Part shown: piece by piece, positions 1 through 64,000 of the stretch
How positions within the stretch are numbered: position 1 is the first letter of the stretch
How the letters are laid out: each line of letters opens with the position of its first letter
NCBI GenBank assembly: GCA_016432345.1
Contig: CP066685.1
Span: 304,236-368,235 of the forward strand
Length of the DNA stretch: 64,000 nt
Direction of reading: 5' to 3'
Source of the DNA: Candidatus Levyibacteriota bacterium
GTDB taxonomy: Bacteria > Patescibacteriota > Microgenomatia > Levybacterales > UBA12049
Notes under the pieces: generated by a model
The model's input: the letters and a program-made list of their open reading frames with translations, nothing else
Database searches by the model: none
Told to the model about the DNA's origin: nothing
Translations under genes and position numbers: made by a program

Positions 1-1064
1 ATCAGATGCACATTTTAGTGGTCGATGATAGTTCGCCAGACAAAACAGCGGATGTTGTAGAACAACTTACCAAAAAATATAAAAATCTTCATCTTCTTAA
101 TAATGGAAATAAATTAGGATTGGGGGCGGCCTATGTTCGCGGCATGAATACTGCTATAGAAAAATTAGGGGCAGAAGTAATGTTTGAAATGGATGCCGAT
201 TTATCACACGATCCTAAAAAAGTGCCGGAATTCTTGCAAAAAATTGATGAAGGATATGATATGGTAATTGGCACGCGTTATAGCCAGGGGGGATCAATCC
301 CTTCAAATTGGGGAATAATTCGTAAGATTTATTCGGTCTTTGGCAACCTTTTAGTAAAAGCAATTCTGATGCGATTTTGGATTCATGATTGGACAGGTGG
401 ATTTAGGGCACTTAGAAAAGAAGTATTTTTGAAAGAAAAAAAAGAGCTTACTTCATTCAGAGGATACACGTTTCAAGTTTCTTTTCTTCATAAAGCTGTT
501 AGAGACGGATTTAAAGTTGCAGAAGTGCCGATACATTTTACCGACAGAACGCTAGGGCGATCAAAAATTGCTCCTAAAGAATATATTGCGGAACTGCTTA
601 CTTATGTTGTTGCTGCAAGATTTTGGGAACTTGTGTATTCTCCGTTTCTAAAGTACGCAATTACTGGATTTACAGGATATATAATTAATGCAGTGGGTCT
701 TGAGTATTTTTATCGTCAAGGATTTCATCCATCTATTGCTGGTGCTATTGGAGCAGAATTATCCATAATATGGAATTTTGTAATAAATAATTTTTGGGCG
801 TTTAACCAATACAAAATTACAAATCCACTTAAAATTTTGGTAAAATTTCCACAGTTTAATCTAGTGTCGTTTGGGTCTTTAATAATAATTTCTGCAATTT
901 TAGCAGTGGGGAATTATTTTTTTGGCCCAGCCTCCAGGCAAATTTTTCTTGTCATAGCAATAGGTTTTTTTGTTATTCCTTATAGTTATTCGATGTATAA
1001 TATTTTTATATGGAAACGCTGGCATATTTCTTTTCTTTCGGGTCTTCAAAAAATGGTAGGATGA
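1..1064 (+). CDS. GT2 polyprenol-phosphate mannosyltransferase-like enzyme (DPM1/Ppm1 type) fused to a C-terminal GtrA-like membrane domain; 5' end cut by window edge
   Basis: ORF 6..1064 remains open back to nt 3. Motifs VVDDSSPDKT, EMDADLSHDP and VIGTRY are typical of Dol-P/polyprenol-P mannose synthases. The last ~130 aa are hydrophobic with a GtrA-like pattern (KYAITGFTGYIINAVGLEYF...NFVINNFWAF). Confidence 0.8.
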   Translation, partial: QMHILVVDDSSPDKTADVVEQLTKKYKNLHLLNNGNKLGLGAAYVRGMNTAIEKLGAEVMFEMDADLSHDPKKVPEFLQKIDEGYDMVIGTRYSQGGSIPSNWGIIRKIYSVFGNLLVKAILMRFWIHDWTGGFRALRKEVFLKEKKELTSFRGYTFQVSFLHKAVRDGFKVAEVPIHFTDRTLGRSKIAPKEYIAELLTYVVAARFWELVYSPFLKYAITGFTGYIINAVGLEYFYRQGFHPSIAGAIGAELSIIWNFVINNFWAFNQYKITNPLKILVKFPQFNLVSFGSLIIISAILAVGNYFFGPASRQIFLVIAIGFFVIPYSYSMYNIFIWKRWHISFLSGLQKMVG

Positions 1065-2695
1065 TACGAAATTTTCAATTTTCAATTTTCAATTTTCAAT
1101 TTCGGTTCACGCACCTAATTATTCTTGTAATTTTATTACTTGCATCATTTCTACGACTTTATAGAATTGATGAGTATATGACGTTTTTGGGGGATGAAGG
1201 AAGAGATGCGTTTGTTGTTTACGATATTCTTCATGGTAAGCCAACATTGCTTGGTCCAACTGCATCTGTTGGAGGATTTTTCCTAGGCCCTATCTATTAC
1301 TATTTTATGGCTCCTTTTCTATGGTTATTTAACTACAATCCTGTTGGGCCCGCTGTAATGGTGGCTTTATTTGGCGTTGCTACAGTTTGGTTGGTTTACA
1401 AAGCAGGAAGTGAATTTTTTAGTGAAAAAGTAGGCATTATTGCTGCTCTTTTATACGCAATTTCTCCAATTGTTATTGCATACTCGCGTTCTTCATGGAA
1501 TCCAAACTTGATGCCCTTTTTCTCGCTTCTCTCTCTTTTTGTTGTCTATAACGCAGTTGCAAAGAAAAATAATCTGCTTTTTCTATTGTGCGGATTTCTT
1601 TTGGGTATTGCTTTGCAGCTTCATTACTTAACGATTTTTTTGAGTTTTATTATTGGCATATACATATTATGCGATGAGTTATGGTTGCAATATATTAAGA
1701 AAGCAAAACTTTTCGGCAGAGCAGGCATTGTTGTTGCGAAACAATACCTTTTTATTCTGGGTGGATTATTAGCTGGTTGGCTGCCGTTTTTTTTATTTGA
1801 AGTGAGGCATGGATTTCCCAATATTCAAAGCATTGCTAAGTTTATATTTTTTTCTGGCGATACTGGTACTAATATGAGTTTTTTCCCGGTGGTGATGGAT
1901 GTTTTTTTTCGTCTTTTTGGCAGATTGGCAACTGCATTTCCTCCTCCGGAGCAAATATCTGTGAGAGATTCTGTTGTAGCTTTTGATTTGGTTTTAGAGA
2001 GAATTACTATTCCTGCGACACCATTCTACCTTTTTACACTTTTTTTAGGAATCTTTTCGGCCTCCCTTTTTTTATGGAAATTTTACTTGATGCTTCGGGA
2101 AAAAAAAGAAAATATTCAAATACAACTTCTTGTCTTTTTATGGTTTTCTTTGGGTATTATGCTGTTTGGTTTTTACAAAAAACCAATTTATGATTACTAT
2201 TTTGGATTTCTTTTTCCATTACCCTTTTTACTTATTGGCAATGCTCTGTGGTTTTTATGGCAAAAGAGAAATGTTTTTAGTTTGGTAGCCGTTGGCATTT
2301 TTATTATATTGCTTACTGTGAATTTGCAGGGAATTCCGTTTCGGTCAGGAGCAAATCGTCAGTTAGCGCAGATGCAAACGATTGCCAATTTTGTTTTAAG
2401 TAAAACTGAAGGAAAACCATATAATTTTGCCATTATTAGTGGTGGTAATTCCGATCATGCATATCGGTACTTTTTTAGATTAGCAGGAAAAGACCCTGTC
2501 GAAATTAAAAAACCATACGAAGATTTCAATCGAAATTCGGTAACAAATCAACTTTTTGTGGTGTGCGAAGGACCATGTTCTCCTCCTGGAAATCCAGCCT
2601 GGGAAATTTCTGGTTTTGGCAGAGCAGAGATTATGGAAAAATGGGATGTATCAGTGGTAAGAGTATATAAGCTTGTTCATTATAAAAAGCAATAA
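1061..2695 (+). CDS. Polytopic membrane glycosyltransferase, GT-C fold (ArnT/PMT GT39-like)
   Basis: ORF 1010..2695. The likely start is ATG 1061, in an ATGA overlap with the upstream stop. There are more than 10 predicted TM helices and an N-terminal loop motif FLGDEGRDAFVVYDIL of the DE-containing GT-C type. It sits directly downstream of a polyprenol-P-sugar synthase. Confidence 0.6.
   Translation: MIRNFQFSIFNFQFRFTHLIILVILLLASFLRLYRIDEYMTFLGDEGRDAFVVYDILHGKPTLLGPTASVGGFFLGPIYYYFMAPFLWLFNYNPVGPAVMVALFGVATVWLVYKAGSEFFSEKVGIIAALLYAISPIVIAYSRSSWNPNLMPFFSLLSLFVVYNAVAKKNNLLFLLCGFLLGIALQLHYLTIFLSFIIGIYILCDELWLQYIKKAKLFGRAGIVVAKQYLFILGGLLAGWLPFFLFEVRHGFPNIQSIAKFIFFSGDTGTNMSFFPVVMDVFFRLFGRLATAFPPPEQISVRDSVVAFDLVLERITIPATPFYLFTLFLGIFSASLFLWKFYLMLREKKENIQIQLLVFLWFSLGIMLFGFYKKPIYDYYFGFLFPLPFLLIGNALWFLWQKRNVFSLVAVGIFIILLTVNLQGIPFRSGANRQLAQMQTIANFVLSKTEGKPYNFAIISGGNSDHAYRYFFRLAGKDPVEIKKPYEDFNRNSVTNQLFVVCEGPCSPPGNPAWEISGFGRAEIMEKWDVSVVRVYKLVHYKKQ
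1070..1103 (+). repeat. Heptanucleotide tandem array (AATTTTC) x4 perfect plus one unit lacking a T, in frame at codons 4-14 of the GT-C gene
   Basis: Read directly: aattttc aattttc aattttc aattttc aatttc. It encodes NFQFSIFNFQF. Confidence 0.95.
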
Positions 2696-3849
2696 TGCAG
2701 CGAATTATTATTTCTTTGATAGGTATTTTTTTAATTTGGAGAGTTCTTCTTTTTGTTCCACTTTTTATTGGACAGCAATTATTTATATACAGACAAGCAT
2801 TTGATTATACAAATATATGGAAATTTATAAAGCCATACGAGCCGGTAAATAATATACTGCTTTACCCATGGGCAAATTTTGATGGTGTATATTATCTTGC
2901 AATAGCGGGAGGCGAATATACTAAAGATAATGCTGGATTTTTCCCAGCTTTTCCCTTATTGATTAATGTTATTCATTTAGTTTTGGGAGGCGGTCAAACA
3001 TATGGATTAATGCAGTTTTTTTCTGCGTTGTTTATAGTTAATATTGTATTTATTTTAAGTTTATATGCATTTTATAAATTACTTAGGTTTGATTATGACC
3101 ATAGTACATCTACTAAAATAATTATTTTACTTCTTATTTTTCCAACATCTTTTTATTTTGTAAGTATTTATTCAGAAGGATTATTTTTTTTATTAACAGT
3201 TTTATCGTTTTATTTTGCAAGAAAGAGGCAATGGTTTTTTGCTGGGATATGCGGTATGTTTCTTACCGCAACAAGAATTGTTGGGGTGGCAATTTTTCCA
3301 GCTTTGGTTTACGAATTATATTTTCAAGAAAAAACATTTAAAACAAAAAAAATTATAAATTTATTTTTTATCCCGATTGGTATTGTAAGTTATGGTGTTT
3401 TTAATCTAGTAAGCTGGGGTAATTTTTTTCATTTTTTACAAGCGCATGGCACTTTAGGAAATGGGCGATCTACGGATTCGCTAGTACTTTTTCCACAAAC
3501 TATTTTTCGTTATATAAAAATTATATTTTCGGTTTCACCAGATATTTATGAGTGGTGGATTGCGCTTTTAGAGCTTGTTATTTTTATTGTTGCAATGTTG
3601 CTTATATATTTAGGTTTTAAAAAACTAATTCGTTTGTCTTATCTTGTTTTTGCCGCAATTGCATTTTTAATTCCTGTTTTTTCTGGAACATTTAGCGGAT
3701 TACCTAGATATGTAATTGTTTTATTTCCTTTATTTATTACCTTAGCATTAATAAATAAGAAGTGGATACATGTAACATATGTTGTTTGTGGAATAATTCT
3801 TTCTTTTTTACTTCTTATGCTCTTTTCCAGGGGATATTTTATTGCATAA
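2695..3849 (+). CDS. Integral membrane protein, PIG-V/GT-C-like mannosyltransferase family candidate
   Basis: ORF of 384 aa, about 9-10 TM helices. The motif WANFDGVYYLAIAGGEYTKDNAGFFPAFPLLI resembles the PIG-V-type mannosyltransferase signature. ATGA-type junction with the upstream GT-C gene. Confidence 0.5.
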   Translation: MQRIIISLIGIFLIWRVLLFVPLFIGQQLFIYRQAFDYTNIWKFIKPYEPVNNILLYPWANFDGVYYLAIAGGEYTKDNAGFFPAFPLLINVIHLVLGGGQTYGLMQFFSALFIVNIVFILSLYAFYKLLRFDYDHSTSTKIIILLLIFPTSFYFVSIYSEGLFFLLTVLSFYFARKRQWFFAGICGMFLTATRIVGVAIFPALVYELYFQEKTFKTKKIINLFFIPIGIVSYGVFNLVSWGNFFHFLQAHGTLGNGRSTDSLVLFPQTIFRYIKIIFSVSPDIYEWWIALLELVIFIVAMLLIYLGFKKLIRLSYLVFAAIAFLIPVFSGTFSGLPRYVIVLFPLFITLALINKKWIHVTYVVCGIILSFLLLMLFSRGYFIA

Positions 3850-3907
3850 TCTTATTGACAGAAAAGAAAAAACAAGGTAAACTATTACTACATTAGTATT
3901 AGTTTAT

Positions 3908-4321
3908 ATGGTACGATTTTCAAGAAGAGAAGATTACGCGGTTATTTTAGTTACTACACTTGCGGAGCATTATAGTCGTGGTCTTATATCGCTTTCGGAA
4001 GTTGCAAAATCTTATAAACTCTCACTTCTTTTTTTGCGAAATGTCGCAAACGATTTACGCAACAAAAGTATTGTAAAAGCAGTTGAAGGTAAAAAAGGCG
4101 GATACAAACTCTCAAAAAATCCCAAAGATTTAAAAATGGGAGAAGTATTAAAAGCGTTTTCTACAGAAGCATTATTAAGTTGTTGCTCTGCTTTTTCTGT
4201 AAAGGGAAAATGTCCGCAGGAAGGATTTTGTCGCACAGGCTATATTTGGCGTAAATTAAATAGAGAATTTTTAGAAAGAATTTCTAGTTTAAGCGTTTTG
4301 GATTTTATGCATTATAAATAA
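3908..4321 (+). CDS. Rrf2 family transcriptional regulator (IscR/SufR-like, Cys-rich C-terminal half)
   Basis: N-terminal wHTH pattern MVRFSRREDYAVILVTTLA...GGYKLSK, and cysteines at CCSAFSVKGKCPQEGFC. It lies immediately upstream of sufC. Confidence 0.85.
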   Translation: MVRFSRREDYAVILVTTLAEHYSRGLISLSEVAKSYKLSLLFLRNVANDLRNKSIVKAVEGKKGGYKLSKNPKDLKMGEVLKAFSTEALLSCCSAFSVKGKCPQEGFCRTGYIWRKLNREFLERISSLSVLDFMHYK

Positions 4322-4322
4322 T

Positions 4323-5051
4323 ATGCTAATTATTAAAAATCTGCAAATTTCAGTACAAGATAAAGAAATAGTTAAGGGAATTGACTTAACAATTAAAAGC
4401 GGAGAAGTACACGCTATTATGGGGCCAAATGGCGCTGGTAAAACAACGTTAGCCATGGGGATGATGGGACAACCGCAGTTCAAAGTTCAAAGTTCAAAGT
4501 TTAAAGTTAATGGTGAGGATATGCTTAATAAGCTACCTGAAGAACGGGCAAGGGCTGGGCTTTTTGTATCGTTTCAGTCTCCGGTTGAAATAACAGGGGT
4601 ATCATTTTTATCGTTTCTTCGTACTGCTTATAAAGCACTTTATAGTCAGGAAAAAGTACCGCTGTCAGAATTTAAACAAAGAGTGAAAAATGCGTTAGCA
4701 ACAGTGTTTCTTCCTGAAGAATTTATGCATAGATCGCTTAACGAAGGGTTTTCGGGAGGAGAAAAAAAGCGAGCAGAAATTGCCCAGTTATTGGTGCTGC
4801 GGCCAAAATTTGCAATTCTTGACGAAATAGACTCCGGACTCGATGTTGATAGCCTAAAAATTGTTGCAAAGGCAATAAAAGAAGTAGTTACAAAGTATCG
4901 ATTGGGAATTTTTCTTATTACTCATTACCAGCGGATATTACATTACCTGCGGCCTAATTATGTCCATGTGTTAATGGATGGGAAAATTAAAAAATCAGGT
5001 GGTATTAGTTTAGTCCGCTTGATTGAAAAAGAAGGATATGCAGCAATTTAA
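4323..5051 (+). CDS. sufC: Fe-S cluster assembly ATPase SufC
   Basis: Walker [10 protein letters not shown], signature FSGGEKKR, Walker [18 protein letters not shown]. Collinear with E. coli SufC as I recall it. Confidence 0.95.
4478..4505 (+). repeat. Heptanucleotide array (GTTCAAA) x3 perfect plus GTTTAAA inside sufC
   Basis: Read directly: gttcaaa gttcaaa gttcaaa gtttaaa. It encodes [10 protein letters not shown]. Confidence 0.95.
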
Positions 5052-6429
5052 TACTTCCAATTATGAATATGGATTCCATGATCTTATAAAGCCGGTTTTT
5101 TCAACAAAAAAGGGTTTGTCAGAAAAAGTGGTAAGAGAAATTTCCTGGATGAAAAAAGAGCCAGCATGGATGTTAGAGCATAGGCTTAAGGCACTCGCTC
5201 TTTTTTACTCCAAAAAAATGCCTGGTTTTGGTGGGGATTTATCTACTCTTGATTTTGATAATATTTTTTATTATGTAAAGCCAATGGACAAGCAGGGACG
5301 TACTTGGGAAGAGGTGCCATCTGAAATTAAAAACACCTTCGATAAGATTGGTATTCCAGAAGCAGAGAAAAAATTTTTGGCAGGAGTTGGCGCGCAATAT
5401 GATTCAGAAATGGTATACCACAGTGTTTCTAAAATGCTCGAGAAAAAAGGCGTTATTTTTGTTGACACAGACACTGCAGTACAAAAATACCCAGAACTAG
5501 TTCGGCAATATTTTGGCACTATTATTCCAGCTGCCGATAACAAATTTGCTGCATTAAATACAGCTGTTTGGTCTGGTGGGTCATTTATCTATATACCTAA
5601 AGGTGTTTATGTAGAGCTTCCGCTTCAAGCCTACTTTCGTATTAATGCCAAAAATATGGGACAGTTTGAGCGGACTTTAATTTTGGCAGACGAGGGAAGT
5701 TACGTCCATTATGTCGAGGGATGCACTGCACCGATATTTACTACCGATTCGCTCCATTCTGCAGTGGTTGAAATTTTAGTAAAAAAAGGAGCACGAGTTA
5801 GGTACACAACAATTCAAAATTGGAGCAAGAATGTATACAACTTAGTTACCAAACGGATGTTTGTGGAAGAAGAAGGTTTTGGTGAATGGATAGATGGGAA
5901 TTTAGGTAGTCAACTAACCATGAAATATCCATCGGTGTACCTAAAGGGAAGAAAAGCCCGGGGAGAAATTTTATCTTTGGCATTCGCGGGAGCAGGGCAA
6001 CATCAAGATGCGGGGGGAAAGGCAATCCACTTAGCGCCAGAGACAACATCTGTTATTAGCTCAAAATCGGTCAGTAAAGATGGCGGGCGAACTTCGTATC
6101 GGGGGCTGTTGAAGGTTGCTAAAGGTGCAGTAAATAGTAAATCAACAGTCAGATGCGATGCTCTTATTTTGGATGATAAAAGTAGATCGGATACTTATCC
6201 GACAATGGAAATTAATGAAGAAAAAGTGACTATTGGACACGAAGCCTCGGTTTCAAAAATTGGTGAAGAGCAGTTATTTTACTTTCAATCTCGTGGTATT
6301 CCCCAAGCGCAAGCGGAAGTGATGATTGTTAATGGATTTGTCGAGCCAATTGTGCGGGAGTTACCAATGGAATATGCGGTGGAACTAAATAGATTGATTC
6401 AATTGGAGATGACAGGGGCGGTTGGATGA
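5038..6429 (+). CDS. sufB: Fe-S cluster assembly scaffold SufB
   Basis: ORF 5023..6429 (TTG at 5023; first ATG at 5038). Conserved SufB blocks are [27 protein letters not shown] and HEASVSKI. Confidence 0.93.
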
Positions 6430-6995
6430 AGAATATAAAAATAGTTGTAAACAAAAATGAAGAAAAGGTAGTGCCGTTTGTGTGGGTAAATGGGAAAGAA
6501 ACGGAAGTTTCGATAGAAGCAAGGCTTGCAGGAGATGGTGCGAGTTTAAAAATTGTAGGGATTTTTTTTGGTTCAGATTCACATTCAGTAATTTTTAATA
6601 CCAACGTGGTGCACGAGGCAAAAAATACTAAGAGTCTTACTACTATTCGTGGGGTTTTTACAGATCACGCTTCTATTAATAATGACGGCATGGTGCGGAT
6701 TAACAAAGGAGCAAAAAATGCCGATGGGTATTTTGCTTCCAAAATTTTGCTTTTTGATAATGCAAAAGGCAGGAGCGTACCATCACTTGAAATAGATGAA
6801 AATGAATTAAAGGCAGGGCATGCCTCAACTGTTGGGAGACCAGACGAGAATCAGTTATTTTATCTTCGAAGTCGTGGCTTGTCGGAAAAGCAGGCCTCAG
6901 AATTAATTGTTTCGGGATTTTTTGAGCCTATTATTACGTTATTGCCACAATCTGATCAGGAAGTTGTGAGAAAGGAAATCTATGCAGCAATATAA
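6426..6995 (+). CDS. sufD: Short SufD-like Fe-S assembly protein (C-terminal SufB/D beta-helix region only)
   Basis: 189 aa with blocks [52 protein letters not shown] overlap with sufB. Confidence 0.8.
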
Positions 6996-8196
6996 AAAAG
7001 ATTTTCCAATTTTCCAGAAAAACCAAAAACTTGTTTATTTAGATTCTGCTGCAACAAGTCAAAAGCCAAAAATTGTACTAGATGCAATAGTGGAATACTA
7101 CGAAACTTATAATGCGAATGTTCGACGCGGTTTATATGCAATTGCCGAAAAAGCAACAGTAAAGGTAGAAGAGGTACGAAAACAGACAGCAAGGTTTATA
7201 AATGCCAAATATCCAGAAGAGATAATTTTTGTTCGCAATGCCACAGAGGCAATAAATTTAGTAGCCTATAGTTTAGGAAACTATATCAAAAAAGGAGATA
7301 GTATTGTTACAACAATTATGGAGCATCACAGTAATTTTGTGCCGTGGCAACAACTTGCCAAAATTAATGGTGCTAAATTTGAAGTCATAGATATCAATGA
7401 TAATTTTCAATTTTCAATTTTCAATTTTCAATCAAATCTCAATTTTCAAAAATCAAAAATGCTAGCTATTACGCATGTATCGAATGTTTTAGGGACAATT
7501 AATCCTATTAAGGAAATTATTAGAAAGGTAAGATCGAAAAATCCTCATATTAAAATTCTTGTTGATGCGGCACAGTCGGTACCACACATGTCAGTTGATG
7601 TGCAGGATTTGGATTGTGATTTTCTTGTATTTTCGGGGCACAAAATGATGGCAAGTACTGGCATTGGGGTATTGTATGGTAAAAAAGAATTATTGGCGCA
7701 GATACAACCATTTTTATATGGAGGAGACATGATTAAAGAAGTTACAATTGAACGGACAATCTTTGCAGACGTGCCGTATAAATTCGAAGCAGGAACTCCA
7801 GATATTGCTGGAATTATTAGTTTAGGTAGTGCAATTGAGTATATAAATAGTACGGGTATAAATAGAGTTCAGAATTATGAATTTAGAATTATGAATTATG
7901 CAATGGAGAGATTAAAAAAAATTGATGGACTCACGTTGTATGGTCCTCAAAATGCTCAAAACCGAAGTGGAGTAATAAGTTTTAACATTGATGGGATTCA
8001 CGCGCATGATGTGGCGCAGGTTTTGGGAGATATGAATATTTGTATTCGCTCCGGCCATCACTGCACCATGCCGCTCCACAAAAGATTAGGTGTGCCTGCC
8101 ACCGCCCGGGCAAGTTTTTATATTTATAATGATGAAGAAGATGTTGATAAACTTATTGATGGGTTAAAAGAAGTAAAAAAGATTTTTAGTCATTAA
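6982..8196 (+). CDS. sufS: Cysteine desulfurase SufS (class V aminotransferase)
   Basis: Blocks LAITHVSNVLGT, FSGHKM (PLP lysine) and RSGHHCTMPL (catalytic Cys loop). Collinear with E. coli SufS as I recall it. Confidence 0.95.
   Translation: MQQYKKDFPIFQKNQKLVYLDSAATSQKPKIVLDAIVEYYETYNANVRRGLYAIAEKATVKVEEVRKQTARFINAKYPEEIIFVRNATEAINLVAYSLGNYIKKGDSIVTTIMEHHSNFVPWQQLAKINGAKFEVIDINDNFQFSIFNFQSNLNFQKSKMLAITHVSNVLGTINPIKEIIRKVRSKNPHIKILVDAAQSVPHMSVDVQDLDCDFLVFSGHKMMASTGIGVLYGKKELLAQIQPFLYGGDMIKEVTIERTIFADVPYKFEAGTPDIAGIISLGSAIEYINSTGINRVQNYEFRIMNYAMERLKKIDGLTLYGPQNAQNRSGVISFNIDGIHAHDVAQVLGDMNICIRSGHHCTMPLHKRLGVPATARASFYIYNDEEDVDKLIDGLKEVKKIFSH
7402..7459 (+). repeat. Heptanucleotide array (AATTTTC) x4 perfect, followed by degenerate 7-nt units (aatcaaa tctcaat tttcaaa aatcaaa aat) inside sufS
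   Basis: Read directly. It encodes NFQFSIFNFQSNLNFQKSK. The degenerate tail mixes the AATTTTC and TCTCAAA unit types. Confidence 0.9.
7871..7900 (+). repeat. 14-nt tandem duplication (agaattatgaattt / agaattatgaatta) inside sufS
   Basis: Read directly. It encodes QNYEFRIMNY. Confidence 0.85.
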
Positions 8197-8210
8197 ATTA
8201 TTTAAAGTTT

Positions 8211-8633
8211 ATGAATAAAAAGATACCCAAAGTTAATGTAGATATTTTAATAATAAGAGGAAATAAGGTTCTTTTAGGGCTTTTAACCCAAAAGTGGAGT
8301 TATTTGGGAAAACAAATGTATGGTGTTCCAGGACGGGATGTTAAATTTGGAGAAAAAATTGGTGATACAGTAAAAAGAGATATTAGAAAAGATTTAGGTT
8401 GTGAGGTTTTGTCTCACAAAATTATTTGTGTAAACGCAAACTACGCGTTAGGAAATCATTATATTGGCATTGGGGTTGTGGCAGAAATAAAAGGGGAGAT
8501 TAAAAACTTAATTCCAGAAGATTGGGAGAAATGGGAATGGTTTGATAAAGATACAATTCCAAGTAATCTTTTTCCAGCGACTAAAAATCTTATTGAATGT
8601 TACTTAAAAAATAAATTTACGGTTTCTGAATAA
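8211..8633 (+). CDS. NUDIX-fold protein with a degenerate NUDIX box
   Basis: PGRDVKFGEKIGDTVKRDIRKDLG aligns to GX5EX7REUXEEXGU, but RE is replaced by RD and EE by KD. Embedded between sufS and sufU. Confidence 0.65.
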   Translation: MNKKIPKVNVDILIIRGNKVLLGLLTQKWSYLGKQMYGVPGRDVKFGEKIGDTVKRDIRKDLGCEVLSHKIICVNANYALGNHYIGIGVVAEIKGEIKNLIPEDWEKWEWFDKDTIPSNLFPATKNLIECYLKNKFTVSE

Positions 8634-8635
8634 TT

Positions 8636-9019
8636 ATGGACACACAAAGTTTATATCGTGAAGAATTATTAGAACACTACCGGAATCCACAAAATTTTGG
8701 GAAATTGTCTCATTTTGATATTTCATCAAAACAATCAAACCCATTTTGCGGAGATCATGTCGAGATGTTTATTACATTGGAGAAAGATAAAATAAAAAAC
8801 ATTGGGTTTGATGGTCGTGGTTGTGCGATTAGTATGGCGGGAGGGTCTATGTTGACGGAATTTGCAAAAGGAAAAACAAAAGAGGAGTTGACAAGTTTTT
8901 CGGAAAAAGATATGCTTGCGTTATTAGGAATTGAAGTATCGGAAACACGCAAAAAATGCGCGCTTTTGGCACTTTCGGTTTTAAAGGATTGTTTGTATGG
9001 CGTTAAAAGTAAAAGTTGA
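8636..9019 (+). CDS. sufU: SufU/IscU-type sulfur-transfer (Fe-S scaffold-like) protein
   Basis: LYREELLEHYRNPQNFG, and Cys motifs CGDHVEM, GRGCAIS and KKCALLA. Confidence 0.88.
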   Translation: MDTQSLYREELLEHYRNPQNFGKLSHFDISSKQSNPFCGDHVEMFITLEKDKIKNIGFDGRGCAISMAGGSMLTEFAKGKTKEELTSFSEKDMLALLGIEVSETRKKCALLALSVLKDCLYGVKSKS

Positions 9020-9275
9020 TCGGGAATTGTGTATTGGCGCCGCAAGTTGTGTTGCGGTTGCCCCTAATACGTTTGAGTTAGATAGTGAAGGAAAAGCTGT
9101 AGTTAAAAAAAAAGATGGTTCTGTTGAACCAACATCTAATTTTGTCGCTTATACAGATATTAACGATACAGAGGAAAATATTCTTAATTCTGCCAAGTCG
9201 TGTCCGGTAAATGCGATTATTATTGTTGAAGTAGATGATGCAGGAAATGAAATCCGCCAAGTCTGGCCCTCCTAG
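8997..9275 (+). CDS. Small ferredoxin (single-cluster type)
   Basis: VDRELCIGAASCVAVAPNTFELD ... SCPVNAI pattern. It overlaps the sufU end and precedes the oxidoreductase genes. Confidence 0.8.
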   Translation: MALKVKVDRELCIGAASCVAVAPNTFELDSEGKAVVKKKDGSVEPTSNFVAYTDINDTEENILNSAKSCPVNAIIIVEVDDAGNEIRQVWPS

Positions 9276-9276
9276 T

Positions 9277-11013
9277 ATGGTAGATTTTCAGTGGTTAATT
9301 GGTGGCGAAGCAGGATATGGCATTATGACTGTTGGCGCCATAATGGGAAAAGTATTTACTCGTCTCGGCTTGTCGGTTTTTGACTATACAGAATATCCTT
9401 CTCTTATTCGTGGAGGTCATAACGCGTATTATGTTAGGGCATCAGATGAAGAGATTTTTTGCCAGAAGCAGCCAGTTGATATACTCGTTGCATTAAATCG
9501 GGAAACAATTGATAGACACAAACACGAATTAACTCCGCAAGCGCTTGTAGTTTATGACCCGAATGTTACTAAGGTTGAGTCTACAGAATTTACTACACAA
9601 ACTCTTATTCTAATTCCTTTTTTAGAATTAACAAAGCAAGTTGGGGCAGATAGACTGATGATTAATACTGTGGCGGTTGGCGCATCGATTGCTCTTTTAT
9701 ACAATGATTTCTCTGTTTTAGAGGGAATACTCAAAGATATTTTTGGAAGAAAAGGTGAAAAAGTTATTGCGCTTAACGTTGATACCTCAAGAGCTGGGTT
9801 TGATTATGTTGTCAAAAATTTTGCCGGTAAATCACAAATTGCAATACAAGAAAAACCGCAGGAGAATTTGTTTATCGGCGGAGCTGAAAGTTTGGCTCTT
9901 GGGGCAATTCGGGCGGGGGTAAAGTTTGCAGCCATTTACCCGATGACACCTATTAATGCCGTCCTTACGACGCTTTCTGCATACGCACTTAAATATAACA
10001 TTGTGGTAAAAGAGCCGGAAGATGAAATTGCCGGAGTTAATATGGCAATTGGCGCCTCTTTTGCTGGAGTGAGAAGTATTGCTGCCACATCTGGCGGCGG
10101 TTTTGCTTTAATGGTAGAAGGTTTAGGTCTTGCAGCCCAAACCGAAACACCGCTTGTAGTAATTGAAGGTATGCGACCAGGGCCAGCAACAGGTATGCCA
10201 ACTTGGACAGATCAGGGTGATGTGAGGTTTGTTTTGCATGCGGCGCATGGAGATTTTCCTCGAATTGTTGTTGCTCCGGGCGATTGTCTGGAGGCATTTA
10301 CATATGTAATGGAAGCATTTAATTTAGCAGAAAAGTATCAAATGCTTGTTATTGTGCTTACAGATAAATATCTTAATGAAGGACACACCACACTCAAAAT
10401 CTCAAATCTCAAATCTCAAATCTCAAATTATAAAATTGACAGGGGGAAGATGCTGACCGATGAAGAAGCATTAAAAGAGACAGATTATAAACGATATCTG
10501 TTTACAGAAGATGGAATTTCACCACGTTCAATACCTGGCCAGCAGAATGGAATTGCCTTAAATGGATCCGATGAACATGATGAGAAGGGTTTGTATAACG
10601 AAACTTCAAAAATGCGAACAACAATGATGGACAAACGTTTTAAAAAATTAGACGCGGTTGCAAAAATATTGCCGCCGCCTGTAATATACGGCGACAAAGA
10701 TGCAAGTCTTACTATTGTTGGATTTGGATCGACAAAATTGCCGGTACTCGAGGCAATAAAGTGGTTAAAAAAAGAAGGAATAAGTGTTAATTTTTTGCAG
10801 GTTGTATATCTAAATCCCTTTCCGGCAGATGTGGTACTACAAATATTAACTGGTGCAAAAAAAACATTGGTTATCGAAGGTAATAAAACAGGCCAATTCG
10901 AAAGTGTTGTTCGGGAAAAGACAGGATTTGTATTTAGTAATCATTTTCGAAAATATGACGGCCGACCATTTTACCCGGAGGAAATAGTGGAGAAGGTGCG
11001 GTCATTACTATGA
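9277..11013 (+). CDS. 2-oxoacid:ferredoxin oxidoreductase, fused gamma/alpha subunit
   Basis: ORF 9235..11013. The likely start is ATG 9277, just after the ferredoxin stop. Blocks GGEAGYGIMT, AAIYPMTPI, GASFAGVRSIAATSGGGFALM and EGMRPGPATGMPT. Confidence 0.88.
   Translation: MVDFQWLIGGEAGYGIMTVGAIMGKVFTRLGLSVFDYTEYPSLIRGGHNAYYVRASDEEIFCQKQPVDILVALNRETIDRHKHELTPQALVVYDPNVTKVESTEFTTQTLILIPFLELTKQVGADRLMINTVAVGASIALLYNDFSVLEGILKDIFGRKGEKVIALNVDTSRAGFDYVVKNFAGKSQIAIQEKPQENLFIGGAESLALGAIRAGVKFAAIYPMTPINAVLTTLSAYALKYNIVVKEPEDEIAGVNMAIGASFAGVRSIAATSGGGFALMVEGLGLAAQTETPLVVIEGMRPGPATGMPTWTDQGDVRFVLHAAHGDFPRIVVAPGDCLEAFTYVMEAFNLAEKYQMLVIVLTDKYLNEGHTTLKISNLKSQISNYKIDRGKMLTDEEALKETDYKRYLFTEDGISPRSIPGQQNGIALNGSDEHDEKGLYNETSKMRTTMMDKRFKKLDAVAKILPPPVIYGDKDASLTIVGFGSTKLPVLEAIKWLKKEGISVNFLQVVYLNPFPADVVLQILTGAKKTLVIEGNKTGQFESVVREKTGFVFSNHFRKYDGRPFYPEEIVEKVRSLL
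10392..10434 (+). repeat. Heptanucleotide array (TCTCAAA) x4 perfect (10400-10427) with degenerate flanking units, inside the oxidoreductase alpha gene
   Basis: Read directly: actcaaaa tctcaaa x4 ttataaa. It encodes KISNLKSQISNYK. Confidence 0.95.
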
Positions 11014-11900
11014 CAACGTTAAAAGATTTAGAAATTACTTATGACAAACCAAACTGGTGCCCAGGGTGCGGAGATTTTGGCGTTTGGGTGTCGTTAAAGA
11101 ATGCAATTGTGCAGTTAAATTTAAATCCATGGGAAGTTGTGTTAGTTTCTGGGATTGGATGCTCAAGCAAACTACCTTATTGGGTAAAAACATATGGATT
11201 TAACGGCCTACATGGCCGTCCAATGCCTGCGGCAGAGGCAATTAGATTAGCAAACCATGGATTAACAGTTATTGTTGTTGCCGGAGATGGGGATCAATAT
11301 GGGGAAGGGCTTAGTCATTTTATTCATGCTGCAAGACGCAACATAAACATCACCGTTCTAGTACATAACAATCAAATTTATGGGTTAACAACCGGTCAGT
11401 ATTCGCCGGCAACCGATATGGGAGAAAAAAATAAGGCAACACCTGTCCCAACTGTTGAAGCACCGGTCAATCCAATAAGTTTAGCGTTATCAGCTGGTGC
11501 CACATTTATTGCCCGCGGATTTGCCGGAGACAACAAGCAAGAAACAGAATTATTAATTGAAGCAATTAAGCATAAAGGGTTTTCATTTGTTGACACTATG
11601 CAGCCATGTGTAACGTTTAACCACAAAAATACCTTTGCTTGGTTTTACGAGCGAGTCTATAAAGTAGAAACAAAAAATCATGACCCTAAGGATAAGACAG
11701 AAGCATTTGAAATAGCCGAAAGTTGGCCCCTTCGCAGGCTTCTTAAAGAGGGTGAGAAGGAGCAGATAGCTACAGGAATTATTTATCAGGAAGAAAGGCC
11801 TACATGGGAAGATGGTATCCCCCAAATCTCCACAATGCGGTTGGTTAAGCAGTCAATAGAAAACATAGACATTAACTCAATTTTAGATGAGTTAATATAG
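11010..11900 (+). CDS. 2-oxoacid:ferredoxin oxidoreductase, beta (TPP-binding) subunit
   Basis: WCPGCGDFG and GDGD...GLSHF TPP-binding blocks. ATGA overlap with the alpha subunit. Confidence 0.9.
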   Translation: MTTLKDLEITYDKPNWCPGCGDFGVWVSLKNAIVQLNLNPWEVVLVSGIGCSSKLPYWVKTYGFNGLHGRPMPAAEAIRLANHGLTVIVVAGDGDQYGEGLSHFIHAARRNINITVLVHNNQIYGLTTGQYSPATDMGEKNKATPVPTVEAPVNPISLALSAGATFIARGFAGDNKQETELLIEAIKHKGFSFVDTMQPCVTFNHKNTFAWFYERVYKVETKNHDPKDKTEAFEIAESWPLRRLLKEGEKEQIATGIIYQEERPTWEDGIPQISTMRLVKQSIENIDINSILDELI

Positions 11901-11917
11901 TATCAAATTATTAGTTA

Positions 11918-11952
11918 TTGACATGTTTAGTAACATTTAGTACAATTTAGTC
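11918..11952 (+). promoter_or_regulatory. Sigma70-like promoter TTGACA-17-TACAAT ending 6 nt before the ATG (leaderless type), overlapped by three 10-bp-spaced TTTAGT(A/C) direct repeats
   Basis: TTGACA at 11918-11923, TACAAT at 11941-11946, ATG at 11953. TTTAGTA at 11926 and 11936, TTTAGTC at 11946. Confidence 0.55.
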
Positions 11953-12219
11953 ATGAATGGTAACATAATTTCTGCTAAGGTTTATACACCAGAGCAAGTA
12001 GCAACGATGCTTCAGCTTTCTAAAAATACGGTATATCAACTTATTAATCGGGGTGAGATTATCGCCAAAAAGATTGGTAAGGTCTATCGTATTCCTGCAA
12101 GTTCTCTGTCCTTTGTCTTTACAGGACTCGATTACGATCTCTACAAGGCAGAAAAAGAAGACCGAAAGCAGTTATCTAAAGTCCAAGAAGAGATTGCAAA
12201 AGTACGAGCTACTCTGTAA
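11953..12219 (+). CDS. Excisionase/MerR-type HTH DNA-binding protein, probable antitoxin
   Basis: MLQLSKNTVYQLINRGEIIAKKIGKVYRIPASSL matches the excisionase-family HTH pattern. It lies 4 nt upstream of a PIN gene. Confidence 0.7.
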   Translation: MNGNIISAKVYTPEQVATMLQLSKNTVYQLINRGEIIAKKIGKVYRIPASSLSFVFTGLDYDLYKAEKEDRKQLSKVQEEIAKVRATL

Positions 12220-12223
12220 CTTT

Positions 12224-12649
12224 ATGGCTCTGAAAGTTTTTGTCGATACAGATGTTGTAATTTCTTCTCTTATTTCGCCAACTGGCGCAGCACATTTTTT
12301 ACTCAACCAAACAGACGACTTTGATTTGTTTGTTTCAAATATATCTGCAAAAGAAATCGACAAAGTTGTAAAACGGCTGCATCTTGATATAGAAAAAGCA
12401 AAAAATCTTATACAGAAACGTTTTTTTACTGTTCAATTAAAAGAAACGATTGAAGATATAAAATTAGTTTTCGATGAATATGTATTAGATATTAATGATG
12501 CGCATATTGTAGCGGGCGCAAAAACTGCGCATGCGCAATTTCTTATTTCTTACAATACAAAACACTTTAAGGCAGATAAATTAAAAAAAGATTTTAATAT
12601 TATTCTTGCCACTCCGGCAAGCTTTCTACAATATTTAAGAAGCCATTAA
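12224..12649 (+). CDS. PIN-domain ribonuclease, probable type II toxin
   Basis: ORF 12053..12649, with the real start likely ATG 12224. KVFVDTDVVISSLISPTGAAHFLL has the acidic PIN N-terminal signature, and a later D is present at DINDAHIV. Confidence 0.75.
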   Translation: MALKVFVDTDVVISSLISPTGAAHFLLNQTDDFDLFVSNISAKEIDKVVKRLHLDIEKAKNLIQKRFFTVQLKETIEDIKLVFDEYVLDINDAHIVAGAKTAHAQFLISYNTKHFKADKLKKDFNIILATPASFLQYLRSH

Positions 12650-13780
12650 GCTCTCTTTTAAGATTTCCTTATATACCTTTTTATACTCATCTACCATTTT
12701 TTCTACAGTAAAGTTTTCTTCAACATGTTTGCGGCACAAACGGCGCATTTGTAGATATTCATTTTTAGGCATTGCATATATTCGGTTAACTGCCTCGCGC
12801 AAACCGTTAATACCTGTTTTTTTAATAATCCAGTTTCCTCTTATATCATCATCTGACGGATTCACAATAAAGCCAGTTTCTCCATCTTTTATGATTTCAG
12901 GTATTGATCCTCGTCCATACGCAATAACAGGAGTTCCACATGCCATAGATTCAGTCATAACTAGTCCAAAAGGTTCTTCCCATTGAACAGGGAAAAGGAA
13001 AAGCTTACTTGTTTGAAAGTGTTTAATGAGCTCATGGCGATTTTTATTTAAAGCAATAGAAATTGAAGTGGAAAGGTTAACCTGATCAATTTTTTGCAAA
13101 ATATCATTAAACCACAGTTTATGCTCGCTTTTTGTAATTCCAAAAAGTTTGAGGTTTTGTTTTGTCAGCCTTGCTATCTCTATGACAATATCCATTCCTT
13201 TTTGAGGAATTGCCCGTCCTGCCCACATCATGTTTGTACCTCCTTGGGGATTAAAGATAAAACTATGGTAAGCATCGATTCCATGATAGATAGTAGCAAT
13301 ATAGGGTAGGTATGGTAAGCGTTTTCTTTGTATGTTAGTTGGAGAAACAAAGTAGACGTTTTTGTTCTCTTCGAAGAGAGAGAAATATTTTTTTGCATAC
13401 TGGATATCTGTGGGGTGATATAAAGTAATCAGAATAGGTTTTTTTACAAAAGGGGCAAAAGGTAGGGCAATGTCGCCATCACCTATATTAATATGATAAA
13501 GATCAAACTTATCTTGTTGCGAGAAGGCTTTGGAAAGAAGTGCTAATTCAAAGATAATGTGCTTACCGGCTTTAATAATATGCTCATTAGCAGTAGAGGG
13601 ATAATAATCAATACTCTCGATTTTTGTAGGTAGGTCAGAATCTCCGGAAGCAAAAGTCGTGATTTGAAGACTTTTTTGTTTTACCAAGCTATTAATAAAG
13701 GTATGAACAATAATTTCTGTCCCTTTTTTTGTAGTCTTTTTAAGACTAAGATAATTTGAAGCAATAATTGCGACTTTCAT
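12635..13780 (-). CDS. GT4 (GT-B fold) glycosyltransferase
   Basis: C-terminal motif EEPFGLVMTESMACGTPVIAYGRGSIPEIIKDGETGFIV (EX7E type). Confidence 0.85.
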   Translation of the reverse strand: MKVAIIASNYLSLKKTTKKGTEIIVHTFINSLVKQKSLQITTFASGDSDLPTKIESIDYYPSTANEHIIKAGKHIIFELALLSKAFSQQDKFDLYHINIGDGDIALPFAPFVKKPILITLYHPTDIQYAKKYFSLFEENKNVYFVSPTNIQRKRLPYLPYIATIYHGIDAYHSFIFNPQGGTNMMWAGRAIPQKGMDIVIEIARLTKQNLKLFGITKSEHKLWFNDILQKIDQVNLSTSISIALNKNRHELIKHFQTSKLFLFPVQWEEPFGLVMTESMACGTPVIAYGRGSIPEIIKDGETGFIVNPSDDDIRGNWIIKKTGINGLREAVNRIYAMPKNEYLQMRRLCRKHVEENFTVEKMVDEYKKVYKEILKESLMAS

Positions 13781-13789
13781 AAACTTTTG

Positions 13790-16018
13790 TCATGCTAGAC
13801 TGGATAATGTTTTTAGAAACTCTGCTGACCAGCGGTAGATATTATGAATTTTAACCACCTCTCTCATTTTAATCATTCGTATTGTTTGTTCTGATTCTTT
13901 CATCTCCAGTCCTAATTGTATAGCATCGGCAACCTGCTCTATATTATAGGGATTAATAATTAAAGCATCTTTTAGTTCGCGCGAAGCTCCAGCAAATTGA
14001 CTTAAAATTAATACTCCTTTCTCATCGCTTCTTGAAGCAACGAACTCTTTTGATACAAGGTTCATGCCGTCATGGAGAGAAGTGACTAAGCATATATTTG
14101 CTATTTTGTAAAATTCATTGATTTCTTTGTGCGTATAGCGTTTTTTAAGAAAAATTATTGGTTTCCATCCTTTCGTTTGAAACATGGCATTAATTTTTTC
14201 TACTTCTGTTTTGACGTCGTTTTCAAAATCTTGGTACCTTTTTATTTTGCTTCGCGAGGGAGGCGAGACCTGAATAAATGTAAAATGCTCTTTGTATGAG
14301 GGATATTTATTTAAGAAAAACGCAATTGCCTTAAACCGCTCTATGATTCCTTTTGTATAATCGAGTCTGTCAACGCCAAGCCCAATATATTTTGTTTTTA
14401 TGTCAAATGTTTTTAGTATATTGTTGCTATCCAGCTCGCCTGATTTGTCATTTGGTTCGGAGAGATATCCATTATAAAATGCTATACTTATGGGGAATGG
14501 TTTTATATAGCTTGTATGTCCATTTCTAGTTACGGCAAATTGTTCTAAATCAATCAGGGATTCTAATTCTCCTCCAACCGTATCAATAAAATTATTGCAA
14601 TACAGTTGCGTTTGAAAGCCAACTAAGTCTGCGCCTAAAATGCCGTTTAATAGTTCTTTACGGAATGGACAAATACGAAAAGATTCGGAATTTGGCCATG
14701 GGACATGCCAAAATATGCCAATTTTCGCATCAGGCCTCTGTTTTTTTATCAGTGTTGGAAGAAGCGCTAAGTGAAAATCTTGAATAAGCAGCATTGGATT
14801 TTTAATATTTTTAATTTCCTGTAGCACCGCTTTTGCAAATTTTTCATTTGCTGATTTGTATTCTAACCAATCTTCTTTTCTAAAGATTGGTCTTGTATGG
14901 GCAATATGGCAAAGCGGCCAAAGGCCTTCGTTGGAAAATCCATAATAATATCCTTTTTCTTCTTCTTCAGACAGCCAAACTCTGCGTAATGTATATTTTG
15001 GTTCATGGGGCGGGACTTTTACTCGATCATGATTGTCTACAACAAGCTTGTCAGCATTGCCGCTTCCATGGGCGATCCATGTGCCACCACATGCCTGCAT
15101 TACTGGTTCGATTGCTGTTACTACGCCACTTGTCGGGAAAAAATAACTTATGTCTCCCCCATTTTTTGTATGTATATATGGTTCTCTGTTAGATACGACG
15201 AGTATTGCTTGGTCTTTTAAAACATTTTTAATAAATTCCTTTAAACGTTCTGCTGTCCAAGGGGCATTAACCTTATCAAGTCCCAACTTTGCTTCCTCGC
15301 TTACGGCAAATCTTGCTTCCATCAGACTTCTATTAATGTTTGAAATTTCTCTAACGAGTGGTTGAAAAAAAGGGTTATTTGGTATCTGTTTAGACTTATC
15401 TCCTATACGAGTTGATTTTAATGATTCCACAATATTTTGTATGGGCTTATGAATAACCCATCGTAAAAATAAAATTGCTGCTATTGACAGAAGAAAAACC
15501 TGTATCGATAAACGCATTAAACTATTTCTCCATATTTCCTGTATGCGCGTATCAATATATCCAGCGTTTTGCGCTACCATCAAAGCTCCTACTACGCTTG
15601 TTTTGTCATGAAGAGGAACAGCAAAAATATATATGTTGCTGTCGTTAAGCGTAACGAAATCTCCGTTTGCCTTATCTCCATCCATTGCGTCAGATACAAT
15701 TTGTTGAGGTTCTAATGTTTCTTTAGATAAGCTTGAAGAAACAGCAATAATTTTACCCTTGTTGTCGAATATCGATAATCCAACGAGCCTTTCTTTATTG
15801 GCAAATTTTTCGACGACCGTTTGAAGATATTCATCTGATTTGTTAATAAAATTTGGCTCGACTGTTTCTCTTAAACTTTCTGCAAGGAGTGTTGATCTAT
15901 GTTGCAGGTCAATACTTAGTCTTTTTTCTTCTTGATCAACCTGTTTTATACTAAAGGAAATAACAACAAGTCCAACAATTGCCGCTATTAAAAAAACTAT
16001 TATTATAATTTGTCTCAT
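13790..16018 (-). CDS. otsA: Trehalose-6-phosphate synthase (GT20, OtsA) with an N-terminal TM / extracytoplasmic / TM / HAMP-like sensor module
   Basis: The C-terminal ~490 aa carry OtsA blocks: FSNEGLWPLCHIAHTRP, IQDFHLALLP, IGIFWHVPWPNSE, GADLVGFQT and LHDGMNLVSKEF. The N-terminal ~250 aa have two hydrophobic helices (aa 4-22 and 170-189) flanking a ~145-aa segment, then an amphipathic linker. Confidence 0.85.
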   Translation of the reverse strand: MRQIIIIVFLIAAIVGLVVISFSIKQVDQEEKRLSIDLQHRSTLLAESLRETVEPNFINKSDEYLQTVVEKFANKERLVGLSIFDNKGKIIAVSSSLSKETLEPQQIVSDAMDGDKANGDFVTLNDSNIYIFAVPLHDKTSVVGALMVAQNAGYIDTRIQEIWRNSLMRLSIQVFLLSIAAILFLRWVIHKPIQNIVESLKSTRIGDKSKQIPNNPFFQPLVREISNINRSLMEARFAVSEEAKLGLDKVNAPWTAERLKEFIKNVLKDQAILVVSNREPYIHTKNGGDISYFFPTSGVVTAIEPVMQACGGTWIAHGSGNADKLVVDNHDRVKVPPHEPKYTLRRVWLSEEEEKGYYYGFSNEGLWPLCHIAHTRPIFRKEDWLEYKSANEKFAKAVLQEIKNIKNPMLLIQDFHLALLPTLIKKQRPDAKIGIFWHVPWPNSESFRICPFRKELLNGILGADLVGFQTQLYCNNFIDTVGGELESLIDLEQFAVTRNGHTSYIKPFPISIAFYNGYLSEPNDKSGELDSNNILKTFDIKTKYIGLGVDRLDYTKGIIERFKAIAFFLNKYPSYKEHFTFIQVSPPSRSKIKRYQDFENDVKTEVEKINAMFQTKGWKPIIFLKKRYTHKEINEFYKIANICLVTSLHDGMNLVSKEFVASRSDEKGVLILSQFAGASRELKDALIINPYNIEQVADAIQLGLEMKESEQTIRMIKMREVVKIHNIYRWSAEFLKTLSSLA

Positions 16019-16035
16019 TAGTTACTCTATTTTAA

Positions 16036-16074
16036 CACACAAAAACCCCCGAGGTAAACCTTTTGGGGGTTTTG
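16036..16074 (-). terminator. Rho-independent-type hairpin (CCCCC/GGGGG stem extended by A/T pairs, then a T-run) downstream of the DUF5679 gene
   Basis: aaaaccccc-gaggtaaacctttt-gggggtttt read directly. On the minus strand the stem is followed by TTTTTGTGT. Confidence 0.5.
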
Positions 16075-16094
16075 TTTTGATAGACAAAAGCTTT

Positions 16095-16238
16095 TTATGC
16101 TGCGCCGATCTTGTACATGCCAGTGCCACAAGTTGGGCATTTGCCTTTCATTGCTGGTTTACCATTTTTCATGGTAACTTTAACAGCTGCTGGATCTTCT
16201 CTTTTTGCTCTGCATTTTACACAATACATTGATGCCAT
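16095..16238 (-). CDS. Small zinc-ribbon protein (DUF5679-like), 47 aa; absent from the supplied ORF track because it is under 60 aa
   Basis: Manual translation gives MASMYCVKCRAKREDPAAVKVTMKNGKPAMKGKCPTCGTGMYKIGAA, with CxxC...CxxC. A strong SD (GGAGGGAGGTG) lies 9 nt upstream of the ATG. Confidence 0.8.
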   Translation of the reverse strand: MASMYCVKCRAKREDPAAVKVTMKNGKPAMKGKCPTCGTGMYKIGAA

Positions 16239-16259
16239 AATATAATTCACCTCCCTCCA

Positions 16260-16493
16260 TCAATAAGTTATAAAAGGAATTTTTACTACTTGGTTTTTTA
16301 CCATGTATGAAAGGATCAGCTCTCCTATAATAATCCCTCCTGTGAGGAAACAGGTTTTTATGATATCGCGCATAAGATAAGAGTAAATATGCGTTGGAGA
16401 ATAAGACTGGATAGAATAAGAGGCTTGCAATTGCAGCTTTTTATGATGATCAGCGATAATTTTTTCTTTACGGGTTGGTCTTGCCTTAGCCAT
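16260..16493 (-). CDS. Hypothetical small protein with one C-terminal TM helix
   Basis: ORF of 77 aa. Its stop sits directly before the SD of the DUF5679 gene. I recognise no family. Confidence 0.4.
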   Translation of the reverse strand: MAKARPTRKEKIIADHHKKLQLQASYSIQSYSPTHIYSYLMRDIIKTCFLTGGIIIGELILSYMVKNQVVKIPFITY

Positions 16494-16515
16494 AGAATAC
16501 GGAAAGATTACACTA

Positions 16516-16545
16516 TTGACATGGAGGCTGTCAAGAGGCTAATAT
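16516..16545 (+). promoter_or_regulatory. Sigma70-like promoter TTGACA-18-TAATAT, 9 nt before ATG 16555
   Basis: TTGACA at 16516-16521, TAATAT at 16540-16545. Confidence 0.45.
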
Positions 16546-16554
16546 AAATAAAAC

Positions 16555-17022
16555 ATGGTATTTAATCTTCAACTCTTGGGTTTAATTATCACAATAATTT
16601 GGTTAGGTATACTTACAACATTATTTTGGCAATTTTCTTCTCATTACAATAATTTAACTCGCGGTATTAGCACGAAGACTCTTAAATCAATTTTGGATCA
16701 TATTCTGGTTCAACTTGAGGAAGCAGAGAAAAACATGTCTCTTTTGAAGATAAAATGTGATAAACTAGAAAAGGAAGGGTTATTTCATATTCAAAAAATC
16801 GGTCTATTGCGTTTTAATCCTTTTAAAGATACGGGTGGGGACCAAAGTTTTATTTTATCACTTGTTGATGCGAATAATACAGGAGTTATAATTACTGGTT
16901 TATATTCAAGATCAGGTACGAGATGGTATGCAAAACGAGTGATCAATGGCAAGGGAATGGAACATGAATTATCGGATGAAGAGAAAAAGGTTATAAAGGA
17001 AGCAAGGAGTACTAATGCATAA
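16555..17022 (+). CDS. DUF4446 family protein
   Basis: LLRFNPFKDTGGDQSFILSLVDANNTGVIITGLYSRSGTRWYAK matches the DUF4446 core as I recall it. It has an N-terminal TM helix. Confidence 0.7.
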   Translation: MVFNLQLLGLIITIIWLGILTTLFWQFSSHYNNLTRGISTKTLKSILDHILVQLEEAEKNMSLLKIKCDKLEKEGLFHIQKIGLLRFNPFKDTGGDQSFILSLVDANNTGVIITGLYSRSGTRWYAKRVINGKGMEHELSDEEKKVIKEARSTNA

Positions 17023-18172
17023 GAAAAAAATACAAATGATTGTAATTGCGGCGCTAGCATATTTATTGTCGGCAGAAGCATCGTACGCAATTTTTTCGCG
17101 TGTTTCTCCGCAAAAACAAGTAATTGTGCAGCCTGTGCCAAAAACAACTAACGGAAGTATCACATTTGATGATGCGCTTCCTAAAACAGAGGAATGTCCT
17201 ATGAACGGACAAAAATATTCAGAAAAGCAAAGAGAGTGGTGGGAAAAACACAGACCCCTTACTGTGATGATTGAAAATCACGAGAATTCCCGGCCGCAAT
17301 CAGGGCTTACTTTTGCAGATATTGTATACGAAGCAGTAGCAGAGGGCGGTATTACTCGCTTTATGGCAGTATATTATTGTCAGGACGCAAATCCAATCGG
17401 GCCTGTAAGGTCGGCTCGAACATACTTTATTGATTTTGCATCGGAGTATGGAGAATCACCGCTTTATGCACATGTAGGCGGAGCAAATACACCAGGTCCT
17501 GCCGATGCACTTTCTCAACTTACAACTTATGAGTGGACTGGCTATAACGATTTAAATCAGTTTTCAATAGGTTTTCCAACATTCTGGCGAGACTATGACA
17601 GGTTAGGTTATACAACGGAAACAGAACATACGATGTATTCAACAACTACAAAACTTTGGGATTTTGCTAAGAAACAGCGAGGATTAAGTAATGTTGATAA
17701 AGAAGGAGAGTCTTGGGACAAAAAGTTTATTAAGTATTTGTTTAAGGATGATAAAGCGTCTGCAGTAAATCAAACAATCCATCTCGAGTTTTGGGATAAT
17801 TATTCGGCTTACTTTGCTGATTGGACTTATGATAAACAGTCAAATAGTTATAAGAGAAGTAACGGTGGAAAATCACATATAGATAATAATACAAAAAAAC
17901 AGTTGACAACAAAAAATATTGTTGTATTATTCATGCAGGAAAGCAATGCAAATGATGGCTACGAGGACAACTTGCATCTTCTTTACAAGACTAAAGGGAC
18001 AGGGAAAGCGCAAATATATATGGATGGAAAAGAAATAAAAGGGACTTGGCGAAAGGATAGTAGAACAGGAAGAACACTAATTTTTGACAGTTCTGGAGAT
18101 GCGATAAAGTTTAATAGAGGAAAAATTTGGTTCGAAATCCTGCCCACAACTGGAGTAATAACGGTAAAATAA
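17015..18172 (+). CDS. DUF3048 domain-containing secreted/lipid-anchored protein
   Basis: RPQSGLTFADIVYEAVAEGGITRFMAVY matches the DUF3048 signature as I recall it. It has an N-terminal signal/TM segment. Confidence 0.7.
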   Translation: MHKKKIQMIVIAALAYLLSAEASYAIFSRVSPQKQVIVQPVPKTTNGSITFDDALPKTEECPMNGQKYSEKQREWWEKHRPLTVMIENHENSRPQSGLTFADIVYEAVAEGGITRFMAVYYCQDANPIGPVRSARTYFIDFASEYGESPLYAHVGGANTPGPADALSQLTTYEWTGYNDLNQFSIGFPTFWRDYDRLGYTTETEHTMYSTTTKLWDFAKKQRGLSNVDKEGESWDKKFIKYLFKDDKASAVNQTIHLEFWDNYSAYFADWTYDKQSNSYKRSNGGKSHIDNNTKKQLTTKNIVVLFMQESNANDGYEDNLHLLYKTKGTGKAQIYMDGKEIKGTWRKDSRTGRTLIFDSSGDAIKFNRGKIWFEILPTTGVITVK

Positions 18173-18201
18173 GGAGGGACTCCCCGTATAACGGGGCAGG
18201 T

Positions 18202-18777
18202 ATGTTTGCAGATTTAATTACATCTAAATCTAGAGTAACATTATTGAGTGTATTTTTTTTGTTTCCGTTTGAGATGTTTCATGTGAGAGAGCTTGTGAGA
18301 CGGACAGGAGATGAGATAAATGCAGTTCGCCGCGAATTATCTTTTTTAGAAAAAAAAGGTGTTCTTGCAAAAGAACCGCGAGCGAACAGAATTTATTATA
18401 CACTTTCTAAAAGTTACTCATTTTATTACGATCTGTTAAATATCGGAGCAAAAACAGTTGGTTTAGGAGCAGAGATACTTAAAAATCGCGCAAAACTTGG
18501 AAAAATAAAGTATGCAATGTTTTCGGGAGGATTTGTGAGAAGAGTAAAAAAAGGGCCAGACAGCGTTGATCTTTTAGTGGTGGGCACTGTTGTTTTACCG
18601 GAATTAGCACTTTTGGTAAAAGGTGAAGAAAAGAGGCTTGAGACAGAAATTAATTACACTGTTATGTCAGAGGAAGAATTTAATTTTAGAAAAAAAAGAA
18701 GCGATCCATTTATTATCTCGATCCTTACAAGATCAAGGTTAATGCTTGTTGGCGACGAGGAGCAAATGCTTGTATAA
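18202..18777 (+). CDS. Winged-helix (ArsR-like) transcriptional regulator with an uncharacterised C-terminal domain
   Basis: ORF 18127..18777, with the likely start at ATG 18202. FHVRELVRRTGDEINAVRRELSFLEKKGVL is a wHTH pattern. Confidence 0.55.
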   Translation: MFADLITSKSRVTLLSVFFLFPFEMFHVRELVRRTGDEINAVRRELSFLEKKGVLAKEPRANRIYYTLSKSYSFYYDLLNIGAKTVGLGAEILKNRAKLGKIKYAMFSGGFVRRVKKGPDSVDLLVVGTVVLPELALLVKGEEKRLETEINYTVMSEEEFNFRKKRSDPFIISILTRSRLMLVGDEEQMLV

Positions 18778-18782
18778 TTTAC

Positions 18783-20120
18783 TTGATGAAAAGCCCAAGA
18801 TTTATTTTTTGGCTTATTGTTGTTTTAACAATACTTGCTTTATATATTGATCTACCAAAAGAATTTACCCTTTTTGGGAAAAAGTTTTCTGCCTTTTCTC
18901 CCAATTTTTCTATTGGATCCTTGCATGTAAAAAAAGATTTTTCTATACGACGAGGCTTGGATTTAGAAGGTGGAGTAAGTATTACATACAAAGCAAAAGT
19001 TGAAGATTTGCCATCAAATCAGCGAAATGACGCTTTAGAATCTATAAAAAATGTTATTGAGCGCAGAATCAATTTTTTTGGGGTATCCGAGCCTGTAGTT
19101 CAGACAGCAACAGTTAATAATGAATCAAGAATTATTGTTGAAATTCCGGGAATTAGTAATGTTGATGAAGCTCTAAGTCTGATTGGCACAACAGCGCAGT
19201 TAACATTTTGGGAAGAAGGAGCATCAAATTCTGCAAAAATGAAACAAGCTACATCTTCGGCATTGCCTTATGGACTTACACAGTTTTTAGGACCAATCCC
19301 CAAAAAAACAGACTTAAGCGGAAAAGATTTGCAAAAAGCAGGCATAACGTTTAACACAAATACTGGTGTTCCTGAAGTGTCGCTTAAGTTTAGCAATGAT
19401 GGAGCAAAAAAATTTGCCGATATTACAAAGCGAAATCTAAATAAACCCGTTGCAATTGTACTTGATGATGTTATTATTTCAGCGCCAAGGGTGAATGTGC
19501 CAATTACAGATGGTAATGCAGTTATAACTGGAGGGTTTACTACAGAGCAAGCAAAAAACTTAAGTATCCAATTAAATGCAGGCGCGCTGCCTGTTCCACT
19601 TACTATTTTAGAGCAGCAAACAATTGGGCCGACTCTGGGAGAAAAATCGCTAAAACAATCGTTATTTGCAGGCGCTATTGGATTTGTTGTGATCGTTGTA
19701 TTTATGGTTGTTTTGTACGGGAGATTTGGTGTTATTGCGAGTATTGCGCTCCTTTTGTATACAATATTTACGTTGGCACTTTTTAAAGCTATACCTGTTA
19801 CATTGACACTGGCTGGCATTGCCGGATTTATTTTGTCTATCGGCATGGCGGTTGATGCCAACATTCTTATTTTCGAACGCCTAAGAGAAGAATTGCGAAG
19901 TGGTAGAAACTTATCTTCGGCAATAGAACTTGGTTTTACAAGAGCATGGTCATCAATTCGAGATTCGAATATTTCAAGTCTGATTACCAGCTTTATTTTA
20001 TATTATTTTGGAACAGGAATTGTTAAAAATTTTGCTTTTACACTGGCAATTGGTGTTTTAGTTTCGATGTTTTCGGCAATTGTAGTAACGCGAACATTTT
20101 TACGTCTAGTTTATAGGTGA
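18783..20120 (+). CDS. secD: Protein translocase subunit SecD
   Basis: GLDLEGGV, an N-terminal TM helix, a large periplasmic domain, and 5 C-terminal TM helices with LAGIAGFILSIGMAVDANILIFERLREE. Confidence 0.93.
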   Translation: MMKSPRFIFWLIVVLTILALYIDLPKEFTLFGKKFSAFSPNFSIGSLHVKKDFSIRRGLDLEGGVSITYKAKVEDLPSNQRNDALESIKNVIERRINFFGVSEPVVQTATVNNESRIIVEIPGISNVDEALSLIGTTAQLTFWEEGASNSAKMKQATSSALPYGLTQFLGPIPKKTDLSGKDLQKAGITFNTNTGVPEVSLKFSNDGAKKFADITKRNLNKPVAIVLDDVIISAPRVNVPITDGNAVITGGFTTEQAKNLSIQLNAGALPVPLTILEQQTIGPTLGEKSLKQSLFAGAIGFVVIVVFMVVLYGRFGVIASIALLLYTIFTLALFKAIPVTLTLAGIAGFILSIGMAVDANILIFERLREELRSGRNLSSAIELGFTRAWSSIRDSNISSLITSFILYYFGTGIVKNFAFTLAIGVLVSMFSAIVVTRTFLRLVYR

Positions 20121-20121
20121 T

Positions 20122-21024
20122 ATGAATATTGTTGGGAAAAAATATTGGTATTTTGGACTATCGCTTTTGGTGATTATTCCAGGGTTTATTTCGCTCTTTT
20201 TGTGGGGGTTACGGTTGTCGATTGATTTTACCGGAGGATCAAGAATTGAGTTTAGAATTCAGAATTCAAAATTCAAAATTGAGCGGTCAGAGTTTGAAAA
20301 AACAATAAAAAATCAAGGCATGGAGATAAGTTCGATACAGCAATCAAAAGATACATTTATTGTTAGGACTAAGCCGCTTGATCAAAAGACTCATCAAAAA
20401 GTAAAAGGAGCTATTGAATCGAAGTTTAGAGACGCTAAAGAAGTGAGTTTCCAGACAGTTGGGCCAACTATTGGGAAAGAAACAACCCTAAACGCAATAA
20501 AAGCAATTGTTGTGGCATCTATTCTTATTGTTTTATACATTGCGTGGTCATTTCGAAAAGTGCCAAAACCGGCCAGCAGTTGGCGGTTTGGCATATGCGC
20601 AATCGCAGCATTACTGCATGATGTGTTGGTGGTCGTTGGGATATTTTCGATTTTGGGTCATTTTTGGCATGTGGAAGTGGATAGTCTTTTTGTTACAGCC
20701 ATATTGACAATTATTGGATTTTCTGTTCACGATACGATCGTAGTGTTTGATCGGATTAGGGAAAACCTGCGAAGAATGCCTGGAGTAGCTTTTGCTAATA
20801 TTGTAAATGATTCGATATTGCAAACACTTAGCAGGTCTTTAAATACATCAATAACAGTTATTTTAGTTCTTTTTACAATGCTTTTGTTTGGAGGAGAAAC
20901 AATTAGGTGGTTTATTGTCGCGCTTCTTATTGGCATTGCCAGCGGGACATATTCTTCCATTTTCAATGCCGCCCCACTGTTGGTGGTTTGGCAGGAATTG
21001 ACAGAGAGAAGAAAACAGTCGTAA
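20122..21024 (+). CDS. secF: Protein translocase subunit SecF
   Basis: IDFTGGS, LLHDVLVVVGIFSI and GFSVHDTIVVFDRIRENL. Confidence 0.93.
   Translation: MNIVGKKYWYFGLSLLVIIPGFISLFLWGLRLSIDFTGGSRIEFRIQNSKFKIERSEFEKTIKNQGMEISSIQQSKDTFIVRTKPLDQKTHQKVKGAIESKFRDAKEVSFQTVGPTIGKETTLNAIKAIVVASILIVLYIAWSFRKVPKPASSWRFGICAIAALLHDVLVVVGIFSILGHFWHVEVDSLFVTAILTIIGFSVHDTIVVFDRIRENLRRMPGVAFANIVNDSILQTLSRSLNTSITVILVLFTMLLFGGETIRWFIVALLIGIASGTYSSIFNAAPLLVVWQELTERRKQS
20242..20281 (+). repeat. Heptanucleotide array (AGAATTC x2, AAAATTC, AAAATTG, plus an upstream AGAATTG separated by 5 nt) inside secF
   Basis: Read directly. It encodes IEFRIQNSKFKIE. Confidence 0.9.
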
Positions 21025-21088
21025 AATGAGTAGAGTGATACTTTTAAATACAGCTTAATTGAAACTCGTTGCAAACTTTTTTTCAACA

Positions 21089-21226
21089 ATGGCTGTAGTT
21101 TGGTTTACAGCAGCTTTTATAGAACCTAAAAGTATGATGCTGGTTACAACATCGTTATTTACAGGATTTTTTTCGTTATTGTTGGGTATTTTTGTATTAA
21201 AGGAGGTGGTAAATAATGAATCTTAA
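21089..21226 (+). CDS. Possible small membrane peptide (45 aa)
   Basis: Manual ORF MAVVWFTAAFIEPKSMMLVTTSLFTGFFSLLLGIFVLKEVVNNES. Hydrophobic. No clear SD. Confidence 0.25.
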   Translation: MAVVWFTAAFIEPKSMMLVTTSLFTGFFSLLLGIFVLKEVVNNES

Positions 21227-21341
21227 TTGGGAACAGATTATTTCTACAGGGTCTATTTACTGGATGCTTGTAATTATAGCAACTCTTTTATTCATTATTG
21301 CATTTAGAGGGGAAAAATATGGAAAGGGTTCGAAAAAATAA
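21216..21341 (+). CDS. Possible small membrane peptide (41 aa)
   Basis: Manual ORF MNLNWEQIISTGSIYWMLVIIATLLFIIAFRGEKYGKGSKK. The SD AAGGAGGTG has its core 9 nt upstream of the ATG. It overlaps the next gene's start by 23 nt. Confidence 0.35.
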   Translation: MNLNWEQIISTGSIYWMLVIIATLLFIIAFRGEKYGKGSKK

Positions 21342-21543
21342 AAAAATATACTATGCTAAAGAAGCAGATGTTCTTTGGTTTTTTGTTAAAAGCGGGCCAG
21401 AAATTGAATATAAGGAAATAGCGCCGGGTATAAGTGTTGAGCTTGGGGAAAGCGGGGAATTATTGGGTATTGAAATCCTTAATGCTTCAAAAGTTTTAAA
21501 TCCGATTCTTAGTCAAAAGCAGATGCAGATTCCAGCAAACTAG
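21319..21543 (+). CDS. DUF2283 domain-containing protein
   Basis: ORF 21298..21543, with the likely start at ATG 21319 (SD AGAGGGG). YYAKEADVLWF...VELGESGELLGIEILNASK matches the DUF2283 pattern. Confidence 0.7.
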   Translation: MERVRKNKKIYYAKEADVLWFFVKSGPEIEYKEIAPGISVELGESGELLGIEILNASKVLNPILSQKQMQIPAN

Positions 21544-21610
21544 GTTGGATTCTGTATCCTTGACAATCAGATCCCCCCCATCCATACTAAATATGGAAAG
21601 GAGGTTTTAT

Positions 21611-21814
21611 ATGAAGGTATTACCTACAAGTGGTAGAGATTTAAGAATTTTTTTGGTTTCATTTGTTGTTGCATTAGTAATGAACATCGGAGGATTTTTT
21701 AAAGTTACTAGTGGTGAACTGTTTTTATATTGGTTATTAAATTTCTTTCTTTGGATTATTTTGGCAATGGTAGTAATTAGATTGGTAGTTTGGGTATTTA
21801 AGAAGGTTTCTTAA
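21611..21814 (+). CDS. Small membrane protein (2 TM), hypothetical
   Basis: ORF 21545..21814, with the likely start at ATG 21611, 6 nt after SD AAGGAGG. Confidence 0.45.
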   Translation: MKVLPTSGRDLRIFLVSFVVALVMNIGGFFKVTSGELFLYWLLNFFLWIILAMVVIRLVVWVFKKVS

Positions 21815-21826
21815 TTAAAAAAACAA

Positions 21827-22276
21827 TTAGGACAAGTTTTCTCTGACGATTTTACTTACCAGATTTCCATCTGCTTTGCCTTTGGTTTTTGGCATTAGTG
21901 CTCCCATCACTTTTCCCATATCGGCAGCTGTTGTGGCACCTGTTTGAGTAATTGCCTCTTTTACGAGTTCTCGGATTTTATCTTCGGACATTTGTTCTGG
22001 TAAATATGCATTAAGCATTGCTAATTCTTTTTCCTCTTTTTTTGCCAATTCGATGCGGTTTGCATTTGTAAATTGTTCAATTGAATCTTTTCTTTGTTTT
22101 GCTTCTTTTTGGATAACAGCCAAAACATCCTCATCTGTTGCTTCGTATCCTGCCCCGCCTTTGTTAATTTCGTAATAATTTATGGCAGACAAGAGCATTC
22201 GAAGGACAGAGGTTTTGAGCTCATTTTTAGCCAGCATGGATTGTTTTAACTCGTTTTTAAGTTCCTGTTTGGTCAT
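21827..22276 (-). CDS. GatB/YqeY domain-containing protein
   Basis: LKQSMLAKNELKTSVLRMLLSAINYYEI ... AYLPEQMSEDKIRELV ... MGKVMGALMPKTKGKADGNLVSKIV. Confidence 0.85.
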   Translation of the reverse strand: MTKQELKNELKQSMLAKNELKTSVLRMLLSAINYYEINKGGAGYEATDEDVLAVIQKEAKQRKDSIEQFTNANRIELAKKEEKELAMLNAYLPEQMSEDKIRELVKEAITQTGATTAADMGKVMGALMPKTKGKADGNLVSKIVRENLS

Positions 22277-22277
22277 A

Positions 22278-23078
22278 CTAAATGAGCCTTCCTAATCCGA
22301 TTTTTCTGCTTTTATGAAACATAAAAACAAAAAACCATATTGCTATTATTAAGTAGATAAAGTTAAGTCCGAAACTTATTAGTAGCTTATCATAAGAAAG
22401 GTTACCCGTAAAGAGAATTTCGCGAAATCCTTCAAAAATATAGCTGGTGGGAATAAAAAGAGCAACTTTTTGCGCCCAAACCGGCAATATGGTTACCGAA
22501 TAATAAATTGCCGAAAAAGGAGCAATTAAGTATACACCGGCCCATGCCAAGGTTTGGATATTTTGGCCATATCTAATAAGAAATCCGGTAACAAAAAATC
22601 CGGCAACCCAGCCGGTTAGAATAAGACTTGCAATAAGCGGCAGTAAGTAAAAGCCATAGATAAATATATTTAATTGATACAGTATAAATGCAACAATTGC
22701 AGAGAATGCTAGACTTAAAAGTGTTTTAATAAAACCAAAAATCATAAATGCGACAATCCATTCGGAAATTTTAAGCGGCGAAACAAAAATATTGACGATA
22801 TTTTTATCCCATATTTCGGCCAACATATTAGTTGTTATTTCGTATTGTGTCCGCCAGACAACGATCCAAAAAATAAGTCCGGTGATAACAACAAATAAAA
22901 GTTGGGAGGGGTTATTGTTATTTCTAATAAAATAGAGTCCGGTTAAGCCCCACATAATAATATCCATTGCAGGCCAATAAAACATGTCGCTTAGTTTGTC
23001 AAAGCTATGAAACATGCCATAGGTATAGCGAAGTATCATTGCAAATACTCTGTTAAAATTAATCATGTTTTTCTCCAA
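22278..23078 (-). CDS. ABC-2 type transporter permease
   Basis: 266 aa, 6 TM helices, overlapping the upstream ATPase gene by 20 nt. Confidence 0.75.
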   Translation of the reverse strand: MEKNMINFNRVFAMILRYTYGMFHSFDKLSDMFYWPAMDIIMWGLTGLYFIRNNNNPSQLLFVVITGLIFWIVVWRTQYEITTNMLAEIWDKNIVNIFVSPLKISEWIVAFMIFGFIKTLLSLAFSAIVAFILYQLNIFIYGFYLLPLIASLILTGWVAGFFVTGFLIRYGQNIQTLAWAGVYLIAPFSAIYYSVTILPVWAQKVALFIPTSYIFEGFREILFTGNLSYDKLLISFGLNFIYLIIAIWFFVFMFHKSRKIGLGRLI

Positions 23079-23976
23079 TAACAGTAAGAAAATAATCTTC
23101 TAGATTTGGTTTATCAATACTAATTTCTTCGTATGTAATATTTTCTTTTGATAATATAGTTAGGAATTCTGCGATACGTTTTTCTCGAATAGGAACAGTA
23201 AAAATAAATCTGTCTTGCGTAAACAATAAATTTTGTTTTTCTAAAAAACTGATTGCTTTTTTTGTGTCTTTAGAAATTGTTAATGAAATTTTACATTCTG
23301 TAATTTTGTTGGCTAATTTTTCTGGCGTATCTTCATCGATAATTTTTCCGTGATCCAAAATAATAATTCTATCGCACATTTCTTCTACTTCGCTCATATT
23401 ATGGGAAGTAAAAAGCATACTCACGTTGTATGCTTGTTTTTCTTTTTTTAAGAATTCCCGTACTTTTATCGCAATTTCTGGATCAAGACTGGCGGTTGGT
23501 TCATCAAGCAGTAATACTCTTGGGTAATTAAGAAACGCTTTGACAAGTAATACACGCGTTTTTTCTCCAGCCGAAAGCATAAAAAATTGTTTCTTTTTTA
23601 CATCTTCTATTTCAAATTCTTTAAGTAACTTATCTATTCTTTTTTGTTTGTCAGGTATTTCATAAAGCCTTGCAAAACATTCTAAGATTTCAGAAACGGT
23701 AAAAAGCCAGGGGAGACTAATATAGGTAGATGAGTAATTAACCTGTTTTAAAATTTCTTCTCGGTGGTTTTTAAAAGATTTATTAAAATAGGAAACTTCT
23801 CCTTTTGTTTGTTCCATAACACCCAAAAGCATTTGGATGGTTGTTGTTTTGCCCGCGCCATTTGGACCAAGAAGACCTAGTACCTCGCCTTCTTGTATAA
23901 AAAATGAAATATCATTAACAGCAGTAAAGCTACCGAACTGTTTGGTGAGATTTTTGACGTCGAGAATTGGGCTCAT
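23059..23976 (-). CDS. ABC transporter ATP-binding protein
   Basis: Walker [10 protein letters not shown], signature LSAGEKTR, Walker B LLLDEPTASLD. Confidence 0.92.
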   Translation of the reverse strand: MSPILDVKNLTKQFGSFTAVNDISFFIQEGEVLGLLGPNGAGKTTTIQMLLGVMEQTKGEVSYFNKSFKNHREEILKQVNYSSTYISLPWLFTVSEILECFARLYEIPDKQKRIDKLLKEFEIEDVKKKQFFMLSAGEKTRVLLVKAFLNYPRVLLLDEPTASLDPEIAIKVREFLKKEKQAYNVSMLFTSHNMSEVEEMCDRIIILDHGKIIDEDTPEKLANKITECKISLTISKDTKKAISFLEKQNLLFTQDRFIFTVPIREKRIAEFLTILSKENITYEEISIDKPNLEDYFLTVIGEKHD

Positions 23977-25316
23977 AGTTTTTTTATTCGTGTGAGGAGA
24001 TACTCTTTGGTGTTTTTTGATTGATCTGGGTCTACCTCTTCAAAAAGTTTTTGTAAAATTTCCCCTACTTTTGGGCCGGGTTTGATACTTAATTCTTTCA
24101 TAATATCATTGCCGTCAATTGCTAAATCGTTTATAGAAAATGCCGCGGGCTGTAATTCTTTTTCGATTCTTTCTTTGAATAGTTTTAGTCTCCAACTTTC
24201 GGCTGTTTTGGTGCCACTGCCAAGTCTATCGGCAACCCGAAGATCTAACATGTCTTGGATATTTTCTATTCCCACTCTTCGAATAAATCTTCTTATTGCG
24301 GCATCGGTTGATTTTTCGTCAACCGTAAACATGTGCCAGCGAATAAGGGTAATTATGGCATCTCTGTCTTTTTTTGAGAATTTAAGTCTGTCGCAAATTT
24401 CTCTGGCAATTCTGGCCCCGACAATTTCGTGATTGTAAAATATCACTAATCCTTGTTTATCTTCGCTTCTAGCTTTTGGTTTGCCAACATCATGCAGTAG
24501 AGTTGCAAATCGAACAATTGGGTCATTTGATGGACAAAATTTTAGAGAAAGTAAATTGTGGGTAAAAACATCGGTGGTGTGGTGGCGGCCTGGTCGCACT
24601 TGCGAAACATCAATACCTTCTGTAAGTTCGGGTAAAATATAATCTAATAATCCCGCATTTTTTAAAAGCATTATACCATCGTATGGATGATTGCTGGATA
24701 AAGTTCGTAGAAGTTCGATTCGAATTCTTTCTCCTGAAACGTGAGTAATAAGTGCAGCATCTTTTTGCAATTCGTTCCAGGTATTTTCTTCAATAATAAA
24801 TCCAAGTTCGGTGGCGATGCGTATGGCGCGAAGAAGTCGGAGGGCGTCTTCTTTGAATCGAAGACTCGGATCACCAACAGCGCGGATAATTTTTTGCTCG
24901 ATATCTTTTTGTCCGCCAAACGGGTCAACAATAGCGTTTAGTTTTAGAGCAATGGCATTGATGGTAAAATCGCGGCGAGATAAATCTTCTTCTATTGTTT
25001 TTCCCCATTCGACTTTGTCTGGCCGGCGTTTATCGGAATAGGTTGTTTCGGTTCGAAAAGTAGTTATTTCGGCAACGTGTTTTTCGTTGTTTATGACGAT
25101 TGGTACTCCAACAGTGCCAAATTGATTGTCGTAAAATCCGTCTGGGAATACTTTAAGGATTTCTTCTGGTGTTGCATTTGTCGTAAAATCCCAGTCTTTG
25201 ACTGGTTTTTTCATAAGTAAATTTCGGATGCTGCCGCCAACAAGATATACCTCGAATTTTGCATCAGCTATTTTTTGGTAAATAGAAATAATTTCGTTTG
25301 GGATATTGTTTGTCAT
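23973..25316 (-). CDS. cca: CCA-adding tRNA nucleotidyltransferase (poly(A) polymerase family head plus HD domain)
   Basis: VYLVGGSIRNLL, DWDFTT, RRDFTINA and HD motif LLHDVGKP. Both tRNA genes in the window lack an encoded CCA. Confidence 0.85.
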   Translation of the reverse strand: MTNNIPNEIISIYQKIADAKFEVYLVGGSIRNLLMKKPVKDWDFTTNATPEEILKVFPDGFYDNQFGTVGVPIVINNEKHVAEITTFRTETTYSDKRRPDKVEWGKTIEEDLSRRDFTINAIALKLNAIVDPFGGQKDIEQKIIRAVGDPSLRFKEDALRLLRAIRIATELGFIIEENTWNELQKDAALITHVSGERIRIELLRTLSSNHPYDGIMLLKNAGLLDYILPELTEGIDVSQVRPGRHHTTDVFTHNLLSLKFCPSNDPIVRFATLLHDVGKPKARSEDKQGLVIFYNHEIVGARIAREICDRLKFSKKDRDAIITLIRWHMFTVDEKSTDAAIRRFIRRVGIENIQDMLDLRVADRLGSGTKTAESWRLKLFKERIEKELQPAAFSINDLAIDGNDIMKELSIKPGPKVGEILQKLFEEVDPDQSKNTKEYLLTRIKKL

Positions 25317-25335
25317 CTGCTATAGTATAGCAAAT

Positions 25336-26973
25336 ATGAATATGAAGAAGTGGAAAGTTTTACATAAATTGAAAGATGAAAGTATCATAAACGTTCTTCT
25401 GGAAAATAGGGGAATTAAAACTAAAAAAGAGATTGGGGAGTTTTTACATCCGAAATTGGAAGATGTGACGGTAAAAAGCGTTGGCATTGATGGGGTTCAA
25501 TTGAAAAAAGCATTGCAAAGAATAGAAGAGGCAATTAAAAAGCAGGAAGAGATTGTGGTGTTTGGAGACTACGATGTAGATGGAATTTGCGGAGCTGCAA
25601 TTTTATGGGAAACACTTTTTTGCTTAGGAGCAAGAGTAATGCCATATATTCCTCATCGAATAGATGAAGGTTATGGTCTATCCCTTGCGGGAATCTCAAA
25701 TGTCAAATCTCAAATGTCAAATCTCAAATTGATAATAACGGTAGACAATGGAATAGTTGCAAATGAGGCGGTTTTGTTTGCTAATAAACAAGGTATAGAT
25801 GTTATTATTACCGATCATCATGTGGTGGGAGAAATACTGCCAAAAGCATATGCAATTGTTCATACAACTAAATTATGCGGAACAGGGGTGGCTTGGGTTT
25901 TAGCTCAAGAATACAAAATACAAAATACAAAATACAAAATACTAGATCATCTTGCTCTTGTGGCGCTGGCAACTGTGGCGGATTTGGTGCCATTAACTGG
26001 TGCGAATAGAACACTACTTATGCATGGTTTATCTGTGTTGCATAAAACAAAACGACTAGGTATTGTGGCAATATGCGAAGAGGCGGGAATTGACCAGAAA
26101 ACAATTGAGACGTATGAAATTGGTCATGTGATTGCGCCAAGGCTGAATGCAGCAGGGCGAATAGAGCATGCCATGGATGCCTTGCGACTTTTGTGCACCA
26201 AAGACACAAAACGGGCAAAACTGTTGGCGCAAAATTTAGGAGCAACAAATAGAGAAAGGCAGGATATAACGCTGGAAAGCGCGCAGCACGCAGTGTCAGG
26301 AATCAGGAATCAGGAATCAGGAATCAGGAAGAAATTACTTTTTATTGCGGAGGAGCAATATCAGCAAGGGGTGATTGGACTGGTTGCTGGGCGGTTGGTC
26401 GAGGAGTTTTATCGGCCGGCAATTGTGGTATCTATTGGGGAAACACATAGTAAAGCCTCGGCGCGGTCAATTCACGGATTTAATATTATTGAATTTATCC
26501 GTACTGCATCTCATTTGTTGATTGATGCAGGGGGGCATCCAATGGCAGCGGGGTTTACGGTGGAAACAGCAAAATTAACTCTTTTGCAAAAACATTTAGA
26601 GGAAAAAGCAGAAGAAATAATAGACGAGGCATTGTTGCAGCGATCGTTGCGAATTGACTGTGAAATTCCAATAGAAATTATTGACCAGCATTTATATAAA
26701 GAATTGCAAGCCTTAGCGCCGTTTGGCATGAAAAACCCAGAGCCGACATTTGTCAGTAGAAATGTTGTTATTGAAGATATGAGATTAGTAGGAAAAGACA
26801 GAAAACATGTAAAGTTTAAATTTTCGATTGACGCAATTGGGTTTGGGTTGGGAGAGAAAGCAGGGGAATTTAGTGTTGGGGATAAGGTGGATATTGTTTA
26901 TACGATTGATGAGAATGAGTGGAATGGAAGAAAAACGTTACAGTTGAAGGTGAGGGATATAAAGAGAAATTAA
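25336..26973 (+). CDS. recJ: Single-stranded-DNA-specific exonuclease RecJ
   Basis: ORF 25306..26973 (TTG), with the first ATG at 25336. DHH motifs VFGDYDVDGICG, ITVDNG, ITDHH, GTGVAW and GHPMAAGF. Confidence 0.92.
   Translation: MNMKKWKVLHKLKDESIINVLLENRGIKTKKEIGEFLHPKLEDVTVKSVGIDGVQLKKALQRIEEAIKKQEEIVVFGDYDVDGICGAAILWETLFCLGARVMPYIPHRIDEGYGLSLAGISNVKSQMSNLKLIITVDNGIVANEAVLFANKQGIDVIITDHHVVGEILPKAYAIVHTTKLCGTGVAWVLAQEYKIQNTKYKILDHLALVALATVADLVPLTGANRTLLMHGLSVLHKTKRLGIVAICEEAGIDQKTIETYEIGHVIAPRLNAAGRIEHAMDALRLLCTKDTKRAKLLAQNLGATNRERQDITLESAQHAVSGIRNQESGIRKKLLFIAEEQYQQGVIGLVAGRLVEEFYRPAIVVSIGETHSKASARSIHGFNIIEFIRTASHLLIDAGGHPMAAGFTVETAKLTLLQKHLEEKAEEIIDEALLQRSLRIDCEIPIEIIDQHLYKELQALAPFGMKNPEPTFVSRNVVIEDMRLVGKDRKHVKFKFSIDAIGFGLGEKAGEFSVGDKVDIVYTIDENEWNGRKTLQLKVRDIKRN
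25694..25728 (+). repeat. Alternating heptanucleotide array (TCTCAAA TGTCAAA) x2.5 inside recJ
   Basis: Read directly. It encodes ISNVKSQMSNLK. Confidence 0.95.
25910..25942 (+). repeat. Heptanucleotide array (ATACAAA) x4.6 inside recJ
   Basis: Read directly. It encodes EYKIQNTKYKIL. Confidence 0.95.
26296..26330 (+). repeat. Heptanucleotide array (TCAGGAA) x5 perfect inside recJ
   Basis: Read directly. It encodes SGIRNQESGIRK. Confidence 0.97.
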
Positions 26974-26974
26974 A

Positions 26975-28270
26975 CTAATTATCTTTTTCAATCTTTGCTC
27001 GCGCTCGCGCTATGGCTTGTTGGTAGAGTGTTTGGATATCGTCTAGATCGTATATTTCTGGTGGGAAAAGTCGTTCTATAACTCCTGTTTCAAAGACTCG
27101 TTTTGCCTCAAATTCGTCACGCGACACCCCTCGTTGATATAAAGAATCAAGGTATGTTTTTATAGTATGAATAATGACTTCTACCTTTAATCCATGAAAT
27201 TTTACTTGAAGTTTGCATACCTTAAAGTCTTTGGAGCTGCCGCCGTTTTCGGCAGAGTATTTTCCATCTTGGATAGAATCCTCGATGTCTGTAACTTCTA
27301 TTTCGCTTCCTGAGGTTTGCGCGGCTCTAATAAATTGTTCAACAATTTTTTTTACATCACGATAAGTTTCAACGACTGCAAATACACCAAACACATCTTG
27401 CACTGCTTCGGTTGGTTCGTGTGATCTTTTTCTTAATAATTTTACTACCTGAGAAATATCCAGTTTTTTTCGAGTGTGGAGAAAAATTTTTCTATTTCCT
27501 TCCGTAAGTCTTCGTACTGGAAGAACGTCTAATTTTGTGCCTGGATATTGTTGTTGATAGACTCGCGCTTCTTGTCGTGTATTAAATGTAGTGTAGTTTG
27601 CGCATTCATATGTTTCTGGATTAAGATGACTAACAATGAATACTCTTTCTGGCGCGCCCCTTTTTTGATCTTTGCTTAACAAGTTTTGATCAAGGAAATA
27701 ATTTATTTCGTCAATACTCCCTTTATATTGACTAGCAGCATAATCAATGTCTTGAGCATATTCCATAAGCACTAATTTTCGGTATGCTTCAAACCGTGTG
27801 GTTCTATACTCATCTTTATTAAATATTATTGTCATAAGATCAACAGGATGGTGAATGTCTCGCAGTTCGTTGGTGAGATCGACTGCAACAACATCCTGAC
27901 CAAGAAAATCTTTACTAAGGTTATCTATTATCGAATCTGCAGTTTCAGAGTATTTTTTATACCGATTAGCTCTAGCTTCAATTGACTCGTCTGCAAAATC
28001 AGGAAACTGCAATGAAAATCGTTCGTCATATGTTGTTTTAACGCGAGCAAGCGCTTCGGGGGTCTTTGTGATAGCTGGAATCTCCGAAAAATTTTTGACG
28101 CCAAAAATTCCTGTGACTCTTGCTCGAAGAGCAACAAAATCCATGTAGAGTCCAGTAAATTTAAGCTCTCTTATTCCATGTGTACGTAATTGAGGAAAAG
28201 ACCCCGATCTTGTAAAATAGCGATCAAGAGATTCAAGCGGTTTCATACTATGGGATTGTATAAAATGCAA
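26975..28270 (-). CDS. Hypothetical protein; the C-terminal third resembles a degenerate RelA/SpoT-type nucleotidyltransferase domain
   Basis: aa ~260-385: HTRKKLDISQVVKLLRKR ... VQDVFGVFAVVETYRDVKKIVEQF ... FKVCKLQVKFHGLKVEVIIHT. This follows the order and spacing of the RSH synthetase blocks (RxKS..Kl.RK / D..G.R.v / Y.S.H / vE.QIRT), but with substitutions at the conserved R, H, Q and R. Assigned from memory of the family pattern only. Confidence 0.35.
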   Translation of the reverse strand: MHFIQSHSMKPLESLDRYFTRSGSFPQLRTHGIRELKFTGLYMDFVALRARVTGIFGVKNFSEIPAITKTPEALARVKTTYDERFSLQFPDFADESIEARANRYKKYSETADSIIDNLSKDFLGQDVVAVDLTNELRDIHHPVDLMTIIFNKDEYRTTRFEAYRKLVLMEYAQDIDYAASQYKGSIDEINYFLDQNLLSKDQKRGAPERVFIVSHLNPETYECANYTTFNTRQEARVYQQQYPGTKLDVLPVRRLTEGNRKIFLHTRKKLDISQVVKLLRKRSHEPTEAVQDVFGVFAVVETYRDVKKIVEQFIRAAQTSGSEIEVTDIEDSIQDGKYSAENGGSSKDFKVCKLQVKFHGLKVEVIIHTIKTYLDSLYQRGVSRDEFEAKRVFETGVIERLFPPEIYDLDDIQTLYQQAIARARAKIEKDN

Positions 28271-28276
28271 TAGCGC

Positions 28277-28305
28277 TTGTCAAGAACAAAAAAAATAGGT
28301 ATTAT
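28277..28305 (+). promoter_or_regulatory. Sigma70-like promoter TTGTCA-17-TATTAT, 9 nt before the aspS ATG
   Basis: TTGTCA at 28277-28282, TATTAT at 28300-28305, ATG at 28315. Confidence 0.45.
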
Positions 28306-28314
28306 GTATCAAAT

Positions 28315-29652
28315 ATGCAAAGAGTTCTTATTGCGGAAACTGTTGGTTATATAGATAGGGAAGTTTTAATTAAGGGTTGGATAAAAACCAGACGGGACCA
28401 TGGGAAGCTAATTTTTTTGGATGTTAGAGATAGGTCTGGAATTGTTCAAGTAGTTATAAATCCTCATGTTTCTCAAAATGCGTATGAGCAAGGACAAAAA
28501 CTGCGGTCGGAGTTTGTGGTTGAAATTATTGGAAAAGTTAACAAACGACCGGAAAAACTCGTTAACCCAAAGCTCGAAACAGGCACTGTCGAAATTGAAG
28601 CAACTGCGATAGCCATTCTGGCAGAAGCAGATGTCTTGCCTTTTGACTTAGATCAGCAAGAATTAAATTTAGAATTGCCAACACTGTTGGATTTTAGATC
28701 ATTAACTTTACGCCATCCCAAGCAGCAGGCGATTTTTGCCGTGCAGGCGGCGCTTGCTGCAGGGTTTAGAAAAGCAGCAGAACAACTTGGTTGTACCGAA
28801 ATTGTGGTACCAACAATTGCTATTTCTTCAACAGAAGGAGGAGCCGAAGTTTTTGCAGTTGATTATTATGGACATAAAGCATTTATGACCCAAAGCCCGC
28901 AATTATACAAACAAATGATGGTGCCAATCTTTGAGCGGGTTTGGACAATTGCCCATGCATATCGCGCTGAGCCATCAGTTACTACAAGACATTTGGCAGA
29001 AACTACACAGCTTGATTGCGAGCTGGGATTTGTAAATTTTGAAGAATTGTTAGATAGTTTGGAGCAAGTCGGGATGGAAATGGTTAGTTATGCCCAAAGT
29101 AAGTGCCAAGATATTTTTACAACATACAATTTGGAAAAAGTGCCTTCTGGCAAAATTCCAAGACTTACTCTACGGGAAGCGCAAGAGGTGATTTTTAAAG
29201 AATTTGGCCGAGACGGAAGAAAAGAAAAAGACTTAGCGCCGCAGGACGAAGTGGATATTTGCAAATGGGTCAAAGAAAAACATCATAGCGATTTTGTAAC
29301 AATTACCCATTTTCCAACAAAAGCCAAACCGTTTTATACCATGCCAGATCCTAAGAATCCAGAATACTCATTAAGTTATGATTTGTTATTTCGAGGCGTT
29401 GAGGTGTTAAGCGGTAGTCAGCGAATTAACGATTATGAGATGCTGGTTGCATCTATTAAAAACCGTGGCATGAATACCAAAGATTTTACCATGTATTTGC
29501 AGGCATTTAAATATGGTATGCCGCCTGAAGGAGGATTTTCGTTTGGACTGGAACGAATGACTATGAAAATTTTTGGGCTCTCAAATGTTAGGGAAGCAAG
29601 TCTTTTTCCAAGAGATATGGAACGAATTGATGAGAGATTATCGCGCATTTGA
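28315..29652 (+). CDS. aspS: Aspartate--tRNA ligase (short archaeal/type-2 form, possibly non-discriminating)
   Basis: OB-fold N-terminus (GWIKTRRDHGKLIFLDVRDRSGIVQVV) and class II motifs FRAEPS, GSQR and GGFSFGLERM. 445 aa, lacking the bacterial insertion domain. Confidence 0.9.
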   Translation: MQRVLIAETVGYIDREVLIKGWIKTRRDHGKLIFLDVRDRSGIVQVVINPHVSQNAYEQGQKLRSEFVVEIIGKVNKRPEKLVNPKLETGTVEIEATAIAILAEADVLPFDLDQQELNLELPTLLDFRSLTLRHPKQQAIFAVQAALAAGFRKAAEQLGCTEIVVPTIAISSTEGGAEVFAVDYYGHKAFMTQSPQLYKQMMVPIFERVWTIAHAYRAEPSVTTRHLAETTQLDCELGFVNFEELLDSLEQVGMEMVSYAQSKCQDIFTTYNLEKVPSGKIPRLTLREAQEVIFKEFGRDGRKEKDLAPQDEVDICKWVKEKHHSDFVTITHFPTKAKPFYTMPDPKNPEYSLSYDLLFRGVEVLSGSQRINDYEMLVASIKNRGMNTKDFTMYLQAFKYGMPPEGGFSFGLERMTMKIFGLSNVREASLFPRDMERIDERLSRI

Positions 29653-30598
29653 GAAAAAACTGTTAACTTTTGCAACTAGAAAAAACGCCAAAATTGCCTG
29701 CGTTTGTTTTGTTTTTTCGTTTTTGTATACGGGCATCATAATTGTTGATCAAAAAATTATCCAAGACACAGCAAGAGCAAAAATTATACCTCTTCCTTTT
29801 GTTATTTCTAAACCAGCAGAGTATCCTTTTATTTCGGCTGTTTTGGGAGAAAAAAGTATGTCGTTTCCTATTACAGCCCAAGCAGCAATAATTATGGATA
29901 ATGATTCAAAGGTTATTCTTTACGCCAAAAATGAAAATTTTCGTTTTTCCATGGCATCAACAGCAAAAATTATGACAGCATTAGTTGCTATCGAACACTT
30001 TAAATCATCGGATATTTTAATTGTTCAGAATGAAAAGGTTGAAGGCGTAAATGTTGGGTTTACAAAAGGAGAGAAAGTATATTTTAAAGATTTGCTTTAT
30101 GCAATGTTATTGCCATCTGGTAACGATGCGGCAATTGCCATTGCCCAAAACTATCCAGGAGGCGAGGCAGTATTTGTGGAAAAAATGAATGAAAAAGCAA
30201 AGGATTTACACCTTTTTAAAACCCATTATACCGATGCTTCGGGGCTTGATGATAACGGAAACTACACAACTGTTTTAGATTTGGCGCGTCTTGCTTCGTT
30301 TGGACTTAAAAACGAAACGCTTTCTAGTATTGTTGCAACTAAAAAGTATGTGATACGAAGTCTTGATGGAAATGTTTATATATTGAATAATCTTAATAAG
30401 CTGCTTGGCATAGATGGTGTTTACGGCATGAAGACAGGACATACAGAAGGAGCGGGAGATGTGCTTGTAACTATAAAAAAAGAAGGAGAAAAAGCATTTA
30501 TTTTGGTAGTGATGAAAAGTCAGGATCGTTTTGCCGATACTCAAACGCTGCTTTCTCTTATTTCCGGACAGATGCAGTATCAATCCATGCATCCGTAA
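29630..30598 (+). CDS. D-alanyl-D-alanine carboxypeptidase (serine peptidase S11, PBP5/DacB-like)
   Basis: ORF 29573..30598, with the likely ATG at 29630. SxxK = STAK, SxN = SGN, KTG = KTGHT. It has an N-terminal TM anchor. Confidence 0.85.
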   Translation: MRDYRAFEKKLLTFATRKNAKIACVCFVFSFLYTGIIIVDQKIIQDTARAKIIPLPFVISKPAEYPFISAVLGEKSMSFPITAQAAIIMDNDSKVILYAKNENFRFSMASTAKIMTALVAIEHFKSSDILIVQNEKVEGVNVGFTKGEKVYFKDLLYAMLLPSGNDAAIAIAQNYPGGEAVFVEKMNEKAKDLHLFKTHYTDASGLDDNGNYTTVLDLARLASFGLKNETLSSIVATKKYVIRSLDGNVYILNNLNKLLGIDGVYGMKTGHTEGAGDVLVTIKKEGEKAFILVVMKSQDRFADTQTLLSLISGQMQYQSMHP

Positions 30599-31622
30599 TG
30601 GCGGGGACGTAGGCGAAGAAGCCATTGTCGCCTTCGAAAACAATAATCGGCATAAGATATGTTTGAGGCGGGTCTCCAAGATAGTAGCCTAATGATACGT
30701 TTTTAATACGAATTATATCTTGATTCCCAAAATAAGAAGCAAGATATGCTTTTTGCTTTTGCAATTCTGCAAATGCTTGATCTGCAGTTTTTATGGGATA
30801 AGTGGCAGATGATGTTTGATTGATTGTTGAGTGATTGAATTTTGCTTCTATGATTTCTTCGTCAAATCTTCCCCCGGTCAGGATAAAATAAATAATTGAT
30901 TGAGGCGGGTTGGGGTAATAGATTGGGATTTGGTTTATGTCTTTTTGGTAAAAATCTACCCTCACAACTTGGGCGGTTGAGGGGCTTGAAGCTTCAACCA
31001 AACGTTGATTTTGTATTGTCAGAAGGGTGGTTTTTGTTTTGGCAATATCGATGTCATTTGGAAAAAGAGACAATCTTGTTAAAAAATTTGTAGCCGAAGT
31101 TTGGGCGCTGGCTTGGTCTGGAACAGGAGTTTTAATAAGAAGGTCTGGATTTAAAAGATAATTTGAAGAAAGCGTAAAGTTATTAGAGACAATATTTAAA
31201 ATCAGTTTTCTAAATGGAGAGGCTGTTTCTGTCCAGATGTAGGTGTTTTCGGAAAGTGGATAGGGAGAATTGTTAAAACCAATCGCCTCAACTTTTTTTT
31301 GAGCGTTTTGAAGCCCAAGAAGGTTTGGTTGAGATTCATCAATAGAATACACAGTTGTTCTGTCTGGGAAGTTGGGGAGAGTGCCGGTTATGGTATCAAG
31401 AGAATATAAAAGTTTTTTGTCGGTGCTGTTATTAGGAAAGATAAGGCTTGGTAATTTACCAAAGGCTACAGTTGGGGGAGCGGGAGGGGTGGGGTAAAAA
31501 TACTCTTTTATAGTGGTTCCAAATCTAACCACAAAAAAAAGAAGAATAAGAGCAAAAACAGTAATAACAGCCCATTTTGTGATTTGTTTTGTTTCCTCTG
31601 TGACTGCGTGAAGCGTAGGCAT
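30558..31622 (-). CDS. Hypothetical membrane-anchored extracytoplasmic protein
   Basis: ORF of 354 aa with a single N-terminal TM helix followed by a Pro-rich linker. I recognise no family. Confidence 0.5.
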   Translation of the reverse strand: MPTLHAVTEETKQITKWAVITVFALILLFFVVRFGTTIKEYFYPTPPAPPTVAFGKLPSLIFPNNSTDKKLLYSLDTITGTLPNFPDRTTVYSIDESQPNLLGLQNAQKKVEAIGFNNSPYPLSENTYIWTETASPFRKLILNIVSNNFTLSSNYLLNPDLLIKTPVPDQASAQTSATNFLTRLSLFPNDIDIAKTKTTLLTIQNQRLVEASSPSTAQVVRVDFYQKDINQIPIYYPNPPQSIIYFILTGGRFDEEIIEAKFNHSTINQTSSATYPIKTADQAFAELQKQKAYLASYFGNQDIIRIKNVSLGYYLGDPPQTYLMPIIVFEGDNGFFAYVPAITDAWIDTASVRK

Positions 31623-31664
31623 GCTGTATTGAGTATAGAAGATGGCTTATGATAAAATCAAGGT

Positions 31665-32903
31665 GTGAGACAAGTTCGAGTTCGCATTGCCCCGAGTCCA
31701 ACAGGCATTCCTCATATTGGCAATACCAGAACCGCGCTTTTTAATTATTTGTTTGCCAAGCATCATAAAGGTAAATTTATTTTACGTATTGAAGATACAG
31801 ACCGTGTTAGACTTGTGCCTGGCAGCGAAAATGCAATTAAAGAGATTTTTAGTTGGTTAGGGATACATTGGGATGAAGAGTATAAGCAATCAGATCGGAT
31901 TTTAATATACAAAGAATACGTACAAAAACTTAAAGAAAAAGAATTAGCATACGAAGATAATGGCGCAGTTAGATTCCGGATGCCAAAAGAAGGAGTAAAC
32001 GAATGGGAAGATGCCATAGGCAGCAAGAAAATTTTGTTTCAAAATAAAGACCAGGAAGATTTTGTTATTTTAAAGTCGGATGGTTTTCCCACATATAATT
32101 TTGCCAATGTGATTGACGATCATCTGATGGAAATAACTCATGTAATTAGAGGTGATGAATTTATTTCCTCAACTCCTAAGCATATCCAGCTTTATAAAGC
32201 TTTCGGTTGGGATCAGCCGGTTTTTGCCCATTTGCCAGTGATATTAGGTCCAGATCATCAAAAACTTTCAAAGCGGCATGGGGCAAAGTCGGCGCTTGAT
32301 TACCGCGACGAAGGGTATTTAAAAGAAGCGCTGCTTAATTATATGGTTTTGTTGGGTTGGAATCCTGGAAGCGATCAAGAAATTATGTCTTTAGATGAAA
32401 TGATCACTCTTTTTGATTTGCCGGGTGTTAACACGGCCAGTCCGATTTTTGATGTAAAAAAGCTATTGTGGATGAATGGAATATACATACGAAAATCTCA
32501 AATATCAAATCTCAAATCTCAAATAATATCTCAAAACTCAAAACTTAAAAATGTAGATGATGCGTTGTTGGATAAACTTATTCCTCTTGCGCAGACGAGA
32601 ATGAATACGCTGAATGATTTTTATACACTTACCCGACATTTTTTTGAAGAACCAAAAGTAGTTCTTGATGAAAAGGAAAAAGAAACTGCTCAAAAACTTT
32701 ATAATGCTTTTTTAACAATGAAACTTTGGGATAATGAAACAATTTTGTCATCATTAAAAAATGTTATTCATAAAGAAGGTATTCGTATGCCTATTTTATA
32801 TAAGATACTTACAGGCGCCCCAAGCGGTTTGCCATTGCCAGAATCCTTAACGATTTTAAGCAGAGAAAAGACGATAAAGAGGCTTAAAAAATTACTTACA
32901 TGA
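31665..32903 (+). CDS. gltX: Glutamate--tRNA ligase
   Basis: GTG start. VRIAPSPTGIPHIGNTRTALF (HIGH) and KLSKRHG (KMSKS). Confidence 0.92.
   Translation: MRQVRVRIAPSPTGIPHIGNTRTALFNYLFAKHHKGKFILRIEDTDRVRLVPGSENAIKEIFSWLGIHWDEEYKQSDRILIYKEYVQKLKEKELAYEDNGAVRFRMPKEGVNEWEDAIGSKKILFQNKDQEDFVILKSDGFPTYNFANVIDDHLMEITHVIRGDEFISSTPKHIQLYKAFGWDQPVFAHLPVILGPDHQKLSKRHGAKSALDYRDEGYLKEALLNYMVLLGWNPGSDQEIMSLDEMITLFDLPGVNTASPIFDVKKLLWMNGIYIRKSQISNLKSQIISQNSKLKNVDDALLDKLIPLAQTRMNTLNDFYTLTRHFFEEPKVVLDEKEKETAQKLYNAFLTMKLWDNETILSSLKNVIHKEGIRMPILYKILTGAPSGLPLPESLTILSREKTIKRLKKLLT
32496..32549 (+). repeat. Heptanucleotide array (TCTCAAA family): tctcaaa tatcaaa tctcaaa tctcaaa, a 5-nt break, then tctcaaa actcaaa acttaaa, inside gltX
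   Basis: Read directly. It encodes SQISNLKSQIISQNSKLK. Confidence 0.92.
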
Positions 32904-33490
32904 AATATTTTGCAGAAATTATATCGTTTATTTTTCATCCGGTGATTTTTTTTCTGATCATGCCAATTCTTATTGTTTCGCGATATAGCCAAAACTCAAT
33001 GTCTGTACTTAAATGGGAAGCGTTTTCTGCCTTGTTTGTGGCAATTGCAGTAACCATTGTTCTTATTGGCAGGAGAAGAGGAATTTTTTCCGATTGCGAT
33101 TTATCTAAAAAAGAAGAGCGGTATGAATTTTATTTTCTTATTCTTATCTTTGGCGTCATCTACATAGCCGTTTCACTTTTCTTCAAAGGAATTTTCTACC
33201 CAATGTCAATTATTGCAGTCGGTATTGTTTTTGGTATTGGTATTTTTGATTTTCTAAACCGTTTTGTCAAAACAAGCAACCACGTTGCAGTTGCATCTGC
33301 ATTTACAACGGCCATTTTTATTCTCTACGGTGTTTATTCTTTTCTTATAGTATCATGGATTGTTCCATTGCTTGCTTGGGCAAGGCTTAGACTTCGAAAA
33401 CATACCATAAACGAAGCAATTATTGGCGTTATTCTTGGAATAGGTATTGCCTTATTGACATTTTTTGTAGGAAGGTATATGTATAAATAA
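32900..33490 (+). CDS. Membrane protein, PAP2-superfamily phosphatase candidate
   Basis: 6 TM helices. SNH and RLRKHTINEAIIG resemble PAP2 motifs C2/C3 (SGH / SRxxxxxHxxxD), with E in place of D. Confidence 0.45.
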   Translation: MKYFAEIISFIFHPVIFFLIMPILIVSRYSQNSMSVLKWEAFSALFVAIAVTIVLIGRRRGIFSDCDLSKKEERYEFYFLILIFGVIYIAVSLFFKGIFYPMSIIAVGIVFGIGIFDFLNRFVKTSNHVAVASAFTTAIFILYGVYSFLIVSWIVPLLAWARLRLRKHTINEAIIGVILGIGIALLTFFVGRYMYK

Positions 33491-33495
33491 TCCAT

Positions 33496-33864
33496 ATGGT
33501 AGATTTTAAGAGATTATTGTTGTCATTTAAGTACGCATTCGAAGGTATAACTTATGCTTTTGTCCACGATCAAAATTTACGAATCCATATCTTGGTAACA
33601 TTATTTGTTTTAACTGCTGGAATTTTTTATAAATTGAGCGGATTTGAGATGTGGATATTGGGGATAATGATTCTTTTTGTTGTAATGGCAGAAATGCTCA
33701 ACACAGCCATAGAGCAAATGGTAAACCTAATTAGCCTTGAGCATAAAAAAGAAGCAAAAATAGCCAAAGATGTTTCTGCAGGGATGGTCTTTTTTACTGT
33801 CATAGCTGCAATTATAGTTGGTCTTCTTATTTTTCTTCCTCATATATTTATAAATCCATCTTGA
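33496..33864 (+). CDS. dgkA: Diacylglycerol/undecaprenol kinase DgkA
   Basis: FKYAFEGITYAF, NLRIH, EMLNTAIEQMVNLIS and AKDVSAGMV. Confidence 0.88.
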   Translation: MVDFKRLLLSFKYAFEGITYAFVHDQNLRIHILVTLFVLTAGIFYKLSGFEMWILGIMILFVVMAEMLNTAIEQMVNLISLEHKKEAKIAKDVSAGMVFFTVIAAIIVGLLIFLPHIFINPS

Positions 33865-33922
33865 CTTCTGATAAATTCTATGAGTACACTCAAGATAGGT
33901 TTTGAGGAAAGGAGGTGATTAC

Positions 33923-34135
33923 ATGAAAGCATTACACATAGTTGCTTTTACATTAGTTGTTGTTGGTGCTCTTAATTGGGGTTTGTGGGGACTTTTAGAT
34001 TTTAATTTGGTAACAGCAATTTTTGGCACAATTCCAGGGGTTGAGAAGTTAGTATATATCTTGGTTGGCGCATCGGGTGTTGTTTTGTTGGCAACACATA
34101 TGCAAGATTGCAAAGCGTGCGCATCGAAAAAATAA
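33923..34135 (+). CDS. DUF378 domain-containing membrane protein
   Basis: ORF 33902..34135, with the likely ATG at 33923 after SD AGGAAAGGAGGTG. VGALNWGLWGLLDFNLVTAIFG is the DUF378 signature. Confidence 0.8.
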   Translation: MKALHIVAFTLVVVGALNWGLWGLLDFNLVTAIFGTIPGVEKLVYILVGASGVVLLATHMQDCKACASKK

Positions 34136-34157
34136 GTTTAGGTTTTATACTATCCTG

Positions 34158-34189
34158 CTCGTCCCGATTCGGTCGGGACGAGTTTATTT
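34158..34189 (+). terminator. Rho-independent terminator (10-bp stem, 5-nt loop, TTTATTT tail)
   Basis: ctcgtcccga-ttcgg-tcgggacgag followed by tttattt, read directly. Confidence 0.75.
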
Positions 34190-34934
34190 AGTAGCGAGAC
34201 TGCAAAAAACCTTCGATAGTATTGTTTTCTTGATAACTTTCTGTAACAAAATAAATAGTGTTTTTGGGGTCTTTTTGGAAATTAATTACAGCACCATCAC
34301 CATTTAATAATATGTTTTGCAAAGGAGTATTATATATATTTTGCACAGCATTATCTTTGTTTTTTTGGTTTGATTGCATAATATATCGTTTGCCTCTTAT
34401 TTGCACCCCAAAGCTCTCAACAGAATAGCCAAGAAGTTGTAAATTTGGCGCAATTTGGTTTTGAATAAATAACAAGTTAGAAGTTTTTACGCTAAAGTGT
34501 ATGGTATATTCTTTCTGTAAACCCAAACCCCCATCCATGCCTCGCGTAAATACTTTTCGTTCTATATTGTGAGTTGCTTTTTCAAGCGGGTACCAAAGTG
34601 AAAGACTTTCAGTTACTGCTCGTACAACAAAAAAAACACTAAAAAGTAAAGCAATTGTACCTACTAAAAATATTCGCCACCAAGAAAATCTTTTTAAAGA
34701 AGCTTTAAACAAAAAAGAAATGACGTACATTGGTAAGAAAAAAATTGCCAAATTAATAATAATGTTTTTCATAGACATGCCAAATTCTTGGGCTATCACT
34801 TGCGCATAGGAAGTGGCTGTATACTGCGGTTTTGGGAAATACCATCCCTGCCAGGCAATAAAAATAGATGTTAACAAAACAATATAGGCAATTATTGTTA
34901 TAATTTTTACAGCAAGACTCTGTTTTTCAAACAT
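34188..34934 (-). CDS. Hypothetical membrane protein (3-4 N-terminal TM helices plus a soluble C-terminal domain)
   Basis: ORF of 248 aa. I recognise no family. Confidence 0.5.
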   Translation of the reverse strand: MFEKQSLAVKIITIIAYIVLLTSIFIAWQGWYFPKPQYTATSYAQVIAQEFGMSMKNIIINLAIFFLPMYVISFLFKASLKRFSWWRIFLVGTIALLFSVFFVVRAVTESLSLWYPLEKATHNIERKVFTRGMDGGLGLQKEYTIHFSVKTSNLLFIQNQIAPNLQLLGYSVESFGVQIRGKRYIMQSNQKNKDNAVQNIYNTPLQNILLNGDGAVINFQKDPKNTIYFVTESYQENNTIEGFLQSRY

Positions 34935-34952
34935 AGCTTACTATATTGTAGC

Positions 34953-35102
34953 TTAAGATGAAGATATTTGAAGAAGATATGTAGCAATTGCTGCCACAGC
35001 CAAAAGAGGCAATAGCCATTGTAAATTAGGATGTTTTACAAATAAAGCATCTGATGATGATTTATTTTTGCTTATAGATTTTTTAATTTTTTTCTTAGCC
35101 AT
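34953..35102 (-). CDS. Hypothetical small basic protein with a C-terminal TM helix
   Basis: ORF 34953..35183, with the more plausible start at Met-28 (MAKKKIKKSISK...). Confidence 0.35.
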   Translation of the reverse strand: MAKKKIKKSISKNKSSSDALFVKHPNLQWLLPLLAVAAIATYLLQISSS

Positions 35103-35217
35103 ATATTTAGTATTAAATAAAGTGTTTGTTCTTGTCAAGACCCTATAGTTAAATAGGGATACGAAATAAAATTCTTCTTGCAATTGCCATAGTATATATA
35201 TTACGCTCTAAATATAC

Positions 35218-35937
35218 ATGGGAAACCGATCTCATTCTAAAAAACATCATCAAAGAAAAACTATTCGGTTTTATCTAAGAATTTATTTTTTATCTTTTTT
35301 TGTTGGACTAACTGTGTTTATTTTGGGTACCTATTTTGTAAAGCCAAATCCACCCTGCGCTAATTCTATTTCTTGTCAAAGCTCCTTGTCAGAAAAAATA
35401 GAAAACGGCGCTGTTGGTATGTTCCAGGGGCACAAAATTGTTGCGCCAACAGTAGATACTGCGTACGATACGGCAATATCTGTAGTTTTGGGTACAAAAG
35501 ACACAAATGAAAAAAAACATATTTATATTGATTTGGAAAAACAAACACTCTATGCTTACGAAGGAAATAATAAAGTTTTTCAAACACTGATTGCGTCTGG
35601 TAGATGGGGAAGAACTCCTACTGGTAATTTTAACATCTGGCAAAAACTGCGAGCAACGCGCATGTCAGGCGGAAGTGGCGCTGATGCATACGATTTACCC
35701 AATGTGCCATATGTGATGTATTTTTATCATGATTTTGGTTTGCATGGAGCATATTGGCATAATAATTTTGGCCATACCATGAGTCATGGCTGTGTAAATA
35801 TGCGGCCAGTTGATGCCAAAGCATTATTTGAATGGGCAGATGGGCCAGAAAATAGCAAGCTGGGGACGCCAGTGTCGGTTTGTAATCAGTTTATCGGACC
35901 AGACAAATGCGTGCAGGAAAATCCAATACAATCATAA
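35218..35937 (+). CDS. L,D-transpeptidase (YkuD domain)
   Basis: Catalytic motif HGAYWHNNFGHTMSHGCVNM. It has an N-terminal TM anchor. Confidence 0.88.
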   Translation: MGNRSHSKKHHQRKTIRFYLRIYFLSFFVGLTVFILGTYFVKPNPPCANSISCQSSLSEKIENGAVGMFQGHKIVAPTVDTAYDTAISVVLGTKDTNEKKHIYIDLEKQTLYAYEGNNKVFQTLIASGRWGRTPTGNFNIWQKLRATRMSGGSGADAYDLPNVPYVMYFYHDFGLHGAYWHNNFGHTMSHGCVNMRPVDAKALFEWADGPENSKLGTPVSVCNQFIGPDKCVQENPIQS

Positions 35938-35938
35938 T

Positions 35939-36577
35939 ATGACAACACGACATAAAATAGAGCTTGAGACAATATCTTTTGTTTTTTTGGCAGCATTTTT
36001 AAGCAGCGTTGTTGTTTGGCAAAGTAATAAAAGTCTAAAAGATTGGTTTTATACATCGCTTCCTTTTAATGCGTCAAATAAAACAGATACTGTTGTTACG
36101 CCTGTGCCAGGTCCAAAAGTTGACATTGCATCACAAACTTCTCCTGATGGGGTAAAATTGCTTACTATGAAAAAAACCCACAATTCTGACTCGACTTTTA
36201 CTTATGTGTTTACAACATCCGACCAATCAGGTTCTAATCAAAAACAAATATACACCGTAAAAGCAGCAGAACCACAAACGTTTGGTGTGCCATATAATGC
36301 TTGGTCTCCAGATAACAAATATGTATTTATTCAAAAAAATGGAAGAGATGCTCTTATTTTTAAAGCAAATGGAGAAGAAATAGGTCCAAATCAAATGTAT
36401 TTTGATGTTGAAGATAATTTTGTGCAAAAAGGGATAAAAAATAAACTTTCAGAAGTAACAGGTTGGGCTTCCGAAACTCTTGTAATCGCTAATACATTTA
36501 CACCCGAAAATAACAAAATTTCGTATTGGTTTGAAGTACCAAGCAAAGCAATTATCCAACTTTCTTCTCAATTTTAA
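35939..36577 (+). CDS. Hypothetical membrane-anchored protein
   Basis: ORF 35810..36577, with the likely start at ATG 35939, 1 nt after the upstream stop. It has an N-terminal TM helix. I recognise no family. Confidence 0.5.
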   Translation: MTTRHKIELETISFVFLAAFLSSVVVWQSNKSLKDWFYTSLPFNASNKTDTVVTPVPGPKVDIASQTSPDGVKLLTMKKTHNSDSTFTYVFTTSDQSGSNQKQIYTVKAAEPQTFGVPYNAWSPDNKYVFIQKNGRDALIFKANGEEIGPNQMYFDVEDNFVQKGIKNKLSEVTGWASETLVIANTFTPENNKISYWFEVPSKAIIQLSSQF

Positions 36578-36579
36578 AT

Positions 36580-36639
36580 ATGGACAAAGACAATCAACTT
36601 CATAAAAAAGCATTAATGCTGGAATATTTTACCATTGGC
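36580..36639 (+). pseudogene. Possible 20-codon N-terminal remnant of a cation-diffusion-facilitator-type transporter gene
   Basis: Manual translation gives MDKDNQLHKKALMLEYFTIG. This resembles the ..ALxLEYFT(I/V)(G/A)WN.. N-terminal block of one CDF subfamily, from memory. After codon 20 the frame runs into the GC-rich element and stops at 36742-36744. Confidence 0.25.
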
Positions 36640-36665
36640 CGTTTACAGAAAATGTTGAATTTCAA

Positions 36666-36861
36666 TGTGTTAGCTCGGCCTTCGGCCTCGCTTGCTCCGG
36701 CGCGGCACCCCGACCCGCCGCGCCTCCGAAACTTATGTGTTTAATCTATGTTTGTCGTCTCGAACTACTTTTTATACGATCGGCGGCTGCGGGTTTCGTG
36801 CCTAAATCCTGGATTTTCCGTGCTCGCTGCGGCGAGCCCCCCAAACCTAAATCAAAACTTG
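36666..36861. ncRNA. Unclassified GC-rich structured RNA candidate adjacent to (3' of) tRNA-Gln
   Basis: A sharp G+C island in an AT-rich background. Perfect hairpins at 36822-36837 (6 bp), 36699-36724 (8 bp, 10-nt loop) and 36672-36692 (3 bp + 2x2 internal loop + 4 bp) flank an AT-rich centre (36731-36780). Strand is not resolved. Confidence 0.45.
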
Positions 36862-36932
36862 CTGCCGGGCTTGGATTCGAACCAAAATAAACGGATTCAG
36901 AGTCCGTTGTCCTACCATTAGACGACCCGGCA
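36862..36932 (-). tRNA. tRNA-Gln (anticodon CUG)
   Basis: Manual cloverleaf: TGCCGGG TC GTCT AATGGTA GGAC A ACGGA CTCTGAA TCCGT TTAT TTTGG TTCGAAT CCAAG CCCGGCA G. U1-A72, discriminator G, no encoded CCA. Confidence 0.9.
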
Positions 36933-36977
36933 CTGCGGCTTATTGTATCAAATCATCAGGTATGTTACAAAGTAAAC

Positions 36978-37541
36978 ATGAGAAAGCTAGATAAGCCATT
37001 ATTTTTTTTTGGTATTTTGCTTATTCTTGCTGGTTTGATTTGGAGCGTTGTTGTTCCAGCGCCTACTGTTGTTCAAAAAACGCCGTCTCCGGTTGCAACA
37101 AACTCTGCTGTTTTGGGAGCAAAAAATTACCAGGAAGCAGAGGTCATAAGAGTTGTTGACGGCGATACGATTCATATTCAGTTAGATAATAAAGAAGAGA
37201 TAGTGCGGTTTATTGGGGTAGACGCGCCAGAGGTTGTTGATCCGCGAAAAAAAGCGCAGTGTTTTGGTAAAGAAGCATCAAACTTTACCAAAAATATGCT
37301 AAACGGTAAAAAGATCATACTGGAAGAGGACGCATCACAAGGAAATAGAGATAAATACAATCGGCTTTTACGCTATGTTTTTTTAGAGGATGGCACAAAT
37401 TTTAATAAACTGCTTATCCAGGAAGGCTATGCCCATGAATATACATATCGTTTACCATATAGATATCAAGTAGAATTTAAGGAGGCCCAAAAACAAGCCG
37501 AAAGTCATAAAAAAGGTCTCTGGGCGGATAATGCATGTTAG
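36978..37541 (+). CDS. Thermonuclease (staphylococcal nuclease/SNase-like), membrane-anchored or secreted
   Basis: VVDGDTIHIQL...VRFIGVDAPE...RDKYNRLLRYVF...GYAHEY are the SNase catalytic blocks. It has an N-terminal TM helix. Confidence 0.88.
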   Translation: MRKLDKPLFFFGILLILAGLIWSVVVPAPTVVQKTPSPVATNSAVLGAKNYQEAEVIRVVDGDTIHIQLDNKEEIVRFIGVDAPEVVDPRKKAQCFGKEASNFTKNMLNGKKIILEEDASQGNRDKYNRLLRYVFLEDGTNFNKLLIQEGYAHEYTYRLPYRYQVEFKEAQKQAESHKKGLWADNAC

Positions 37542-38035
37542 GTTGGTTTTACTGCGCCGTTTACAGAAACGTTATTATTTTCTTTAGCTTTCTCAACCTG
37601 GGTTATTTTTTGCTGAATAAAGGAGATGGCGTTTTTAATATCATCTAAATCTTTTTGGATGTCTTCTACTTCCTCTTCTGCTTCTTGTTCTTCTTTTTCT
37701 TCTTCCAATTCTTTGTATGTATCAAGTAATGCTTGTCTATTTTGTGCTATCATGATGAAAGTAGCAAGAAAAATCGCCTCCAGAGAGACGATCATTGTTA
37801 GTAGTCCATAAGGGAAGCGGTCGAATGGATGAATGTATGGTTCAAGTAGTCCATGATTTATGGAAATCCAAAGTCCAAACCATAAGACATGAAAATAGAC
37901 AAAAGGCATGCTGCCAGAGAAGGCAGTAATTAAAGCTGCAAGGGTTCCTTCAAATCCATGCAGTTTTTTTAACAAGGCATCTGGCTTTATTTCGGCAAAA
38001 GCGGTGGTAGTTTTAGTTTCTATTTTTTTGTTCAT
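37538..38035 (-). CDS. DUF1003 domain-containing membrane protein
   Basis: GSMPFVYFHVLWFGLWISIN...FDRFPYGLLTMIVSLEAIFLATFIMIAQNRQ matches DUF1003, followed by an acidic coiled-coil tail. Confidence 0.8.
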   Translation of the reverse strand: MNKKIETKTTTAFAEIKPDALLKKLHGFEGTLAALITAFSGSMPFVYFHVLWFGLWISINHGLLEPYIHPFDRFPYGLLTMIVSLEAIFLATFIMIAQNRQALLDTYKELEEEKEEQEAEEEVEDIQKDLDDIKNAISFIQQKITQVEKAKENNNVSVNGAVKPT

Positions 38036-38042
38036 ATGTTTT

Positions 38043-38070
38043 ATTGTAAACCTCGTAATATATTTGTCAA
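38043..38070 (-). promoter_or_regulatory. Sigma70-like promoter TTGACA-16-TACAAT, 7 nt before the ATG of the DUF1003 gene (leaderless type)
   Basis: The reverse complement of 38065-38070 is TTGACA and of 38043-38048 is TACAAT. The start codon is at 38035-38033. Confidence 0.5.
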
Positions 38071-38112
38071 TCCTTAATTATTAGTGTATACTAGAGTTGT
38101 ATTTTGATTTGC

Positions 38113-38146
38113 TTGACAACTAGCAGATGTTATGGTAGAGTGCTAA
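38113..38146 (+). promoter_or_regulatory. Sigma70-like promoter TTGACA-17-TAGAGT, 9 nt before the lon ATG, overlapping a CIRCE-like element with a perfect right half-site
   Basis: TTGACA at 38113-38118, TAGAGT at 38136-38141. CTAGCAGAT-N9-GAGTGCTAA lies at 38120-38146, versus the consensus TTAGCACTC-N9-GAGTGCTAA. Confidence 0.4.
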
Positions 38147-38150
38147 TAAT

Positions 38151-40520
38151 ATGGAAAAACTAATTCCAATCATTCCAATCCGCGATGGCATCATTTTTCC
38201 CCACACGGATTCAGTTTTAACATTCGGACGACCAAAAAGTTTGTCAGCCCTTGAATCATCGTTTAAACATGAAAGAGTTGTCTGTTTTGTTTTACAAAAA
38301 AACCCGCGGCTTAATGATCCAACATCAGAAGATTTATACGAAATTGGCACACTGTCTAGAATTGAACGAATGATTCGAACCGATGGGGAGATTAACGCCC
38401 AAGTGCGTGGTATTTCTAGAGTTAGAATTCTTTCTTACGAACAACACGCGTCATATCTTTTGGCAAAAGTTGTGGAATTGCCGGATGTTATACAAGACTC
38501 GCCAGAAATTAAGGCGCTTTGCAACCATCTGACAAATGAATTTAGACGGGCTATGAATTTGGGCAAGCCGGCAGACTTTTTGGTGTTTATGAATATTATG
38601 TCAGAGACGTCTCCGGCCGAACTTTCGGATCTTATTGCTTCTGTTTTGGATTTAAAACCGATAGAAAGGCAGGGATTATTAGAAGAAACAGATGTCAAAA
38701 CAAGATTGGAGAAAATTACCGAATTTTTGGCTCGAGAAATAAAAGTGCTGGAATTAGAACGCCGAATTGCCTCCAAAACCCAGGAAAGGTTTGAAAAAGG
38801 GGCTAGGGAGGCAATGTTGCGCGAACGGCTTAAAACCATCGAAAAAGAGCTGGGAGACGAAGATACTGGGGAAATAAAAGAGATGATGGACAAAGTTAAT
38901 AAAATTGGCATGCCCGATGATGTCAAAGAAAAGGTAAAAAAAGAAATTCGAAAACTGGGACAAATGAATCAGTTTAATCCAGAAGCAGGTTATATTCGAA
39001 ATTATGTTGACTGGTTGGTAAGCCTGCCCTGGAGCAAAAAAAGTGAAAATAATGTTGATATTAAAACTGCCGAGAAAATTTTGGATGAAGACCACTTTGG
39101 ACTAAAAAAAATTAAAGAGCGAATCGTCGAATACCTGGCGGTTCATAAGCTGGCTGGTAAAATGAAAGGGCCAATTTTATGTTTTGTTGGGCCGCCTGGC
39201 GTTGGTAAAACTTCGATTGGAAAATCAATCGCTCGGGCCTTGGGGCGAAAGTTTGTTAGAGTTTCCCTTGGTGGTATTCGCGACGAAGCCGAAATAAGAG
39301 GACACAGACGAACTTACGTTGGCGCCCTGCCAGGGAGAATTATTCAGGGAATTAAAGATGCTGATACTAAAAATCCAGTTTTTATGCTTGATGAAATAGA
39401 TAAAGTTGGCGTAGACTTTCGAGGCGACCCGTCATCTGCGCTTTTGGAAGCATTAGATCCCGAACAAAATAATCAGTTTTCAGACCACTATCTGGAAGTG
39501 CCGTTTGATTTGTCCGATGTGATGTTTGTTACTACAGCTAATATCTTAGATACTATTCCGCCTGCTCTGCGCGACCGCTTAGAAATTATTCATTTTGCAG
39601 GTTACACATTAGATGAAAAGTTTAATATTGGGGGAAGATATTTGCTTAAAAAGCAAATGGAAGCGCATGGACTTAGCAGTGATAATGTGTTTATTACCGA
39701 CGAGGCCTTGCGCTATCTTATAGAACGCTATACGCGAGAAGCTGGAGTTAGGAGTCTTGAGCGACAGATAGCAGCCCTTTTTAGAAAAGTGGCAAAACTG
39801 GTGGCTGATGGCCAAAAAACAAAAACAGTTGTAACGCCAAAAAACATCGCCGCGTTTTTAGGTCCGGCAAAATATAATGCAACAATGGTCGAGAAAAAGG
39901 ACGAAGTTGGTATGTCAACAGGTCTGGCCTGGACAGAAGCAGGCGGAGATATTTTGTTTATCGAAGTAGCTTTGATGCCAGGAAAAGGAAGTCTTATCCT
40001 AACAGGCCAGTTGGGAGATGTTATGAAAGAATCTTGTCAAGCAGCAATGTCTTATATTCGCTCACGCGCGCAGACTTTGGGGCTTTCCGATAAATTTTAT
40101 CAAAAGCTTGATGTGCATATTCATGTGCCGGAGGGCGCGGTGCCCAAAGATGGTCCATCAGCCGGTATTGCCATCACCACTGCCATTGCCTCGGCCCTAA
40201 CAAAGATTCCGGTTAAACGGACAGTTGGTATGACTGGCGAGGTAACGCTTAGGGGCCGGGTTTTAGAAATTGGCGGACTTAAAGAAAAAGTTATTGCGGC
40301 TCATAGAGCAGGACTTAAAACAATTCTATTGCCAAAAGACAACCAGAAAGACTTAGAAGATATACCAAAAGAAGTTATTAAGGACTTAAAATTTGTTTTT
40401 GTCTCGCACATGGACGAGGTATTAAACATTGCGTTTGCCAAGCCATTTGTCAAAAAAGAAGAAGTTATAATGTCTTCCCGTCCTATGCTTCACGCCCGCC
40501 AACCCCAACCAGCAGATTAA
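38151..40520 (+). CDS. lon: ATP-dependent Lon protease (LonA)
   Basis: LON N-domain, Walker [10 protein letters not shown], Walker B FMLDEIDK, catalytic PKDGPSAG, and K in [19 protein letters not shown]. Confidence 0.96.
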
Positions 40521-41161
40521 TAGATAACTTTGTAGCGCAAATAGAGTTCGTTTTCGACTATTTCTGTTGACAAAAGTTCTAATTTTACCTCGTCTGGTTC
40601 TAAAAGTAGTCCTTCAACCATTGTTATTGCAAGGTTTTCTGTATTGCCAAATATTCGTGGAGAAATAGTTATAAAAAATTCATCAAGAAGCTTTGCTCGA
40701 AGTAACGATGCAATTACATGCGGTCCACCATCCACAAATACAGCTTTTGCATTTTTTCCTTTAAGGTACTCAACAAGTTCACTTATTTCTTTCTGAAAAA
40801 TAGTTGGGTTATACTCATAGGGATTTTCTAAAATTTTGGTCAGGGTTTCATCGGGGTGTTTGGTCAAAACTAAATATTTAGGAGTTCCAACTTTCCCATT
40901 TTTCTCCCGCAGTTTTTTAAATTCATCGCTATGTATAGTATCTATGGTATATTTAGCAAATCGAATGGCGGTATTTTTGCCATCAATTATGACATCCGCA
41001 TATGACCGAAGGTAGGTAAAAGTCTCGTAATCAGTTTTACTGGCAATTGGCCAGTAACCCTTTTTATTAATGTAAACTTTCCCATCAATGGTTTGGGCAA
41101 AGCTGGTGTAAAAAAAGGGGCGATTAGCTAGTTTTGGCAGGGAGAGGTTTTTATATGGCAT
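40517..41161 (-). CDS. RibD C-terminal domain / dihydrofolate-reductase-like reductase family protein
   Basis: ORF 40517..41206, with the likely ATG at 41161 just after the upstream stop. FAQTIDGKV...[14 protein letters not shown]...[13 protein letters not shown]. Confidence 0.7.
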
Positions 41162-41162
41162 G

Positions 41163-41816
41163 TTACTTTTTGTCAGTTTTAAGCCAGTTAACACCAAGGT
41201 ACACAAATGGTGTTTCGATAACAGACATAAAGGATTTTAAGAGCCAGTAGGGAATAATTAGGCTAACTAAAAATCCTATGTTGTCGCCAAAGCCTTTATC
41301 AAATGCGTAGAATGCGAGAAAAATAAATACGGTTGAATCGACAAGTTGGGAGATAAAGTTAGAGGTATTGTTTCGAAACCACAATGCTTTTTCGCCTAAG
41401 CTTTCTCGAATTTTAACAAATAGCAAAACATCTAAAAAGTCGGCAATAGCAAAGGCAGTAAGACTGGCCGCGGAAATTCTGGCGGTTAACCCAAAAATTA
41501 TGTCATAGGTTGTTTCTTTAGTCATAAAGCGAAGAGACGGCGGAAGACTGACTGCCAGAAGTGAAAATAAAAGTATTAAAACTATGACAGCAAGTCCAGA
41601 TCTAATAATGCTTCGCATGCGCTCTGCTCCAAACACTTCGGTAATAATATCGTTAATCGAAAAAATAACTGGTACAACAAAAAGCGCCACACTGGCATTC
41701 AGTGGATACGATCCAATATTTAAGATATGAAATGTTTTGCCGCCCATAAGCTCGGAAACAGCTATGCAGAAAATATAAATGGAGATTAAAAGATCAAGTT
41801 TTTGAATCTTAAACAT
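41163..41816 (-). CDS. yhhQ: Queuosine-precursor transporter (YhhQ/DUF165 family)
   Basis: ORF 41163..41834 (TTG), with the first ATG at 41816. VIFSINDIITEVFGAERMR and QLVDSTVFIFLAFYAF. Confidence 0.8.
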   Translation of the reverse strand: MFKIQKLDLLISIYIFCIAVSELMGGKTFHILNIGSYPLNASVALFVVPVIFSINDIITEVFGAERMRSIIRSGLAVIVLILLFSLLAVSLPPSLRFMTKETTYDIIFGLTARISAASLTAFAIADFLDVLLFVKIRESLGEKALWFRNNTSNFISQLVDSTVFIFLAFYAFDKGFGDNIGFLVSLIIPYWLLKSFMSVIETPFVYLGVNWLKTDKK

Positions 41817-41839
41817 TATTTTTTTCGGCAGCAAGGTTG

Positions 41840-41868
41840 AGTATATCGTGTTACTTTTTTAAAGTCAA
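41840..41868 (-). promoter_or_regulatory. Sigma70-like promoter TTGACT-17-TATACT upstream of the yhhQ-like gene
   Basis: The reverse complement of 41863-41868 is TTGACT and of 41840-41845 is TATACT. It lies 23 nt before ATG 41816. Confidence 0.4.
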
Positions 41869-41904
41869 TACATGGTATATTATAGATATTATATTTAGTT
41901 TGGT

Positions 41905-42798
41905 ATGAAAAAAAAGAAAACATCTCGTAAAAAGAAAAAATTTTCCAAAAAACTATTATTAATTCCTTTTTTCTTTCTTTTTGTTTTGTTTAGTTTTTCT
42001 GCATTTGCGCGCTGGCAGTTTAGTGAGATTGTTGAATCAAGAAAAACAGACATGGCCAAACTTCCCAAAGGAGTAAAAGCAGTTTTATCGGCAAGTTCCT
42101 CTGCCGCGTTTCGCGTGCCAATACTTATGTATCATTATATTGAGTATGTTAAGGATAAAAATGATACTATTAGACAATCACTTACGATTTCTCCCCGCGT
42201 ATTTGATTTGCAAATAAAAACATTAAAAGACGATGGTTATACCTTTATGACCGTATCTGAGCTTGCCATAGTTTTGGATGGAAAACGGGAGCTGCCGCAA
42301 AAACCAATTCTTCTTACTATCGATGACGGACACTGGGATTTATATACCGATATATTGCCAATTCTAAAAAAATACCATGTCAAGGCAACGGCATATATTA
42401 TTTCTGGATTGATTGGCGGATCCGATTTTTTAAGCAAAGAGCAATTGGAAAAAGTTATTCAAAGCGGGTTAGTTGAAATAGGCGCTCATACTGTCCATCA
42501 TGTTGGTTTGGCTTACAAACTTTTGCCTGTTGCAGAGTACGAAGTTAAGACGAGCAAGAAACAGCTTGAAGAGACATATCAGATTCCCGTTGTTTCTTTT
42601 GCCTATCCAGGCGGATCATTTGATGTTCAAGCGGAAAATGTTGTAAAAGAGGCAGGGTTTAGTCTTGCGCTATCAACAATTCCAGGTATCAAGCAGAGTC
42701 AAGAAAATAGGTTTTTCCTGTATCGTATTCGGCCAGGCTACCGAACAGGCAAAGATTTGCTAACGTATCTTCAGCAAGACCGCTTCCGACCGTGGTAA
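41905..42798 (+). CDS. Polysaccharide deacetylase (NodB homology domain), membrane-anchored
   Basis: LLTIDDGHWDLYTDILPILKKY, GAHTVHH and FAYPGGSF. Confidence 0.85.
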   Translation: MKKKKTSRKKKKFSKKLLLIPFFFLFVLFSFSAFARWQFSEIVESRKTDMAKLPKGVKAVLSASSSAAFRVPILMYHYIEYVKDKNDTIRQSLTISPRVFDLQIKTLKDDGYTFMTVSELAIVLDGKRELPQKPILLTIDDGHWDLYTDILPILKKYHVKATAYIISGLIGGSDFLSKEQLEKVIQSGLVEIGAHTVHHVGLAYKLLPVAEYEVKTSKKQLEETYQIPVVSFAYPGGSFDVQAENVVKEAGFSLALSTIPGIKQSQENRFFLYRIRPGYRTGKDLLTYLQQDRFRPW

Positions 42799-42807
42799 GC
42801 ATATAAG

Positions 42808-42881
42808 TACCCCCGACCGGATTCGAACCGGTGATCTTCTGGATGAGAACCAGATATCCTAAACCGCTAGACGACGGGGGC
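42808..42881 (-). tRNA. tRNA-Glu (anticodon CUC)
   Basis: Manual cloverleaf: GCCCCCG TC GTCT AGCGGTTT AGGAT A TCTGG TTCTCAT CCAGA AGATC ACCGG TTCGAAT CCGGT CGGGGGT A. G1-U72 wobble, no encoded CCA. Confidence 0.88.
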
Positions 42882-42947
42882 AAAAAACAATTCTATTTTA
42901 CTTCAAATCCACCTTTTGAGCAATAAAAGGTTTATATAAACCAAGGG

Positions 42948-44267
42948 TTATTCATATTTATGTAAAAAAGAGTTAAATACAGAACAGATATATTGGATGT
43001 GTTTTTCTTCTATACCTGGGTACAGACCAATAAAAAAAGTATTAGTAAATGTTAGGTTGGAATTTTCTAAACTTCCTATTTTTCGGTGTTTAATATTTTT
43101 ATATCCAGGTTGCCTTAAGATATTTCCAGCAAAAATTGGCCTGGTTTGTATCATATGATTTTCTATATAATTGGTAATGTAGAATCTGTCAAAAGGAGAA
43201 TCTTGTCTAATGGTTAATGGATAAGCAAACCAACTAGGATCTGATTTAGGCATAGCTTTGGGTAAAACAAAGTATTTTTCATATTTTTTAAAAAAAATTG
43301 AGTAAAAACCAAAGTTTCTTTTTCTAACTTTTATGAAATCAGCAGCTTTTTTTAGTTGTATTCGGCCCATGGCCGCCTGTATTTCGACTGGTTTTAAGTT
43401 ATACCCAATTTGGGAAAATATATATTTATGATCGTAAGGAATGTTGTCAATTTTAAACTTGAATCTTACTCCGCAAGTTCCATTTGGACCACTTTCAGCT
43501 GCGCCGCACCAGCAGGCCCTGCCCCATTCGCGAAGTGATTGAGTGATTTTTTGGAGTCTTAAATCATTTAAAAAAACTGCCCCGCCTTCACCTGCTGTAG
43601 TTATATGATGCGCAGGATAAAAAGACTGCGCCGCCATTATCCCAAAAGAGCCAGTTTTTTTACCGTTGTAGGTTGATCCAAAAGCATCACAATTATCTTC
43701 GATCACAAATAAATTATTATTGTTTGCAATATCCATTATTGCATCCATATCGTTAGGATTTCCTAGCGTATGAACAAGAAGTATTAGTCTTGTTTTTTTG
43801 CTGATGGCTTTTTTTATATCTTCTGCTTTTGGATTTAGCGTCTCCAAATCTATATCTACAAAAACTGGTTTTAGCCGGTGATGAACAAGGGCAGCAACTA
43901 CCGAGGGAAAGGTACAGGCGGGGGTAATTACCTCGTCTCCTGGATTTAAATGATTGGTAAATTGATAAGACATTAAAGAAGCAATTGCCAAAAGGTCTGC
44001 TGAAGAGCCGGAGTTAACTAAATATGTTCGTTTGGCTCCGATATAATCGGAAAGCTCTTTTTCTAACAACTCCCCTTCTGTTCCCAAACCAAACCATCCT
44101 TTTAACATTACATCAACCATGGCGTTTAAATCTTCTTCGTCGTAAACTGCGCCGGCATATCTTATGAGTGTTTTTCCTGGAATAAATTTGGAAGTGTTAG
44201 TTAAATGAAGATATTGTTTAACAAGAGCATGAATTTTTGACTTTATAGCTTCATTATTTTCATTCAT
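42948..44267 (-). CDS. rfbH: RfbH/DdhC-like PMP-dependent sugar dehydrase (DegT/DnrJ/EryC1 family; CDP-4-keto-6-deoxyglucose-3-dehydrase type)
   Basis: FIPGKTLIRYAGAVYDEEDL, NSGSSADLLA, SFYPAHHITTAGEGGAV, REWGRACWC and PSWFAYPLTI. This follows the RfbH block order as I recall it. Confidence 0.8.
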   Translation of the reverse strand: MNENNEAIKSKIHALVKQYLHLTNTSKFIPGKTLIRYAGAVYDEEDLNAMVDVMLKGWFGLGTEGELLEKELSDYIGAKRTYLVNSGSSADLLAIASLMSYQFTNHLNPGDEVITPACTFPSVVAALVHHRLKPVFVDIDLETLNPKAEDIKKAISKKTRLILLVHTLGNPNDMDAIMDIANNNNLFVIEDNCDAFGSTYNGKKTGSFGIMAAQSFYPAHHITTAGEGGAVFLNDLRLQKITQSLREWGRACWCGAAESGPNGTCGVRFKFKIDNIPYDHKYIFSQIGYNLKPVEIQAAMGRIQLKKAADFIKVRKRNFGFYSIFFKKYEKYFVLPKAMPKSDPSWFAYPLTIRQDSPFDRFYITNYIENHMIQTRPIFAGNILRQPGYKNIKHRKIGSLENSNLTFTNTFFIGLYPGIEEKHIQYICSVFNSFLHKYE

Positions 44268-44287
44268 TTATTTTATTTTAAAGATTT

Positions 44288-44296
44288 TGCTATAAT
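44288..44296 (+). promoter_or_regulatory. Extended -10 promoter element TGCTATAAT, 10 nt before ATG 44307
   Basis: Read directly. The -35 region is weak. Confidence 0.4.
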
Positions 44297-44306
44297 AAAA
44301 CAAGCT

Positions 44307-45245
44307 ATGAAGCATTCTTATCTTGTTACGGGCGGATTTGGTTTAATCGGTTCAACGCTTATTAACTCATTGGATGGCGATGTTGTCATTCTGTCCAGAA
44401 CTAGAAAAAATGAAGAAAGAGTAATAAGGCAGGATGTAAAGATATTACTTAAGGATTTGAATAGCTTAAGAGTAAATGATTTAAAAAATATTGATATAAT
44501 TTATCACTGTGCGGGCACTGTAGATAATTATCATGTGTTGACCGATCCATATATTGACGTTAAAACTAATATTAACGGGACTATTAATCTTTTAGAATGT
44601 TGCAGAAAATTGCAAATTCCCCCCAAAATAATATGTCTGTCAACTTTTTTTGTGTATGGAAACGAGTACACAAGGACCAAAAATCCAATTAACGAAGATT
44701 CAAAAACAGATCCTTTGGCTTTATATCCAATCACAAAACTAGCTTCGGAAAGCATAATTAAACTATATTCAAGGTTATTTAACATTCCTTATTTAATTTG
44801 TCGTCTGACAAATGTTTATGGAGAAAAGGAAGATTTTTCAAATAGCAAAAAGGGCGCTCTTAATTTTTTGATTATGAAAGCAATCAAGGGAGAAAAAATT
44901 AATGTGTATAGCGGTGGAGAATATTATAGAGATTATATTTTTGTTAAGGATGTTGTTTCGGCTTTACAATTTCTAGAAGAGAAATCAGTTAATGATACCT
45001 TTTTGATTGGATATGGCAAGCCCATCCTTTTTAAGGATATAATTTCTTATTTACATCAATTAACCGATAAAAAATCCGAAATTGGCCAGATTGATCCGCC
45101 AGAATTCCATAAAATTGTCGGTATAACAGATTTTATTGCAGATACATCTAAAATAAATTCATTGGGATGGTTTCCATCCATTGATTATAAAGAAGGATTA
45201 AAAATCATAGTTGAAAGATATAAGAGCTTGCTTAAACACAGATGA
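44307..45245 (+). CDS. NAD-dependent sugar epimerase/dehydratase/reductase (extended SDR)
   Basis: N-terminal VTGGFGLIGS Rossmann motif and YxxxK at YPITK. Confidence 0.85.
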   Translation: MKHSYLVTGGFGLIGSTLINSLDGDVVILSRTRKNEERVIRQDVKILLKDLNSLRVNDLKNIDIIYHCAGTVDNYHVLTDPYIDVKTNINGTINLLECCRKLQIPPKIICLSTFFVYGNEYTRTKNPINEDSKTDPLALYPITKLASESIIKLYSRLFNIPYLICRLTNVYGEKEDFSNSKKGALNFLIMKAIKGEKINVYSGGEYYRDYIFVKDVVSALQFLEEKSVNDTFLIGYGKPILFKDIISYLHQLTDKKSEIGQIDPPEFHKIVGITDFIADTSKINSLGWFPSIDYKEGLKIIVERYKSLLKHR

Positions 45246-45970
45246 AAACAAATATTTTTGTAGTAATGCCTGCATACAATGCCGCCAAAACTTTAGACAA
45301 GGTTTATAATCAAATCCCCAAAGGTATTATTGATAAGATATTGTTAATAGATGATGGTTCCAAAGATGAAACTGTAAGTATGGCAAAAAAATTAGGTATT
45401 CAAACAATTGTACACGAGAAAAATCTTGGATACGGAGGAAACCAAAAAACCTGCTATGATACAGCTTTAAAACTTGGAGCAGAGTATGTGATTATGCTTC
45501 ATCCAGATGGTCAATATAATGGAGCGGATTTACCGTTGTTTGTTAAGGCGCTAATGCAAAAAGAAGGAGATCTTATTTTGGGCTCGAGATTTTTAGGTAA
45601 GCAGCATGGTACTCCATTTTATAAGGCAATCTCAATTAAATTTTTAACTTTTTTGTTTAATCTAGTTTTAGACACTCATCTCACAGAAGCAAATACAGGA
45701 TATAGAGGATTTAGTAAAAATTTTTTAGAAAATATTCCTTACCGCAAGAATGGTAATGGTTATATTTTTGATCCACAAGTTATTATCCAGGCAGTTTATT
45801 TTGGTTTTAAAATATCGGAAGTATCGGTGGCAAAAGATTATTTAAAGGAAGCAAGCTCTCCAAATTTTTATCAATCTGTAAAACATGGATTAGAAAACAT
45901 TAAACTTCTTGCTCAATATCTGCTTCACATATTGCGCTTTAAGAAAATAGCTTTTTTGTCTAGCGCTTAA
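45242..45970 (+). CDS. GT2 glycosyltransferase
   Basis: VVMPAYNAAKTL, LLIDDGSKDET and HPDGQY. ATGA overlap with the SDR gene. Confidence 0.85.
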   Translation: MKTNIFVVMPAYNAAKTLDKVYNQIPKGIIDKILLIDDGSKDETVSMAKKLGIQTIVHEKNLGYGGNQKTCYDTALKLGAEYVIMLHPDGQYNGADLPLFVKALMQKEGDLILGSRFLGKQHGTPFYKAISIKFLTFLFNLVLDTHLTEANTGYRGFSKNFLENIPYRKNGNGYIFDPQVIIQAVYFGFKISEVSVAKDYLKEASSPNFYQSVKHGLENIKLLAQYLLHILRFKKIAFLSSA

Positions 45971-45980
45971 GTAGCGCAGT

Positions 45981-46009
45981 TTGTATGCGGGATCACTTTC
46001 TTGTATAAT
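45981..46009 (+). promoter_or_regulatory. Promoter candidate TTGTAT-17-TATAAT (TG immediately upstream of the -10), 9 nt before ATG 46019
   Basis: Read directly. Confidence 0.4.
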
Positions 46010-46018
46010 TTTTCTTAC

Positions 46019-46774
46019 ATGTTGAAACCGTTTATTTCCGTTGTTATACCCTCTTACGATGAGATGGCAAATTTGCAAAAGGGAGTTTTAGATAAAGTTG
46101 CTCATTTTTTGGATAAAAAAAAGTACAGCTATGAGGTTATCATTGTTGATGATGGTTCAACAGATGGGAGTGTTGTATTTGTCCAAGAGTTTGTAAAAGA
46201 AAATCCATGTTTTAAACTGATAAAAAATCAACATGCTGGAAAAGCTGGAGCAGTAACCTCAGGTGTGCTTTTAGCAAGCGGTAAATATATTTTATTTACC
46301 GACATGGATCAGGCAACGCCTATCGAGGAGGTCGAAAATCTTTTGCCTTATTTTAATGAAGGTTTTGATATTGTTATCGGTTCTCGAAGTACGAAAAGAA
46401 AAGGCTCGCCCTGGACACGTGTTGTTATGGCTCGGGGTATGATAATTCTTAGGACTGTATTTATTGGTTTAACAGGTATTACCGATACGCAATGTGGATT
46501 TAAAATGTTTAAAAAAGATGTTGCCAAAAAACTTTTTACCAAAATTCAAAAGCTGCACAATGGATTTTCACAAATTTCAGGATCCAATGTGGCGGCGGGT
46601 TTTGATGTGGAGCTTTTGTATCTTGCTCAAAAAATGAAATTTAAGATAAAAGAGGTTTTTGTAAACTGGCTGTATGTGGAAACCCGTCGGGTTAATCCGC
46701 TTACAGATTCCATCGAGGGTTTTTTTGATCTTCTTCGCATCAAACAAAACGACCTGCAGGGAAAATACAAATAA
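46019..46774 (+). CDS. GT2 polyprenol-phosphate hexosyltransferase-like (Dol-P-glucosyltransferase type)
   Basis: ORF 46001..46774 (TTG), with the ATG at 46019. SVVIPSYDE, IIVDDGSTDGS, FTDMDQATP and TDTQCGFKMF. Confidence 0.85.
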   Translation: MLKPFISVVIPSYDEMANLQKGVLDKVAHFLDKKKYSYEVIIVDDGSTDGSVVFVQEFVKENPCFKLIKNQHAGKAGAVTSGVLLASGKYILFTDMDQATPIEEVENLLPYFNEGFDIVIGSRSTKRKGSPWTRVVMARGMIILRTVFIGLTGITDTQCGFKMFKKDVAKKLFTKIQKLHNGFSQISGSNVAAGFDVELLYLAQKMKFKIKEVFVNWLYVETRRVNPLTDSIEGFFDLLRIKQNDLQGKYK

Positions 46775-46778
46775 ATCC

Positions 46779-47996
46779 ATGCGAATTTTCAATTTTCAAT
46801 TTTCAATTTTCAATTTTCTTGCGATATGTTATACAACAGTAATTCTTAGTTTGTTCTTTTTTTCCTTCACCCAGGTAGATTTAGGCCTAACACTTAGTCA
46901 ATGGTCTGTTTGGCAGGAATTTCAAAAATTTTTCCAAACTATTGGTTATTTTCAGCGGCCATTTTCAACCGTCTGGTATACTTTTTTGCTCATTTTTCTA
47001 TTTGGTTTTTACTTTGCCTTTTTATATTTAGCCCAAAAAAAATTACTTACAGAAAAGCAAATTACAATACTTATTTTGTTAACAAGCGCAATCTTATTTT
47101 TTTCCTACAACGCCTTTTCTTACGATTTATTTAATTACATTTTCGATGTAAAAATTGTTACGTTTTATCATCAAAATCCCTATACGCATCGGGCGCTTGA
47201 TTATATGGGTAATCCCATGCTTGGTTTTATGCATTGGACACAGCGGACTTATCCGTATGGACCCTTTTGGCTTTTGGTAACAATTCCTTTTGGTCTTCTT
47301 GATGGTTTTAGGCTACTGCTTCCCACGATGATGCTTTTTAAGGGACTGGCGTTTATTAGTTATTTAGGAACAGTACTTTTTTTAAAAAAGATTTTAGACA
47401 AAGTTTCTCCAAAAGACGCATTATTCGGCATAGTATTTTTTGCTTTTAATCCGCTTGTGTTAATCGAAAGTTTAGTATCAGCTCACAATGATATTTTTAT
47501 GATGTTCCTGTCTGTTTGGGCTTTTAAGCTCTTATTGGACAAAAAATATTTTCGTTCATTTTTATTACTTGTTTTATCAATAGGCGTAAAGTTTGCCACA
47601 GTATTTCTTATACCCGTTTTTTTACTAATTGGCTTTTTACTTTTTAAACAAAAAAAGATTAATTGGAATTTAATCTTTTTAATAATTACGCTGTTTATGA
47701 TTTTTCCCGTTGTCGTTGCTAGTGTTCGGACCAATTTTCAACCATGGTATCTTTTGTATATTTTGCCATTTGTGTCATTTCTTGCCAAAAAGTATTTCAT
47801 ACTCATTCCATCGGTTGTAATCTCTCTTTTTGCTCTGTTTGAATACGCGCCATTTTTATATACTGGTAATTGGAATTCACCAATTCCAGTACTTCTCGAA
47901 ACAATCAGATTTGTTGGTATTGGGATTTCGGCTTTTTTGGTAGTCATATGGTTTATACGAAATCGCTTTTTGGTAAGGCATAACGTGTTACAATAA
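46779..47996 (+). CDS. Polytopic membrane protein, probable GT-C-type glycosyltransferase (DUF2029/GT87-like)
   Basis: ORF 46674..47996, with the likely ATG at 46779, 4 nt after the upstream stop. About 11 TM helices. Loop NPYTHRALDYMGNPMLGFMHWTQRTYPYGPFW. Confidence 0.45.
   Translation: MRIFNFQFSIFNFLAICYTTVILSLFFFSFTQVDLGLTLSQWSVWQEFQKFFQTIGYFQRPFSTVWYTFLLIFLFGFYFAFLYLAQKKLLTEKQITILILLTSAILFFSYNAFSYDLFNYIFDVKIVTFYHQNPYTHRALDYMGNPMLGFMHWTQRTYPYGPFWLLVTIPFGLLDGFRLLLPTMMLFKGLAFISYLGTVLFLKKILDKVSPKDALFGIVFFAFNPLVLIESLVSAHNDIFMMFLSVWAFKLLLDKKYFRSFLLLVLSIGVKFATVFLIPVFLLIGFLLFKQKKINWNLIFLIITLFMIFPVVVASVRTNFQPWYLLYILPFVSFLAKKYFILIPSVVISLFALFEYAPFLYTGNWNSPIPVLLETIRFVGIGISAFLVVIWFIRNRFLVRHNVLQ
46784..46818 (+). 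repeat. Heptanucleotide array (AATTTTC) x5 perfect at codons 3-14 of the membrane protein gene
   Basis: Read directly. It encodes IFNFQFSIFNF. Confidence 0.97.
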
Positions 47997-48000
47997 TCAT

Positions 48001-49515
48001 ATGGACTTTGTTAACAAATACAAAAAAGAAATTATCTTTTTTGCACTCCTTGTACTTTTATTTTTCTTTACTCGTTTGTATAGATTAGATTCGTTACCTA
48101 TGTTTACCGACGAAGCAATTTATGTTCGGTGGTCGCAGATAGCAAAGCAGGATGCCAGTTGGAGGTTTATTTCTTTAACCGACGGCAAGCAGCCAACTTT
48201 TATTTGGACAACACTTATTATGATGCGTTTTGTTTCCGATCCACTGCTTGCTGGACGCTTGGCATCGGTTATGGCCGGTTTTTTCACTATGTTGGGTCTT
48301 TTTTTCTTAGGAAGGGAAGTTTTTTATAAACGCTGGATTGGTTTAATATCCAGCGCCTTGTACGTTGTATTTCCAATGGCGCTGGTGTACGACCGCATGG
48401 CTTTATACGATACAATGGTTGGCACTTTTGCCGTATGGAGCCTGTTTTTAGCAATTCTTCTGGTTCGAAATCTTCGTCTTGATACAGCGCTTTTATTGGG
48501 TTTTAGCGCAGGAGCAGGCGTGTTAACAAAAACATCTGGTTTTTTTAACATCTATTTATTGCCGCTGCTGTTTTTGCTTTTTGACTTCAAAAAACAGAAC
48601 TTGGCGCAAAGATTATTTCGTTTTGTGGGGCTTCTTCTGCTGGTTGTTGCGTTAACACAGCTTTATTATTCGGTGCTTAGACTTTCGCCATTTTTTTATA
48701 TCATTGCCGAAAAAAATGCTCTTTTTGTTTATACGTGGCACGACTGGTTAGATCACCCATTTAATTTTTTCTATGGAAATCTTAAAGGTGTATGGGATTG
48801 GTTTTTAACCTACACAACGTGGTCAGGAGTAATACTAATTTTTGGTTCATACGTTGTATACAAAAATCAGTGGCGGGAAAAGGCGGTGTTAACTCTTTGG
48901 TTTATTATTCCTTTTTTAACTCTGGCAATTTTTGGCAAAACTCTCTATCCGCGTTTTATTCTTTTTATGATTCTTTCTCTTTTGCCGCTTATGGCCTTAT
49001 CGCTTTATTTTCTGTCTGTGCAAAGTATCAAAAAACCGTTTATCGCTTTGTGTTTTATCATAGTTTTTGTTTTGCCGCTTCAGTCTGATTATTTTATTCT
49101 TTTGGATTTTGCTCACTCGCCAATACCCAAATCAGATCTGGGACAGTACATTAATAATTGGCCGGCCGGAGGGGGAGTAAAAGAGCTGGTGGCATTGCTT
49201 AAAGATCAGGCAGCCTATGGCAAAATCTTTGTGGCATCAGAAGGGACTTTTGGTAGCTTACCCACTTATACGGTAGAAATTTATTTAGGAAATAATCCAA
49301 ATATAGACAAACGGGGCATCTGGCCGATAACTGCGGAAATACCGGAGGATATTTTGGCCAAAGCCAAAATTATGCCAACATTTGTGGTGTTTAATAATTC
49401 AAGGTTTCCTCCGCCAAAATGGCCGCTTATTTTTGTGGCAAAATATCAAAAAGGCATCGGGGATGCATATATGAGTGTTTATAAAGTTGATCAGGCAAAG
49501 GTAAAACATAAATAG
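48001..49515 (+). CDS. GT39-like (ArnT/PMT_2) polytopic glycosyltransferase
   Basis: First loop FTDEAIYVRWSQ (DE motif), followed by more than 10 TM helices. Confidence 0.65.
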   Translation: MDFVNKYKKEIIFFALLVLLFFFTRLYRLDSLPMFTDEAIYVRWSQIAKQDASWRFISLTDGKQPTFIWTTLIMMRFVSDPLLAGRLASVMAGFFTMLGLFFLGREVFYKRWIGLISSALYVVFPMALVYDRMALYDTMVGTFAVWSLFLAILLVRNLRLDTALLLGFSAGAGVLTKTSGFFNIYLLPLLFLLFDFKKQNLAQRLFRFVGLLLLVVALTQLYYSVLRLSPFFYIIAEKNALFVYTWHDWLDHPFNFFYGNLKGVWDWFLTYTTWSGVILIFGSYVVYKNQWREKAVLTLWFIIPFLTLAIFGKTLYPRFILFMILSLLPLMALSLYFLSVQSIKKPFIALCFIIVFVLPLQSDYFILLDFAHSPIPKSDLGQYINNWPAGGGVKELVALLKDQAAYGKIFVASEGTFGSLPTYTVEIYLGNNPNIDKRGIWPITAEIPEDILAKAKIMPTFVVFNNSRFPPPKWPLIFVAKYQKGIGDAYMSVYKVDQAKVKHK

Positions 49516-49517
49516 CG

Positions 49518-51167
49518 ATGAATTTCTTCATCAAAAAACACGCGTACCTTCTGGCTATTTTGCTCTTTTCTTTTCTTCCGTTTATTACCACTTTTGCAAC
49601 CACATTGTATCCGTATACCCAGGATGGCTGGACGCATCTGGCTCGTGAAGGGGCTTTTTTTAAAGCCTTAAAAGATGGACAGATTCCTGTTAGGTGGGCG
49701 GGAGATTTAAATTATGGCTATGGCATGCCGCTTTTTAATTTCGCTTTTCATTTTCCCTATATTGTTGCCTCAAGTTTTATTTTTTTAGGGTTTGGTCTTG
49801 TTGATGCGTATAAACTTACAGTATTGTCTAGTTTTTTGTTATCTGGAATAAGTATGTATTTGTTTGCATCAGAATTTTTTAAAGACAAAAAAAAAGCAGT
49901 GCTTGCGGCAGTATCTTATCAATTCTTTCCATTTCATTTAGTAGATCTTTTAGTTCGGGGTAGTATTGGAGAGCTTTTTGCTTTTGCTCATTTGCCGCTT
50001 CTTTTATATGGAGCAACGCTTTTTTGGAGAAAAAAGAATAGATTTGGGATATTAATTGTTGCTTTGAGCACTGCATTTTTATTACTGTCGCATTTAGCAA
50101 CAGGTGGAATTTTTCTTATAATGGCAATTATTTTTGTGTTGTTATTTGGTAAAGATAGAAAAAGCAGATGGTACTTTTTGATGGCGGTAATTTTAGGATT
50201 ATTGCTTTCGGCATATTATGTGTTGCCAGCAATTTTCGAACATAAATATACCTATGGCGACTTATTTGCTCAAAATTTGTACAAACAGCATTTTGCCAAT
50301 CTTTCGACATTTTTTATCCCTAATTTTTTTAATATTAAGAGTTTGCGAATTGGCGATGTGCCAATACAAATAGGTTTATTTTCCATATTAGCTCTTTTTT
50401 TGTCAGTTATTATTTTTTTTCAAGAAAAGAGTAAGGAAGCCAAAAAACTTTTTTTGTTCTGTTTTTTCTTTTTTACAGCTTCATTATTTTTAACACAGCA
50501 GGTATCATCTTTTTTTTGGGAAAAAATGCCGCTTTTTACCCAATTTCAATTCCCCTGGCGCTTTTTAAGTATTATGGGTTTTGTTTTGTCGCTGCTTTCA
50601 GTCAGTTTTTTATCTATTCCTTTTTTCCAAAAAAAAATAGGGTTTTTAGTTTTGATTTTTGGTATTGTGTTTTCTACAATTTGGTATTGGACTCCACAAC
50701 TAGGTTTTATCAAAATAAACGAAGTTGATTATTGGAATTATCCCCTCAATACCACTTATTTTGGCGAAACAGATGTTATTTGGTCTGCGGGACCTGCAGG
50801 ATCTTATCCTAAAAACAGGATTGATGTTATTGGAGGCAAAGCAACAATTACAGATTTTGTTAAAAAATCAAACCTGCACACTTTTACTCTACAAGGAGAG
50901 ACGAAAAGTCAACTTGTCGATCACACACAATATTTCCCTGGCTGGCGTGTGTTTGTAGATAACAACGAAGTTCCCGTGCAGTTTCAAGACGAACATTGGA
51001 GAGGGCAAATAACTTTTTTTGTCCCAAAAGGAAAATATAATGTTGTTATTTCTTTTGGAGAAACAGCAATTCGCATATTTTCTGATTTATTATCTCTACT
51101 TACAATTATTTTCCTTTTTTTATTTTGTCTTTTCGATCCTAAAATTTTAAAAAGATTTTTTCTATGA
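49518..51167 (+). CDS. Polytopic GT-C-like membrane protein (family annotated as PTPS-related membrane protein), paralog 1 of 3
   Basis: N-terminal loop YTQDGWTHLAREGAFFKALKDGQIPVRWAGDLNYGYGMPLFNF and motif FPWRFL. Paralogous to 55158..56684 and 56692..58233. Confidence 0.55.
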   Translation: MNFFIKKHAYLLAILLFSFLPFITTFATTLYPYTQDGWTHLAREGAFFKALKDGQIPVRWAGDLNYGYGMPLFNFAFHFPYIVASSFIFLGFGLVDAYKLTVLSSFLLSGISMYLFASEFFKDKKKAVLAAVSYQFFPFHLVDLLVRGSIGELFAFAHLPLLLYGATLFWRKKNRFGILIVALSTAFLLLSHLATGGIFLIMAIIFVLLFGKDRKSRWYFLMAVILGLLLSAYYVLPAIFEHKYTYGDLFAQNLYKQHFANLSTFFIPNFFNIKSLRIGDVPIQIGLFSILALFLSVIIFFQEKSKEAKKLFLFCFFFFTASLFLTQQVSSFFWEKMPLFTQFQFPWRFLSIMGFVLSLLSVSFLSIPFFQKKIGFLVLIFGIVFSTIWYWTPQLGFIKINEVDYWNYPLNTTYFGETDVIWSAGPAGSYPKNRIDVIGGKATITDFVKKSNLHTFTLQGETKSQLVDHTQYFPGWRVFVDNNEVPVQFQDEHWRGQITFFVPKGKYNVVISFGETAIRIFSDLLSLLTIIFLFLFCLFDPKILKRFFL

Positions 51168-53524
51168 AAAAAGAATATCTTGCTCTATTTTTTTTAAGTC
51201 TTGTTTGTGCATTATTTTTTTATAAATTTATTTTTTTGGGGCTTGTTCCATTTCCCGGAGACTTGCTTATTGGAGAATACGGTCCATGGAAAACATATTC
51301 CTATTTAGGATATGTGCCAGGTAGTTTTCCTAATAAAGCCCAGTATTTCGATGTTATTCGTCAGTTATATCCTTGGAAAACTCTTGTTATAGATACGATA
51401 AAAAATGGCTCTTTTCCATTATGGAATCCCTATAATTTTTCAGGTAGCCCGCTTTTTGCCAATGTCCAGTCTGCTGTTTTATATCCGTTAAATGTTTTAT
51501 ATTTTATTTTTCCACAAATTATCGCCTGGAGTATATTAGTTTTCGCGCAACCTCTTATTGCTTGTTTATTTACTTATCTTTATGCAAGAAAAATTAATGT
51601 TGGAATTATTGGTAGTCTTTTCGCCGCTATTTCGTTTGGATTTTCTTCGTTTTTCTCGGTTTGGCTGGAATACAACACTATTGGACAAGTTATTTGTTAT
51701 CTGCCAATGGCGCTTTTTGCCGTCGAACAATTTTTTTCAAATAGAAAAAAACGTTTTATTTTATTATTTATATTTTCTCTTGTGTCAGCATCGCTGGCAG
51801 GGCATATTCAGGTATTTGCATACTTTTTTTTCTTTGTGGGAGTGTATATTTTTTTTAGGGCTAAAAGTTTGGGAATATCTTTTCCTTTTGTATTGTTTTT
51901 TTCCATGTTATTGTCTCTTGGTTTATCTTCGGTGCAGTTTATTCCCAGTTTAGAGCTTATCATATTTTCCGCCAGAAACACGCATCCTTATACGGAAATG
52001 GTTGAAAAAATTCTCATTCAGCCCTGGCAGCTCGTTATGCTTTTGGTGCCAGATTTTTTTGGCAACCCGGCAACCAGAAATTATTGGATACCAGATACCT
52101 ATGTTGGAAAAGTAACTTCAATTGGTTTTGTAGCTTTGATTTTTATTCTTTTTTCTTTTGTCAAAAAGAAACCATTTTTTTTCCGTTTTTTTTCTGTTGC
52201 CTCTTTGATTGTGTTAGTTTTTGCAACATTAAACCCCATAACTGCAATTTTATATCGTTTTGATATACCGTTTGTTTCCTCAAGCGCTCCAACGCTTGGT
52301 GTATTTATTTTTTGTTTTTCTATGTCAGTGCTCGCTGGATTTGGTATTGACGTTTTTCTTAGAGATGATAAATTAAAAAACAAATATTGCCCGTTCATCA
52401 TTGTTGGAGGCACACTTTTTGTTTTATGGATTGTTGTTTTTGCTTCCAAATATGATTTTGTTTCCTGGAAACAGATTTATTTAATAGGAATGAAGCCGCT
52501 TTTGTATGCATCGTTGCTTTTTGTTTTGACAAGTGTAGTGTTTTATATTGGATTTTTACTAAAACAAATAAAAATTTTTCTTGTGGTAATATTTCTTTTA
52601 TTGCAAATAGGAGATACATTTCGTTTTTTTCAAAAGTTTAATCCTTTTTCGCCAATACAGTCCGTTTTTCCCAAAGCAGATGTCTTAACGGTTCTACAAA
52701 ACAAAACAGGAATAAATCGTTTTTGGGGCTACGGAACTGCCGCAATTGAGGCAAATTTTGCCACACAGTATCGTCTTTTTTCGCCAGAAGGATATGATCC
52801 GCTTTATCCGAGTTGGTATGGTTCATTTCTTCCATCAACGCGCGACGGTAAGTTGCTTAGAGCATTTACTCCCCAAACCAGATCCGATGCAATCATATCA
52901 CAGGGATATGGCAAAGATAATTTTGTAAATGATTACCGAGATCGCGTACTTGATATGCTTGGTGTGTTTTATATTCTTGATCGAGACGCCAACGGTTTGT
53001 CTGAAAAATCATTCATTCCAGACCGATACCGTCTTATCTACCAAAAGGACGGGTGGAAAATTTTCGAAAACAAAAAAGCCTTACCGCGCGCATTTTTTGC
53101 CTCTCAATATCGTATTTTTACCACGCCAAAGGCATTTGAAGACGCATTTTTTGCCAAATCATTTGATCCCAAAGCGACCGTGTTGCTTAATGAAAATCCG
53201 GGAGTCTCATCTTTGGTAAATGGAGAAGCAGCCATTGTTTCGTATGCGCCGGAAAATGTGGTTATCAAAACAAATTCAGCAGGAGATAGTCTATTGGTGT
53301 TGTCCGATGCCTATTATCCCGGATGGCAGGCAACAGTCGATGGGCAACAAACCCACATATTTAAGGCCGACTATGCGTTTCGGGCAGTTGTCGTGCCAAA
53401 AGGCAGCCATGTGGTTATCTTTACATTTTTTCCATTGTCTTTTAAGATTGGAATAATGCTATCAGTAGTTAGTTTTGCTTTTGTCAGCATATTTGTTTTC
53501 TTTTCAAAAAAACAAAAAATATGA
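51164..53524 (+). CDS. YfhO family polytopic membrane glycosyltransferase
   Basis: LYPWKTLVIDTIKNGSFPLWNPYNFSGSPLFANVQSAVLYPLN is the YfhO N-terminal signature. 786 aa with a C-terminal beta-rich domain. Confidence 0.75.
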   Translation: MKKEYLALFFLSLVCALFFYKFIFLGLVPFPGDLLIGEYGPWKTYSYLGYVPGSFPNKAQYFDVIRQLYPWKTLVIDTIKNGSFPLWNPYNFSGSPLFANVQSAVLYPLNVLYFIFPQIIAWSILVFAQPLIACLFTYLYARKINVGIIGSLFAAISFGFSSFFSVWLEYNTIGQVICYLPMALFAVEQFFSNRKKRFILLFIFSLVSASLAGHIQVFAYFFFFVGVYIFFRAKSLGISFPFVLFFSMLLSLGLSSVQFIPSLELIIFSARNTHPYTEMVEKILIQPWQLVMLLVPDFFGNPATRNYWIPDTYVGKVTSIGFVALIFILFSFVKKKPFFFRFFSVASLIVLVFATLNPITAILYRFDIPFVSSSAPTLGVFIFCFSMSVLAGFGIDVFLRDDKLKNKYCPFIIVGGTLFVLWIVVFASKYDFVSWKQIYLIGMKPLLYASLLFVLTSVVFYIGFLLKQIKIFLVVIFLLLQIGDTFRFFQKFNPFSPIQSVFPKADVLTVLQNKTGINRFWGYGTAAIEANFATQYRLFSPEGYDPLYPSWYGSFLPSTRDGKLLRAFTPQTRSDAIISQGYGKDNFVNDYRDRVLDMLGVFYILDRDANGLSEKSFIPDRYRLIYQKDGWKIFENKKALPRAFFASQYRIFTTPKAFEDAFFAKSFDPKATVLLNENPGVSSLVNGEAAIVSYAPENVVIKTNSAGDSLLVLSDAYYPGWQATVDGQQTHIFKADYAFRAVVVPKGSHVVIFTFFPLSFKIGIMLSVVSFAFVSIFVFFSKKQKI

Positions 53525-55161
53525 AACAAAAATATCTTTTCTTTCTCTTTTTTATCATCTTATTTTCTGCAGCATTTCTTAGATTATATAAATTGGGTGA
53601 AGTACCCCCGGGTCCAAATCGAGACGAAGCATCAATTGGCTATACGGCTTATTCTTTATTACAAACAGGAAAAGATGAATATGGAAGGTGGCATCCACTT
53701 TCTTTTCAGTCATTTGGCGATTGGAAACTTCCTTTATATGTATACGCAACAGAAATATTTGTCAAATTTTTGGGTTTATCTGCTTTTGCAATTCGTTTAC
53801 CTTCCGTCATTTTTGGCATAGGCAGCGTTGTTCTTACTTTTTTTCTTGCCAAAAGACTTTCCCAAAGTCTAGCAGTGGCGTTTTTTGCCATGTTTTTTAT
53901 GGCATTTTCTCCCTGGAGTATTCATTTTTCCCGTGTTGCCTCCGAAGCAAATACGGCAGTATTTTTAACTATCACCGCAACCATTTTTTTCTATAAAGGA
54001 TTGCAAAAACAAACATATTTTATAATGTCTGCCATTTTTTTTGCCCTCACGTATTTTACTTATGCTGGAAATTACATTTTTACAACACTGCTAGTGTTAG
54101 GACTGACATTTTTATATCGTGAAGAGATTTTTAAAAAAACATATGGTATTGTGGCCGCTATTTTATTTATCCTACTTTCTATTTCTATCGGTTATATAAC
54201 ATTTTCTGCGAATACCACAAAAATTTCTGGTATTGGAATTTTTGGCAACTCGGCAGTGGTGCATGCACAGATAGAAATTCCCCGAAATGAGTATGCAAAT
54301 CCACAATCCTTTTTCGCGCGGCTGTTTTATAACAGAGTCTCTTTTGCTGCCGAGCATTTTTTTCAAAATTACCTGATGTCTTTTTCCCCGGAATTTTTAT
54401 TTGTTAAAGGCGGCGCTAATCGCGCTCATAACATTGCCAATTTTGGCAACATGTATTTACTTGATGTTTTACCTCTTTTTCTAGGAATCTTTTACTTGCT
54501 ATCTATAAAAAAAAACAAGGAGATAACAGTTGTTTTGTGGTGGTTTTTTATTAGTCCAATAGCAGCAAGTATTACCAAAGACGCCCCGCACTCGGCCCGC
54601 ATGCTTGCTATTCTTCCTATTTTACCGCTCGTTTGTTCTTTTGGCGTCTTTTATTTTTTGTCAAAAATTAGGCAGCGTTATAAACAAGTTTTATATATTG
54701 CTATGGCGGGTTTTATTTTTGCATATGCATACAGTATAGGAATGTATATTGATCGTTACTTTATTCATTTCCCCAAAAATGAAAGCGAAAATTGGGGAGC
54801 AGGATATCAATATCTTACAACTATTTTATCTGCGGACGAATATGTCGGTAAAGAAGTAATTATGTCAAAACCCGAGCATTCTCCATATATTTTTTTATTA
54901 TTCTATTCACGATTTGATCCAAAGATATATCAACAAATTGCCATTCGTTATCCAATAACAGAAGATGGTTTTGTGCATGTTAACGGATTTAATAGATATG
55001 TATTTAGAGAGATTGATTGGGAAAAGGATATGCAAAGATTAAATACAATTCTTATTGAAGAATCTTCATCTGTTTCGGATTCAATTAAAAAAATGTCTAA
55101 AACAAAAGAGATCACACTTTTGAATGGTAAATCCATGTTTACCATTGTAGAAACGAAATGA
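53521..55161 (+). CDS. GT39-like (ArnT/PMT_2) polytopic glycosyltransferase
   Basis: RDEASIGYTAYSLLQTGKDEYGRWHPL loop, followed by more than 10 TM helices. Confidence 0.7.
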   Translation: MKQKYLFFLFFIILFSAAFLRLYKLGEVPPGPNRDEASIGYTAYSLLQTGKDEYGRWHPLSFQSFGDWKLPLYVYATEIFVKFLGLSAFAIRLPSVIFGIGSVVLTFFLAKRLSQSLAVAFFAMFFMAFSPWSIHFSRVASEANTAVFLTITATIFFYKGLQKQTYFIMSAIFFALTYFTYAGNYIFTTLLVLGLTFLYREEIFKKTYGIVAAILFILLSISIGYITFSANTTKISGIGIFGNSAVVHAQIEIPRNEYANPQSFFARLFYNRVSFAAEHFFQNYLMSFSPEFLFVKGGANRAHNIANFGNMYLLDVLPLFLGIFYLLSIKKNKEITVVLWWFFISPIAASITKDAPHSARMLAILPILPLVCSFGVFYFLSKIRQRYKQVLYIAMAGFIFAYAYSIGMYIDRYFIHFPKNESENWGAGYQYLTTILSADEYVGKEVIMSKPEHSPYIFLLFYSRFDPKIYQQIAIRYPITEDGFVHVNGFNRYVFREIDWEKDMQRLNTILIEESSSVSDSIKKMSKTKEITLLNGKSMFTIVETK

Positions 55162-56684
55162 AAAAACAAATATTATATATTTTGCTGTTTCTTGCTGTTT
55201 GCGTTCCAGTACTTTTACCATTATTTCATCCTGGATTTTTTCAAAGTGATGACGGGGAGTGGATGATTATTAGATTTTCTGCTTTTCATCAGGCCATCAT
55301 CAACGGACAGTTTCCGGTGAGATTTTTGCAAAGGCTAAATTTCGGATATGGATATCCTGTTGCCAATTTTCTTTACCCGGGTTTTATGTATTTTGGAGAA
55401 ATACTAAAGCTTTTGGGGTTTGGGTTTGTTGATACAATAAAAATAACACTTGGGATTTCTCTTGTTGAATCGGTTGTTTTTTCTTATTTTTGGTTACGAT
55501 CTCTTTTTGGAAAGTGGCCAGCGATTATAGGAGCTTTTTTTTATCTTTATGCGCCTTACCACCTTTTTGATGTTTACAAAAGAGGATCAGTAGGAGAAAC
55601 GCTAGCTATTGCTATAGTGCCGTTTATTCTCTGGCAAATTGAGCGAAAAAGCTTGTTTTGGACAAGTCTTGGAGTAGCTCTTCTTATTCTTTCTCACAAC
55701 ACACTTGCTGTTTTATTTCTACCAGTAATCATTATATATGGATTTTTACGACGTGCTACAAGCTACGTGCTACAAGCTACGTGCTACGGTCTTGGTCTCT
55801 CCGCCTTTTTTTGGATACCGGCTTTATTTGATCTTCAATATACCATATTTGTCAAGACCCAGGTTGCCAGCTGGCAAACATATTTTTCTCATTATTCACT
55901 TGTTGGTTTATCAACATTTTCGATTCTTTTTATTTCTTTTATTTTTCTTATTTCTGGCAAATTCTTTAATACTTCGAAGTATGGAAAAAATGTGGTGATT
56001 TTTTTCTTTGTTTTAGGCGTAATTTCAGTTTTTTTTTCTACTTCAGCAAGTACTATATTTTGGAGATTTTTACCTGTTTCTTTTGTTCAGTTTCCATTTC
56101 GTTTTTTATCGCTAGCAATTTTAAGCGCTGCTTTTTTGTTTGCTTATATTCTTGATAAAATTAAAGAAAAGAATAAAATGATTATATCCATAGTTGGACT
56201 TAGTCTACTTGGATTTTCAGCAGCTCCTTATATAAAACCAGAAAGCTTTTTTGATAAGGGCGATTTGTATTATGCAACCAACGAGGCAACTACTACTGTG
56301 CAGGATGAGTATATGCCTGTTTGGGTAAAGCAAAAACCAACAGAACATCTTAAAAATAAAATGGAGATTTTAGAAGGAAAAGGAAGAATAAAAAACCTTG
56401 TTTTTAATAATAAAAAAATACATTTTGATCTAAATATGGAAAATAACGGAAGGATAAGAGTAAACACAGTCTATTTTCCAGGATGGAAAGCATATATAGA
56501 TGGCAGAGAAAGTAAAATAGATTACAGTAATAAATATGGCGTTATGGACATTTTTGTTGTAAAAGGCCCAAATGCGGTAGAATTTATTTTTTCAGAAACA
56601 CCAATGCGATTATTCAGCGATGTTATTTCATTTGCAAGTTTGCTTATTTTTTTGGGAGTATCTATTCGTTGGAAAATAAGGTAA
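55158..56684 (+). CDS. Polytopic GT-C-like membrane protein, paralog 2 of 3
   Basis: GFFQSDDGEWMIIRFSAFHQAIINGQFPVRFLQRLNFGYGYPVANF and FPFRFL. Confidence 0.55.
   Translation: MKKQILYILLFLAVCVPVLLPLFHPGFFQSDDGEWMIIRFSAFHQAIINGQFPVRFLQRLNFGYGYPVANFLYPGFMYFGEILKLLGFGFVDTIKITLGISLVESVVFSYFWLRSLFGKWPAIIGAFFYLYAPYHLFDVYKRGSVGETLAIAIVPFILWQIERKSLFWTSLGVALLILSHNTLAVLFLPVIIIYGFLRRATSYVLQATCYGLGLSAFFWIPALFDLQYTIFVKTQVASWQTYFSHYSLVGLSTFSILFISFIFLISGKFFNTSKYGKNVVIFFFVLGVISVFFSTSASTIFWRFLPVSFVQFPFRFLSLAILSAAFLFAYILDKIKEKNKMIISIVGLSLLGFSAAPYIKPESFFDKGDLYYATNEATTTVQDEYMPVWVKQKPTEHLKNKMEILEGKGRIKNLVFNNKKIHFDLNMENNGRIRVNTVYFPGWKAYIDGRESKIDYSNKYGVMDIFVVKGPNAVEFIFSETPMRLFSDVISFASLLIFLGVSIRWKIR
55753..55787 (+). 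repeat. 14-nt tandem array (GTGCTACAAGCTAC) x2.5, equivalent to alternating 7-mers GCTACAA/GCTACGT
   Basis: Read directly. It encodes RATSYVLQATCYG. Confidence 0.95.
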
Positions 56685-56691
56685 AAGAAAT

Positions 56692-58233
56692 ATGAAACAT
56701 TGGGGATTTTTTATCATCTTGGCAATTTCTTTTTGGGCGGTAAGATCTCTTTTTGCTCCTGGGTTTTTCCCAATACATGATGATACGCAGGTGGCCCGAG
56801 TTTTTGAAATGGGAAAAGTATTACAGACTGGAGTATTTCCTGCCCGTTGGGTGCCGGATTTAGGGTATGGTTATGGATACCCAATCTTTAACTATTATGC
56901 GCCGCTTGCGTATTATGTTGGTGGAATTATAACGCTTATTGGTGTAGATGCCCTTATTGCCACAAAAATTATGATTGGTCTTGGAGTCCTTCTTGCAGGT
57001 ATTTTTATGTACTTTCTTGTTCGAGAGCTTTGGGGAGAATTGGGAGGAATTATCGCAGCCCTTTTTTATATTTATGCACCATACCATGCTCTACAAATTT
57101 ATGTAAGAGGAGCGGTAGGAGAGCTTTGGTCATATGCTTTTATTCCTCTTGTGTTTTACGGATTGTATAAAATATATACAGAAAAAAAATGGAAATGGGT
57201 AATTGTTGGATCAATAGGATATACCGGAGTAATTCTGTCTCATAATTTAACAGCAATCATGCTTACACCTTTTTTACTCATTGTTATATTGTTTTATTGC
57301 TTCATTTTTTATAAAAATAGGCAACTATACGCTATACGCTATTCACTATACGCTGTTTTACTTGGTTTGCTTCTTAGTGCTTTTTATTGGATTCCTGCTG
57401 TTTTTGAAATGCAGTATACCAATGTGCAGTCTCAAATCGGCGGCGGCGCAGATTTTCGTGATCATTTTGTTTGTTTAAACCAGCTTTGGGATAGCCCTTG
57501 GGGTTTTGGCGGCTCAACAAAGGGATGTATAGATGGACTTTCTTTTAAAATAGGAAAACTGCATTTAATTACAGTGATAATGTCTCTCTTTGTAGTTTTA
57601 AGTTTTATATGGAGGCGGAGATATATACGACTTGGTATCATTCTTTTTTCTCTTGTTGGGTTTTTTGCATCAGTATTTTTGATGTTGGAAATCTCCAAAT
57701 CAATTTGGGAGACAGTTCCGTTGATCGCATTTTTTCAGTACCCATGGAGGTTTTTATTGTTTACTTCTTTTTTTTCATCATTTCTTGTTGGTGCAATAGT
57801 TTGGTTTTTAGAACAAGAATTTGGAAAAGTAAAATACTTTAATACTATTCTGTATTTAAGTACTGCAATTTTAGTGTTTCTTCTTCTATTTTTTAATATC
57901 AAACTTTTTCAGCCGCAGACAATACTGTTAAAAACAGCGCAAGATTATACAAACGACAGAGCTCTCAAATGGATAGCTTCAAAAACATCAGATGAATATT
58001 TACCAACAAATGTCAAACTTCCAATATCTGACTATGATATTCCAAAAAAAAATACAAATGAGAAAAGTGTTGCAGTAACGGTAGAGAATCAAAAAGACCT
58101 ATTTAAACGTTATAAAGATCAGCTTCCTCCTTTGCGATTTGAGCAAACAAATTTAGAAAAGATCGCCAACATATTATCCGTTATTGGTATAGGGGTACTT
58201 ATTATTGGTATAATCTATGCTAGGAAGAAATGA
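56692..58233 (+). CDS. Polytopic GT-C-like membrane protein, paralog 3 of 3
   Basis: GFFPIHDDTQVARVFEMGKVLQTGVFPARWVPDLGYGYGYPIFNY and YPWRFL. Confidence 0.55.
   Translation: MKHWGFFIILAISFWAVRSLFAPGFFPIHDDTQVARVFEMGKVLQTGVFPARWVPDLGYGYGYPIFNYYAPLAYYVGGIITLIGVDALIATKIMIGLGVLLAGIFMYFLVRELWGELGGIIAALFYIYAPYHALQIYVRGAVGELWSYAFIPLVFYGLYKIYTEKKWKWVIVGSIGYTGVILSHNLTAIMLTPFLLIVILFYCFIFYKNRQLYAIRYSLYAVLLGLLLSAFYWIPAVFEMQYTNVQSQIGGGADFRDHFVCLNQLWDSPWGFGGSTKGCIDGLSFKIGKLHLITVIMSLFVVLSFIWRRRYIRLGIILFSLVGFFASVFLMLEISKSIWETVPLIAFFQYPWRFLLFTSFFSSFLVGAIVWFLEQEFGKVKYFNTILYLSTAILVFLLLFFNIKLFQPQTILLKTAQDYTNDRALKWIASKTSDEYLPTNVKLPISDYDIPKKNTNEKSVAVTVENQKDLFKRYKDQLPPLRFEQTNLEKIANILSVIGIGVLIIGIIYARKK
57325..57354 (+). 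repeat. Heptanucleotide array (CTATACG) x2, CTATTCA, CTATACG, CTG
   Basis: Read directly. It encodes QLYAIRYSLYA. Confidence 0.92.
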
Positions 58234-58958
58234 AAAAACACAGCGTAGAAATAACAGTACCTGTCTATAATGAAGAAAAGGAATTGGAAGGAAATATCCT
58301 TAAACTTGCTGATTTTTGTAAAGAAAATCTAAAAAGCTACGATTGGCATATTACTATTGCCGATAATGCTTCAACGGACAACACACCGGTTATTTCGTCA
58401 ATTCTATCAAAGAAAAATAGCGATATATTTCATCTGCGTTTAGAACAAAAGGGCAGGGGAAGAGCGGTAAAACGTGCATGGAGCAATGCGGAGACAGATT
58501 ATTGTATCTATATGGATTTGGATTTATCTACAGATTTAAAACATTTACCGGAGCTTATTCATGTTCTTGAAAAAGGTTGCGATATAGCAATTGGTTCACG
58601 TTTAGCAAAAGGCGCCCGTGTTGAGGGGCGAACATTGCTTCGCGAAATTACATCAAGAGTTCTTAATATTGTTTTTATAAAACTTCCGTTCCAGACACAT
58701 TTTACCGATGCGCAATGTGGATTTAAAGGGGTAAAAAAGAAAGTAGTCTTAGAACTCTTGCCAAAAATTAAAGATAATGACTGGTTTTTTGATGGAGAAC
58801 TTTTAATCGTTGGCGAAAAAAGCGGTTACAAAATTTGCGAACTTCCTATTCATTGGGTAGATAATCCAGGATCAACAGTTAGACTTGTCTCAACAATCTG
58901 GGGAGATATAATGGTTATTTGGAGGTTGTTTAGGACCAAGCCATGGAGAAATCAGTAG
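58230..58958 (+). CDS. GT2 polyprenol-phosphate hexosyltransferase-like
   Basis: ITVPVYNEE, ITIADNASTDNT, YMDLDLSTDL and TDAQCGFKG. Confidence 0.85.
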   Translation: MKKHSVEITVPVYNEEKELEGNILKLADFCKENLKSYDWHITIADNASTDNTPVISSILSKKNSDIFHLRLEQKGRGRAVKRAWSNAETDYCIYMDLDLSTDLKHLPELIHVLEKGCDIAIGSRLAKGARVEGRTLLREITSRVLNIVFIKLPFQTHFTDAQCGFKGVKKKVVLELLPKIKDNDWFFDGELLIVGEKSGYKICELPIHWVDNPGSTVRLVSTIWGDIMVIWRLFRTKPWRNQ

Positions 58959-58959
58959 T

Positions 58960-60414
58960 ATGGATGAGCTTGACATTTTGACAATTGGAAAAAGGTCTGC
59001 GCATGGAATTTTAGCTCTTATTTCGCGGACATTTTTTTTAAGTATTATTTCTTTTGTTTCATCACTTGTTATTTTTACAGTTTTAACACCTTTAGATTTA
59101 GGAATTTACACAGCTGCCATTGCAGGCCAGCGGATTATTAGTTTTTTTACTGATTTTGGTTTTGGCGCAGCATTGATTCAAAAAAAAGAATCTCTTGAAA
59201 AGAAGGAATTAAAAACAGTATTTAGCGTGCAAGTAATTGCAACGTTGTTTTTATTTGTTGTGGTTGTAGTTTTTAGAGATCAGATTGCTAATTTTTTCCA
59301 GCTTGGAGAAAAAGCGCTAAGATTATTTCTTGTGCTTGTTTTCTTAATTTTTTTATCTTCTTTTAAGATTATTCCCTCAATTCTTCTAGAAAGAGAAATT
59401 CATTTTCAGAAATTAATTATTCCTCAAATTATTGAATCATTTATTTTTAATGCAATTCTTGTTATTTTAGTGCTTTTGGGGTATGGTATTGATAGTTATA
59501 GCTTTGCATTTCTTGTTTCTGCATTTATAGGAATTCCATTTTATTATTTTGTTTCTCCATGGAAAATTAGTTTTGGCATAGATAAGCAATCATTAAAACA
59601 TCTTCATTTTGGCGCACAATTTCAGGCAAAAAATATTCTTGCGGCAGTAAAAGATGATCTACTTACAGTTTATTTGGCAAAAACCTTGTCTTTTGTTGAT
59701 CTTGGATATATTGGATTTGGTCAACGTAATGCATTTTTTGCTTACCGCTTTATTGTTGACAATGTAACAAAAGTCACGTTTTCAACATACGCTAGAATGC
59801 AGGATGATCTTAAACTTTTAAAATCTGTTATTGAAAAATCTTTGTTTCTTGTAAGTTCTGCAATTTTTCCTTTGCTTTTCGGACTTATTATTGTTGCTCC
59901 GTACATAATTTTATATTTTCCAAAATGGCAGCAAAAGTGGGAACCTGCAATTATAAGTTTAACATTTTTTTCTTTGAATGCGGCTGTGTCTTCGATATCT
60001 GGAATTCTTGTGACAGTGCTTGACGCAACTGGTAGAGTAAGACAAACATTATATCTTATGATTTTGTGGACAGCGGCAACATGGATTATAACTCCGATAA
60101 GCATTTCTCTTTTTGGCTATAACGGCGTTGCCGTTACGTCTTTTCTTATAACACTTACTATCAGTATAACCGTTTATCTTGTAAAAAAGATTGTAAACTT
60201 TAGATTTTTTTCAAGTATTTATAAACCTCTTTTTTGTTCAGTCGTAATGAGTGTGTTTGTTTTTTTAACTGCGAAAATGTTTGTTGCTAATTTTATTAGC
60301 TTGGGTATTATAATAATGTTGGGAGCAGTAGTTTATATTTCTTTAATGTCTTTTTTTGCCAAAGAAATTAGAGAGGATATAAAACAATTAATTAAAAGTT
60401 ATGAAAAAAAATAA
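58960..60414 (+). CDS. Wzx-like oligo/polysaccharide flippase (MOP superfamily)
   Basis: 484 aa, about 12-14 TM helices, with a typical N-terminal RSAHGILALISRTFFLSIISFV and a conserved GFGAALIQ block. Confidence 0.75.
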   Translation: MDELDILTIGKRSAHGILALISRTFFLSIISFVSSLVIFTVLTPLDLGIYTAAIAGQRIISFFTDFGFGAALIQKKESLEKKELKTVFSVQVIATLFLFVVVVVFRDQIANFFQLGEKALRLFLVLVFLIFLSSFKIIPSILLEREIHFQKLIIPQIIESFIFNAILVILVLLGYGIDSYSFAFLVSAFIGIPFYYFVSPWKISFGIDKQSLKHLHFGAQFQAKNILAAVKDDLLTVYLAKTLSFVDLGYIGFGQRNAFFAYRFIVDNVTKVTFSTYARMQDDLKLLKSVIEKSLFLVSSAIFPLLFGLIIVAPYIILYFPKWQQKWEPAIISLTFFSLNAAVSSISGILVTVLDATGRVRQTLYLMILWTAATWIITPISISLFGYNGVAVTSFLITLTISITVYLVKKIVNFRFFSSIYKPLFCSVVMSVFVFLTAKMFVANFISLGIIIMLGAVVYISLMSFFAKEIREDIKQLIKSYEKK

Positions 60415-61312
60415 ATTGTCCATTGTTATTAGCGCATACAATGAAGAAGGGAAGATTACGCAATGTCTTGAGTCGGCTTCTTTTGCTGATGAGATTGTTT
60501 TTGTTGATAATTCTTCGGCAGACAAAACAGTTGAAATTGCCAAAAAATTTACTGACAAAATTTTTATTAAGCCAAATAATTTAATGCTTAATACTAATAA
60601 AAATTTTGGTTTTTCCAAAGCAACAGGTGATTGGATTTTAAGCCTGGATGCAGATGAGAGAATTACTCTTGAATTAAAAGAAGAGATGTTATCTGCTACA
60701 CGCCACGCGCCATCTGGTGTTAACGGCTTTTGGCTTCCGCGCAAAAATATAATTTTTGGCAAATGGATCAAGCATACAGGTTGGTATCCCGATTATCAAT
60801 TAAGATTATTTAAAAAAGATATGGGAAGTTTCTCTGCCAAACATGTTCATGAAATGATTACTCTTAAAGGAGAAACAGCTTATGTTAAAGAACATATATT
60901 ACATTATAATTACGATTCCATTTCGCAATTTCTAACAAAGCTTGATCTTATCTACACCTCAAATGAGGCCGAACAATTGTTAGGAAATGGATATGTAATA
61001 ACTTGGGCGGATGCGCTTAAAATGCCAATAAAAGAATTTGTAAGTAGATTTTTTGCACGAGAAGGATACAAAGACGGTTTTCATGGCTTGATGCTTTCTA
61101 TACTTATGGCATTTTATCATTTTATTGTTTTTGCCAAAATTTGGGAAAAACAAGGATTTAATCAAATTAGTGATGCCAAGATTTTACCGCAGACAGAAAT
61201 AGAAGTTAGAAATGCGCATAAAGAGATAATGTTTTGGTTTTTTAATGAGAAAATAAAGTCAGCAAATGGAATCAAAAAACTGCTATTTAGACTACGTCGT
61301 CATCTCATCTAA
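60401..61312 (+). CDS. GT2 glycosyltransferase (paralogous to 62218..62979)
   Basis: LSIVISAYNEE, FADEIVFVDNSSADKT and LSLDADER. Confidence 0.85.
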   Translation: MKKNKLSIVISAYNEEGKITQCLESASFADEIVFVDNSSADKTVEIAKKFTDKIFIKPNNLMLNTNKNFGFSKATGDWILSLDADERITLELKEEMLSATRHAPSGVNGFWLPRKNIIFGKWIKHTGWYPDYQLRLFKKDMGSFSAKHVHEMITLKGETAYVKEHILHYNYDSISQFLTKLDLIYTSNEAEQLLGNGYVITWADALKMPIKEFVSRFFAREGYKDGFHGLMLSILMAFYHFIVFAKIWEKQGFNQISDAKILPQTEIEVRNAHKEIMFWFFNEKIKSANGIKKLLFRLRRHLI

Positions 61313-62221
61313 ATGAATAAAGTAAGTATAGTTATTGTAAATTTTAACGGAAAAAAAGATACATTTCAATGTATAGAAAGTGTTGAAAAATTACAACCCG
61401 CCAGCTGGCGGGCAAATTACAAATTACAAATTATTGTTGTTGATAACGGTTCTGAAGAGGAGTTCAAAAAAGATGAAATTACAGTTTTAAGAAACGAAAA
61501 AAATCTCGGATTTTCTGGGGGAAATAATGTTGGAATCAGATATGCTTTGGGAAATGGAGCAGATTATGTAATGCTTTTGAACAACGACACGATAGTTAAT
61601 CAGCATTTAGTTGAAGAATTATTAAAGGTTGCCAACTTGGATAAAAGAATAGGAGTTGTAGTTCCTAAAATTTATTTTGCCAAAGGCCACGAATTTCATA
61701 GAGAGCGATATAAAGAAGAAGAGCGGGGAAAAGTAATTTGGTATGCGGGAGGGGTAATAGATTGGAATAATGTCGTAGGAATTCATAGAGGAGTTGATAA
61801 AGTAGATCATGGTCAATATGACAAAGTGGAGAAAACAGATTTTGCAACAGGATGTTGCATGTTAATTAAAAAGGAAGTTTTCGAACATGTTGGTTTATTC
61901 GATGAGAAGTATTTTTTATATTATGAAGATGCAGATTTTAGTATGAGGGCGATTAGGGGGGAATACAAAATCGTATATATGCCAAAGGCATTTCTTTGGC
62001 ATATTAATGCTGGTTCGACAGGGGGGTCAGGGTCGGCTCTTCAGGATTATTATACGACTAGAAACAGAATGCTTTTCGGAATGAGATATGCGCCATTGCG
62101 ATCAAAAGTAGCATTAATTAGAGAAAGTGTAAGTTTATTTTTTTCTGGGAGAAATTGGCAGCGTGTTGGAGTACGTGATTTTTATATCTCCCGTTTTGGG
62201 CGAGGAAGTTTTTTGATATGA
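61313..62221 (+). CDS. GT2 glycosyltransferase (rhamnosyltransferase/WbbL-like)
   Basis: VSIVIVNFNG, IIVVDNGS, NLGFSGGNN and YYEDADFSMR. Confidence 0.85.
   Translation: MNKVSIVIVNFNGKKDTFQCIESVEKLQPASWRANYKLQIIVVDNGSEEEFKKDEITVLRNEKNLGFSGGNNVGIRYALGNGADYVMLLNNDTIVNQHLVEELLKVANLDKRIGVVVPKIYFAKGHEFHRERYKEEERGKVIWYAGGVIDWNNVVGIHRGVDKVDHGQYDKVEKTDFATGCCMLIKKEVFEHVGLFDEKYFLYYEDADFSMRAIRGEYKIVYMPKAFLWHINAGSTGGSGSALQDYYTTRNRMLFGMRYAPLRSKVALIRESVSLFFSGRNWQRVGVRDFYISRFGRGSFLI
61397..61412. repeat. Perfect 16-nt GC-rich palindrome CCCGCCAGCTGGCGGG inside the GT2 coding sequence
   Basis: Read directly. It encodes PASWRA and is flanked by AAATTAC units on both sides. Confidence 0.95.
61414..61434 (+). 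repeat. Heptanucleotide array (AAATTAC) x2 plus AAATTAT; a further AAATTAC unit lies at 61388-61394, upstream of the palindrome
   Basis: Read directly. It encodes NYKLQII. Confidence 0.9.
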
Positions 62222-62979
62222 AATTATCCGCAATTATTATTGCAAAAGATGCAGAAGAACACATTGCAGATGCGATAAATTCTGTTTCCTTCGCAGACGA
62301 GACTATTGTTATCGATAATGGATCGATTGATAGAACATTGAATGTAGTAAGTAAAATGGGAGCAAAAAGTTTTTCATATCGGGCAAAGGGCTTTGCTGAT
62401 GCAAGAAACTTTGGTTTGCAAAAAGCAAAAGGCGAGTGGGTTTTCTATATTGATTCAGATGAGAGAGTAACAGATGTCTTGCAAAAAGAAATTGAATCAG
62501 CAATAAAAAATAAGGAATCAGATATTGTTGCATTTAAAGTGAAACGAAAGAATTATTACTATGGAAATCATCAGTGGCCGTATATTGAAAAGTTAGAAAG
62601 GTTATTTAGAAAAAAAAATCTTGAAGAATGGTATGGAGATTTACATGAAAGTCCAAAAATTAAAGGATCAGTTGGTTTGCTGGATGGTTTTTTGCTTCAC
62701 TACACGCGTCAAAACCTTGAATCTATGGTGGAGAAAACTATTGCCTGGTCGAAAGTGGAAGCAGAGTTGCGGTTTAGAGCAAATCATCCAAAGATGGCCT
62801 GGTGGCGTTTTTTTCGAGTTATGCTCACTGCATTTTATGATTCATACATTAAGCAAGGTGGATGGAAAGCAGGAATAATGGGTTTAATAGAAAGCATTTA
62901 TCAATCATTTAGCATGTTTATTACTTACTCTCGACTTTGGGAATTTCAAAACAAGCAAAATGGAGAAGAAAAAAATTAA
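62218..62979 (+). CDS. GT2 glycosyltransferase
   Basis: LSAIIIAKDAEE, FADETIVIDNGSIDRT and FYIDSDER. Confidence 0.85.
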   Translation: MKLSAIIIAKDAEEHIADAINSVSFADETIVIDNGSIDRTLNVVSKMGAKSFSYRAKGFADARNFGLQKAKGEWVFYIDSDERVTDVLQKEIESAIKNKESDIVAFKVKRKNYYYGNHQWPYIEKLERLFRKKNLEEWYGDLHESPKIKGSVGLLDGFLLHYTRQNLESMVEKTIAWSKVEAELRFRANHPKMAWWRFFRVMLTAFYDSYIKQGGWKAGIMGLIESIYQSFSMFITYSRLWEFQNKQNGEEKN

Positions 62980-62980
62980 T

Positions 62981-64000
62981 ATGAAAGTTAAACCAATTGT
63001 TAGAAAGATAGTTATTTATAGAATTGTTTGTTTTATCCTATTTTTAGTTATTTTTGCCAGGCCTACTTTTTTAGTCTATCAACAAAGGGAAAAATTTTTT
63101 TGGCCAGGATACCATTTGCAGTACGAAGCATATCGGTCTACATATTACTCTTCGCAATATGTCCAAAAAAAGAATCCGGGAATTATTCCTGATGAAACAT
63201 TAACTGCTTTTGCAGGAGGCATTTTTTTAAAAGGTATAAATCCTATACTTATAGTACATGATCATCCGCCTTTGGGGCGATATATTATTTCTCTCTCTAT
63301 TTTTCTATTTGATAATGCAAATACAATTGTAATCCCGTTGACTATTATTTCAGTATTGGGAGTATTTCTTATTGGAAGATTATGTTTAAACAACAGCCTA
63401 TTGTTATCGTTTATTCCTCTTGGAATTTTTATTAATGAACCTCTTTTTCTTGGTAAATTTAGTTACTCGCCAGTTCTTGAGTCTGTTCAATTGCCTTTTA
63501 TTATTTTTGCGTTGTATTTTTTTATAAAAGCAATTACAGCAAGAAAATATTTTTTTTGGTTTCTGCTCACCTCGCTTATGTTGGGTTTTGTGATTAGCAC
63601 CAGGTTTTTTATTCTTGGAGCAGCAGAACTTTTTAGCATGATGCTTTACCTGCTTTTGCAAAAAAACTTTGACAGAAGAGTCATTATTTTATTTATTTTA
63701 ACGCTACCCTTATCTCTAATTGTACTCATATTATCATATATAAAAACAATCCAAGCAGGGTATTCTGTTATGCAGGTTTTTTCAATCCAAAAATACATAC
63801 TGGCTTATCAACAATCAAAGTTGATTAATCTTTTTTCTTTCTGGGACTTAATACTTTTTAATAGATGGCATACATGGTGGGCAGATCAGCGGATTATTAC
63901 CGATGATACTTGGATTTTAGCCTGGCCAATTGCTACAGTTCTTACATTTATTAATTTTATATTAGTAGCGTTTAGAAAATTAAGGCTTACCGAATCAGAA
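62981..64000 (+). CDS. Polytopic PMT/GT39-like membrane glycosyltransferase, 3' end beyond the window (not in the ORF track)
   Basis: Manual translation is open from ATG 62981 to nt 64000 (340 codons). The loop DETLTAFAGGIFLKGINPILIVHDHPPLGRYIISLS resembles the PMT_2 DE...HPPLGK motif. Confidence 0.6.
   Translation, partial: MKVKPIVRKIVIYRIVCFILFLVIFARPTFLVYQQREKFFWPGYHLQYEAYRSTYYSSQYVQKKNPGIIPDETLTAFAGGIFLKGINPILIVHDHPPLGRYIISLSIFLFDNANTIVIPLTIISVLGVFLIGRLCLNNSLLLSFIPLGIFINEPLFLGKFSYSPVLESVQLPFIIFALYFFIKAITARKYFFWFLLTSLMLGFVISTRFFILGAAELFSMMLYLLLQKNFDRRVIILFILTLPLSLIVLILSYIKTIQAGYSVMQVFSIQKYILAYQQSKLINLFSFWDLILFNRWHTWWADQRIITDDTWILAWPIATVLTFINFILVAFRKLRLTESE

Follow-up and report, generated by a model that had tools for sequence, protein, structure and literature searches.

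In-frame heptanucleotide tandem arrays at recurrent sites within ordinary genes of Levybacteria

As a rule, a repeat with a unit length not divisible by three is either excluded from coding sequence or serves to switch a gene on and off. How, then, do 7-base repeats come to lie in frame inside ordinary, essential genes, as they do, against this rule, in the 64,000-nt stretch of DNA analysed here (the window), which belongs to the genome of a tiny, uncultured member of the Levybacteria (CPR/Patescibacteria, Microgenomates)? Our best explanation is that the arrays are frame-locked by-products which form hypervariable peptide segments at fixed positions, and not on/off switches.

Arrays and host genes in the window

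All 14 arrays described in an earlier note on this DNA were recovered by Tandem Repeats Finder (TRF). They fall into 11 host genes, every one on the plus strand, which were assigned by Pfam to SufC, SufS, POR alpha, SecF, RecJ, GluRS and five glycosyltransferase-like membrane proteins. These results support the note in placing the arrays on the sense strand of coding sequence, with no fewer than 11 host genes, housekeeping ones among them. Each array lies inside a long plus-strand ORF and is read through in frame, yielding the 7-residue-periodic peptide that had been proposed. The arrays and their sources are:

1070-1102, +, (AATTTTC)x4.7, residues 4-14 (NFQFSIFNFQF) of a PMT_2 glycosyltransferase (1061-2695); TRF, Pfam
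4477-4508, +, (AGTTCAA)x4.6, sufC (4323-5051), 11-residue peptide; TRF, Pfam
7402-7460, +, compound array in sufS (6982-8196), (AATTTTC)x4.4 followed by TCAAATC, TCAATTT and TCAAAAA x2; NFQFSIFNFQSNLNFQKSK
7871-7900, +, 14-nt-period (AGAATTATGAATTT)x2, sufS, QNYEFRIMNYA; TRF
10397-10428, +, (AAATCTC)x4.6, 2-oxoacid:ferredoxin oxidoreductase (POR) alpha subunit (9235-11013), KISNLKSQISN; TRF, Pfam
20242-20280, +, AGAATTG..AGAATTC AGAATTC AAAATTC AAAATT, secF (20122-21024), RIEFRIQNSKFKI; TRF (calls at 20242/20256-20280), Pfam
25692-25729, +, (AATCTCAAATGTCA)x2.7, recJ (25342-26973), GISNVKSQMSNLK; TRF
25910-25942, +, (AATACAA)x4.7, recJ, EYKIQNTKYKIL; TRF
26296-26330, +, (TCAGGAA)x5.0, recJ, SGIRNQESGIRK; TRF
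32493-32550, +, degenerate (AAATCTC)-type array of ~8 units, gltX (31665-32903), KSQISNLKSQIISQNSKLKN; TRF, Pfam
46784-46818, +, (AATTTTC)x5.0 directly after the start codon of a GT87-like membrane protein (46778-47996); TRF, Pfam
55751-55788, +, (ACGTGCTACAAGCT)x2.6, G+C-balanced, PTPS_related membrane protein (55158-56684); TRF, Pfam
57325-57354, +, (CTATACG)x4.3 with 82% matches, membrane protein (56692-58233) paralogous to the PTPS_related protein at 55158-56684
61388-61433, +, (AAATTAC) array in a GT2 gene (61313-62221), consisting of AAATTACAA (61388-61396) and CAAATTACAAATTACAAATTA (61413-61433)
61397-61412, no strand, perfect 16-nt palindrome CCCGCCAGCTGGCGGG, encoding PASWR and splitting the AAATTAC array

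The ATGA overlap at 1061 and the ATG at 46778 are the likely true start codons immediately before the arrays at 1070 and 46784. Because they stand directly behind these codons, both arrays represent N-terminal coding rather than intergenic sequence.

Among periods 4-24, only period 7 yields perfect arrays of at least three copies in the window, eight in number. Such arrays averaged 0.0 over 200 dinucleotide shuffles, with a maximum of 1, and 300 within-gene codon shuffles yielded 0. The existence of the arrays is confirmed, and only period 7 stands above both kinds of shuffle, in line with the special status that the note had given to this period. Lag-7 run lengths follow the background up to ~9 nt, then jump to a cluster at 25-29 nt. 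Counting periods of 7, 14 or 21, the window holds one array per 4.9 kb, in a genome that is 94% coding.

Shared sites, length steps and orientation in relatives

By the same count, density was one array per 5.2 kb in five syntenic Levybacteria loci, one per 15 kb in other Microgenomates (766 kb) and one per 78 kb in outgroups (701 kb), which extends the suspected genome-scale property to the clade. ORFs contained 71 of 80 arrays (89%), with 92-94% expected. Array lengths had a sharp mode at 31-35 nt, arrays outside ORFs included; two of the latter, at 2865 and 5918 in lineage L026, have stops in every frame.

Aligning the host proteins with orthologues, a check that the earlier note had named, placed arrays at matching protein sites, often with unrelated units, and showed that the frame is kept and that allele lengths step by 7 residues (21 nt, three units). 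In SufC, the slot carries four different units (AGTTCAA, AATTTTC, CAAGTAT and GATTTAA) in five lineages. The POR alpha slot at 10397 likewise holds arrays of other units in three relatives; the four array types align without gaps between lineages. At the secF site, lineage L081 has (AATACCA)x3.7, and its gltX keeps ancestral-like PDEL residues at the array region. RecJ contains five hot spots across 27-120 orthologues, with units such as ACCAAGA, CAACCTA, AACCAGC and AGATTTA and site lengths of 14/21/28, 13/20/28 and 6/13/20 residues; the slot at 25692 measures 15 residues in 99 of 118 orthologues, and the site at 25910 has lengths of 13, 20 and 28. The PMT_2 array at 1070 was not present in the orthologues of L093, L094 and L096. 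G+C-rich insertions like the palindrome at 61397-61412 also occur inside the arrays of orthologues.

The two sufS arrays display both length and sequence change. At site 1 (7402), the array DNA is also present in L093, L094 and L095, being the same, or almost the same, across four lineages, and the array of L096 is shorter by exactly 21 nt (7 codons). Across orthologues this site takes 20- and 13-residue forms that are interspersed on a 50-taxon tree, with no fewer than 13 changes of state. Site 2 (7871) shows concerted change: relative to L093 and L096, both 14-nt copies carry the same G-to-A substitution at unchanged length.

The arrays mostly replace sequence of about ancestral length. Compared with PDB homologues, the slots differ by 0 residues in SufC, +1 and 0 in SufS, and -2 in GluRS (against T. 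maritima). The sufC segment aligns gap-free with Thermus and E. coli SufC, as does the 7871 segment with PDB SufS, and the SufC and SufS segments are as long as in array-free homologues of E. coli or Thermus. For the most part, the arrays are not added sequence. Structure also appears to be retained: the segment is predicted to still form the native hairpin in SufC (strands E53-56/E59-62, local pLDDT ~90) and SufS, and the recJ arrays at 25692, 25910 and 26296 are predicted to cover helix 127-136, the end of helix 192-206 and the end of helix 301-334, respectively, each with a loop.

In oppositely oriented neighbouring genes, each array follows the sense strand of its own gene. In relatives, the divergently transcribed CCA-adding-enzyme gene beside recJ harbours arrays, likewise oriented to its own sense strand; the gene in the window is a short, array-free form. 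The earlier note had seen no arrays in minus-strand genes. This is correct within the window but not significant, as only 22% of its coding DNA is on the minus strand and relatives do have such arrays; the absence is a matter of sampling. In nine of ten unit classes inversion brings in a stop codon, with stops in every antisense frame, where ~31% was expected.

Origin of the arrays

We consider it probable, on balance, that the arrays are long-lived heptanucleotide microsatellite loci in coding sequence, generated by template misalignment in a 7-nt register and passed through a filter of selection. During DNA synthesis, in replication or repair, the growing strand would re-anneal 7 nt out of register on local sequence, an existing repeat permitting shifts of 14 or 21 nt as well, and such misalignment would make short tandem arrays and then repeatedly re-homogenise them. 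Because the genome is 94% coding, most events would fall in genes. An event would survive if it keeps the frame, with a net change of zero or 21 nt (three units, seven residues), if none of the three phases of the unit yields a stop codon, and if it strikes a segment where the protein tolerates nearly any sequence of roughly the right length, such as N-termini, the SufC beta-hairpin or the helix ends and loops of RecJ. The stop-free rule would therefore fix array orientation to the sense strand of the gene. As the periodic segment itself would be the best substrate for further misalignment, the unit would turn over and the locus would persist at the same protein position. In secF the unit AGAATTC extends the conserved codons AGA ATT G, suggesting that units derive from local sequence; to judge from the sequences, the arrays are not foreign insertions. 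The misalignment mechanism, the cause of its 7-nt register and the near-neutrality of the arrays are what we infer from these patterns.

Several observations sit uneasily with frame-filtered misalignment. The choice of units departs from chance: AATTTTC and AAATCTC each account for three of 13-14 arrays (P ~1e-5 to 4e-5 against nulls based on composition or CDS 7-mers), and AATTTTC recurs in other genes and lineages too. Homogenisation within lineages fails to account for the identity of SufS site 1 between lineages, simple slippage would not predict the 31-35 nt mode, and arrays are not depleted in coding DNA, although depletion is expected if most events are harmful. Nor can single-unit slippage homogenise an essential gene length-neutrally without lethal intermediates; one would have to assume either a conversion-like copy-and-realign step or an expansion that is trimmed afterwards. 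Nor does frame-filtered misalignment account for a register of 7.

Some of these points would suit selected DNA- or RNA-level elements whose location in genes would simply reflect a genome that is 94% coding, a reading we regard as unlikely, though the least so among the alternatives. Such elements might be bound by a protein that recognises single strands of 7-nt periodicity, or might act as barriers with stop codons in all three antisense frames. The recurrence of AATTTTC and AAATCTC, the characteristic length in and out of ORFs, the excess of antisense stops and the undepleted coding DNA argue for this reading. So does conservation of array DNA beyond that of synonymous sites: at identical residues of SufS site 1, codons matched in 11/11, 11/11 and 12/12 cases within the array and in 51-55% over the rest of the gene, a test that is weakened by strong codon bias and shared ancestry. 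However, no common motif unites units ranging from AATTTTC to ACGTGCT and TCAGGAA, or ACCAAGA and CAACCTA in relatives, unrelated units occupy one site in different lineages, and arrays are gained and lost at a site among close relatives. A little less probable again is protein-level selection, which would diversify or keep flexible particular surface segments of housekeeping proteins (e.g. against phage or host factors) or supply heptad-like amphipathic elements. Sites that are fixed and hypervariable across the clade, segments predicted to fold as native hairpin or helix, and the persistence of arrays in a streamlined genome are consistent with it, but a peptide property does not require DNA-perfect repeats, the peptides range from hydrophobic NFQFSIF to polar SGIRNQE, SufC, SufS, GluRS and RecJ are cytoplasmic enzymes with no obvious exposure to antagonists, and the L026 arrays outside ORFs encode no open peptide in any frame.

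Insertion of small mobile or externally templated DNA, like miniature elements landing in genes, is very improbable. It could explain one unit in unrelated genes and the G+C-rich palindromic mini-elements inside arrays, but slots are of about ancestral length, units extend flanking codons and number in the dozens, length steps are multiples of the unit (21 nt), and the arrays show no terminal inverted repeats or target duplications. Disfavoured too, with even smaller probability, is the classical contingency locus, in which single-unit slippage toggles a gene as in neuO of E. coli K1. A one-unit change would indeed shift the frame, and neuO demonstrates that coding heptanucleotide repeats can switch (PMC13001214). 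The hosts, however, are single-copy housekeeping genes, their arrays are short (3-8 units, 3-53 in neuO), alleles differ by three units, and the arrays are in frame in every orthologue examined, including the five syntenic loci. Among unannotated Microgenomates contigs no interrupted recJ was found, 41 of 41 being intact; therefore the arrays do not reflect phase variation, which the earlier note had likewise judged an unsatisfying explanation. Short repeats can mis-assemble, but we regard artefacts of assembly or sequencing as having next to no probability, since the arrays recur at the same sites in many independent assemblies from NCBI, ENA, JGI and Logan, are shorter than a read and keep the frame throughout.

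Comparison with known heptanucleotide and coding repeats

We found no description in the literature of a coding, frame-locked, clade-wide heptanucleotide form at orthologous sites in CPR bacteria. The note's view that the arrays lack any description goes too far, as bacterial heptanucleotide excess (PMC4679880, PMC4692102) and a coding example in neuO (PMC13001214) were already known. Among long simple sequence repeats, the heptanucleotide class is the most frequent in many bacteria, with slippage of the polymerase put forward as the cause (Mrazek, Guo and Shah 2007, summarised in PMC4679880 and PMC4692102); examples are GGGAATC in Xanthomonas and TAACTGA in Beggiatoaceae and cyanobacteria. 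These repeats resemble those of Levybacteria in their 7-nt head-to-tail arrangement, in the preference for period 7 over its neighbours and in copy number (typically ~2-6, with 4 units in most Xanthomonas arrays). They are described as mainly intergenic, and it is multiple-of-three units that are said to be tolerated in genes, whereas 89% of the Levybacteria arrays lie in ORFs, at orthologous protein positions, with 21-nt steps and many units.

Cyanobacterial short tandemly repeated repetitive (STRR) heptamers and the degenerate heptanucleotide repeats in the P6b stem of the Nostoc tRNA-Leu intron (PMC3488679), along with the Calothrix repeats cited in PMC4692102, form a further parallel. These are clade-wide 7-nt tandem repeats whose copy number varies between strains, and non-motif sequence elements are inserted within them (PMC3488679), as is the palindrome at 61397-61412. 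In contrast to the Levybacteria arrays, they belong to a different phylum, have different units and occupy non-coding or RNA-structural contexts with no reading-frame constraint. The heptamers AAACCCT/AGGGTTT of Eimeria (PMC4287421) also are an abundant 7-nt simple repeat dispersed through a genome, but they follow the usual rule from which the Levybacteria arrays depart.

Coding repeats are found in two further systems. In neuO, a phage-borne K1 capsule O-acetyltransferase gene, (AAGACTC)n lies in the 5' coding region and, as in Levybacteria, the unit is read in all three phases to give a 7-residue repeat; full-length protein is made only with a copy number divisible by three (PMC13001214). 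This is one accessory gene with 3-53 units, single-unit variation and 65.6% of genomes phase-off (PMC13001214), whereas in Levybacteria many housekeeping genes carry 3-8 units that vary in three-unit steps, with no off alleles seen. Borg elements contain perfect tandem repeats that create amino-acid repeats and share with Levybacteria genome-specific, locally derived repeats in ORFs, new peptide segments and a coding-strand base bias (PMC9879509). The units in Borg ORFs are longer, without exception divisible by three, and mostly give rise to disordered regions in extracellular proteins (PMC9879509), while the frame-incompatible unit of Levybacteria replaces structured elements at about their ancestral length.

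Heptanucleotide arrays in the window and across the clade

Tandem Repeats Finder recovered all 14 arrays listed in the earlier note, each at the position first reported. As had been claimed, every array lies inside a long plus-strand ORF that is read straight through with a 7-residue peptide periodicity, and Pfam confirmed the proposed housekeeping hosts. The arrays are hosted by SufC, SufS (two arrays), the 2-oxoacid:ferredoxin oxidoreductase (POR) alpha subunit, SecF, RecJ (three arrays), GluRS and five glycosyltransferase-like membrane proteins. Two arrays directly follow the most likely start codon of their gene:

Array at 1070, plus strand: directly after the most likely start, at an ATGA stop/start overlap at 1061; extreme N-terminus of a membrane glycosyltransferase.
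Array at 46784, plus strand: directly after the most likely start, ATG at 46778; extreme N-terminus of a membrane glycosyltransferase.

The arrays have the defining trait of bacterial heptanucleotide long simple sequence repeats, namely head-to-tail 7-nt copies longer than expected by chance. Eight perfect arrays of at least three copies were found at period 7 and none at periods 4–6 and 8–24. Perfect period-7 arrays had a mean count of 0.0 in 200 dinucleotide shuffles of the window and were absent from 300 within-gene codon shuffles. The special status of period 7 was thus upheld, and the observation withstood the comparison with shuffled controls as well as each of the other challenges that the earlier note had proposed and that could be run here. 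Lag-7 identity runs in the window followed the background up to approximately 9 nt and then clustered at 25–29 nt; in run-length spectra by lag, the period-7 excess occurred in the window and in Microgenomates loci, not in outgroups. Certain arrays, for example those at 25692 and 55751 and the POR alpha array of L093 (a syntenic Levybacteria locus), repeat perfectly with a period of 14 or 21, indicating that the copying register can also be a multiple of 7. An Rfam search of the window returned two tRNAs only and no RNA family that explains the arrays. The window's only sizeable repeat with a triplet-compatible period is a TCTTCT/TCTTCTTCT array at 37662–37705 (period 6 or 9, about 7 copies, 73–77% matches), located inside the minus-strand ORF 37538–38035 and predicted to encode a Glu/Lys-rich stretch.

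RecJ, SufS and SufC of the window match a 'Candidatus Levyibacteriota' assembly at 100% identity, which places the window in the Microgenomates group of the CPR/Patescibacteria. Five syntenic Levybacteria loci were obtained by exact protein match; a genome-collection scan with RecJ added about 44 loci from Microgenomates and about 36 from outgroups, including Bacilli and Chloroflexota.

Density of arrays of period 7, 14 or 21
Window: 1 per 4.9 kb
Five close Levybacteria loci: 1 per 5.2 kb
Other Microgenomates (766 kb): 1 per 15 kb
Outgroups (701 kb): 1 per 78 kb

Across the three CPR sets, 71 of the 80 arrays (13/13, 15/17 and 43/50) fall within ORFs of 100 aa or more, compared to an expectation of 92–94% from random 33-mers, and coding DNA is therefore not depleted of arrays. 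This differs from bacterial heptanucleotide repeats in general, whose non-triplet units are mostly found outside coding sequence, and from Eimeria, in which coding sequence is free of 93% of the frame-incompatible repeats (PMC4287421); the CPR arrays occur in ORFs at a near-random rate. Many assemblies in the scan titled 'uncultured Gammaproteobacteria bacterium' (L001, L003, L007, L012, L013 and others) encode a RecJ with 50–63% identity to the Levybacteria query, in a gene neighbourhood shared with it; these record titles look mislabelled.

As at least three units are read in all three phases, a coding array must be devoid of TAA, TAG and TGA anywhere in its cyclic sequence. Inversion would introduce a stop into nine of the window's ten unit classes, which are thus confined to the observed orientation. 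The reported lack of arrays in minus-strand genes is true for the window, where these genes make up 22% of the coding DNA, but is a sampling effect, because in relatives the CCA-adding-enzyme gene, divergent from the adjoining recJ, has arrays at a single conserved site, oriented along its own sense strand. The window copy of this gene is a short, array-free form. Stop avoidance in a low-G+C genome was rejected as the sole cause of unit recurrence and of the common TCAA core: of 2340 unit classes, 1608 lack stops, and ATTTTTT and ATATTTT, the likeliest of these, are not used in arrays.

Array sites in orthologous genes

The arrays are loci of fixed position and not insertions. In an alignment of 27 RecJ orthologues from many independent assemblies (60–81% identity to the window protein), 7-periodic peptides such as SKFKVQS, NFQFSIF, SQISNLK, IQNSEFR and IKNQKSK occur at the same five places, which carry unrelated DNA units (ACCAAGA, CAACCTA, AACCAGC, AGATTTA and AAATCTC, among others). 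Codon alignments with the syntenic loci covered three further genes. In SufC, a single slot of about 11–12 codons is filled in five lineages, with one extra codon in L096, the closest relative (GCA_964544105.1).

Units in the SufC slot of the window and four syntenic Levybacteria loci
Window and L094: AGTTCAA
L095: AATTTTC
L096: CAAGTAT
L093: GATTTAA

SufC of L093 has an additional G+C-rich insertion of 30 nt. POR alpha carries four array types in four lineages, ungapped relative to each other, and in one lineage the array consists of a 21-nt unit in two copies. In secF, the window (AGAATTC/AAAATTC) and the syntenic locus L081 (AATACCA) have their arrays at one site, and each unit continues the conserved flanking codons.

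The array segments were compared to array-free homologues of known structure, and their lengths were found to be nearly unchanged.

Length change of array segments relative to array-free homologues
SufC array, compared to EYTVERGEILL (Thermus) and DYEVTGGTVEF (E. coli): 0
SufS array 1 (7402–7460), compared to PDB SufS: +1 residue
SufS array 2 (7871–7900), compared to PDB SufS: 0
GluRS array region, compared to T. maritima GluRS: –2 residues

In AlphaFold2 models, the SufC array is placed in a confidently predicted beta-hairpin (E53–56 and E59–62, pLDDT about 90), and the RecJ arrays correspond to helix 127–136 and to the ends of helices 192–206 and 301–334, each with the following loop. Taken together, the near-zero length changes and the positions in the models indicate that the arrays overwrite what are predicted to be structured protein elements, at about the ancestral length.

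Among relatives, arrays differ in length by whole units, but in threes (21 nt); the L096 SufS array has exactly seven codons fewer. At this site, about 90 SufS orthologues display a 20-residue form (..NFQFSIFNFQSN..), a 13-residue form (..NFQSN..) or an 18-residue array-free form. A neighbour-joining tree shows these forms intermixed, with 13 or more changes of state across 50 taxa, and near-identical pairs include GENFQFSIFNFQSNPNVQKA and GENFQSNPNVQKA. Among 120 RecJ orthologues, the N-terminal segment comprises 14, 21 or 28 residues (n = 7, 44 and 6), site 3 comprises 13, 20 or 28 and site 5 comprises 6, 13 or 20, while site 2 has 15 residues in 99 of 118 orthologues. The SufC slot is 29 (the length in E. 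coli and Thermus), 31 or 33 residues long and is filled by many different units. At the second SufS site, AGAATTATGAATTT AGAATTATGAATTA in the window corresponds to GGAATCATGAATTA GGAATTATGAATTA in both L093 and L096, a concerted G-to-A difference in both copies with no change in length.

Origin of the arrays and relation to known repeats

Classical on/off phase variation had been considered an unsatisfying explanation, and our data agree: recJ forms a single uninterrupted frame in 41 of 41 genes from unannotated Microgenomates contigs, and all syntenic orthologues are in frame. Off-state alleles differing by one unit, which are common at contingency loci, were not seen among these genes. SufC, SufS, POR alpha, SecF, RecJ and GluRS are not the accessory, surface or restriction-modification hosts characteristic of such loci; the five glycosyltransferase-like membrane proteins would fit. 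The coding heptanucleotide repeat of neuO varies from 3 to 53 copies and 65.6% of genomes are phase-off (PMC13001214), whereas the CPR arrays were always in frame among the orthologues examined.

The best-supported explanation is that local sequence misaligns on the template, in a 7-nt register, while DNA is being synthesised. The outcomes would then be filtered by selection for reading frame, absence of stops and a tolerated segment length. Once formed, an array would be the preferred substrate for further misalignment, and persistent loci, turnover of units and concerted copy change would follow. Length-neutral change may occur by copy-and-realign (conversion-like) events or by a 21-nt expansion with subsequent in-frame trimming of the flanks; both routes are compatible with the data at hand and fit them equally. 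Simple slippage insertion was rejected as a complete account since the SufC, SufS and POR alpha slots have ancestral length. Miniature mobile elements inserted into genes appear very unlikely, as the SufC and SufS slots have no added length, the units are variable and constant ends are lacking.

Three observations led us to keep two alternatives open beside misalignment. Unit choice is non-random (P ~1e-5 to 4e-5), as AATTTTC and AAATCTC each form three arrays in the window, and AATTTTC recurs in further genes and lineages. The DNA of the SufS AATTTTC array is near-identical in four lineages, with codon identities of 11/11, 11/11 and 12/12 compared to 51–55% in the rest of the gene, where roughly half of the synonymous sites have diverged; this test is weakened by codon bias and shared ancestry. 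Finally, array length has a sharp mode at 31–35 nt inside and outside ORFs. The alternatives are a selected role of the arrays at the DNA or RNA level and an origin in an enzymatic process more specific than generic slippage. It appears improbable that, in Levybacteria and other Microgenomates, a dedicated 7-nt-step synthesis or repair activity rewrites patches of about 25–35 nt in place with the reiterated adjoining heptamer; the candidates would be a repair polymerase or a primase-polymerase acting at breaks or gaps. With such an enzyme, preferred units, the 31–35 nt mode and length-neutral replacement would be its signatures rather than those of generic slippage, and the activity would represent a previously unknown, non-retroelement hypermutation of fixed segments in conserved proteins.

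Heptanucleotide tandem units are common to the arrays and to cyanobacterial STRR sequences. The latter have the consensus units CCCCAGT, TTGGTCA and CAACAGT; here, the units are AATTTTC, AAATCTC and others, and the host belongs to the Levybacteria and not to the cyanobacteria. Intergenic heptamer repeats have been described in Xanthomonas, Nostoc/Calothrix and Beggiatoaceae (PMC4692102, PMC4679880, PMC3488679), as has a general bacterial 7-nt bias with polymerase/template misalignment as the proposed cause (PMC4679880, PMC4692102). In Borg elements, locally derived perfect repeats build new protein segments using only units divisible by three (PMC9879509), unlike the frame-incompatible 7-nt arrays. 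The earlier note, which knew of no description of the phenomenon, was right only in part: the 7-nt bias and the coding neuO switch are published, while the full-text literature searched, which excludes most subscription journals, yielded no coding, frame-locked heptanucleotide arrays at orthologous CPR sites. Heptamer excess and one coding switch are thus known, and the coding, frame-locked form at orthologous sites in CPR appears to be new within that literature. A search for (AATTTTC)4 among viral contigs yielded 11 that are unrelated (G+C 21–59%); most of their arrays are outside long ORFs, and no connection with CPR phages was seen. Four IMG/VR contigs found in this way (L086, 8.4 kb with G+C 0.47, L089, L083 and L091) harbor many period-7 arrays of several units, about 11 in L086, mostly outside long ORFs, and thus represent dense heptamer arrays in their usual non-coding setting.

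Repeats with a non-triplet unit are usually excluded from genes or serve as on/off switches. Throughout this bacterial clade, essential genes tolerate them at approximately the rate of random positions, and the arrays are frame-locked, change in three-unit steps and overwrite segments predicted to be structured. If confirmed, orthologous sites in hundreds of genomes would provide a natural record in which to study why slippage favours 7 nt in bacteria, a question open since a 2007 survey, and mutational bias would be able to drive local protein-sequence turnover without change of function. CPR protein alignments, phylogenies and selection tests would then contain segments shaped by repeat dynamics, which calls for caution, and short motifs such as NFQFSIF, SQISNLK and SKFKIQN would recur by mutation and not by homology.

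Elements within arrays and neighbouring genes

The AAATTAC array (61388–61433) of a GT2 gene is split by a perfect, G+C-rich 16-nt palindrome, CCCGCCAGCTGGCGGG, at 61397–61412 (peptide PASWR). It has no second copy in the window, where no other notable inverted repeat was found, and one further copy occurs in the locus L018. The aligned RecJ and SufS orthologues and SufC of L093 (7248–8006) contain further short G+C-rich elements as in-frame inserts, often within heptamer arrays. The insert peptides in orthologues include PFDFAQGK, SASWRT, SIQQAQDK, PPAGG/SAKGG and PQRPGFAGQA, and longer hairpin-like inserts read CHPERSEGSQ...MPKQVRHDK and VILNSFQDL...MLKQVQHD. The G+C-rich hairpin peptides (CHPE.., KQVQHD, FDFAQG) and the other peptides listed are absent from the window. 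Such inserts resemble the extra elements within Nostoc heptanucleotide repeats (PMC3488679).

In L096 (6877–9375 and 15146–17137), an intein bearing a LAGLIDADG domain is present in both SufB and POR beta, while SufB (5023–6429) and POR beta (11010–11900) of the window have none. The suf operon of the window (5023–6995) encodes a SufB-like protein of 468 aa and, after it, a short protein of 189 aa in which the SUFBD core domain is represented by its C-terminal part alone, an arrangement also present in L093 and L096. A 384-aa ORF of the window (2695–3849), flanked by the PMT_2 gene and the Rrf2 regulator, has no Pfam match; its counterpart in L096 has 385 aa and likewise no Pfam match.

Follow-up and report, generated by a model that had tools for sequence, protein, structure and literature searches.

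Results

Tandem heptamers in sufC and sufS

The stretch of DNA analyzed (the window) comprises 64,000 nt of the Levyibacteriota contig CP066685.1 (assembly GCA_016432345.1, positions 304,236-368,235 of the forward strand), from a member of the CPR with a tiny genome. Its sufC and sufS genes contain three short tandem arrays (4477-4508, 7402-7432, and 7871-7897), found again at the positions where an initial annotation had placed them. The three share a period of 7 nt, a point absent from that annotation. The genes and arrays are the following:

4323-5051, + strand: sufC ORF (Fe-S cluster assembly ATPase; E = 3e-68 to E. coli SufC, 2d3w), host of array 1
4477-4508, + strand: heptamer array AGTTCAA x4.6 in sufC, with one C>T mismatch
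6982-8196, + strand: sufS ORF (cysteine desulfurase; E = 1e-125 to PDB cysteine desulfurases), containing arrays 2 and 3
7402-7460, + strand: sufS site 1, AATTTTC x4.4, perfect at 7402-7432 and followed by degenerate heptamers to about 7460; encodes NFQFSIFNFQSNLNFQKSK
7871-7900, + strand: sufS site 2, 14-nt (2 x 7) unit AGAATTATGAATTT x1.9; encodes NYEFRIMNY within an alpha-helix

The sufC product is a 100% match to the annotated SufC of a Levyibacteriota MAG, and SufS shares 47% identity with E. coli SufS. The sufC array encodes 10 residues that, in the AlphaFold model, are predicted to form both strands and the turn of a beta-hairpin (E53-56, turn, E59-62; pLDDT >90). In the predicted structure of SufS, site 1 is a low-confidence coil (pLDDT <50 at residues 146-151) and site 2 lies in a helix (H293-312, pLDDT about 94). 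TCAA recurs every 7 nt in the degenerate tail of site 1.

The initial annotation had proposed that the arrays replace native sequence with almost no change in protein length, on the basis of E. coli SufC and SufS segments that proved to match the real sequences. The 19-aa segment of K-12 SufC aligned without gaps to REDYEVTGGTVEFKGKDLL, and T. thermophilus SufC was also gap-free in this segment. The SufS alignment showed a single gap at site 1, as claimed (+1 aa relative to E. coli), and none at site 2, where AEYEQNLMHY corresponds to QNYEFRIMNY. Comparisons with B. subtilis SufS and PDB chain 5vpr gave a picture equal to that obtained with E. coli SufS.

Period-7 arrays in the window and in other Microgenomates

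Arrays were detected by TRF and exact-run scans. A perfect run was defined as a period-7 run with at least 12 matched bases, and 200 triplet shuffles served as the null. The window has about 14 arrays, approximately one per 4.6 kb, every one with period 7 or 14 and most of them 31-38 nt long. Nine perfect period-7 runs were observed, whereas the shuffles averaged 0.015 and never exceeded 1; an origin by chance is excluded. The perfect arrays in the window had periods 7 and 14 only, with no perfect runs at the other periods between 4 and 13. All of the approximately 14 arrays are located in long ORFs on the + strand, mostly of housekeeping genes, and their hosts include SufC, SufS (two arrays), POR, SecF, RecJ (three arrays), GltX, and glycosyltransferases. 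Outside the suf genes, the arrays are:

1070-1102, + strand: AATTTTC x4.7, N-terminal tail of a PMT_2 glycosyltransferase (NFQFSIFNFQF)
10397-10428, + strand: AAATCTC x4.6, pyruvate:ferredoxin oxidoreductase (POR; KISNLKSQISN)
20256-20280, + strand: AATTCAA/G x3.6, SecF
25692-25729, + strand: 14-nt unit AATCTCAAATGTCA x2.7, RecJ (GISNVKSQMSNLK); +2 and -3 aa relative to PDB RecJ chains
25910-25942, + strand: AATACAA x4.7, RecJ (EYKIQNTKYKI); gap-free relative to T. thermophilus RecJ
26296-26330, + strand: TCAGGAA x5.0, RecJ (SGIRNQESGIR); length about that of PDB RecJ chains
32493-32550, + strand: AAATCTC-type, about 8 imperfect units, glutamyl-tRNA synthetase, between the catalytic and anticodon-binding domains; segment -2 aa relative to T. 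maritima GluRS
46784-46818, + strand: AATTTTC x5.0, near the N-terminus of a protein without a Pfam match
55751-55787, + strand: 14-nt unit ACGTGCTACAAGCT x2.6, PTPS_related membrane protein
57325-57354, + strand: CTATACG x4.3, imperfect, paralogous PTPS_related membrane protein
61385-61433, + strand: CAAATTA array, GT2 glycosyltransferase; interrupted by the palindrome CCCGCCAGCTGGCGGG

GC-rich 16-nt palindromes are present within some arrays. The one in the GT2 array, CCCGCCAGCTGGCGGG (61397-61412), is perfect and has CAA on either side.

The comparison set consisted of loci adding up to 1.36 Mb of Microgenomates DNA, and arrays in it were scored as coding when they were part of an ORF of at least 450 nt. 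It contained 77 arrays of period 7 (62 coding and 15 non-coding or in short ORFs), 16 of period 8 (10 and 6, respectively), and at most six of any other period, including 3, 6, and 9. The bias toward period 7 is found outside long ORFs too, which matches the expectation for a mutational origin. Array lengths had modes at 18-22 and 30-35 nt and none exceeded 38 nt; this preferred size counts against simple slippage, which does not predict it. At least 10 distinct units, all in ORFs, were found within the 64-kb window and more than 40 over the Microgenomates loci. The heptamer arrays are genome-wide and clade-wide, not specific to suf, and in many species they occur again at matching protein positions.

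Conservation and length of the arrays

The 31-nt array at sufS site 1 is identical in the relatives L081 and L083. Over 10 species pairs, 113 of 113 codons of the site-1 array were identical, as compared to 52% in the remaining gene, and AATTTTC at sufS showed zero synonymous change across five species. L219 carries this sufC array too, with no change of register; 10 of its 11 codons are identical there, versus 44% elsewhere in sufC. Between species that have changed at about 50% of their other synonymous sites, the array codons are the same. The arrays are old and common to several species, and are not events of this genome.

Protein length is kept at some sites and not at others. The segment that includes sufS site 2 has 35 aa in 16 of 16 orthologs, and the POR segment has 38 aa in all 10 Levybacteria orthologs, six of which have arrays with five different units. 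The corresponding segments range from 31 to 49 aa in sufC and from 25 to 50 aa at sufS site 1, where 21-nt steps occur and five Levybacteria are shorter by exactly 7 aa (21 nt, three units). The PMT_2 array is a net insertion that makes the N-terminal tail 12 aa longer than that of L219. Length neutrality looks like a selective filter acting at constrained sites and not like an obligate trait of the mechanism.

Origin of the units

The arrays are not foreign insertions, as the initial annotation had argued, and the units are built from the host gene's own adjacent codons, as seen in sufC and POR. In sufC, K-V-N of strand 2 is encoded by the heptamer AAAGTTA, and its copies upstream read AAAGTTT and AAAGTTC. 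In POR, the conserved F-K-I/V codons located downstream of the array spread upstream; the units AAGATTC, AAAGTTC, and AAAATTC of different species come from native AAGATTG, AAAGTCG, and AAAATTG, the codons of a conserved K-I/V-E. The unit changes in POR and sufC (G>C or A>C/T) are those needed to avoid TGA or TAA. Local homogenization of a pre-existing segment, also part of the initial annotation, is supported by the constant segment length at sufS site 2 and POR and by a graded series at sufS site 2, where periodicity rises stepwise from array-free orthologs through L001/L085 and L219 to the window. The nearest SufS is only 80% identical and, in the absence of a closer relative, no single conversion event can be reconstructed.

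Two properties were counted in favor of copying over convergence: all seven unit positions are identical within one array while units differ between arrays, and higher-order 14-nt arrays occur. A metagenome scan for TCAAANN x4 gave 153 matches, of which 87 had one and the same NN in all units. The edges of the arrays are asymmetric (n = 52), with a 3' side that fades gradually (0.53 identity) and a 5' side that stops more abruptly (0.40).

Discussion

The arrays are probably coding-region heptanucleotide SSRs that arise and persist through slipped-strand or template-switch copying, with an offset of 7 nt, sometimes 14 or 21 nt. A native heptamer, usually from A/T-rich codons such as those of F-K-I/V or K-V-N, would be copied over the adjoining 7 nt, and each added copy would create more offset-7 homology locally until the tract reaches about 4-5 units. 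Growth would take place chiefly upstream on the sense strand, a polarity presumably set relative to replication. Mispairing among near-identical units would keep repairing new mutations (concerted evolution), so that perfect arrays would stay frozen while the flanking codons drift. Concerted evolution is supported by the array-codon identity at sufS site 1 and in sufC and by the SufC hairpin segment, which in 120 relatives gave 294 self-matches at the 7-aa offset versus 28-133 at other offsets; the 21-nt shortening of five relatives at sufS site 1 agrees with slippage steps. Selection would discard any product that has a stop codon in one of the three frames, which would be the reason why sense-strand units resemble nnnTCAA; it would also purge frame-shifting products and changes of length or fold at constrained positions. 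The survivors would be found in proteins that are otherwise conserved, in beta-hairpins, surface helices, loops, and tails, with the appearance of length-neutral replacement at constrained sites and of insertion in free tails. The arrays themselves would have no function.

A full-text literature search found no description of such arrays in CPR genomes. The heptanucleotide class of LSSRs (Mrazek, Guo & Shah 2007 PNAS, as cited in PMC4679880) also consists of perfect short units arranged head to tail, favors 7 nt, is lineage-specific, and has slippage as its proposed origin. According to the same citation, heptanucleotide repeats are the commonest long SSR class in many prokaryotes, and a 7-nt contact by DNA polymerase was offered as the cause, as a suggestion and not as a result. 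The arrays described here are, like LSSRs, tandem copies of a unit within the 1-11 nt range beyond chance (9 versus 0.015), and a unit length of 7 predominates (77 arrays versus 16 of period 8). In the survey, to the extent that PMC4679880 relates it, units divisible by 3 were the likeliest in coding regions. Other unit lengths would then be expected mainly in non-coding DNA, whereas ORFs of at least 450 nt contain 62 of the 77 period-7 arrays. The arrays differ further in being in frame by total length, often through one-for-one codon replacement, and in persisting clade-wide at orthologous positions with conservation at the nucleotide level. Borg aaTRs (PMC9879509) are, as the arrays are, perfect, A-rich on the coding strand, locally derived, and accompanied by partial flanking repeats, and they rewrite protein segments. 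However, Borg repeats within ORFs always have a unit length divisible by 3, a contrast already drawn in the initial annotation that holds, and they add length in disordered regions of mostly extracellular proteins. Here a 7- or 14-nt unit is read in all three frames, giving a peptide period of 7 aa after 21 nt, length is often constant, and the location is in folded elements of core enzymes.

Tandem 7-nt units in 2 to tens of copies at many loci per genome are also characteristic of the cyanobacterial STRR heptamers and the TAACTGA repeats. The former were reportedly described by Mazel et al. in 1990. TAACTGA repeats are found in Beggiatoaceae, Cyanobacteria, and Bacteroidetes (PMC4679880). 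These systems use few fixed units genome-wide, mostly intergenic and suspected to be regulatory, and TAACTGA has stops in all frames; the arrays are coding and each site has its own unit derived from local codons, with at least 10 units in 64 kb. At sufS site 2 and POR, the pattern may be likened to templated mutagenesis, in which clustered substitutions perfect an imperfect repeat at constant length. Ripley and the Lovett laboratory are said to have described this process at quasi-repeats and quasi-palindromes, via transient template switching, at individual hotspots in phage T4 and in laboratory E. coli; we know of no system in which template switching acts as a genome-wide, period-specific shaper of proteins. 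Rickettsia palindromic elements are in-frame mobile palindromes of about 100-150 bp that have a common sequence and add residues. They resemble the arrays in that repetitive DNA is tolerated at surface positions of conserved protein genes, but the contrast made in the initial annotation was correct: they are net insertions, while the arrays are about 33 nt long, locally derived, and mostly length-neutral. An insertion of this type was rejected, as the arrays are gap-free or differ by 1-5 aa relative to PDB or E. coli orthologs and their units come from local codons. The 16-nt GC-rich palindromes inside arrays are nearer to the Rickettsia element idea than the heptamer arrays are.

The zero synonymous change of AATTTTC in five species would also result if a DNA or RNA element were under purifying selection. 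The arrays could be functional cis-elements with a 7-nt register, putative sites for a protein that polymerizes on heptads of DNA or mRNA; selection would keep the periodicity, and point substitution in tolerant codons would produce the length neutrality. This explanation is unlikely, but several observations agree with it: nucleotide-level conservation goes far past synonymous saturation, arrays recur at equal protein positions in Levy-, Roizman-, and Gottesmanbacteria even where their units differ, and the arrays have a favored size (about 31-35 nt) and a density in the window of about one per 4.6 kb. Proteins that bind heptads are known, such as those acting at parS heptads. The ribbon-helix-helix omega repressor sits on 7-bp heptads of inc18 plasmids, and cold-shock domains on mRNA cover about 7 nt each. 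The omega heptads of pSM19035 are contiguous 7-bp repeats of one consensus, WATCACW, located at promoters or parS and bound cooperatively; the arrays fit them in period and copy number but lack a common consensus, do not preferentially conserve a core, and are intragenic. A participation of Csp has been suggested for other repeats (PMC4679880). Against a binding site, the units have no motif in common beyond stop avoidance in A/T-rich DNA (AATTTTC, TCAGGAA, ACGTGCT/ACAAGCT, CTATACG, GAATTAT), in imperfect arrays conservation is lowest, not highest, at the T and C columns of the TCAA core, and many orthologs have no array at these sites. In addition, the identical free positions indicate copying and not a binding consensus, and no candidate binding protein was found.

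The same units at unrelated sites, as is the case with AATTTTC, could mean inter-array exchange rather than a purely local origin. A spread of the arrays as small cassettes, by ectopic gene conversion between similar arrays in the genome or from taken-up DNA, would account for these identities and for unit turnover at a fixed site. AATTTTC arrays start at 1070, 7402, and 46784 of the window; sufC and sufS of L083 have near-identical 33-nt AATTTTC arrays; the AGTTCAA unit of sufC in the window is found at sufS site 1 of P0042 and, in another register, in sufC of L082; and most units (nnnTCAA) have just 2-3 differing positions out of 7 and could pair. We nevertheless regard this route as improbable, because the units at POR and sufC follow native codons lying downstream in the lineage itself, imperfect homology over 31-35 nt makes a short substrate for RecA-type exchange, and arrays that share a unit have no common flanks. 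Selection on the protein alone is still harder to sustain. It would favor 7-residue-periodic peptides (K-h-K-h-Q-x-S type) as beta-hairpin or amphipathic helix modules, with strong A/T codon bias mimicking DNA repeats, and it would agree with the confident models of the sufC array as a beta-hairpin with two identical strands and of the sufS site 2 array in a helix. The SufC hairpin also shows its 7-aa period throughout the clade. However, minor codons are kept too (e.g., TTC beside TTT), with 0 synonymous differences where about 50% were expected, a result that largely refutes this explanation. Moreover, arrays exist outside long ORFs, sufS site 1 is a low-confidence loop that is shortened or replaced in relatives, and the 14-nt arrays have no 7-aa periodicity. 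Phase variation, in which gain or loss of one 7-nt unit toggles genes off and on, is the least credible possibility. A 7-nt unit is not divisible by 3, and heptanucleotide phase-variable repeats exist in pathogens, but the hosts are single-copy housekeeping genes (SufC, SufS, RecJ, GluRS, POR, SecF), the frame is intact in all orthologs examined, lengths differ by whole codons (as in the 21-nt steps), and there are only 4-5 units per array. Contingency loci, whose unit-number changes shift the frame and give on/off alleles, are hosted by surface, restriction-modification, or virulence genes, and this identity is not supported for the arrays.

Conserved enzymes are usually assumed to change via point substitutions and loop indels. 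If the arrays originate by copying, essential proteins (SufC beta-hairpin, SufS helix, RecJ, GluRS, POR) would receive identical 7-base units in their folded core from a bias at the DNA level, and the sequence so written would be read in all three frames and then frozen across species at the nucleotide level. A more speculative proposal, to which we give limited credence, is that the arrays, far from being passive debris, mark an active, lineage-wide CPR process that overwrites about 30 nt at a time within essential genes, in situ, with sequence of 7-nt periodicity, which is then held invariant in the long term. Such a process might be a dedicated pathway, for conversion or template-switch repair, that uses a 7-nt ruler, or selection for a putative heptad-reading DNA- or RNA-binding factor, and the GC-rich 16-nt palindromes within arrays could be part of the same system. 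The arrays would offer a natural system for the study of templated (slippage or template-switch) mutagenesis and of concerted evolution on the scale of a few codons, and would reveal the extent of arbitrary sequence that folded proteins tolerate. For annotators and phylogeneticists, the caution is that array segments of Patescibacteria, since they co-vary as DNA repeats, should not be read as ordinary homologous columns.

Heptamer Arrays in the suf Genes

The window has a low GC content (about 36%) and includes a suf operon on the + strand, in the order Rrf2 regulator, sufC (4323-5051), sufB, sufD, sufS (6982-8196), NUDIX gene, and nifU. Three tandem repeats are present where the initial annotation placed them, and all have a period of 7:

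4477-4508, + strand, sufC array, unit AGTTCAA, 4.6 copies
7402-7432, + strand, sufS array 1, unit AATTTTC, 4.4 perfect copies, with degenerate heptamers onward to about 7460
7871-7897, + strand, sufS array 2, 14-nt unit made of two 7-mers

The E. coli segments given in that annotation were correct when checked against the K-12 genes in RefSeq. Compared with the K-12 proteins, the SufC array segment is gap-free, SufS site 1 (the position of array 1) has one residue more, and SufS site 2 (array 2) has the same length, with zero extra residues. Orthologs in the PDB (T. thermophilus, B. subtilis, and others) agree with these length comparisons. The closest other SufS is only 80% identical, and no record of the SufC protein was found elsewhere. 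In the SufC model (pLDDT 93) the array forms a beta-hairpin (E53-56, a two-residue turn, and E59-62, all with pLDDT >90) that is the counterpart of the E. coli SufC hairpin after the Walker A helix. In the SufS model (pLDDT 79) array 1 is predicted as coil at low confidence, and helix 293-312 contains array 2. The hairpin and helix positions indicate that arrays, as far as the predicted structures go, are not limited to disordered loops and occur outside them too.

Distribution of the Arrays

An exact-run scan of the window detected perfect tandem arrays at periods 7 and 14 only, and none at the other periods from 2 to 21. Nine period-7 runs were observed versus 0.015 in triplet shuffles. Counting imperfect ones there are about 14 arrays, most of them 31-38 nt long and all in long + strand ORFs. 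The hosts, mainly housekeeping proteins, are SufC, SufS (two arrays), pyruvate:ferredoxin oxidoreductase (POR), SecF, RecJ (three), glutamyl-tRNA synthetase, a PMT_2 glycosyltransferase, a GT2 glycosyltransferase, two PTPS_related membrane proteins, and one protein of unknown family. The suf arrays exist as annotated, but such arrays are not specific to suf and are spread over the genome and the clade. RecJ is a 5'-3' single-strand exonuclease acting in recombination and repair; its gene (25306-26973) has separate arrays at 25692, 25910, and 26296, the most of any gene in the window.

A census of about 1.36 Mb was assembled from 80 loci with SufS relatives, loci for five closer proteins, and the window. 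It covers Levy-, Roizman-, and Gottesmanbacteria and other Microgenomates, at loci picked around suf genes. Period 7 was the commonest both in long ORFs (62 arrays) and outside them (15).

Table. Perfect arrays by period in the 1.36 Mb census
Period 7: 77
Period 8: 16, four being one conserved SufS site
Period 14: 11
Each remaining period: 6 or fewer

When metagenomes were scanned for four copies of TCAAANN, at least 120 contigs matched. Among the matches listed, which span 31-65% GC, there were in-frame arrays in proteins resembling LeuRS, the Pol I 5' exonuclease domain, the GyrA C-terminal domain, and ThiL, likenesses judged by eye from the flanking residues with no database search. Matches in such varied proteins and base compositions indicate that coding heptamer arrays are widespread and that this genome is a rich case. 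One 56% GC metagenome contig (L102; L-numbers denote loci fetched from other genomes or contigs) has four TCAAAAY arrays with the same GCSSACAA flank before each, a pattern more like that of a dispersed element than of a local array. As a check for a match to phage DNA, four copies of AATTTTC were looked for in 2.9 million viral contigs and were present in only 11. A Microgenomates sufS (L055, 5077-5097) includes in-frame (AGGGTTT)x3, the plant-type telomere heptamer. No known RNA families were found at the arrays.

Some other features were observed in the same DNA. GC-rich 16-nt perfect palindromes (for example TCCGCCAGCTGGCGGA) occur in A/T-rich coding DNA, several of them inside heptamer arrays, with sequences (T)CCGCCAGCTGGCGG(A) and, in L002, the HIP1-like TCCGGCGATCGCCGGA. 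The sites are:

window, 61397-61412
L005, 10303-10320
L036, 1789-1804
L047, 162-177
L002, 7434-7449
L008, 19072-19093
L085, sufC segment

A CAAATTA array of the window is split by CCCGCCAGCTGGCGGG, with CAA on either side, and this palindrome is also found in at least four other genomes. In relatives the palindromes encode SASWR, PAGG, or SGDRR inserts (SufC hairpin turn, SufS). They might represent a very small palindromic element kept in frame, or else template switching may yield them as a second product. The 400-nt space separating two ORFs at 36578-36977 contains a minus-strand tRNA-Gln (36861-36932) and, at 36690-36850, an unusually GC-rich stretch with an 8-bp stem, a fold z-score of only -1.75, and zero Rfam matches even at E <= 1.

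Unit Composition and Orientation

Translation passes through all three frames of a heptamer array, and its unit must therefore be cyclically stop-free. The reverse complement of a unit containing TCA carries TGA, so in ORFs such a unit stands in the sense orientation only. Stop avoidance together with genome base composition was considered as the full cause of the form nnnTCAA and rejected, since the share of stop-free heptamers with TCAA should then be 6% and was 50%. A or T fills 5-6 of the 7 positions of the units, and the form is explained only if this strong A/T richness is added: with at most one G/C, a run of A, and T, the sole stop-free order is T-C-A-A. Arrays outside long ORFs are A/T-only or are missing the C of TCAA. 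A role of TCAA as a conserved binding core was also discarded, since its T and C columns are the most variable within imperfect arrays.

None of the 14 arrays is in a minus-strand gene, though such genes make up about 12.7 kb, or about 22%, of the coding DNA (12635-16018, 22278-25316, 26975-28270, 30558-31622, 34188-34934, 37538-38035, 40517-41834, and 42948-44267; P about 0.03). This hints, and is only suggestive, that whether arrays form or survive depends on the direction in which a gene runs relative to replication; local GC skew tracks the gene strand, so that leading/lagging and sense/antisense are not separable.

Local Origin and Recurrence of the Units

The proposal that the repeats are not insertions of foreign DNA is supported, as the units are drawn from the gene's own codons in POR and SufC. 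The POR motif [FY]-[KR]-[ILV]-E-R-G is kept in species with and without an array (10397-10428 in the window), and the unit consists of the own F-K-I/V codons of each array-bearing species. The heptamers preceding the E codon, AAGATTG, AAAGTCG, and AAAATTG, correspond to the upstream repeated units AAGATTC, AAAGTTC, and AAAATTC, respectively. The G>C change is precisely the one that keeps an in-frame TGA out of a unit translated in three frames. In sufC, AAAGTTT stands just before the native AAAGTTA-ATGG (K-V-N-G), and three copies of AAAGTTC stand further upstream. Across 52 coding arrays, the match to the phase-continued unit was 0.53 in the 6 nt past the 3' end versus 0.40 past the 5' end (background about 0.3), and arrays therefore usually adjoin a downstream native seed and grew upstream. 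At SufS site 2 the sequences can be arranged in a series in which periodicity rises at every step while length is constant:

Step 1, array-free species: AATCACGAAAAAGAACTT...
Step 2, L001 and L085: AGGAATCATGAATT-AGGAATTATGAATT
Step 3, L219: CAGAATTATGAATT-AGGAATTATGAATT
Step 4, window: CAGAATTATGAATT-TAGAATTATGAATT

Arrays recur at orthologous positions with different units: at least six unit families are found in different lineages at SufS site 1, and five at the POR site. At the SufC position nearly all of 120 relatives (65-81% identical) have a 7-residue-periodic peptide, such as FRIQNSEFRI, IKYQISNIKYQI, KCKVQSSKCKV, or KWQIAGSKWQI, and the hairpins of these relatives have 294 self-matches at an offset of 7 amino acids versus 28-133 at other offsets. 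The hairpin strands co-vary within species and differ between species, a pattern that marks concerted evolution.

The nucleotide sequences of the arrays are also constant. L081 and L083 share the window's 31-nt AATTTTC array of sufS base for base, and the versions in L082 and L085 depart from it by 1-2 nt. Over ten pairwise comparisons all 113 identical-residue codons of the array were the same codon, versus 1462 of 2804 (52%) in the rest of the gene; the degenerate heptamers beside the array diverge normally. Between the sufC arrays of the window and L219, 10 of 11 codons are the same versus 76 of 173 elsewhere. Two explanations of this constancy remain, namely, erasure of mutations by misaligned pairing between near-identical units, or selection on the sequence. 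As for near-identical contigs, L085 and L086 are identical, and L083 and L084 differ by a scaffold gap exactly at sufC. L084 is an ENA scaffold that matches L083 at 99.98% elsewhere; at 8493-8594 it has a string of N in place of most of sufC, including its AATTTTC array. Arrays, or strain variation in them, may break short-read assemblies.

Replacement and Insertion

The initial annotation had also claimed that protein length is kept. Length is fixed at SufS site 2, inside a helix (35 amino acids in all 16 orthologs examined), and at the POR site (38 amino acids in 10 of 10 Levybacteria, array or no array), and it varies at the SufC hairpin, SufS site 1, and the PMT_2 tail. Among relatives the hairpin segment is 31 to 49 amino acids long, with the window (31) in the shortest class. 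Lengths at SufS site 1 run from 25 to 50, and five Levybacteria are there shorter than the window by exactly 7 amino acids (21 nt, three units). In the N-terminal tail of PMT_2, the array adds a net 12 amino acids compared with the closest relative. The RecJ and GluRS arrays differ in length from PDB orthologs by no more than a few residues, one RecJ array being gap-free.

The PMT_2 ORF starts at 1010 (METLAYFFSF, kept in L219) and shares its first 55 nt with the end of the upstream GT2/GtrA gene; its AATTTTC array starts 6 nt past the stop of that gene. The glutamyl-tRNA synthetase (31665-32903) aligned with PDB GluRS as two separate segments (residues 3-96 and residues 91-410), and compared with T. 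maritima GluRS its catalytic-domain insertion is short by about 35-45 residues. Such shortened enzymes are often seen in CPR genomes.

Discussion

We consider it probable that the arrays arise by slipped-strand or template-switch copying at a 7-nt offset. Such copying would produce the arrays, and its products would then be filtered by selection for an open frame, length, and fold. The perfect copies, which include free positions, the 14-nt higher-order units, and the 21-nt steps fit this process, as do the local seeds, the polarity, and the clustered changes toward greater periodicity. Imperfect repeats (quasi-repeats) are known to become perfect, with length unchanged, through transient template switching, and this process probably operates at these arrays. 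As a speculation, lagging-strand slippage would fit upstream growth in genes mostly co-directional with replication. A preference for 7 nt has already been documented for prokaryotic long simple sequence repeats (LSSRs), with a 7-nt DNA polymerase contact proposed as its cause, according to the summary of Mrazek 2007 in PMC4679880.

A DNA or RNA binding factor that reads heptads, with the arrays as its putative sites, would account for the fact that arrays are conserved, tend to be about 33 nt long, and recur at the same positions; the units are without a common motif and arrays are absent from many orthologs, which makes such a factor unlikely. Somewhat less credit is due to exchange between arrays, because the units follow local codons, even if exchange would explain identical units at unrelated sites. 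Selection on the protein alone is contradicted by the synonymous-site result in sufS and is very improbable. Least plausible of all is phase variation, a poor fit to essential genes whose reading frame is intact in every species.

The arrays correspond to the definition of heptanucleotide LSSRs but break the published expectation that coding regions are avoided by units not divisible by 3. They are unlike the cyanobacterial STRR and TAACTGA families, which are largely intergenic and built of fixed units, Borg repeats, which are net insertions of units divisible by 3, and Rickettsia palindromic elements, which are insertions of a common element. A full-text literature search turned up no account of heptamer arrays in coding DNA of CPR bacteria. 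Replacement and insertion both happen, according to constraint. Length neutrality is real in this genome and is best read as what selection allows at structured positions.

Follow-up and report, generated by a model that had tools for sequence, protein, structure and literature searches.

The 64-kb contig stretch analyzed here (the window), from a member of Candidatus Levyibacteriota (CPR), contains 14 tandem arrays with a period of 7 nt, mostly 31–35 nt long and spread over 11 genes. Every one lies inside an ORF, in frame and in sense orientation, and the units are read through all three frames to give 7-residue peptides. We think it probable that the arrays belong to a known kind of repeat, the heptanucleotide simple-sequence repeats, filtered by translation. 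The appearance of one SQISNLK peptide in three enzymes, the 2-oxoacid:ferredoxin oxidoreductase (OFOR) α subunit, RecJ, and GluRS, is most likely explained by repeated local birth from a few tolerated units and not by copying between genes. Short heptamer arrays had been pointed out in an earlier note on this DNA, and all three peptides that it quoted were found in frame; the phenomenon is real, but the note drew it too narrowly, the 14 arrays in 11 genes extending beyond the region that it described.

The period is highly specific. Perfect arrays of at least 3 copies number 8 at period 7 in the window and 0 at each other period from 4 to 12; 12 such period-7 arrays were found in related CPR loci and 0 in control (Firmicute) loci. 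TRF reported 9 period-7 and 4 period-14 arrays in the 64-kb window, and 29 arrays in 777 kb of related CPR loci; 690 kb of non-CPR control loci yielded a single array. The distribution of perfect-run lengths is bimodal. One cluster lies at 31–35 nt, the length of a 10–14-nt seed plus 21 nt, and the same 3–5 nt are found at array start and array end; a run-length tail is absent from the window for periods 5, 8, 10, and 11. No out-of-frame array was seen in any genome examined. Arrays of minus-strand genes in related loci are also sense and stop-free, and the single intergenic array, from the related loci, has stops on both strands. Microgenomates loci of higher GC content (about 46–48%) use more GC-rich units, e.g. 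AACCAGC and AACCTAC.

In OFOR-α, a perfect (100%) AAATCTC array of 4.6 copies (10397..10428; this and all other window arrays are on the + strand) encodes KISNLKSQISN within the stretch TLKISNLKSQISNYK. RecJ carries three arrays: at site 1 (25692..25729) a perfect 14-mer, AATCTCA/AATGTCA, is repeated 2.7 times and encodes GISNVKSQMSNLK in a predicted helix (115–124); at site 2 (25910..25942) 4.7 perfect copies of AATACAA encode EYKIQNTKYKI at a helix end and loop; and at site 3 (26296..26330) 5.0 perfect copies of TCAGGAA encode SGIRNQESGIRK. The GluRS array (32493..32550) is a degenerate run of AAATCTC and AAAACTC encoding KSQISNLKSQIISQNSKLKN, with the stretch quoted in the note, KSQISNLKSQIISQNSKLK, in frame. 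An array of the AAATCTC-type 7-mer was thus confirmed in all three enzymes, and the statement that the flanking DNA is unrelated also held, the identity over 40 nt between same-unit arrays being 0.17–0.42 against a null of 0.27 ± 0.07. Longer shared flanks, suggested earlier as a sign of gene conversion, were not found among same-unit window arrays, nor were shared variant patterns (RecJ has a G variant and GluRS an A variant). Templated copying between loci, one of two explanations originally offered, is consequently unsupported in the window. The other, independent convergent birth, agrees with the stop-free and sense-only arrays, the different units at orthologous sites, and the fit to local codons, but background 7-mer frequency proved insufficient as its cause.

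The Suf and Sec genes and several membrane protein genes contain further arrays. In SufC, 4.6 copies of AGTTCAA (4477..4508) encode an 11-residue peptide whose alignment with the DYEVTGGTVEFKG hairpin of solved SufC is gap-free. SufS has two arrays, and the remark that the sufS array ends in a hybrid was right, because the one at 7402..7460 is a mosaic of CAATTTT (four copies), CAAT, CAAATCT, CAATTTT, and CAAAAAT (two copies); it encodes NFQFSIFNFQSNLNFQKSKM, a segment that differs in length by one residue from solved SufS. The other (7872..7900; GAATTAT, 4.1 copies; QNYEFRIMNYA) is built from a unit that is not stop-free, and it departs from periodicity once only (TTATGA to TTTAGA), in the copy that would otherwise read TGA in frame. 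The same holds for each of the three arrays of stop-containing units: periodicity is kept except in the copy that would otherwise put the stop in frame. SecF contains an AGAATTC/AAAATTC array encoding RIQNSKFKI (20254..20280). Two paralogous PTPS_related membrane proteins carry, respectively, a perfect 14-mer, ACGTGCT/ACAAGCT, in 2.6 copies (55751..55788) and CTATACG in 4.3 copies with 82% matches (57325..57354), and 3.0 perfect copies of CAAATTA (61413..61433) lie near the N terminus of ORF 61313–62221.

Four of the five main units had been said to give stop codons if inverted, and this is so for AATTTTC, AAATCTC, AGTTCAA, and TCAGGAA, with AATACAA as the exception; the sense-only orientation would follow from the survival of only those arrays that have no in-frame stop. 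The proposal that background 7-mer frequency and the stop-free rule together predict the units fails, with 6 shared-unit pairs observed in the window versus 0.14 expected (P about 3.5e-5). TCAA or TCAG is present in the unit of 9 of 12 window arrays, where 8–28% would be expected, and of 80 of the 86 arrays in RecJ orthologues; purine-only stop-free units, though abundant, were never seen as arrays. Much of the gap in unit recurrence is closed by AT-richness, heptad hydrophilicity, and a clade-wide vocabulary. Of the 42 stop-free units with 6/7 A/T, all of the six that rank highest in hydrophilicity, homopolymeric ones aside, are observed. The 86 arrays found in 120 RecJ orthologues use 17 units only, and from this vocabulary, with an effective size of about 10, some 7.7 shared pairs would be expected among 13 window arrays; 6 were observed. 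Across Levybacteria the vocabulary is small, AT-rich, stop-free, and hydrophilic, with TCAA or TCAG in most units. A unit bias remains after all modelled constraints.

The same permissive sites of orthologues are reused in many Levybacteria, with units differing between species. The closest relative (L081; about 80% identical, and 82% in RecJ) is without the three RecJ arrays of the window and has its own N-terminal RecJ array instead. Segments of RecJ orthologues fall into classes of 14, 21, and 28 aa at the N terminus, 6–7 and 13 aa at site C, and 9, 16, and 24 aa at site 2; almost all Microgenomates have 18 aa at site 1, with or without an array, and site 3 of orthologues mostly reads KIKNQKSKIK (AAAAATC). 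In SecF, the closest relative has a CAAATAC array at the same place and is exactly 7 aa longer than the window protein. The OFOR-α segment is 21 aa in 16 of 16 orthologues, those that the anchor pattern matched, and the GluRS array stands in place of the 'LSxEELxxxLxxF' helix after WMNGxYIR. Units fit the conserved local residues, as seen for I-x-N at RecJ site 1, F-x-I at site C, and Q-S-x-N-Y-K-I in OFOR-α. Many arrays cause zero length change, with 0–1 gaps versus solved homologues, and the array peptides lie in helices or hairpins with native length and hydrophobic pattern kept. The arrays are thus mostly not insertions but have overwritten existing structural segments, either helix or hairpin. 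The arrays also decay, many array-length segments of RecJ orthologues scoring as non-array. The same hot spots also receive other small in-frame inserts, 21-nt hairpins and GC-rich palindrome-like ones among them.

The 7-nt periodicity within the 21-nt heptad has no protein-level meaning, and the cause therefore acts on DNA. We favor, as a reading with a better than even chance of being correct, an in-place process with a 7-nt register by which arrays would be born and re-homogenized inside genes. The period-7 specificity, the in-frame, sense, and stop-free rules, the shared hot spots, the 7-residue classes, the overwriting, and the stop avoidance are direct observations; the process itself would most likely be reiterated slippage or realignment of the nascent strand, in replication or repair synthesis, at A/T-rich microhomologies of 3–5 nt lying 7 nt apart. 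Translation would then filter the products in three ways. Only net in-frame changes would survive, either by a three-unit step (21 nt or 7 residues) as one event or by expansion and subsequent trimming with length unchanged; arrays with an in-frame stop would be lost, which would fix the sense orientation; and the three-frame heptad would have to be tolerable, i.e. hydrophilic or amphipathic. What passes these filters in an AT-rich genome could be a small vocabulary, A(n)T(m)C units and their one-step variants. AAATCTC (KSQISNL) would be a member, seeded by the very common codons AAA, AAT, ATC, TCA, CTC, and CAA, and its presence in OFOR-α, RecJ, and GluRS would be convergence because the filters leave so few units. 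An extra step, either trimming or a slip-out-and-back conversion, is needed because many arrays change no length, and the mosaic arrays of SufS and GluRS are awkward to fit with pure local expansion.

Copying has to be weighed with a wider set of loci in view. Arrays of about 4.6 copies of AAATCTC lie in frame in ThiC, MurD, HypF, LigA, LeuRS, and ValRS of unrelated contigs, some of them with 55–66% GC, where local seeds should be very rare; these arrays have a non-random start phase. Perfect arrays in metagenomic loci number 201 at period 7, and 17, 3, 7, 7, and 1 at periods 4, 5, 6, 8, and 11, respectively. Of the metagenomic loci with an AAATCTC array, roughly one in four is rich in HIP1, a sign of cyanobacteria, and long AAATCTC arrays of 10–17 copies occur in the same metagenomes. 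Breaks or gaps might be filled with patches of about 30–35 nt copied from heptamer arrays at other loci of the genome, by microhomology-primed repair synthesis or ectopic gene conversion annealing at the TCAA/A-run core, so that a unit spreads to unrelated genes. Such copying would account for units recurring in unrelated genes far above background prediction, for a common TCAA/TCAG core that exceeds modelled constraints, for the replacement of sequence rather than simple addition, and for the SufS and GluRS mosaics, which join three vocabulary units at CAA junctions; in the GC-rich genes it would also suit in-frame AAATCTC arrays of 30–36 nt with improbable local seeds, biased start phase, and A-run ends, the 10–17-copy arrays being possible donors. 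We nevertheless regard it as unlikely for the window, where arrays have neither flank similarity nor any information content adjoining them, variants are private (G in RecJ, A in GluRS), units fit the conserved codons at each site, the 7-residue length classes match local three-unit steps, and the 64 kb hold no long donor array; the Microgenomates loci of about 46–48% GC, moreover, use their own more GC-rich units. For the AAATCTC arrays of GC-rich genomes, templated copying is conceivable. A dedicated or strongly sequence-biased process that writes TCAA/TCAG heptamer arrays of about 32 nt, e.g. (AAATCTC)4AAAT, into genes across phyla, overwriting structured segments in frame, seems to us rather improbable; it may consist of templated patch synthesis from donor arrays or of an enzyme with a heptamer template, and may touch CPR, Cyanobacteria, Bacteroidetes-like, and 55–66% GC genomes. 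If it existed, the shared unit would mark that machinery and would not reflect convergence.

Selection for function, whether of advantageous heptad peptides or of a DNA or RNA motif bound by a heptamer-reading protein (a cold-shock-type OB fold), is an improbable origin. Within the AT-rich stop-free set it is the most hydrophilic units that are observed, similar peptides return at one site across species, placement in helices and hairpins retains native length and hydrophobic pattern, and heptamer-repeat binding has been reported for CspB (PMC4679880). Against this, peptide selection cannot produce a 7-nt periodicity inside the heptad, units vary between species at the same site, the closest relatives are without the arrays, and arrays decay; the many different units, furthermore, rule out a single sequence-specific binding site. 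Footprints of mobile elements, either in-frame inserts like the Rickettsia palindromic elements (RPE) or stacked 7-bp target-site duplications, are a very improbable source: the hairpins and palindrome-like inserts at the same hot spots and the wide spread of arrays across phyla would be in keeping with them, but the arrays are without inverted repeats, conserved ends, or conserved flanks, vary in start and end phase, usually replace rather than insert, and have no linked transposase in the window. An RPE-like in-frame palindromic element was rejected on the lack of a conserved flank or end and on the 0–1 gaps versus solved homologues.

Several described systems were compared with the arrays. 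The cyanobacterial STRR heptamers reportedly include CCCCAGT, TTGGTCA, and CAACAGT, as Mazel et al. are said to have described in 1990. STRR are, like the window arrays, tandem heptanucleotide arrays scattered over the genome, but they have other units, are longer and intergenic, and are defined for heterocystous cyanobacteria; membership was rejected, the window having AATTTTC, AAATCTC, AGTTCAA, AATACAA, TCAGGAA, and other units, a Levyibacteriota host, and 14 of 14 arrays in ORFs. Calothrix heptanucleotides are mentioned in PMC4692102. Among prokaryotic long SSR (LSSR), heptanucleotide repeats are described as the commonest class, and polymerase-contact slippage has been put forward as their origin (Mrazek et al. 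2007, as cited in PMC4679880 and PMC4692102). The window shows head-to-tail units within the 5–11-nt range of LSSR, in arrays above chance length, and a predominance of period 7, and resembles the prokaryotic heptanucleotide LSSR of Mrazek, Guo and Shah (2007), as these are summarized in the citing papers, in its short perfect or near-perfect 7-nt arrays, its period-7 excess, and the proposed slippage in a polymerase-sized register. In the same accounts, published LSSR lie mainly between genes, and units that are not a multiple of 3 are under-represented within genes (PMC4679880, PMC4692102), whereas almost all of the window arrays lie at recurrent sites, in frame, inside conserved and mostly housekeeping genes, several of them essential, of a CPR lineage outside the published surveys.

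TAACTGA/TCAGTTA heptamer repeats are known from Beggiatoaceae, Cyanobacteria, and Bacteroidetes (MacGregor 2015, PMC4679880). They are likewise heptamer direct repeats, present in 2–6 copies in phyla that are far apart and between which no means of transfer is known; a few ORFs translate them in 'reverse' as the 7-residue LSVISYQ, mostly at the ends of proteins (PMC4679880), and the translatable TCAGTTA strand has the TCAG core of the window units. That system has one dominant unit, mostly intergenic upstream of start codons, with a proposed regulatory role (PMC4679880), whereas the window has many units, which are coding, overwrite mid-protein segments, and form 7-residue classes. Membership was rejected, TAACTGA being absent from the window TRF list and the arrays being coding and sense. 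Borg repeats are also perfect, fast-evolving, and independently arising, and within ORFs they create frame-preserving new peptide segments; their coding strand is A-enriched, and flanking partial repeats are taken as seeds (PMC9879509). Their in-ORF units, however, are all divisible by three and form disordered regions (PMC9879509), whereas in the window an array spans only some 5 units, frame is kept by total length, and structured elements are mimicked; a Borg-type assignment was rejected on the 7-nt or 14-nt window unit.

Contingency loci, such as the Haemophilus tetranucleotide and heptanucleotide repeats (PMC2651432), share with the window arrays in-ORF units that are not a multiple of 3 and an assumed origin by slippage. 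That the window arrays switch genes on and off by unit number is hardly credible. Placing units of this kind within a gene or at its 5' end is the classic arrangement, and two arrays do lie at the N termini of surface glycosyltransferases, but most hosts are essential single-copy housekeeping genes, the arrays are in frame in every genome examined, and they lie mid-gene in structured segments; contingency loci are found in dispensable surface or virulence genes with both in-frame and out-of-frame alleles (PMC2651432). Membership was rejected on the hosts (GluRS, RecJ, SufS, SufC, SecF, and OFOR) and on all arrays being in frame. Both N-terminal arrays are built from AATTTTC: 5.0 perfect copies (46784..46818) encode IFNFQFSIFNF at codons 3–14 of a GT87-like membrane glycosyltransferase (ATG at 46778), and 4.7 copies (1070..1102) encode NFQFSIFNFQF from codon 4 of a PMT_2-family glycosyltransferase. 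The ATG of the latter gene, at 1061, overlaps the upstream stop codon.

The window, from a metagenome-assembled genome of Candidatus Levyibacteriota (Levybacteria, Microgenomates, CPR), with a GC content of about 36% and densely packed genes lying mostly on the + strand, contains 14 arrays of period 7 or 14 in 11 genes, and all 14 are within ORFs in sense orientation with the frame kept. Their hosts are a PMT_2 glycosyltransferase, SufC, SufS, the 2-oxoacid:acceptor (ferredoxin) oxidoreductase alpha subunit (OFOR-alpha), SecF, RecJ, GluRS, a GT87-like protein and two PTPS_related membrane proteins. The AAATCTC unit forms a perfect array of 4.6 copies in OFOR-alpha (10397-10428), RecJ has a perfect 14-mer (AATCTCA/AATGTCA, 2.7 copies, 25692-25729), and GluRS has degenerate AAATCTC followed by AAAACTC units (32493-32550); the SQISNLK-type peptides quoted for these three enzymes in an earlier note are indeed present and in frame. 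SufS carries two arrays: at 7402-7460 AATTTTC units, a single AAATCTC unit and AAAAATC units form a mosaic, and at 7872-7900 the array consists of GAATTAT, a unit that is not stop-free. Two AATTTTC arrays open 2-3 codons past the start codon of membrane glycosyltransferase genes, where they probably form a cytoplasmic N-terminal tail ahead of the first hydrophobic, probably transmembrane, stretch. The ATGs of these two genes, followed almost immediately by the array (MIR-NFQFSIF... and MR-IFNFQFSIF...), overlap or closely follow the preceding stop codon (1061-1064 and 46772-46780).

The window has eight perfect arrays of period 7 with three or more copies, and zero for each of the other periods between 4 and 12. 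Related CPR loci (777 kb) gave 12 such arrays for period 7 and at most 2 for other periods, and control loci from Firmicutes and elsewhere (690 kb), retrieved with the same RecJ probe, contained no perfect period-7 arrays of this length. The run lengths of exact period 7 show an excess that is not seen for periods 5, 8, 10 or 11, with a separate cluster at 31-35 nt. An assembly artefact was rejected because independent assemblies also contain the arrays, in frame every time, and orthologues differ by point variants.

Comparison of orthologues shows hot-spot sites rather than transferred cassettes. Site 1 of RecJ, the segment from GYGL to LIITVDNG, is 18 aa long in nearly all Microgenomates and holds either ordinary sequence (SIKGIDNLKLKYPDVKLI) or arrays of several units (GISNVKSQMSNLK, GIKNLKLKIKNCS, SILNLKSKILNPK), the I-x-N-[LIV]-K register being retained with and without an array. 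At the GluRS site following WMNGxYIR, the usual helix, LSxEELxxxLxxF, is replaced by differing units in the window, in two fetched loci (L018, AAATATC; L033, AAAATTC) and in L081, which is the closest relative's syntenic contig. Every matched orthologue has 21 aa at the OFOR-alpha site, whose arrays, of AAAATTC, AAAGTTC or AAATCTC type, continue into the conserved Q-S-x-N-Y-K-I. Array units match the local conserved codons. L081, whose RecJ is 82% identical, has none of the three window RecJ arrays and a different GluRS sequence, and it has arrays of its own (KLKTQNSKLKT at the RecJ N-terminus and CAAATAC in SecF); such differences at about 20% protein divergence imply that array turnover is fast.

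The RecJ N-terminus falls into length classes of 14, 21 and 28 aa, with 15 of the 16 array-bearing segments at 21 aa. Site C is 6-7 or 13 aa long, site 2 is 9, 16 or 24 aa, and SecF differs between the window and L081 by exactly 7 aa. Lengths are quantised in steps of 7 residues at sites that tolerate inserts, and at constrained sites the native element is overwritten. A gain of three units (21 nt) from a seed of 10-14 nt would produce the 7-residue steps, and would yield the 31-35-nt mode as well. Alignment of the SufC array with solved SufC places it on the DYEVTGGTVEFKG hairpin with no gaps, and each of the two SufS arrays needs at most one gap against solved SufS. The site 1 array of the window RecJ is helix 115-124 in an AlphaFold2 model (mean pLDDT 86.5), and sites 2 and 3 lie at helix ends and in loops, with lower confidence. 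In SufC, SufS, OFOR-alpha, RecJ site 1 and GluRS the length is conserved, and simple insertion was rejected there on that ground.

In-frame 21-nt hairpin mini-inserts, each adding exactly 7 residues, lie within heptamer arrays in L081 (SecF, 3786-4709), in L025 (1964-2014) and at the RecJ N-termini of L007 and L003. The L081 insert is TCGCCTCGCGACGAAGCGGGC, with a closely similar 21-mer in tandem in L025, and L007 and L003 have caATCCCGATtaaATCGGGATc. Heptamer arrays seem to be targets of this second kind of small insertion. Longer GC-rich in-frame inserts (for example SCHPERSEGSQ..., VILNSFQDL...MLKQVQHD and PFGSAQ...) occupy the same RecJ variable sites in orthologues P0007, P0008, P0010, P0032, P0038, P0043 and P0088. 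They look like translated palindromic repeat elements, and the one in P0010 divides an 11-residue array peptide.

The statement in the earlier note that inversion would create stops in four of the five main units is correct. In related loci, arrays located in minus-strand genes are likewise sense-oriented and stop-free, and the sole intergenic array found (L026 2865-2895) has stops in both directions. We do not regard the lack of arrays in minus-strand genes of the window as meaningful, because it has P ~0.04 by chance and minus-strand genes elsewhere do carry them. The unit is not stop-free in three arrays, namely the SufS GAATTAT array, one at the RecJ N-terminus of L006 (AGATTGA/AGATTTA) and one at RecJ site C of L002 (AGATTTA), and in these the periodicity fails only at the copy that would place TGA or TAA in frame. 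Such departures are the signature to be expected when purifying selection holds homogenisation in check. At protein level a 7-nt periodicity inside a 21-nt heptad means nothing, so its cause must lie at the DNA level.

To construct a null for unit sharing, sense-strand 7-mer necklaces were counted in the window outside arrays and only those stop-free in three phases were kept. Under this null 0.14 shared-unit pairs are expected among 13 window arrays and 6 were observed (P ~3.5e-5), so background frequency and stop-freeness, a combination that the earlier note had proposed to test, are insufficient for the recurrence of units. Among 1605 stop-free units AAATCTC ranks 432nd by background and AATTTTC 46th. 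There are 42 stop-free units with six A/T, and the six most hydrophilic non-homopolymeric ones (AAAAATC, AAAATAC, AAAATTC, AAATTAC, AAATATC and AAATTTC) all occur as arrays; AT-only and T-rich units, which encode highly hydrophobic heptads, are nearly absent, with one CTTTTTT array. When 120 Levybacteria RecJ orthologues were scanned for peptides matching the three-frame translation of a heptamer array, 86 arrays were found in 56 proteins with just 17 units, led by AAAAATC (14), AAATCTC (13), AAATTTC (10), AATTCAG (9), AAATGTC (8) and AAAATTC (7). If units are drawn from this vocabulary of the clade (sum of squared frequencies ~0.1), 13 arrays should form about 7.7 shared pairs, against the 6 observed, a rough consistency check in that RecJ arrays are phylogenetically non-independent. 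The hydrophilic AT-rich set and the clade-wide vocabulary account for most of the recurrence. A residual bias remains beyond these constraints: 9 of 12 window arrays and 80 of 86 RecJ arrays have a unit with TCAA or TCAG, such units having a background mass of 8% overall and 28% in the hydrophilic AT-rich subset, and abundant purine-only stop-free units, AAAGAAG and AAAAAGC among them, formed no arrays. Scans of viral contigs with 28-mers, directed at a global preference for TCAR, gave 7 matches for AAATCTC, 11 for AATTTTC and 28 for AAAAATC, and 1, 9 and 16 for the controls AAATTCC, AAAATCC and AAAGAAG.

A metagenome scan for (AAATCTC)x4 returned at least 120 loci (L089-L208). The matches listed span GC contents of 0.31 to 0.67, and 32 of these loci, about a quarter, are rich in the cyanobacterial octamer HIP1, which indicates that these are cyanobacteria. 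The arrays in these matches are mainly 30-36 nt long, and many lie in frame in identifiable genes, namely MurD, HypF, ThiC, LigA, LeuRS, ValRS and ComEC, all but the last on contigs of up to 66% GC. Perfect arrays in the same matches number 201 for period 7, and 17, 3, 7, 7 and 1 for periods 4, 5, 6, 8 and 11. Their flanks have no information content; about half of the arrays start exactly with AAATCTC, and most end in or just past the A-run, at AAAT(C)(T). After correction for search bias, 31 of 47 short arrays among these matches share the phase against 11.8 expected, and 13 of 41 among arrays of at least 34 nt; a fixed cut-site phase was rejected because phases vary, though biased. One ORF, in L092 (42-582), has four AAATCTC arrays about 170 nt apart, a heptamer array nested in a larger tandem repeat. 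L152 (66% GC) has two 33-nt arrays within 10 kb (152-184 and 8836-8868); it equals in length, and seems to be the same as, an IMG/VR 'viral' contig matched in the viral-contig scan.

Of the two explanations offered in the earlier note, independent births of stop-free units and templated copying between loci, the former stands in part: stop-freeness and background frequency do not suffice, and convergent local birth out of a restricted vocabulary is the best-supported reading, one that we hold to be rather probable. On account of the mosaic arrays, the bias in units that is left over and the AAATCTC arrays seen across phyla, we keep copying as a live minority hypothesis, unlikely and unsupported in this window. 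The flanks of same-unit arrays were compared and, as the earlier note had described, are unrelated; longer shared flanks or gradients of identity were looked for between these arrays and none were found. Private variants are not common to same-unit arrays, and the hot-spot sites among orthologues, with units fitting conserved local codons, also argue against copying and for local birth. In GC-rich genes one would expect a local AAATCTCAAAT seed only very rarely, so for the AAATCTC arrays in such genes a templated or enzyme-driven origin is possible; as the collection is huge and was conditioned on one unit, this reading is tentative. If the cross-phylum arrays do reflect a specific mechanism, that mechanism would be undescribed machinery.

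The window repeats are heptanucleotide SSRs, a kind already known. According to the accounts of their work in PMC4679880 and PMC4692102, Mrazek and colleagues identified heptanucleotide repeats as the most abundant class of long SSR in most prokaryotic genomes, suggested that the polymerase contacts a length of 7 nt, and described gene-located units as those divisible by three. MacGregor reported TAACTGA repeats common to Beggiatoaceae, Cyanobacteria and Bacteroidetes, with a few 'reverse' copies (TCAGTTA) translated, as LSVISYQ, at protein ends (PMC4679880). Borg tandem repeats are similarly perfect, A-rich and seed-flanked and yield new peptide segments, but their units within ORFs are always divisible by three, whereas the unit here is 7 nt (PMC9879509). 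Our literature search gave no publication about heptamer arrays in CPR or Patescibacteria genomes, and nothing for AAATCTC arrays or the SNLKSQISNLK peptide. What is new is the pervasive in-frame occupation of conserved enzymes in a CPR phylum, with recurrent hot spots, together with the 7-residue length classes, the stop-avoidance signature and the way arrays overwrite secondary-structure elements in place. Arrays in essential genes are a natural assay of the 7-nt register, in which the surviving events are steps of three units, overwriting at constant length and the avoidance of stops. A repeat process on DNA can rewrite helices and hairpins while the conserved enzymes survive, and its outcome in CPR proteins is 7-residue indels and low-complexity segments that can mislead genome alignment, phylogeny and domain annotation.

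The only notable repeats of other periods in the window are an imperfect TCTTCT/period-9 repeat and an A-rich 18-mer repeat (37662-37705 and 41910-41952). A series of paralogous membrane-protein genes (PTPS_related or glycosyltransferase-like) extends over 48001-58233, and the arrays in its two PTPS_related hosts, a 14-mer ACGTGCTACAAGCT array (55751-55788) and a CTATACG array (57325-57354), have units that fall outside the AT-rich vocabulary.
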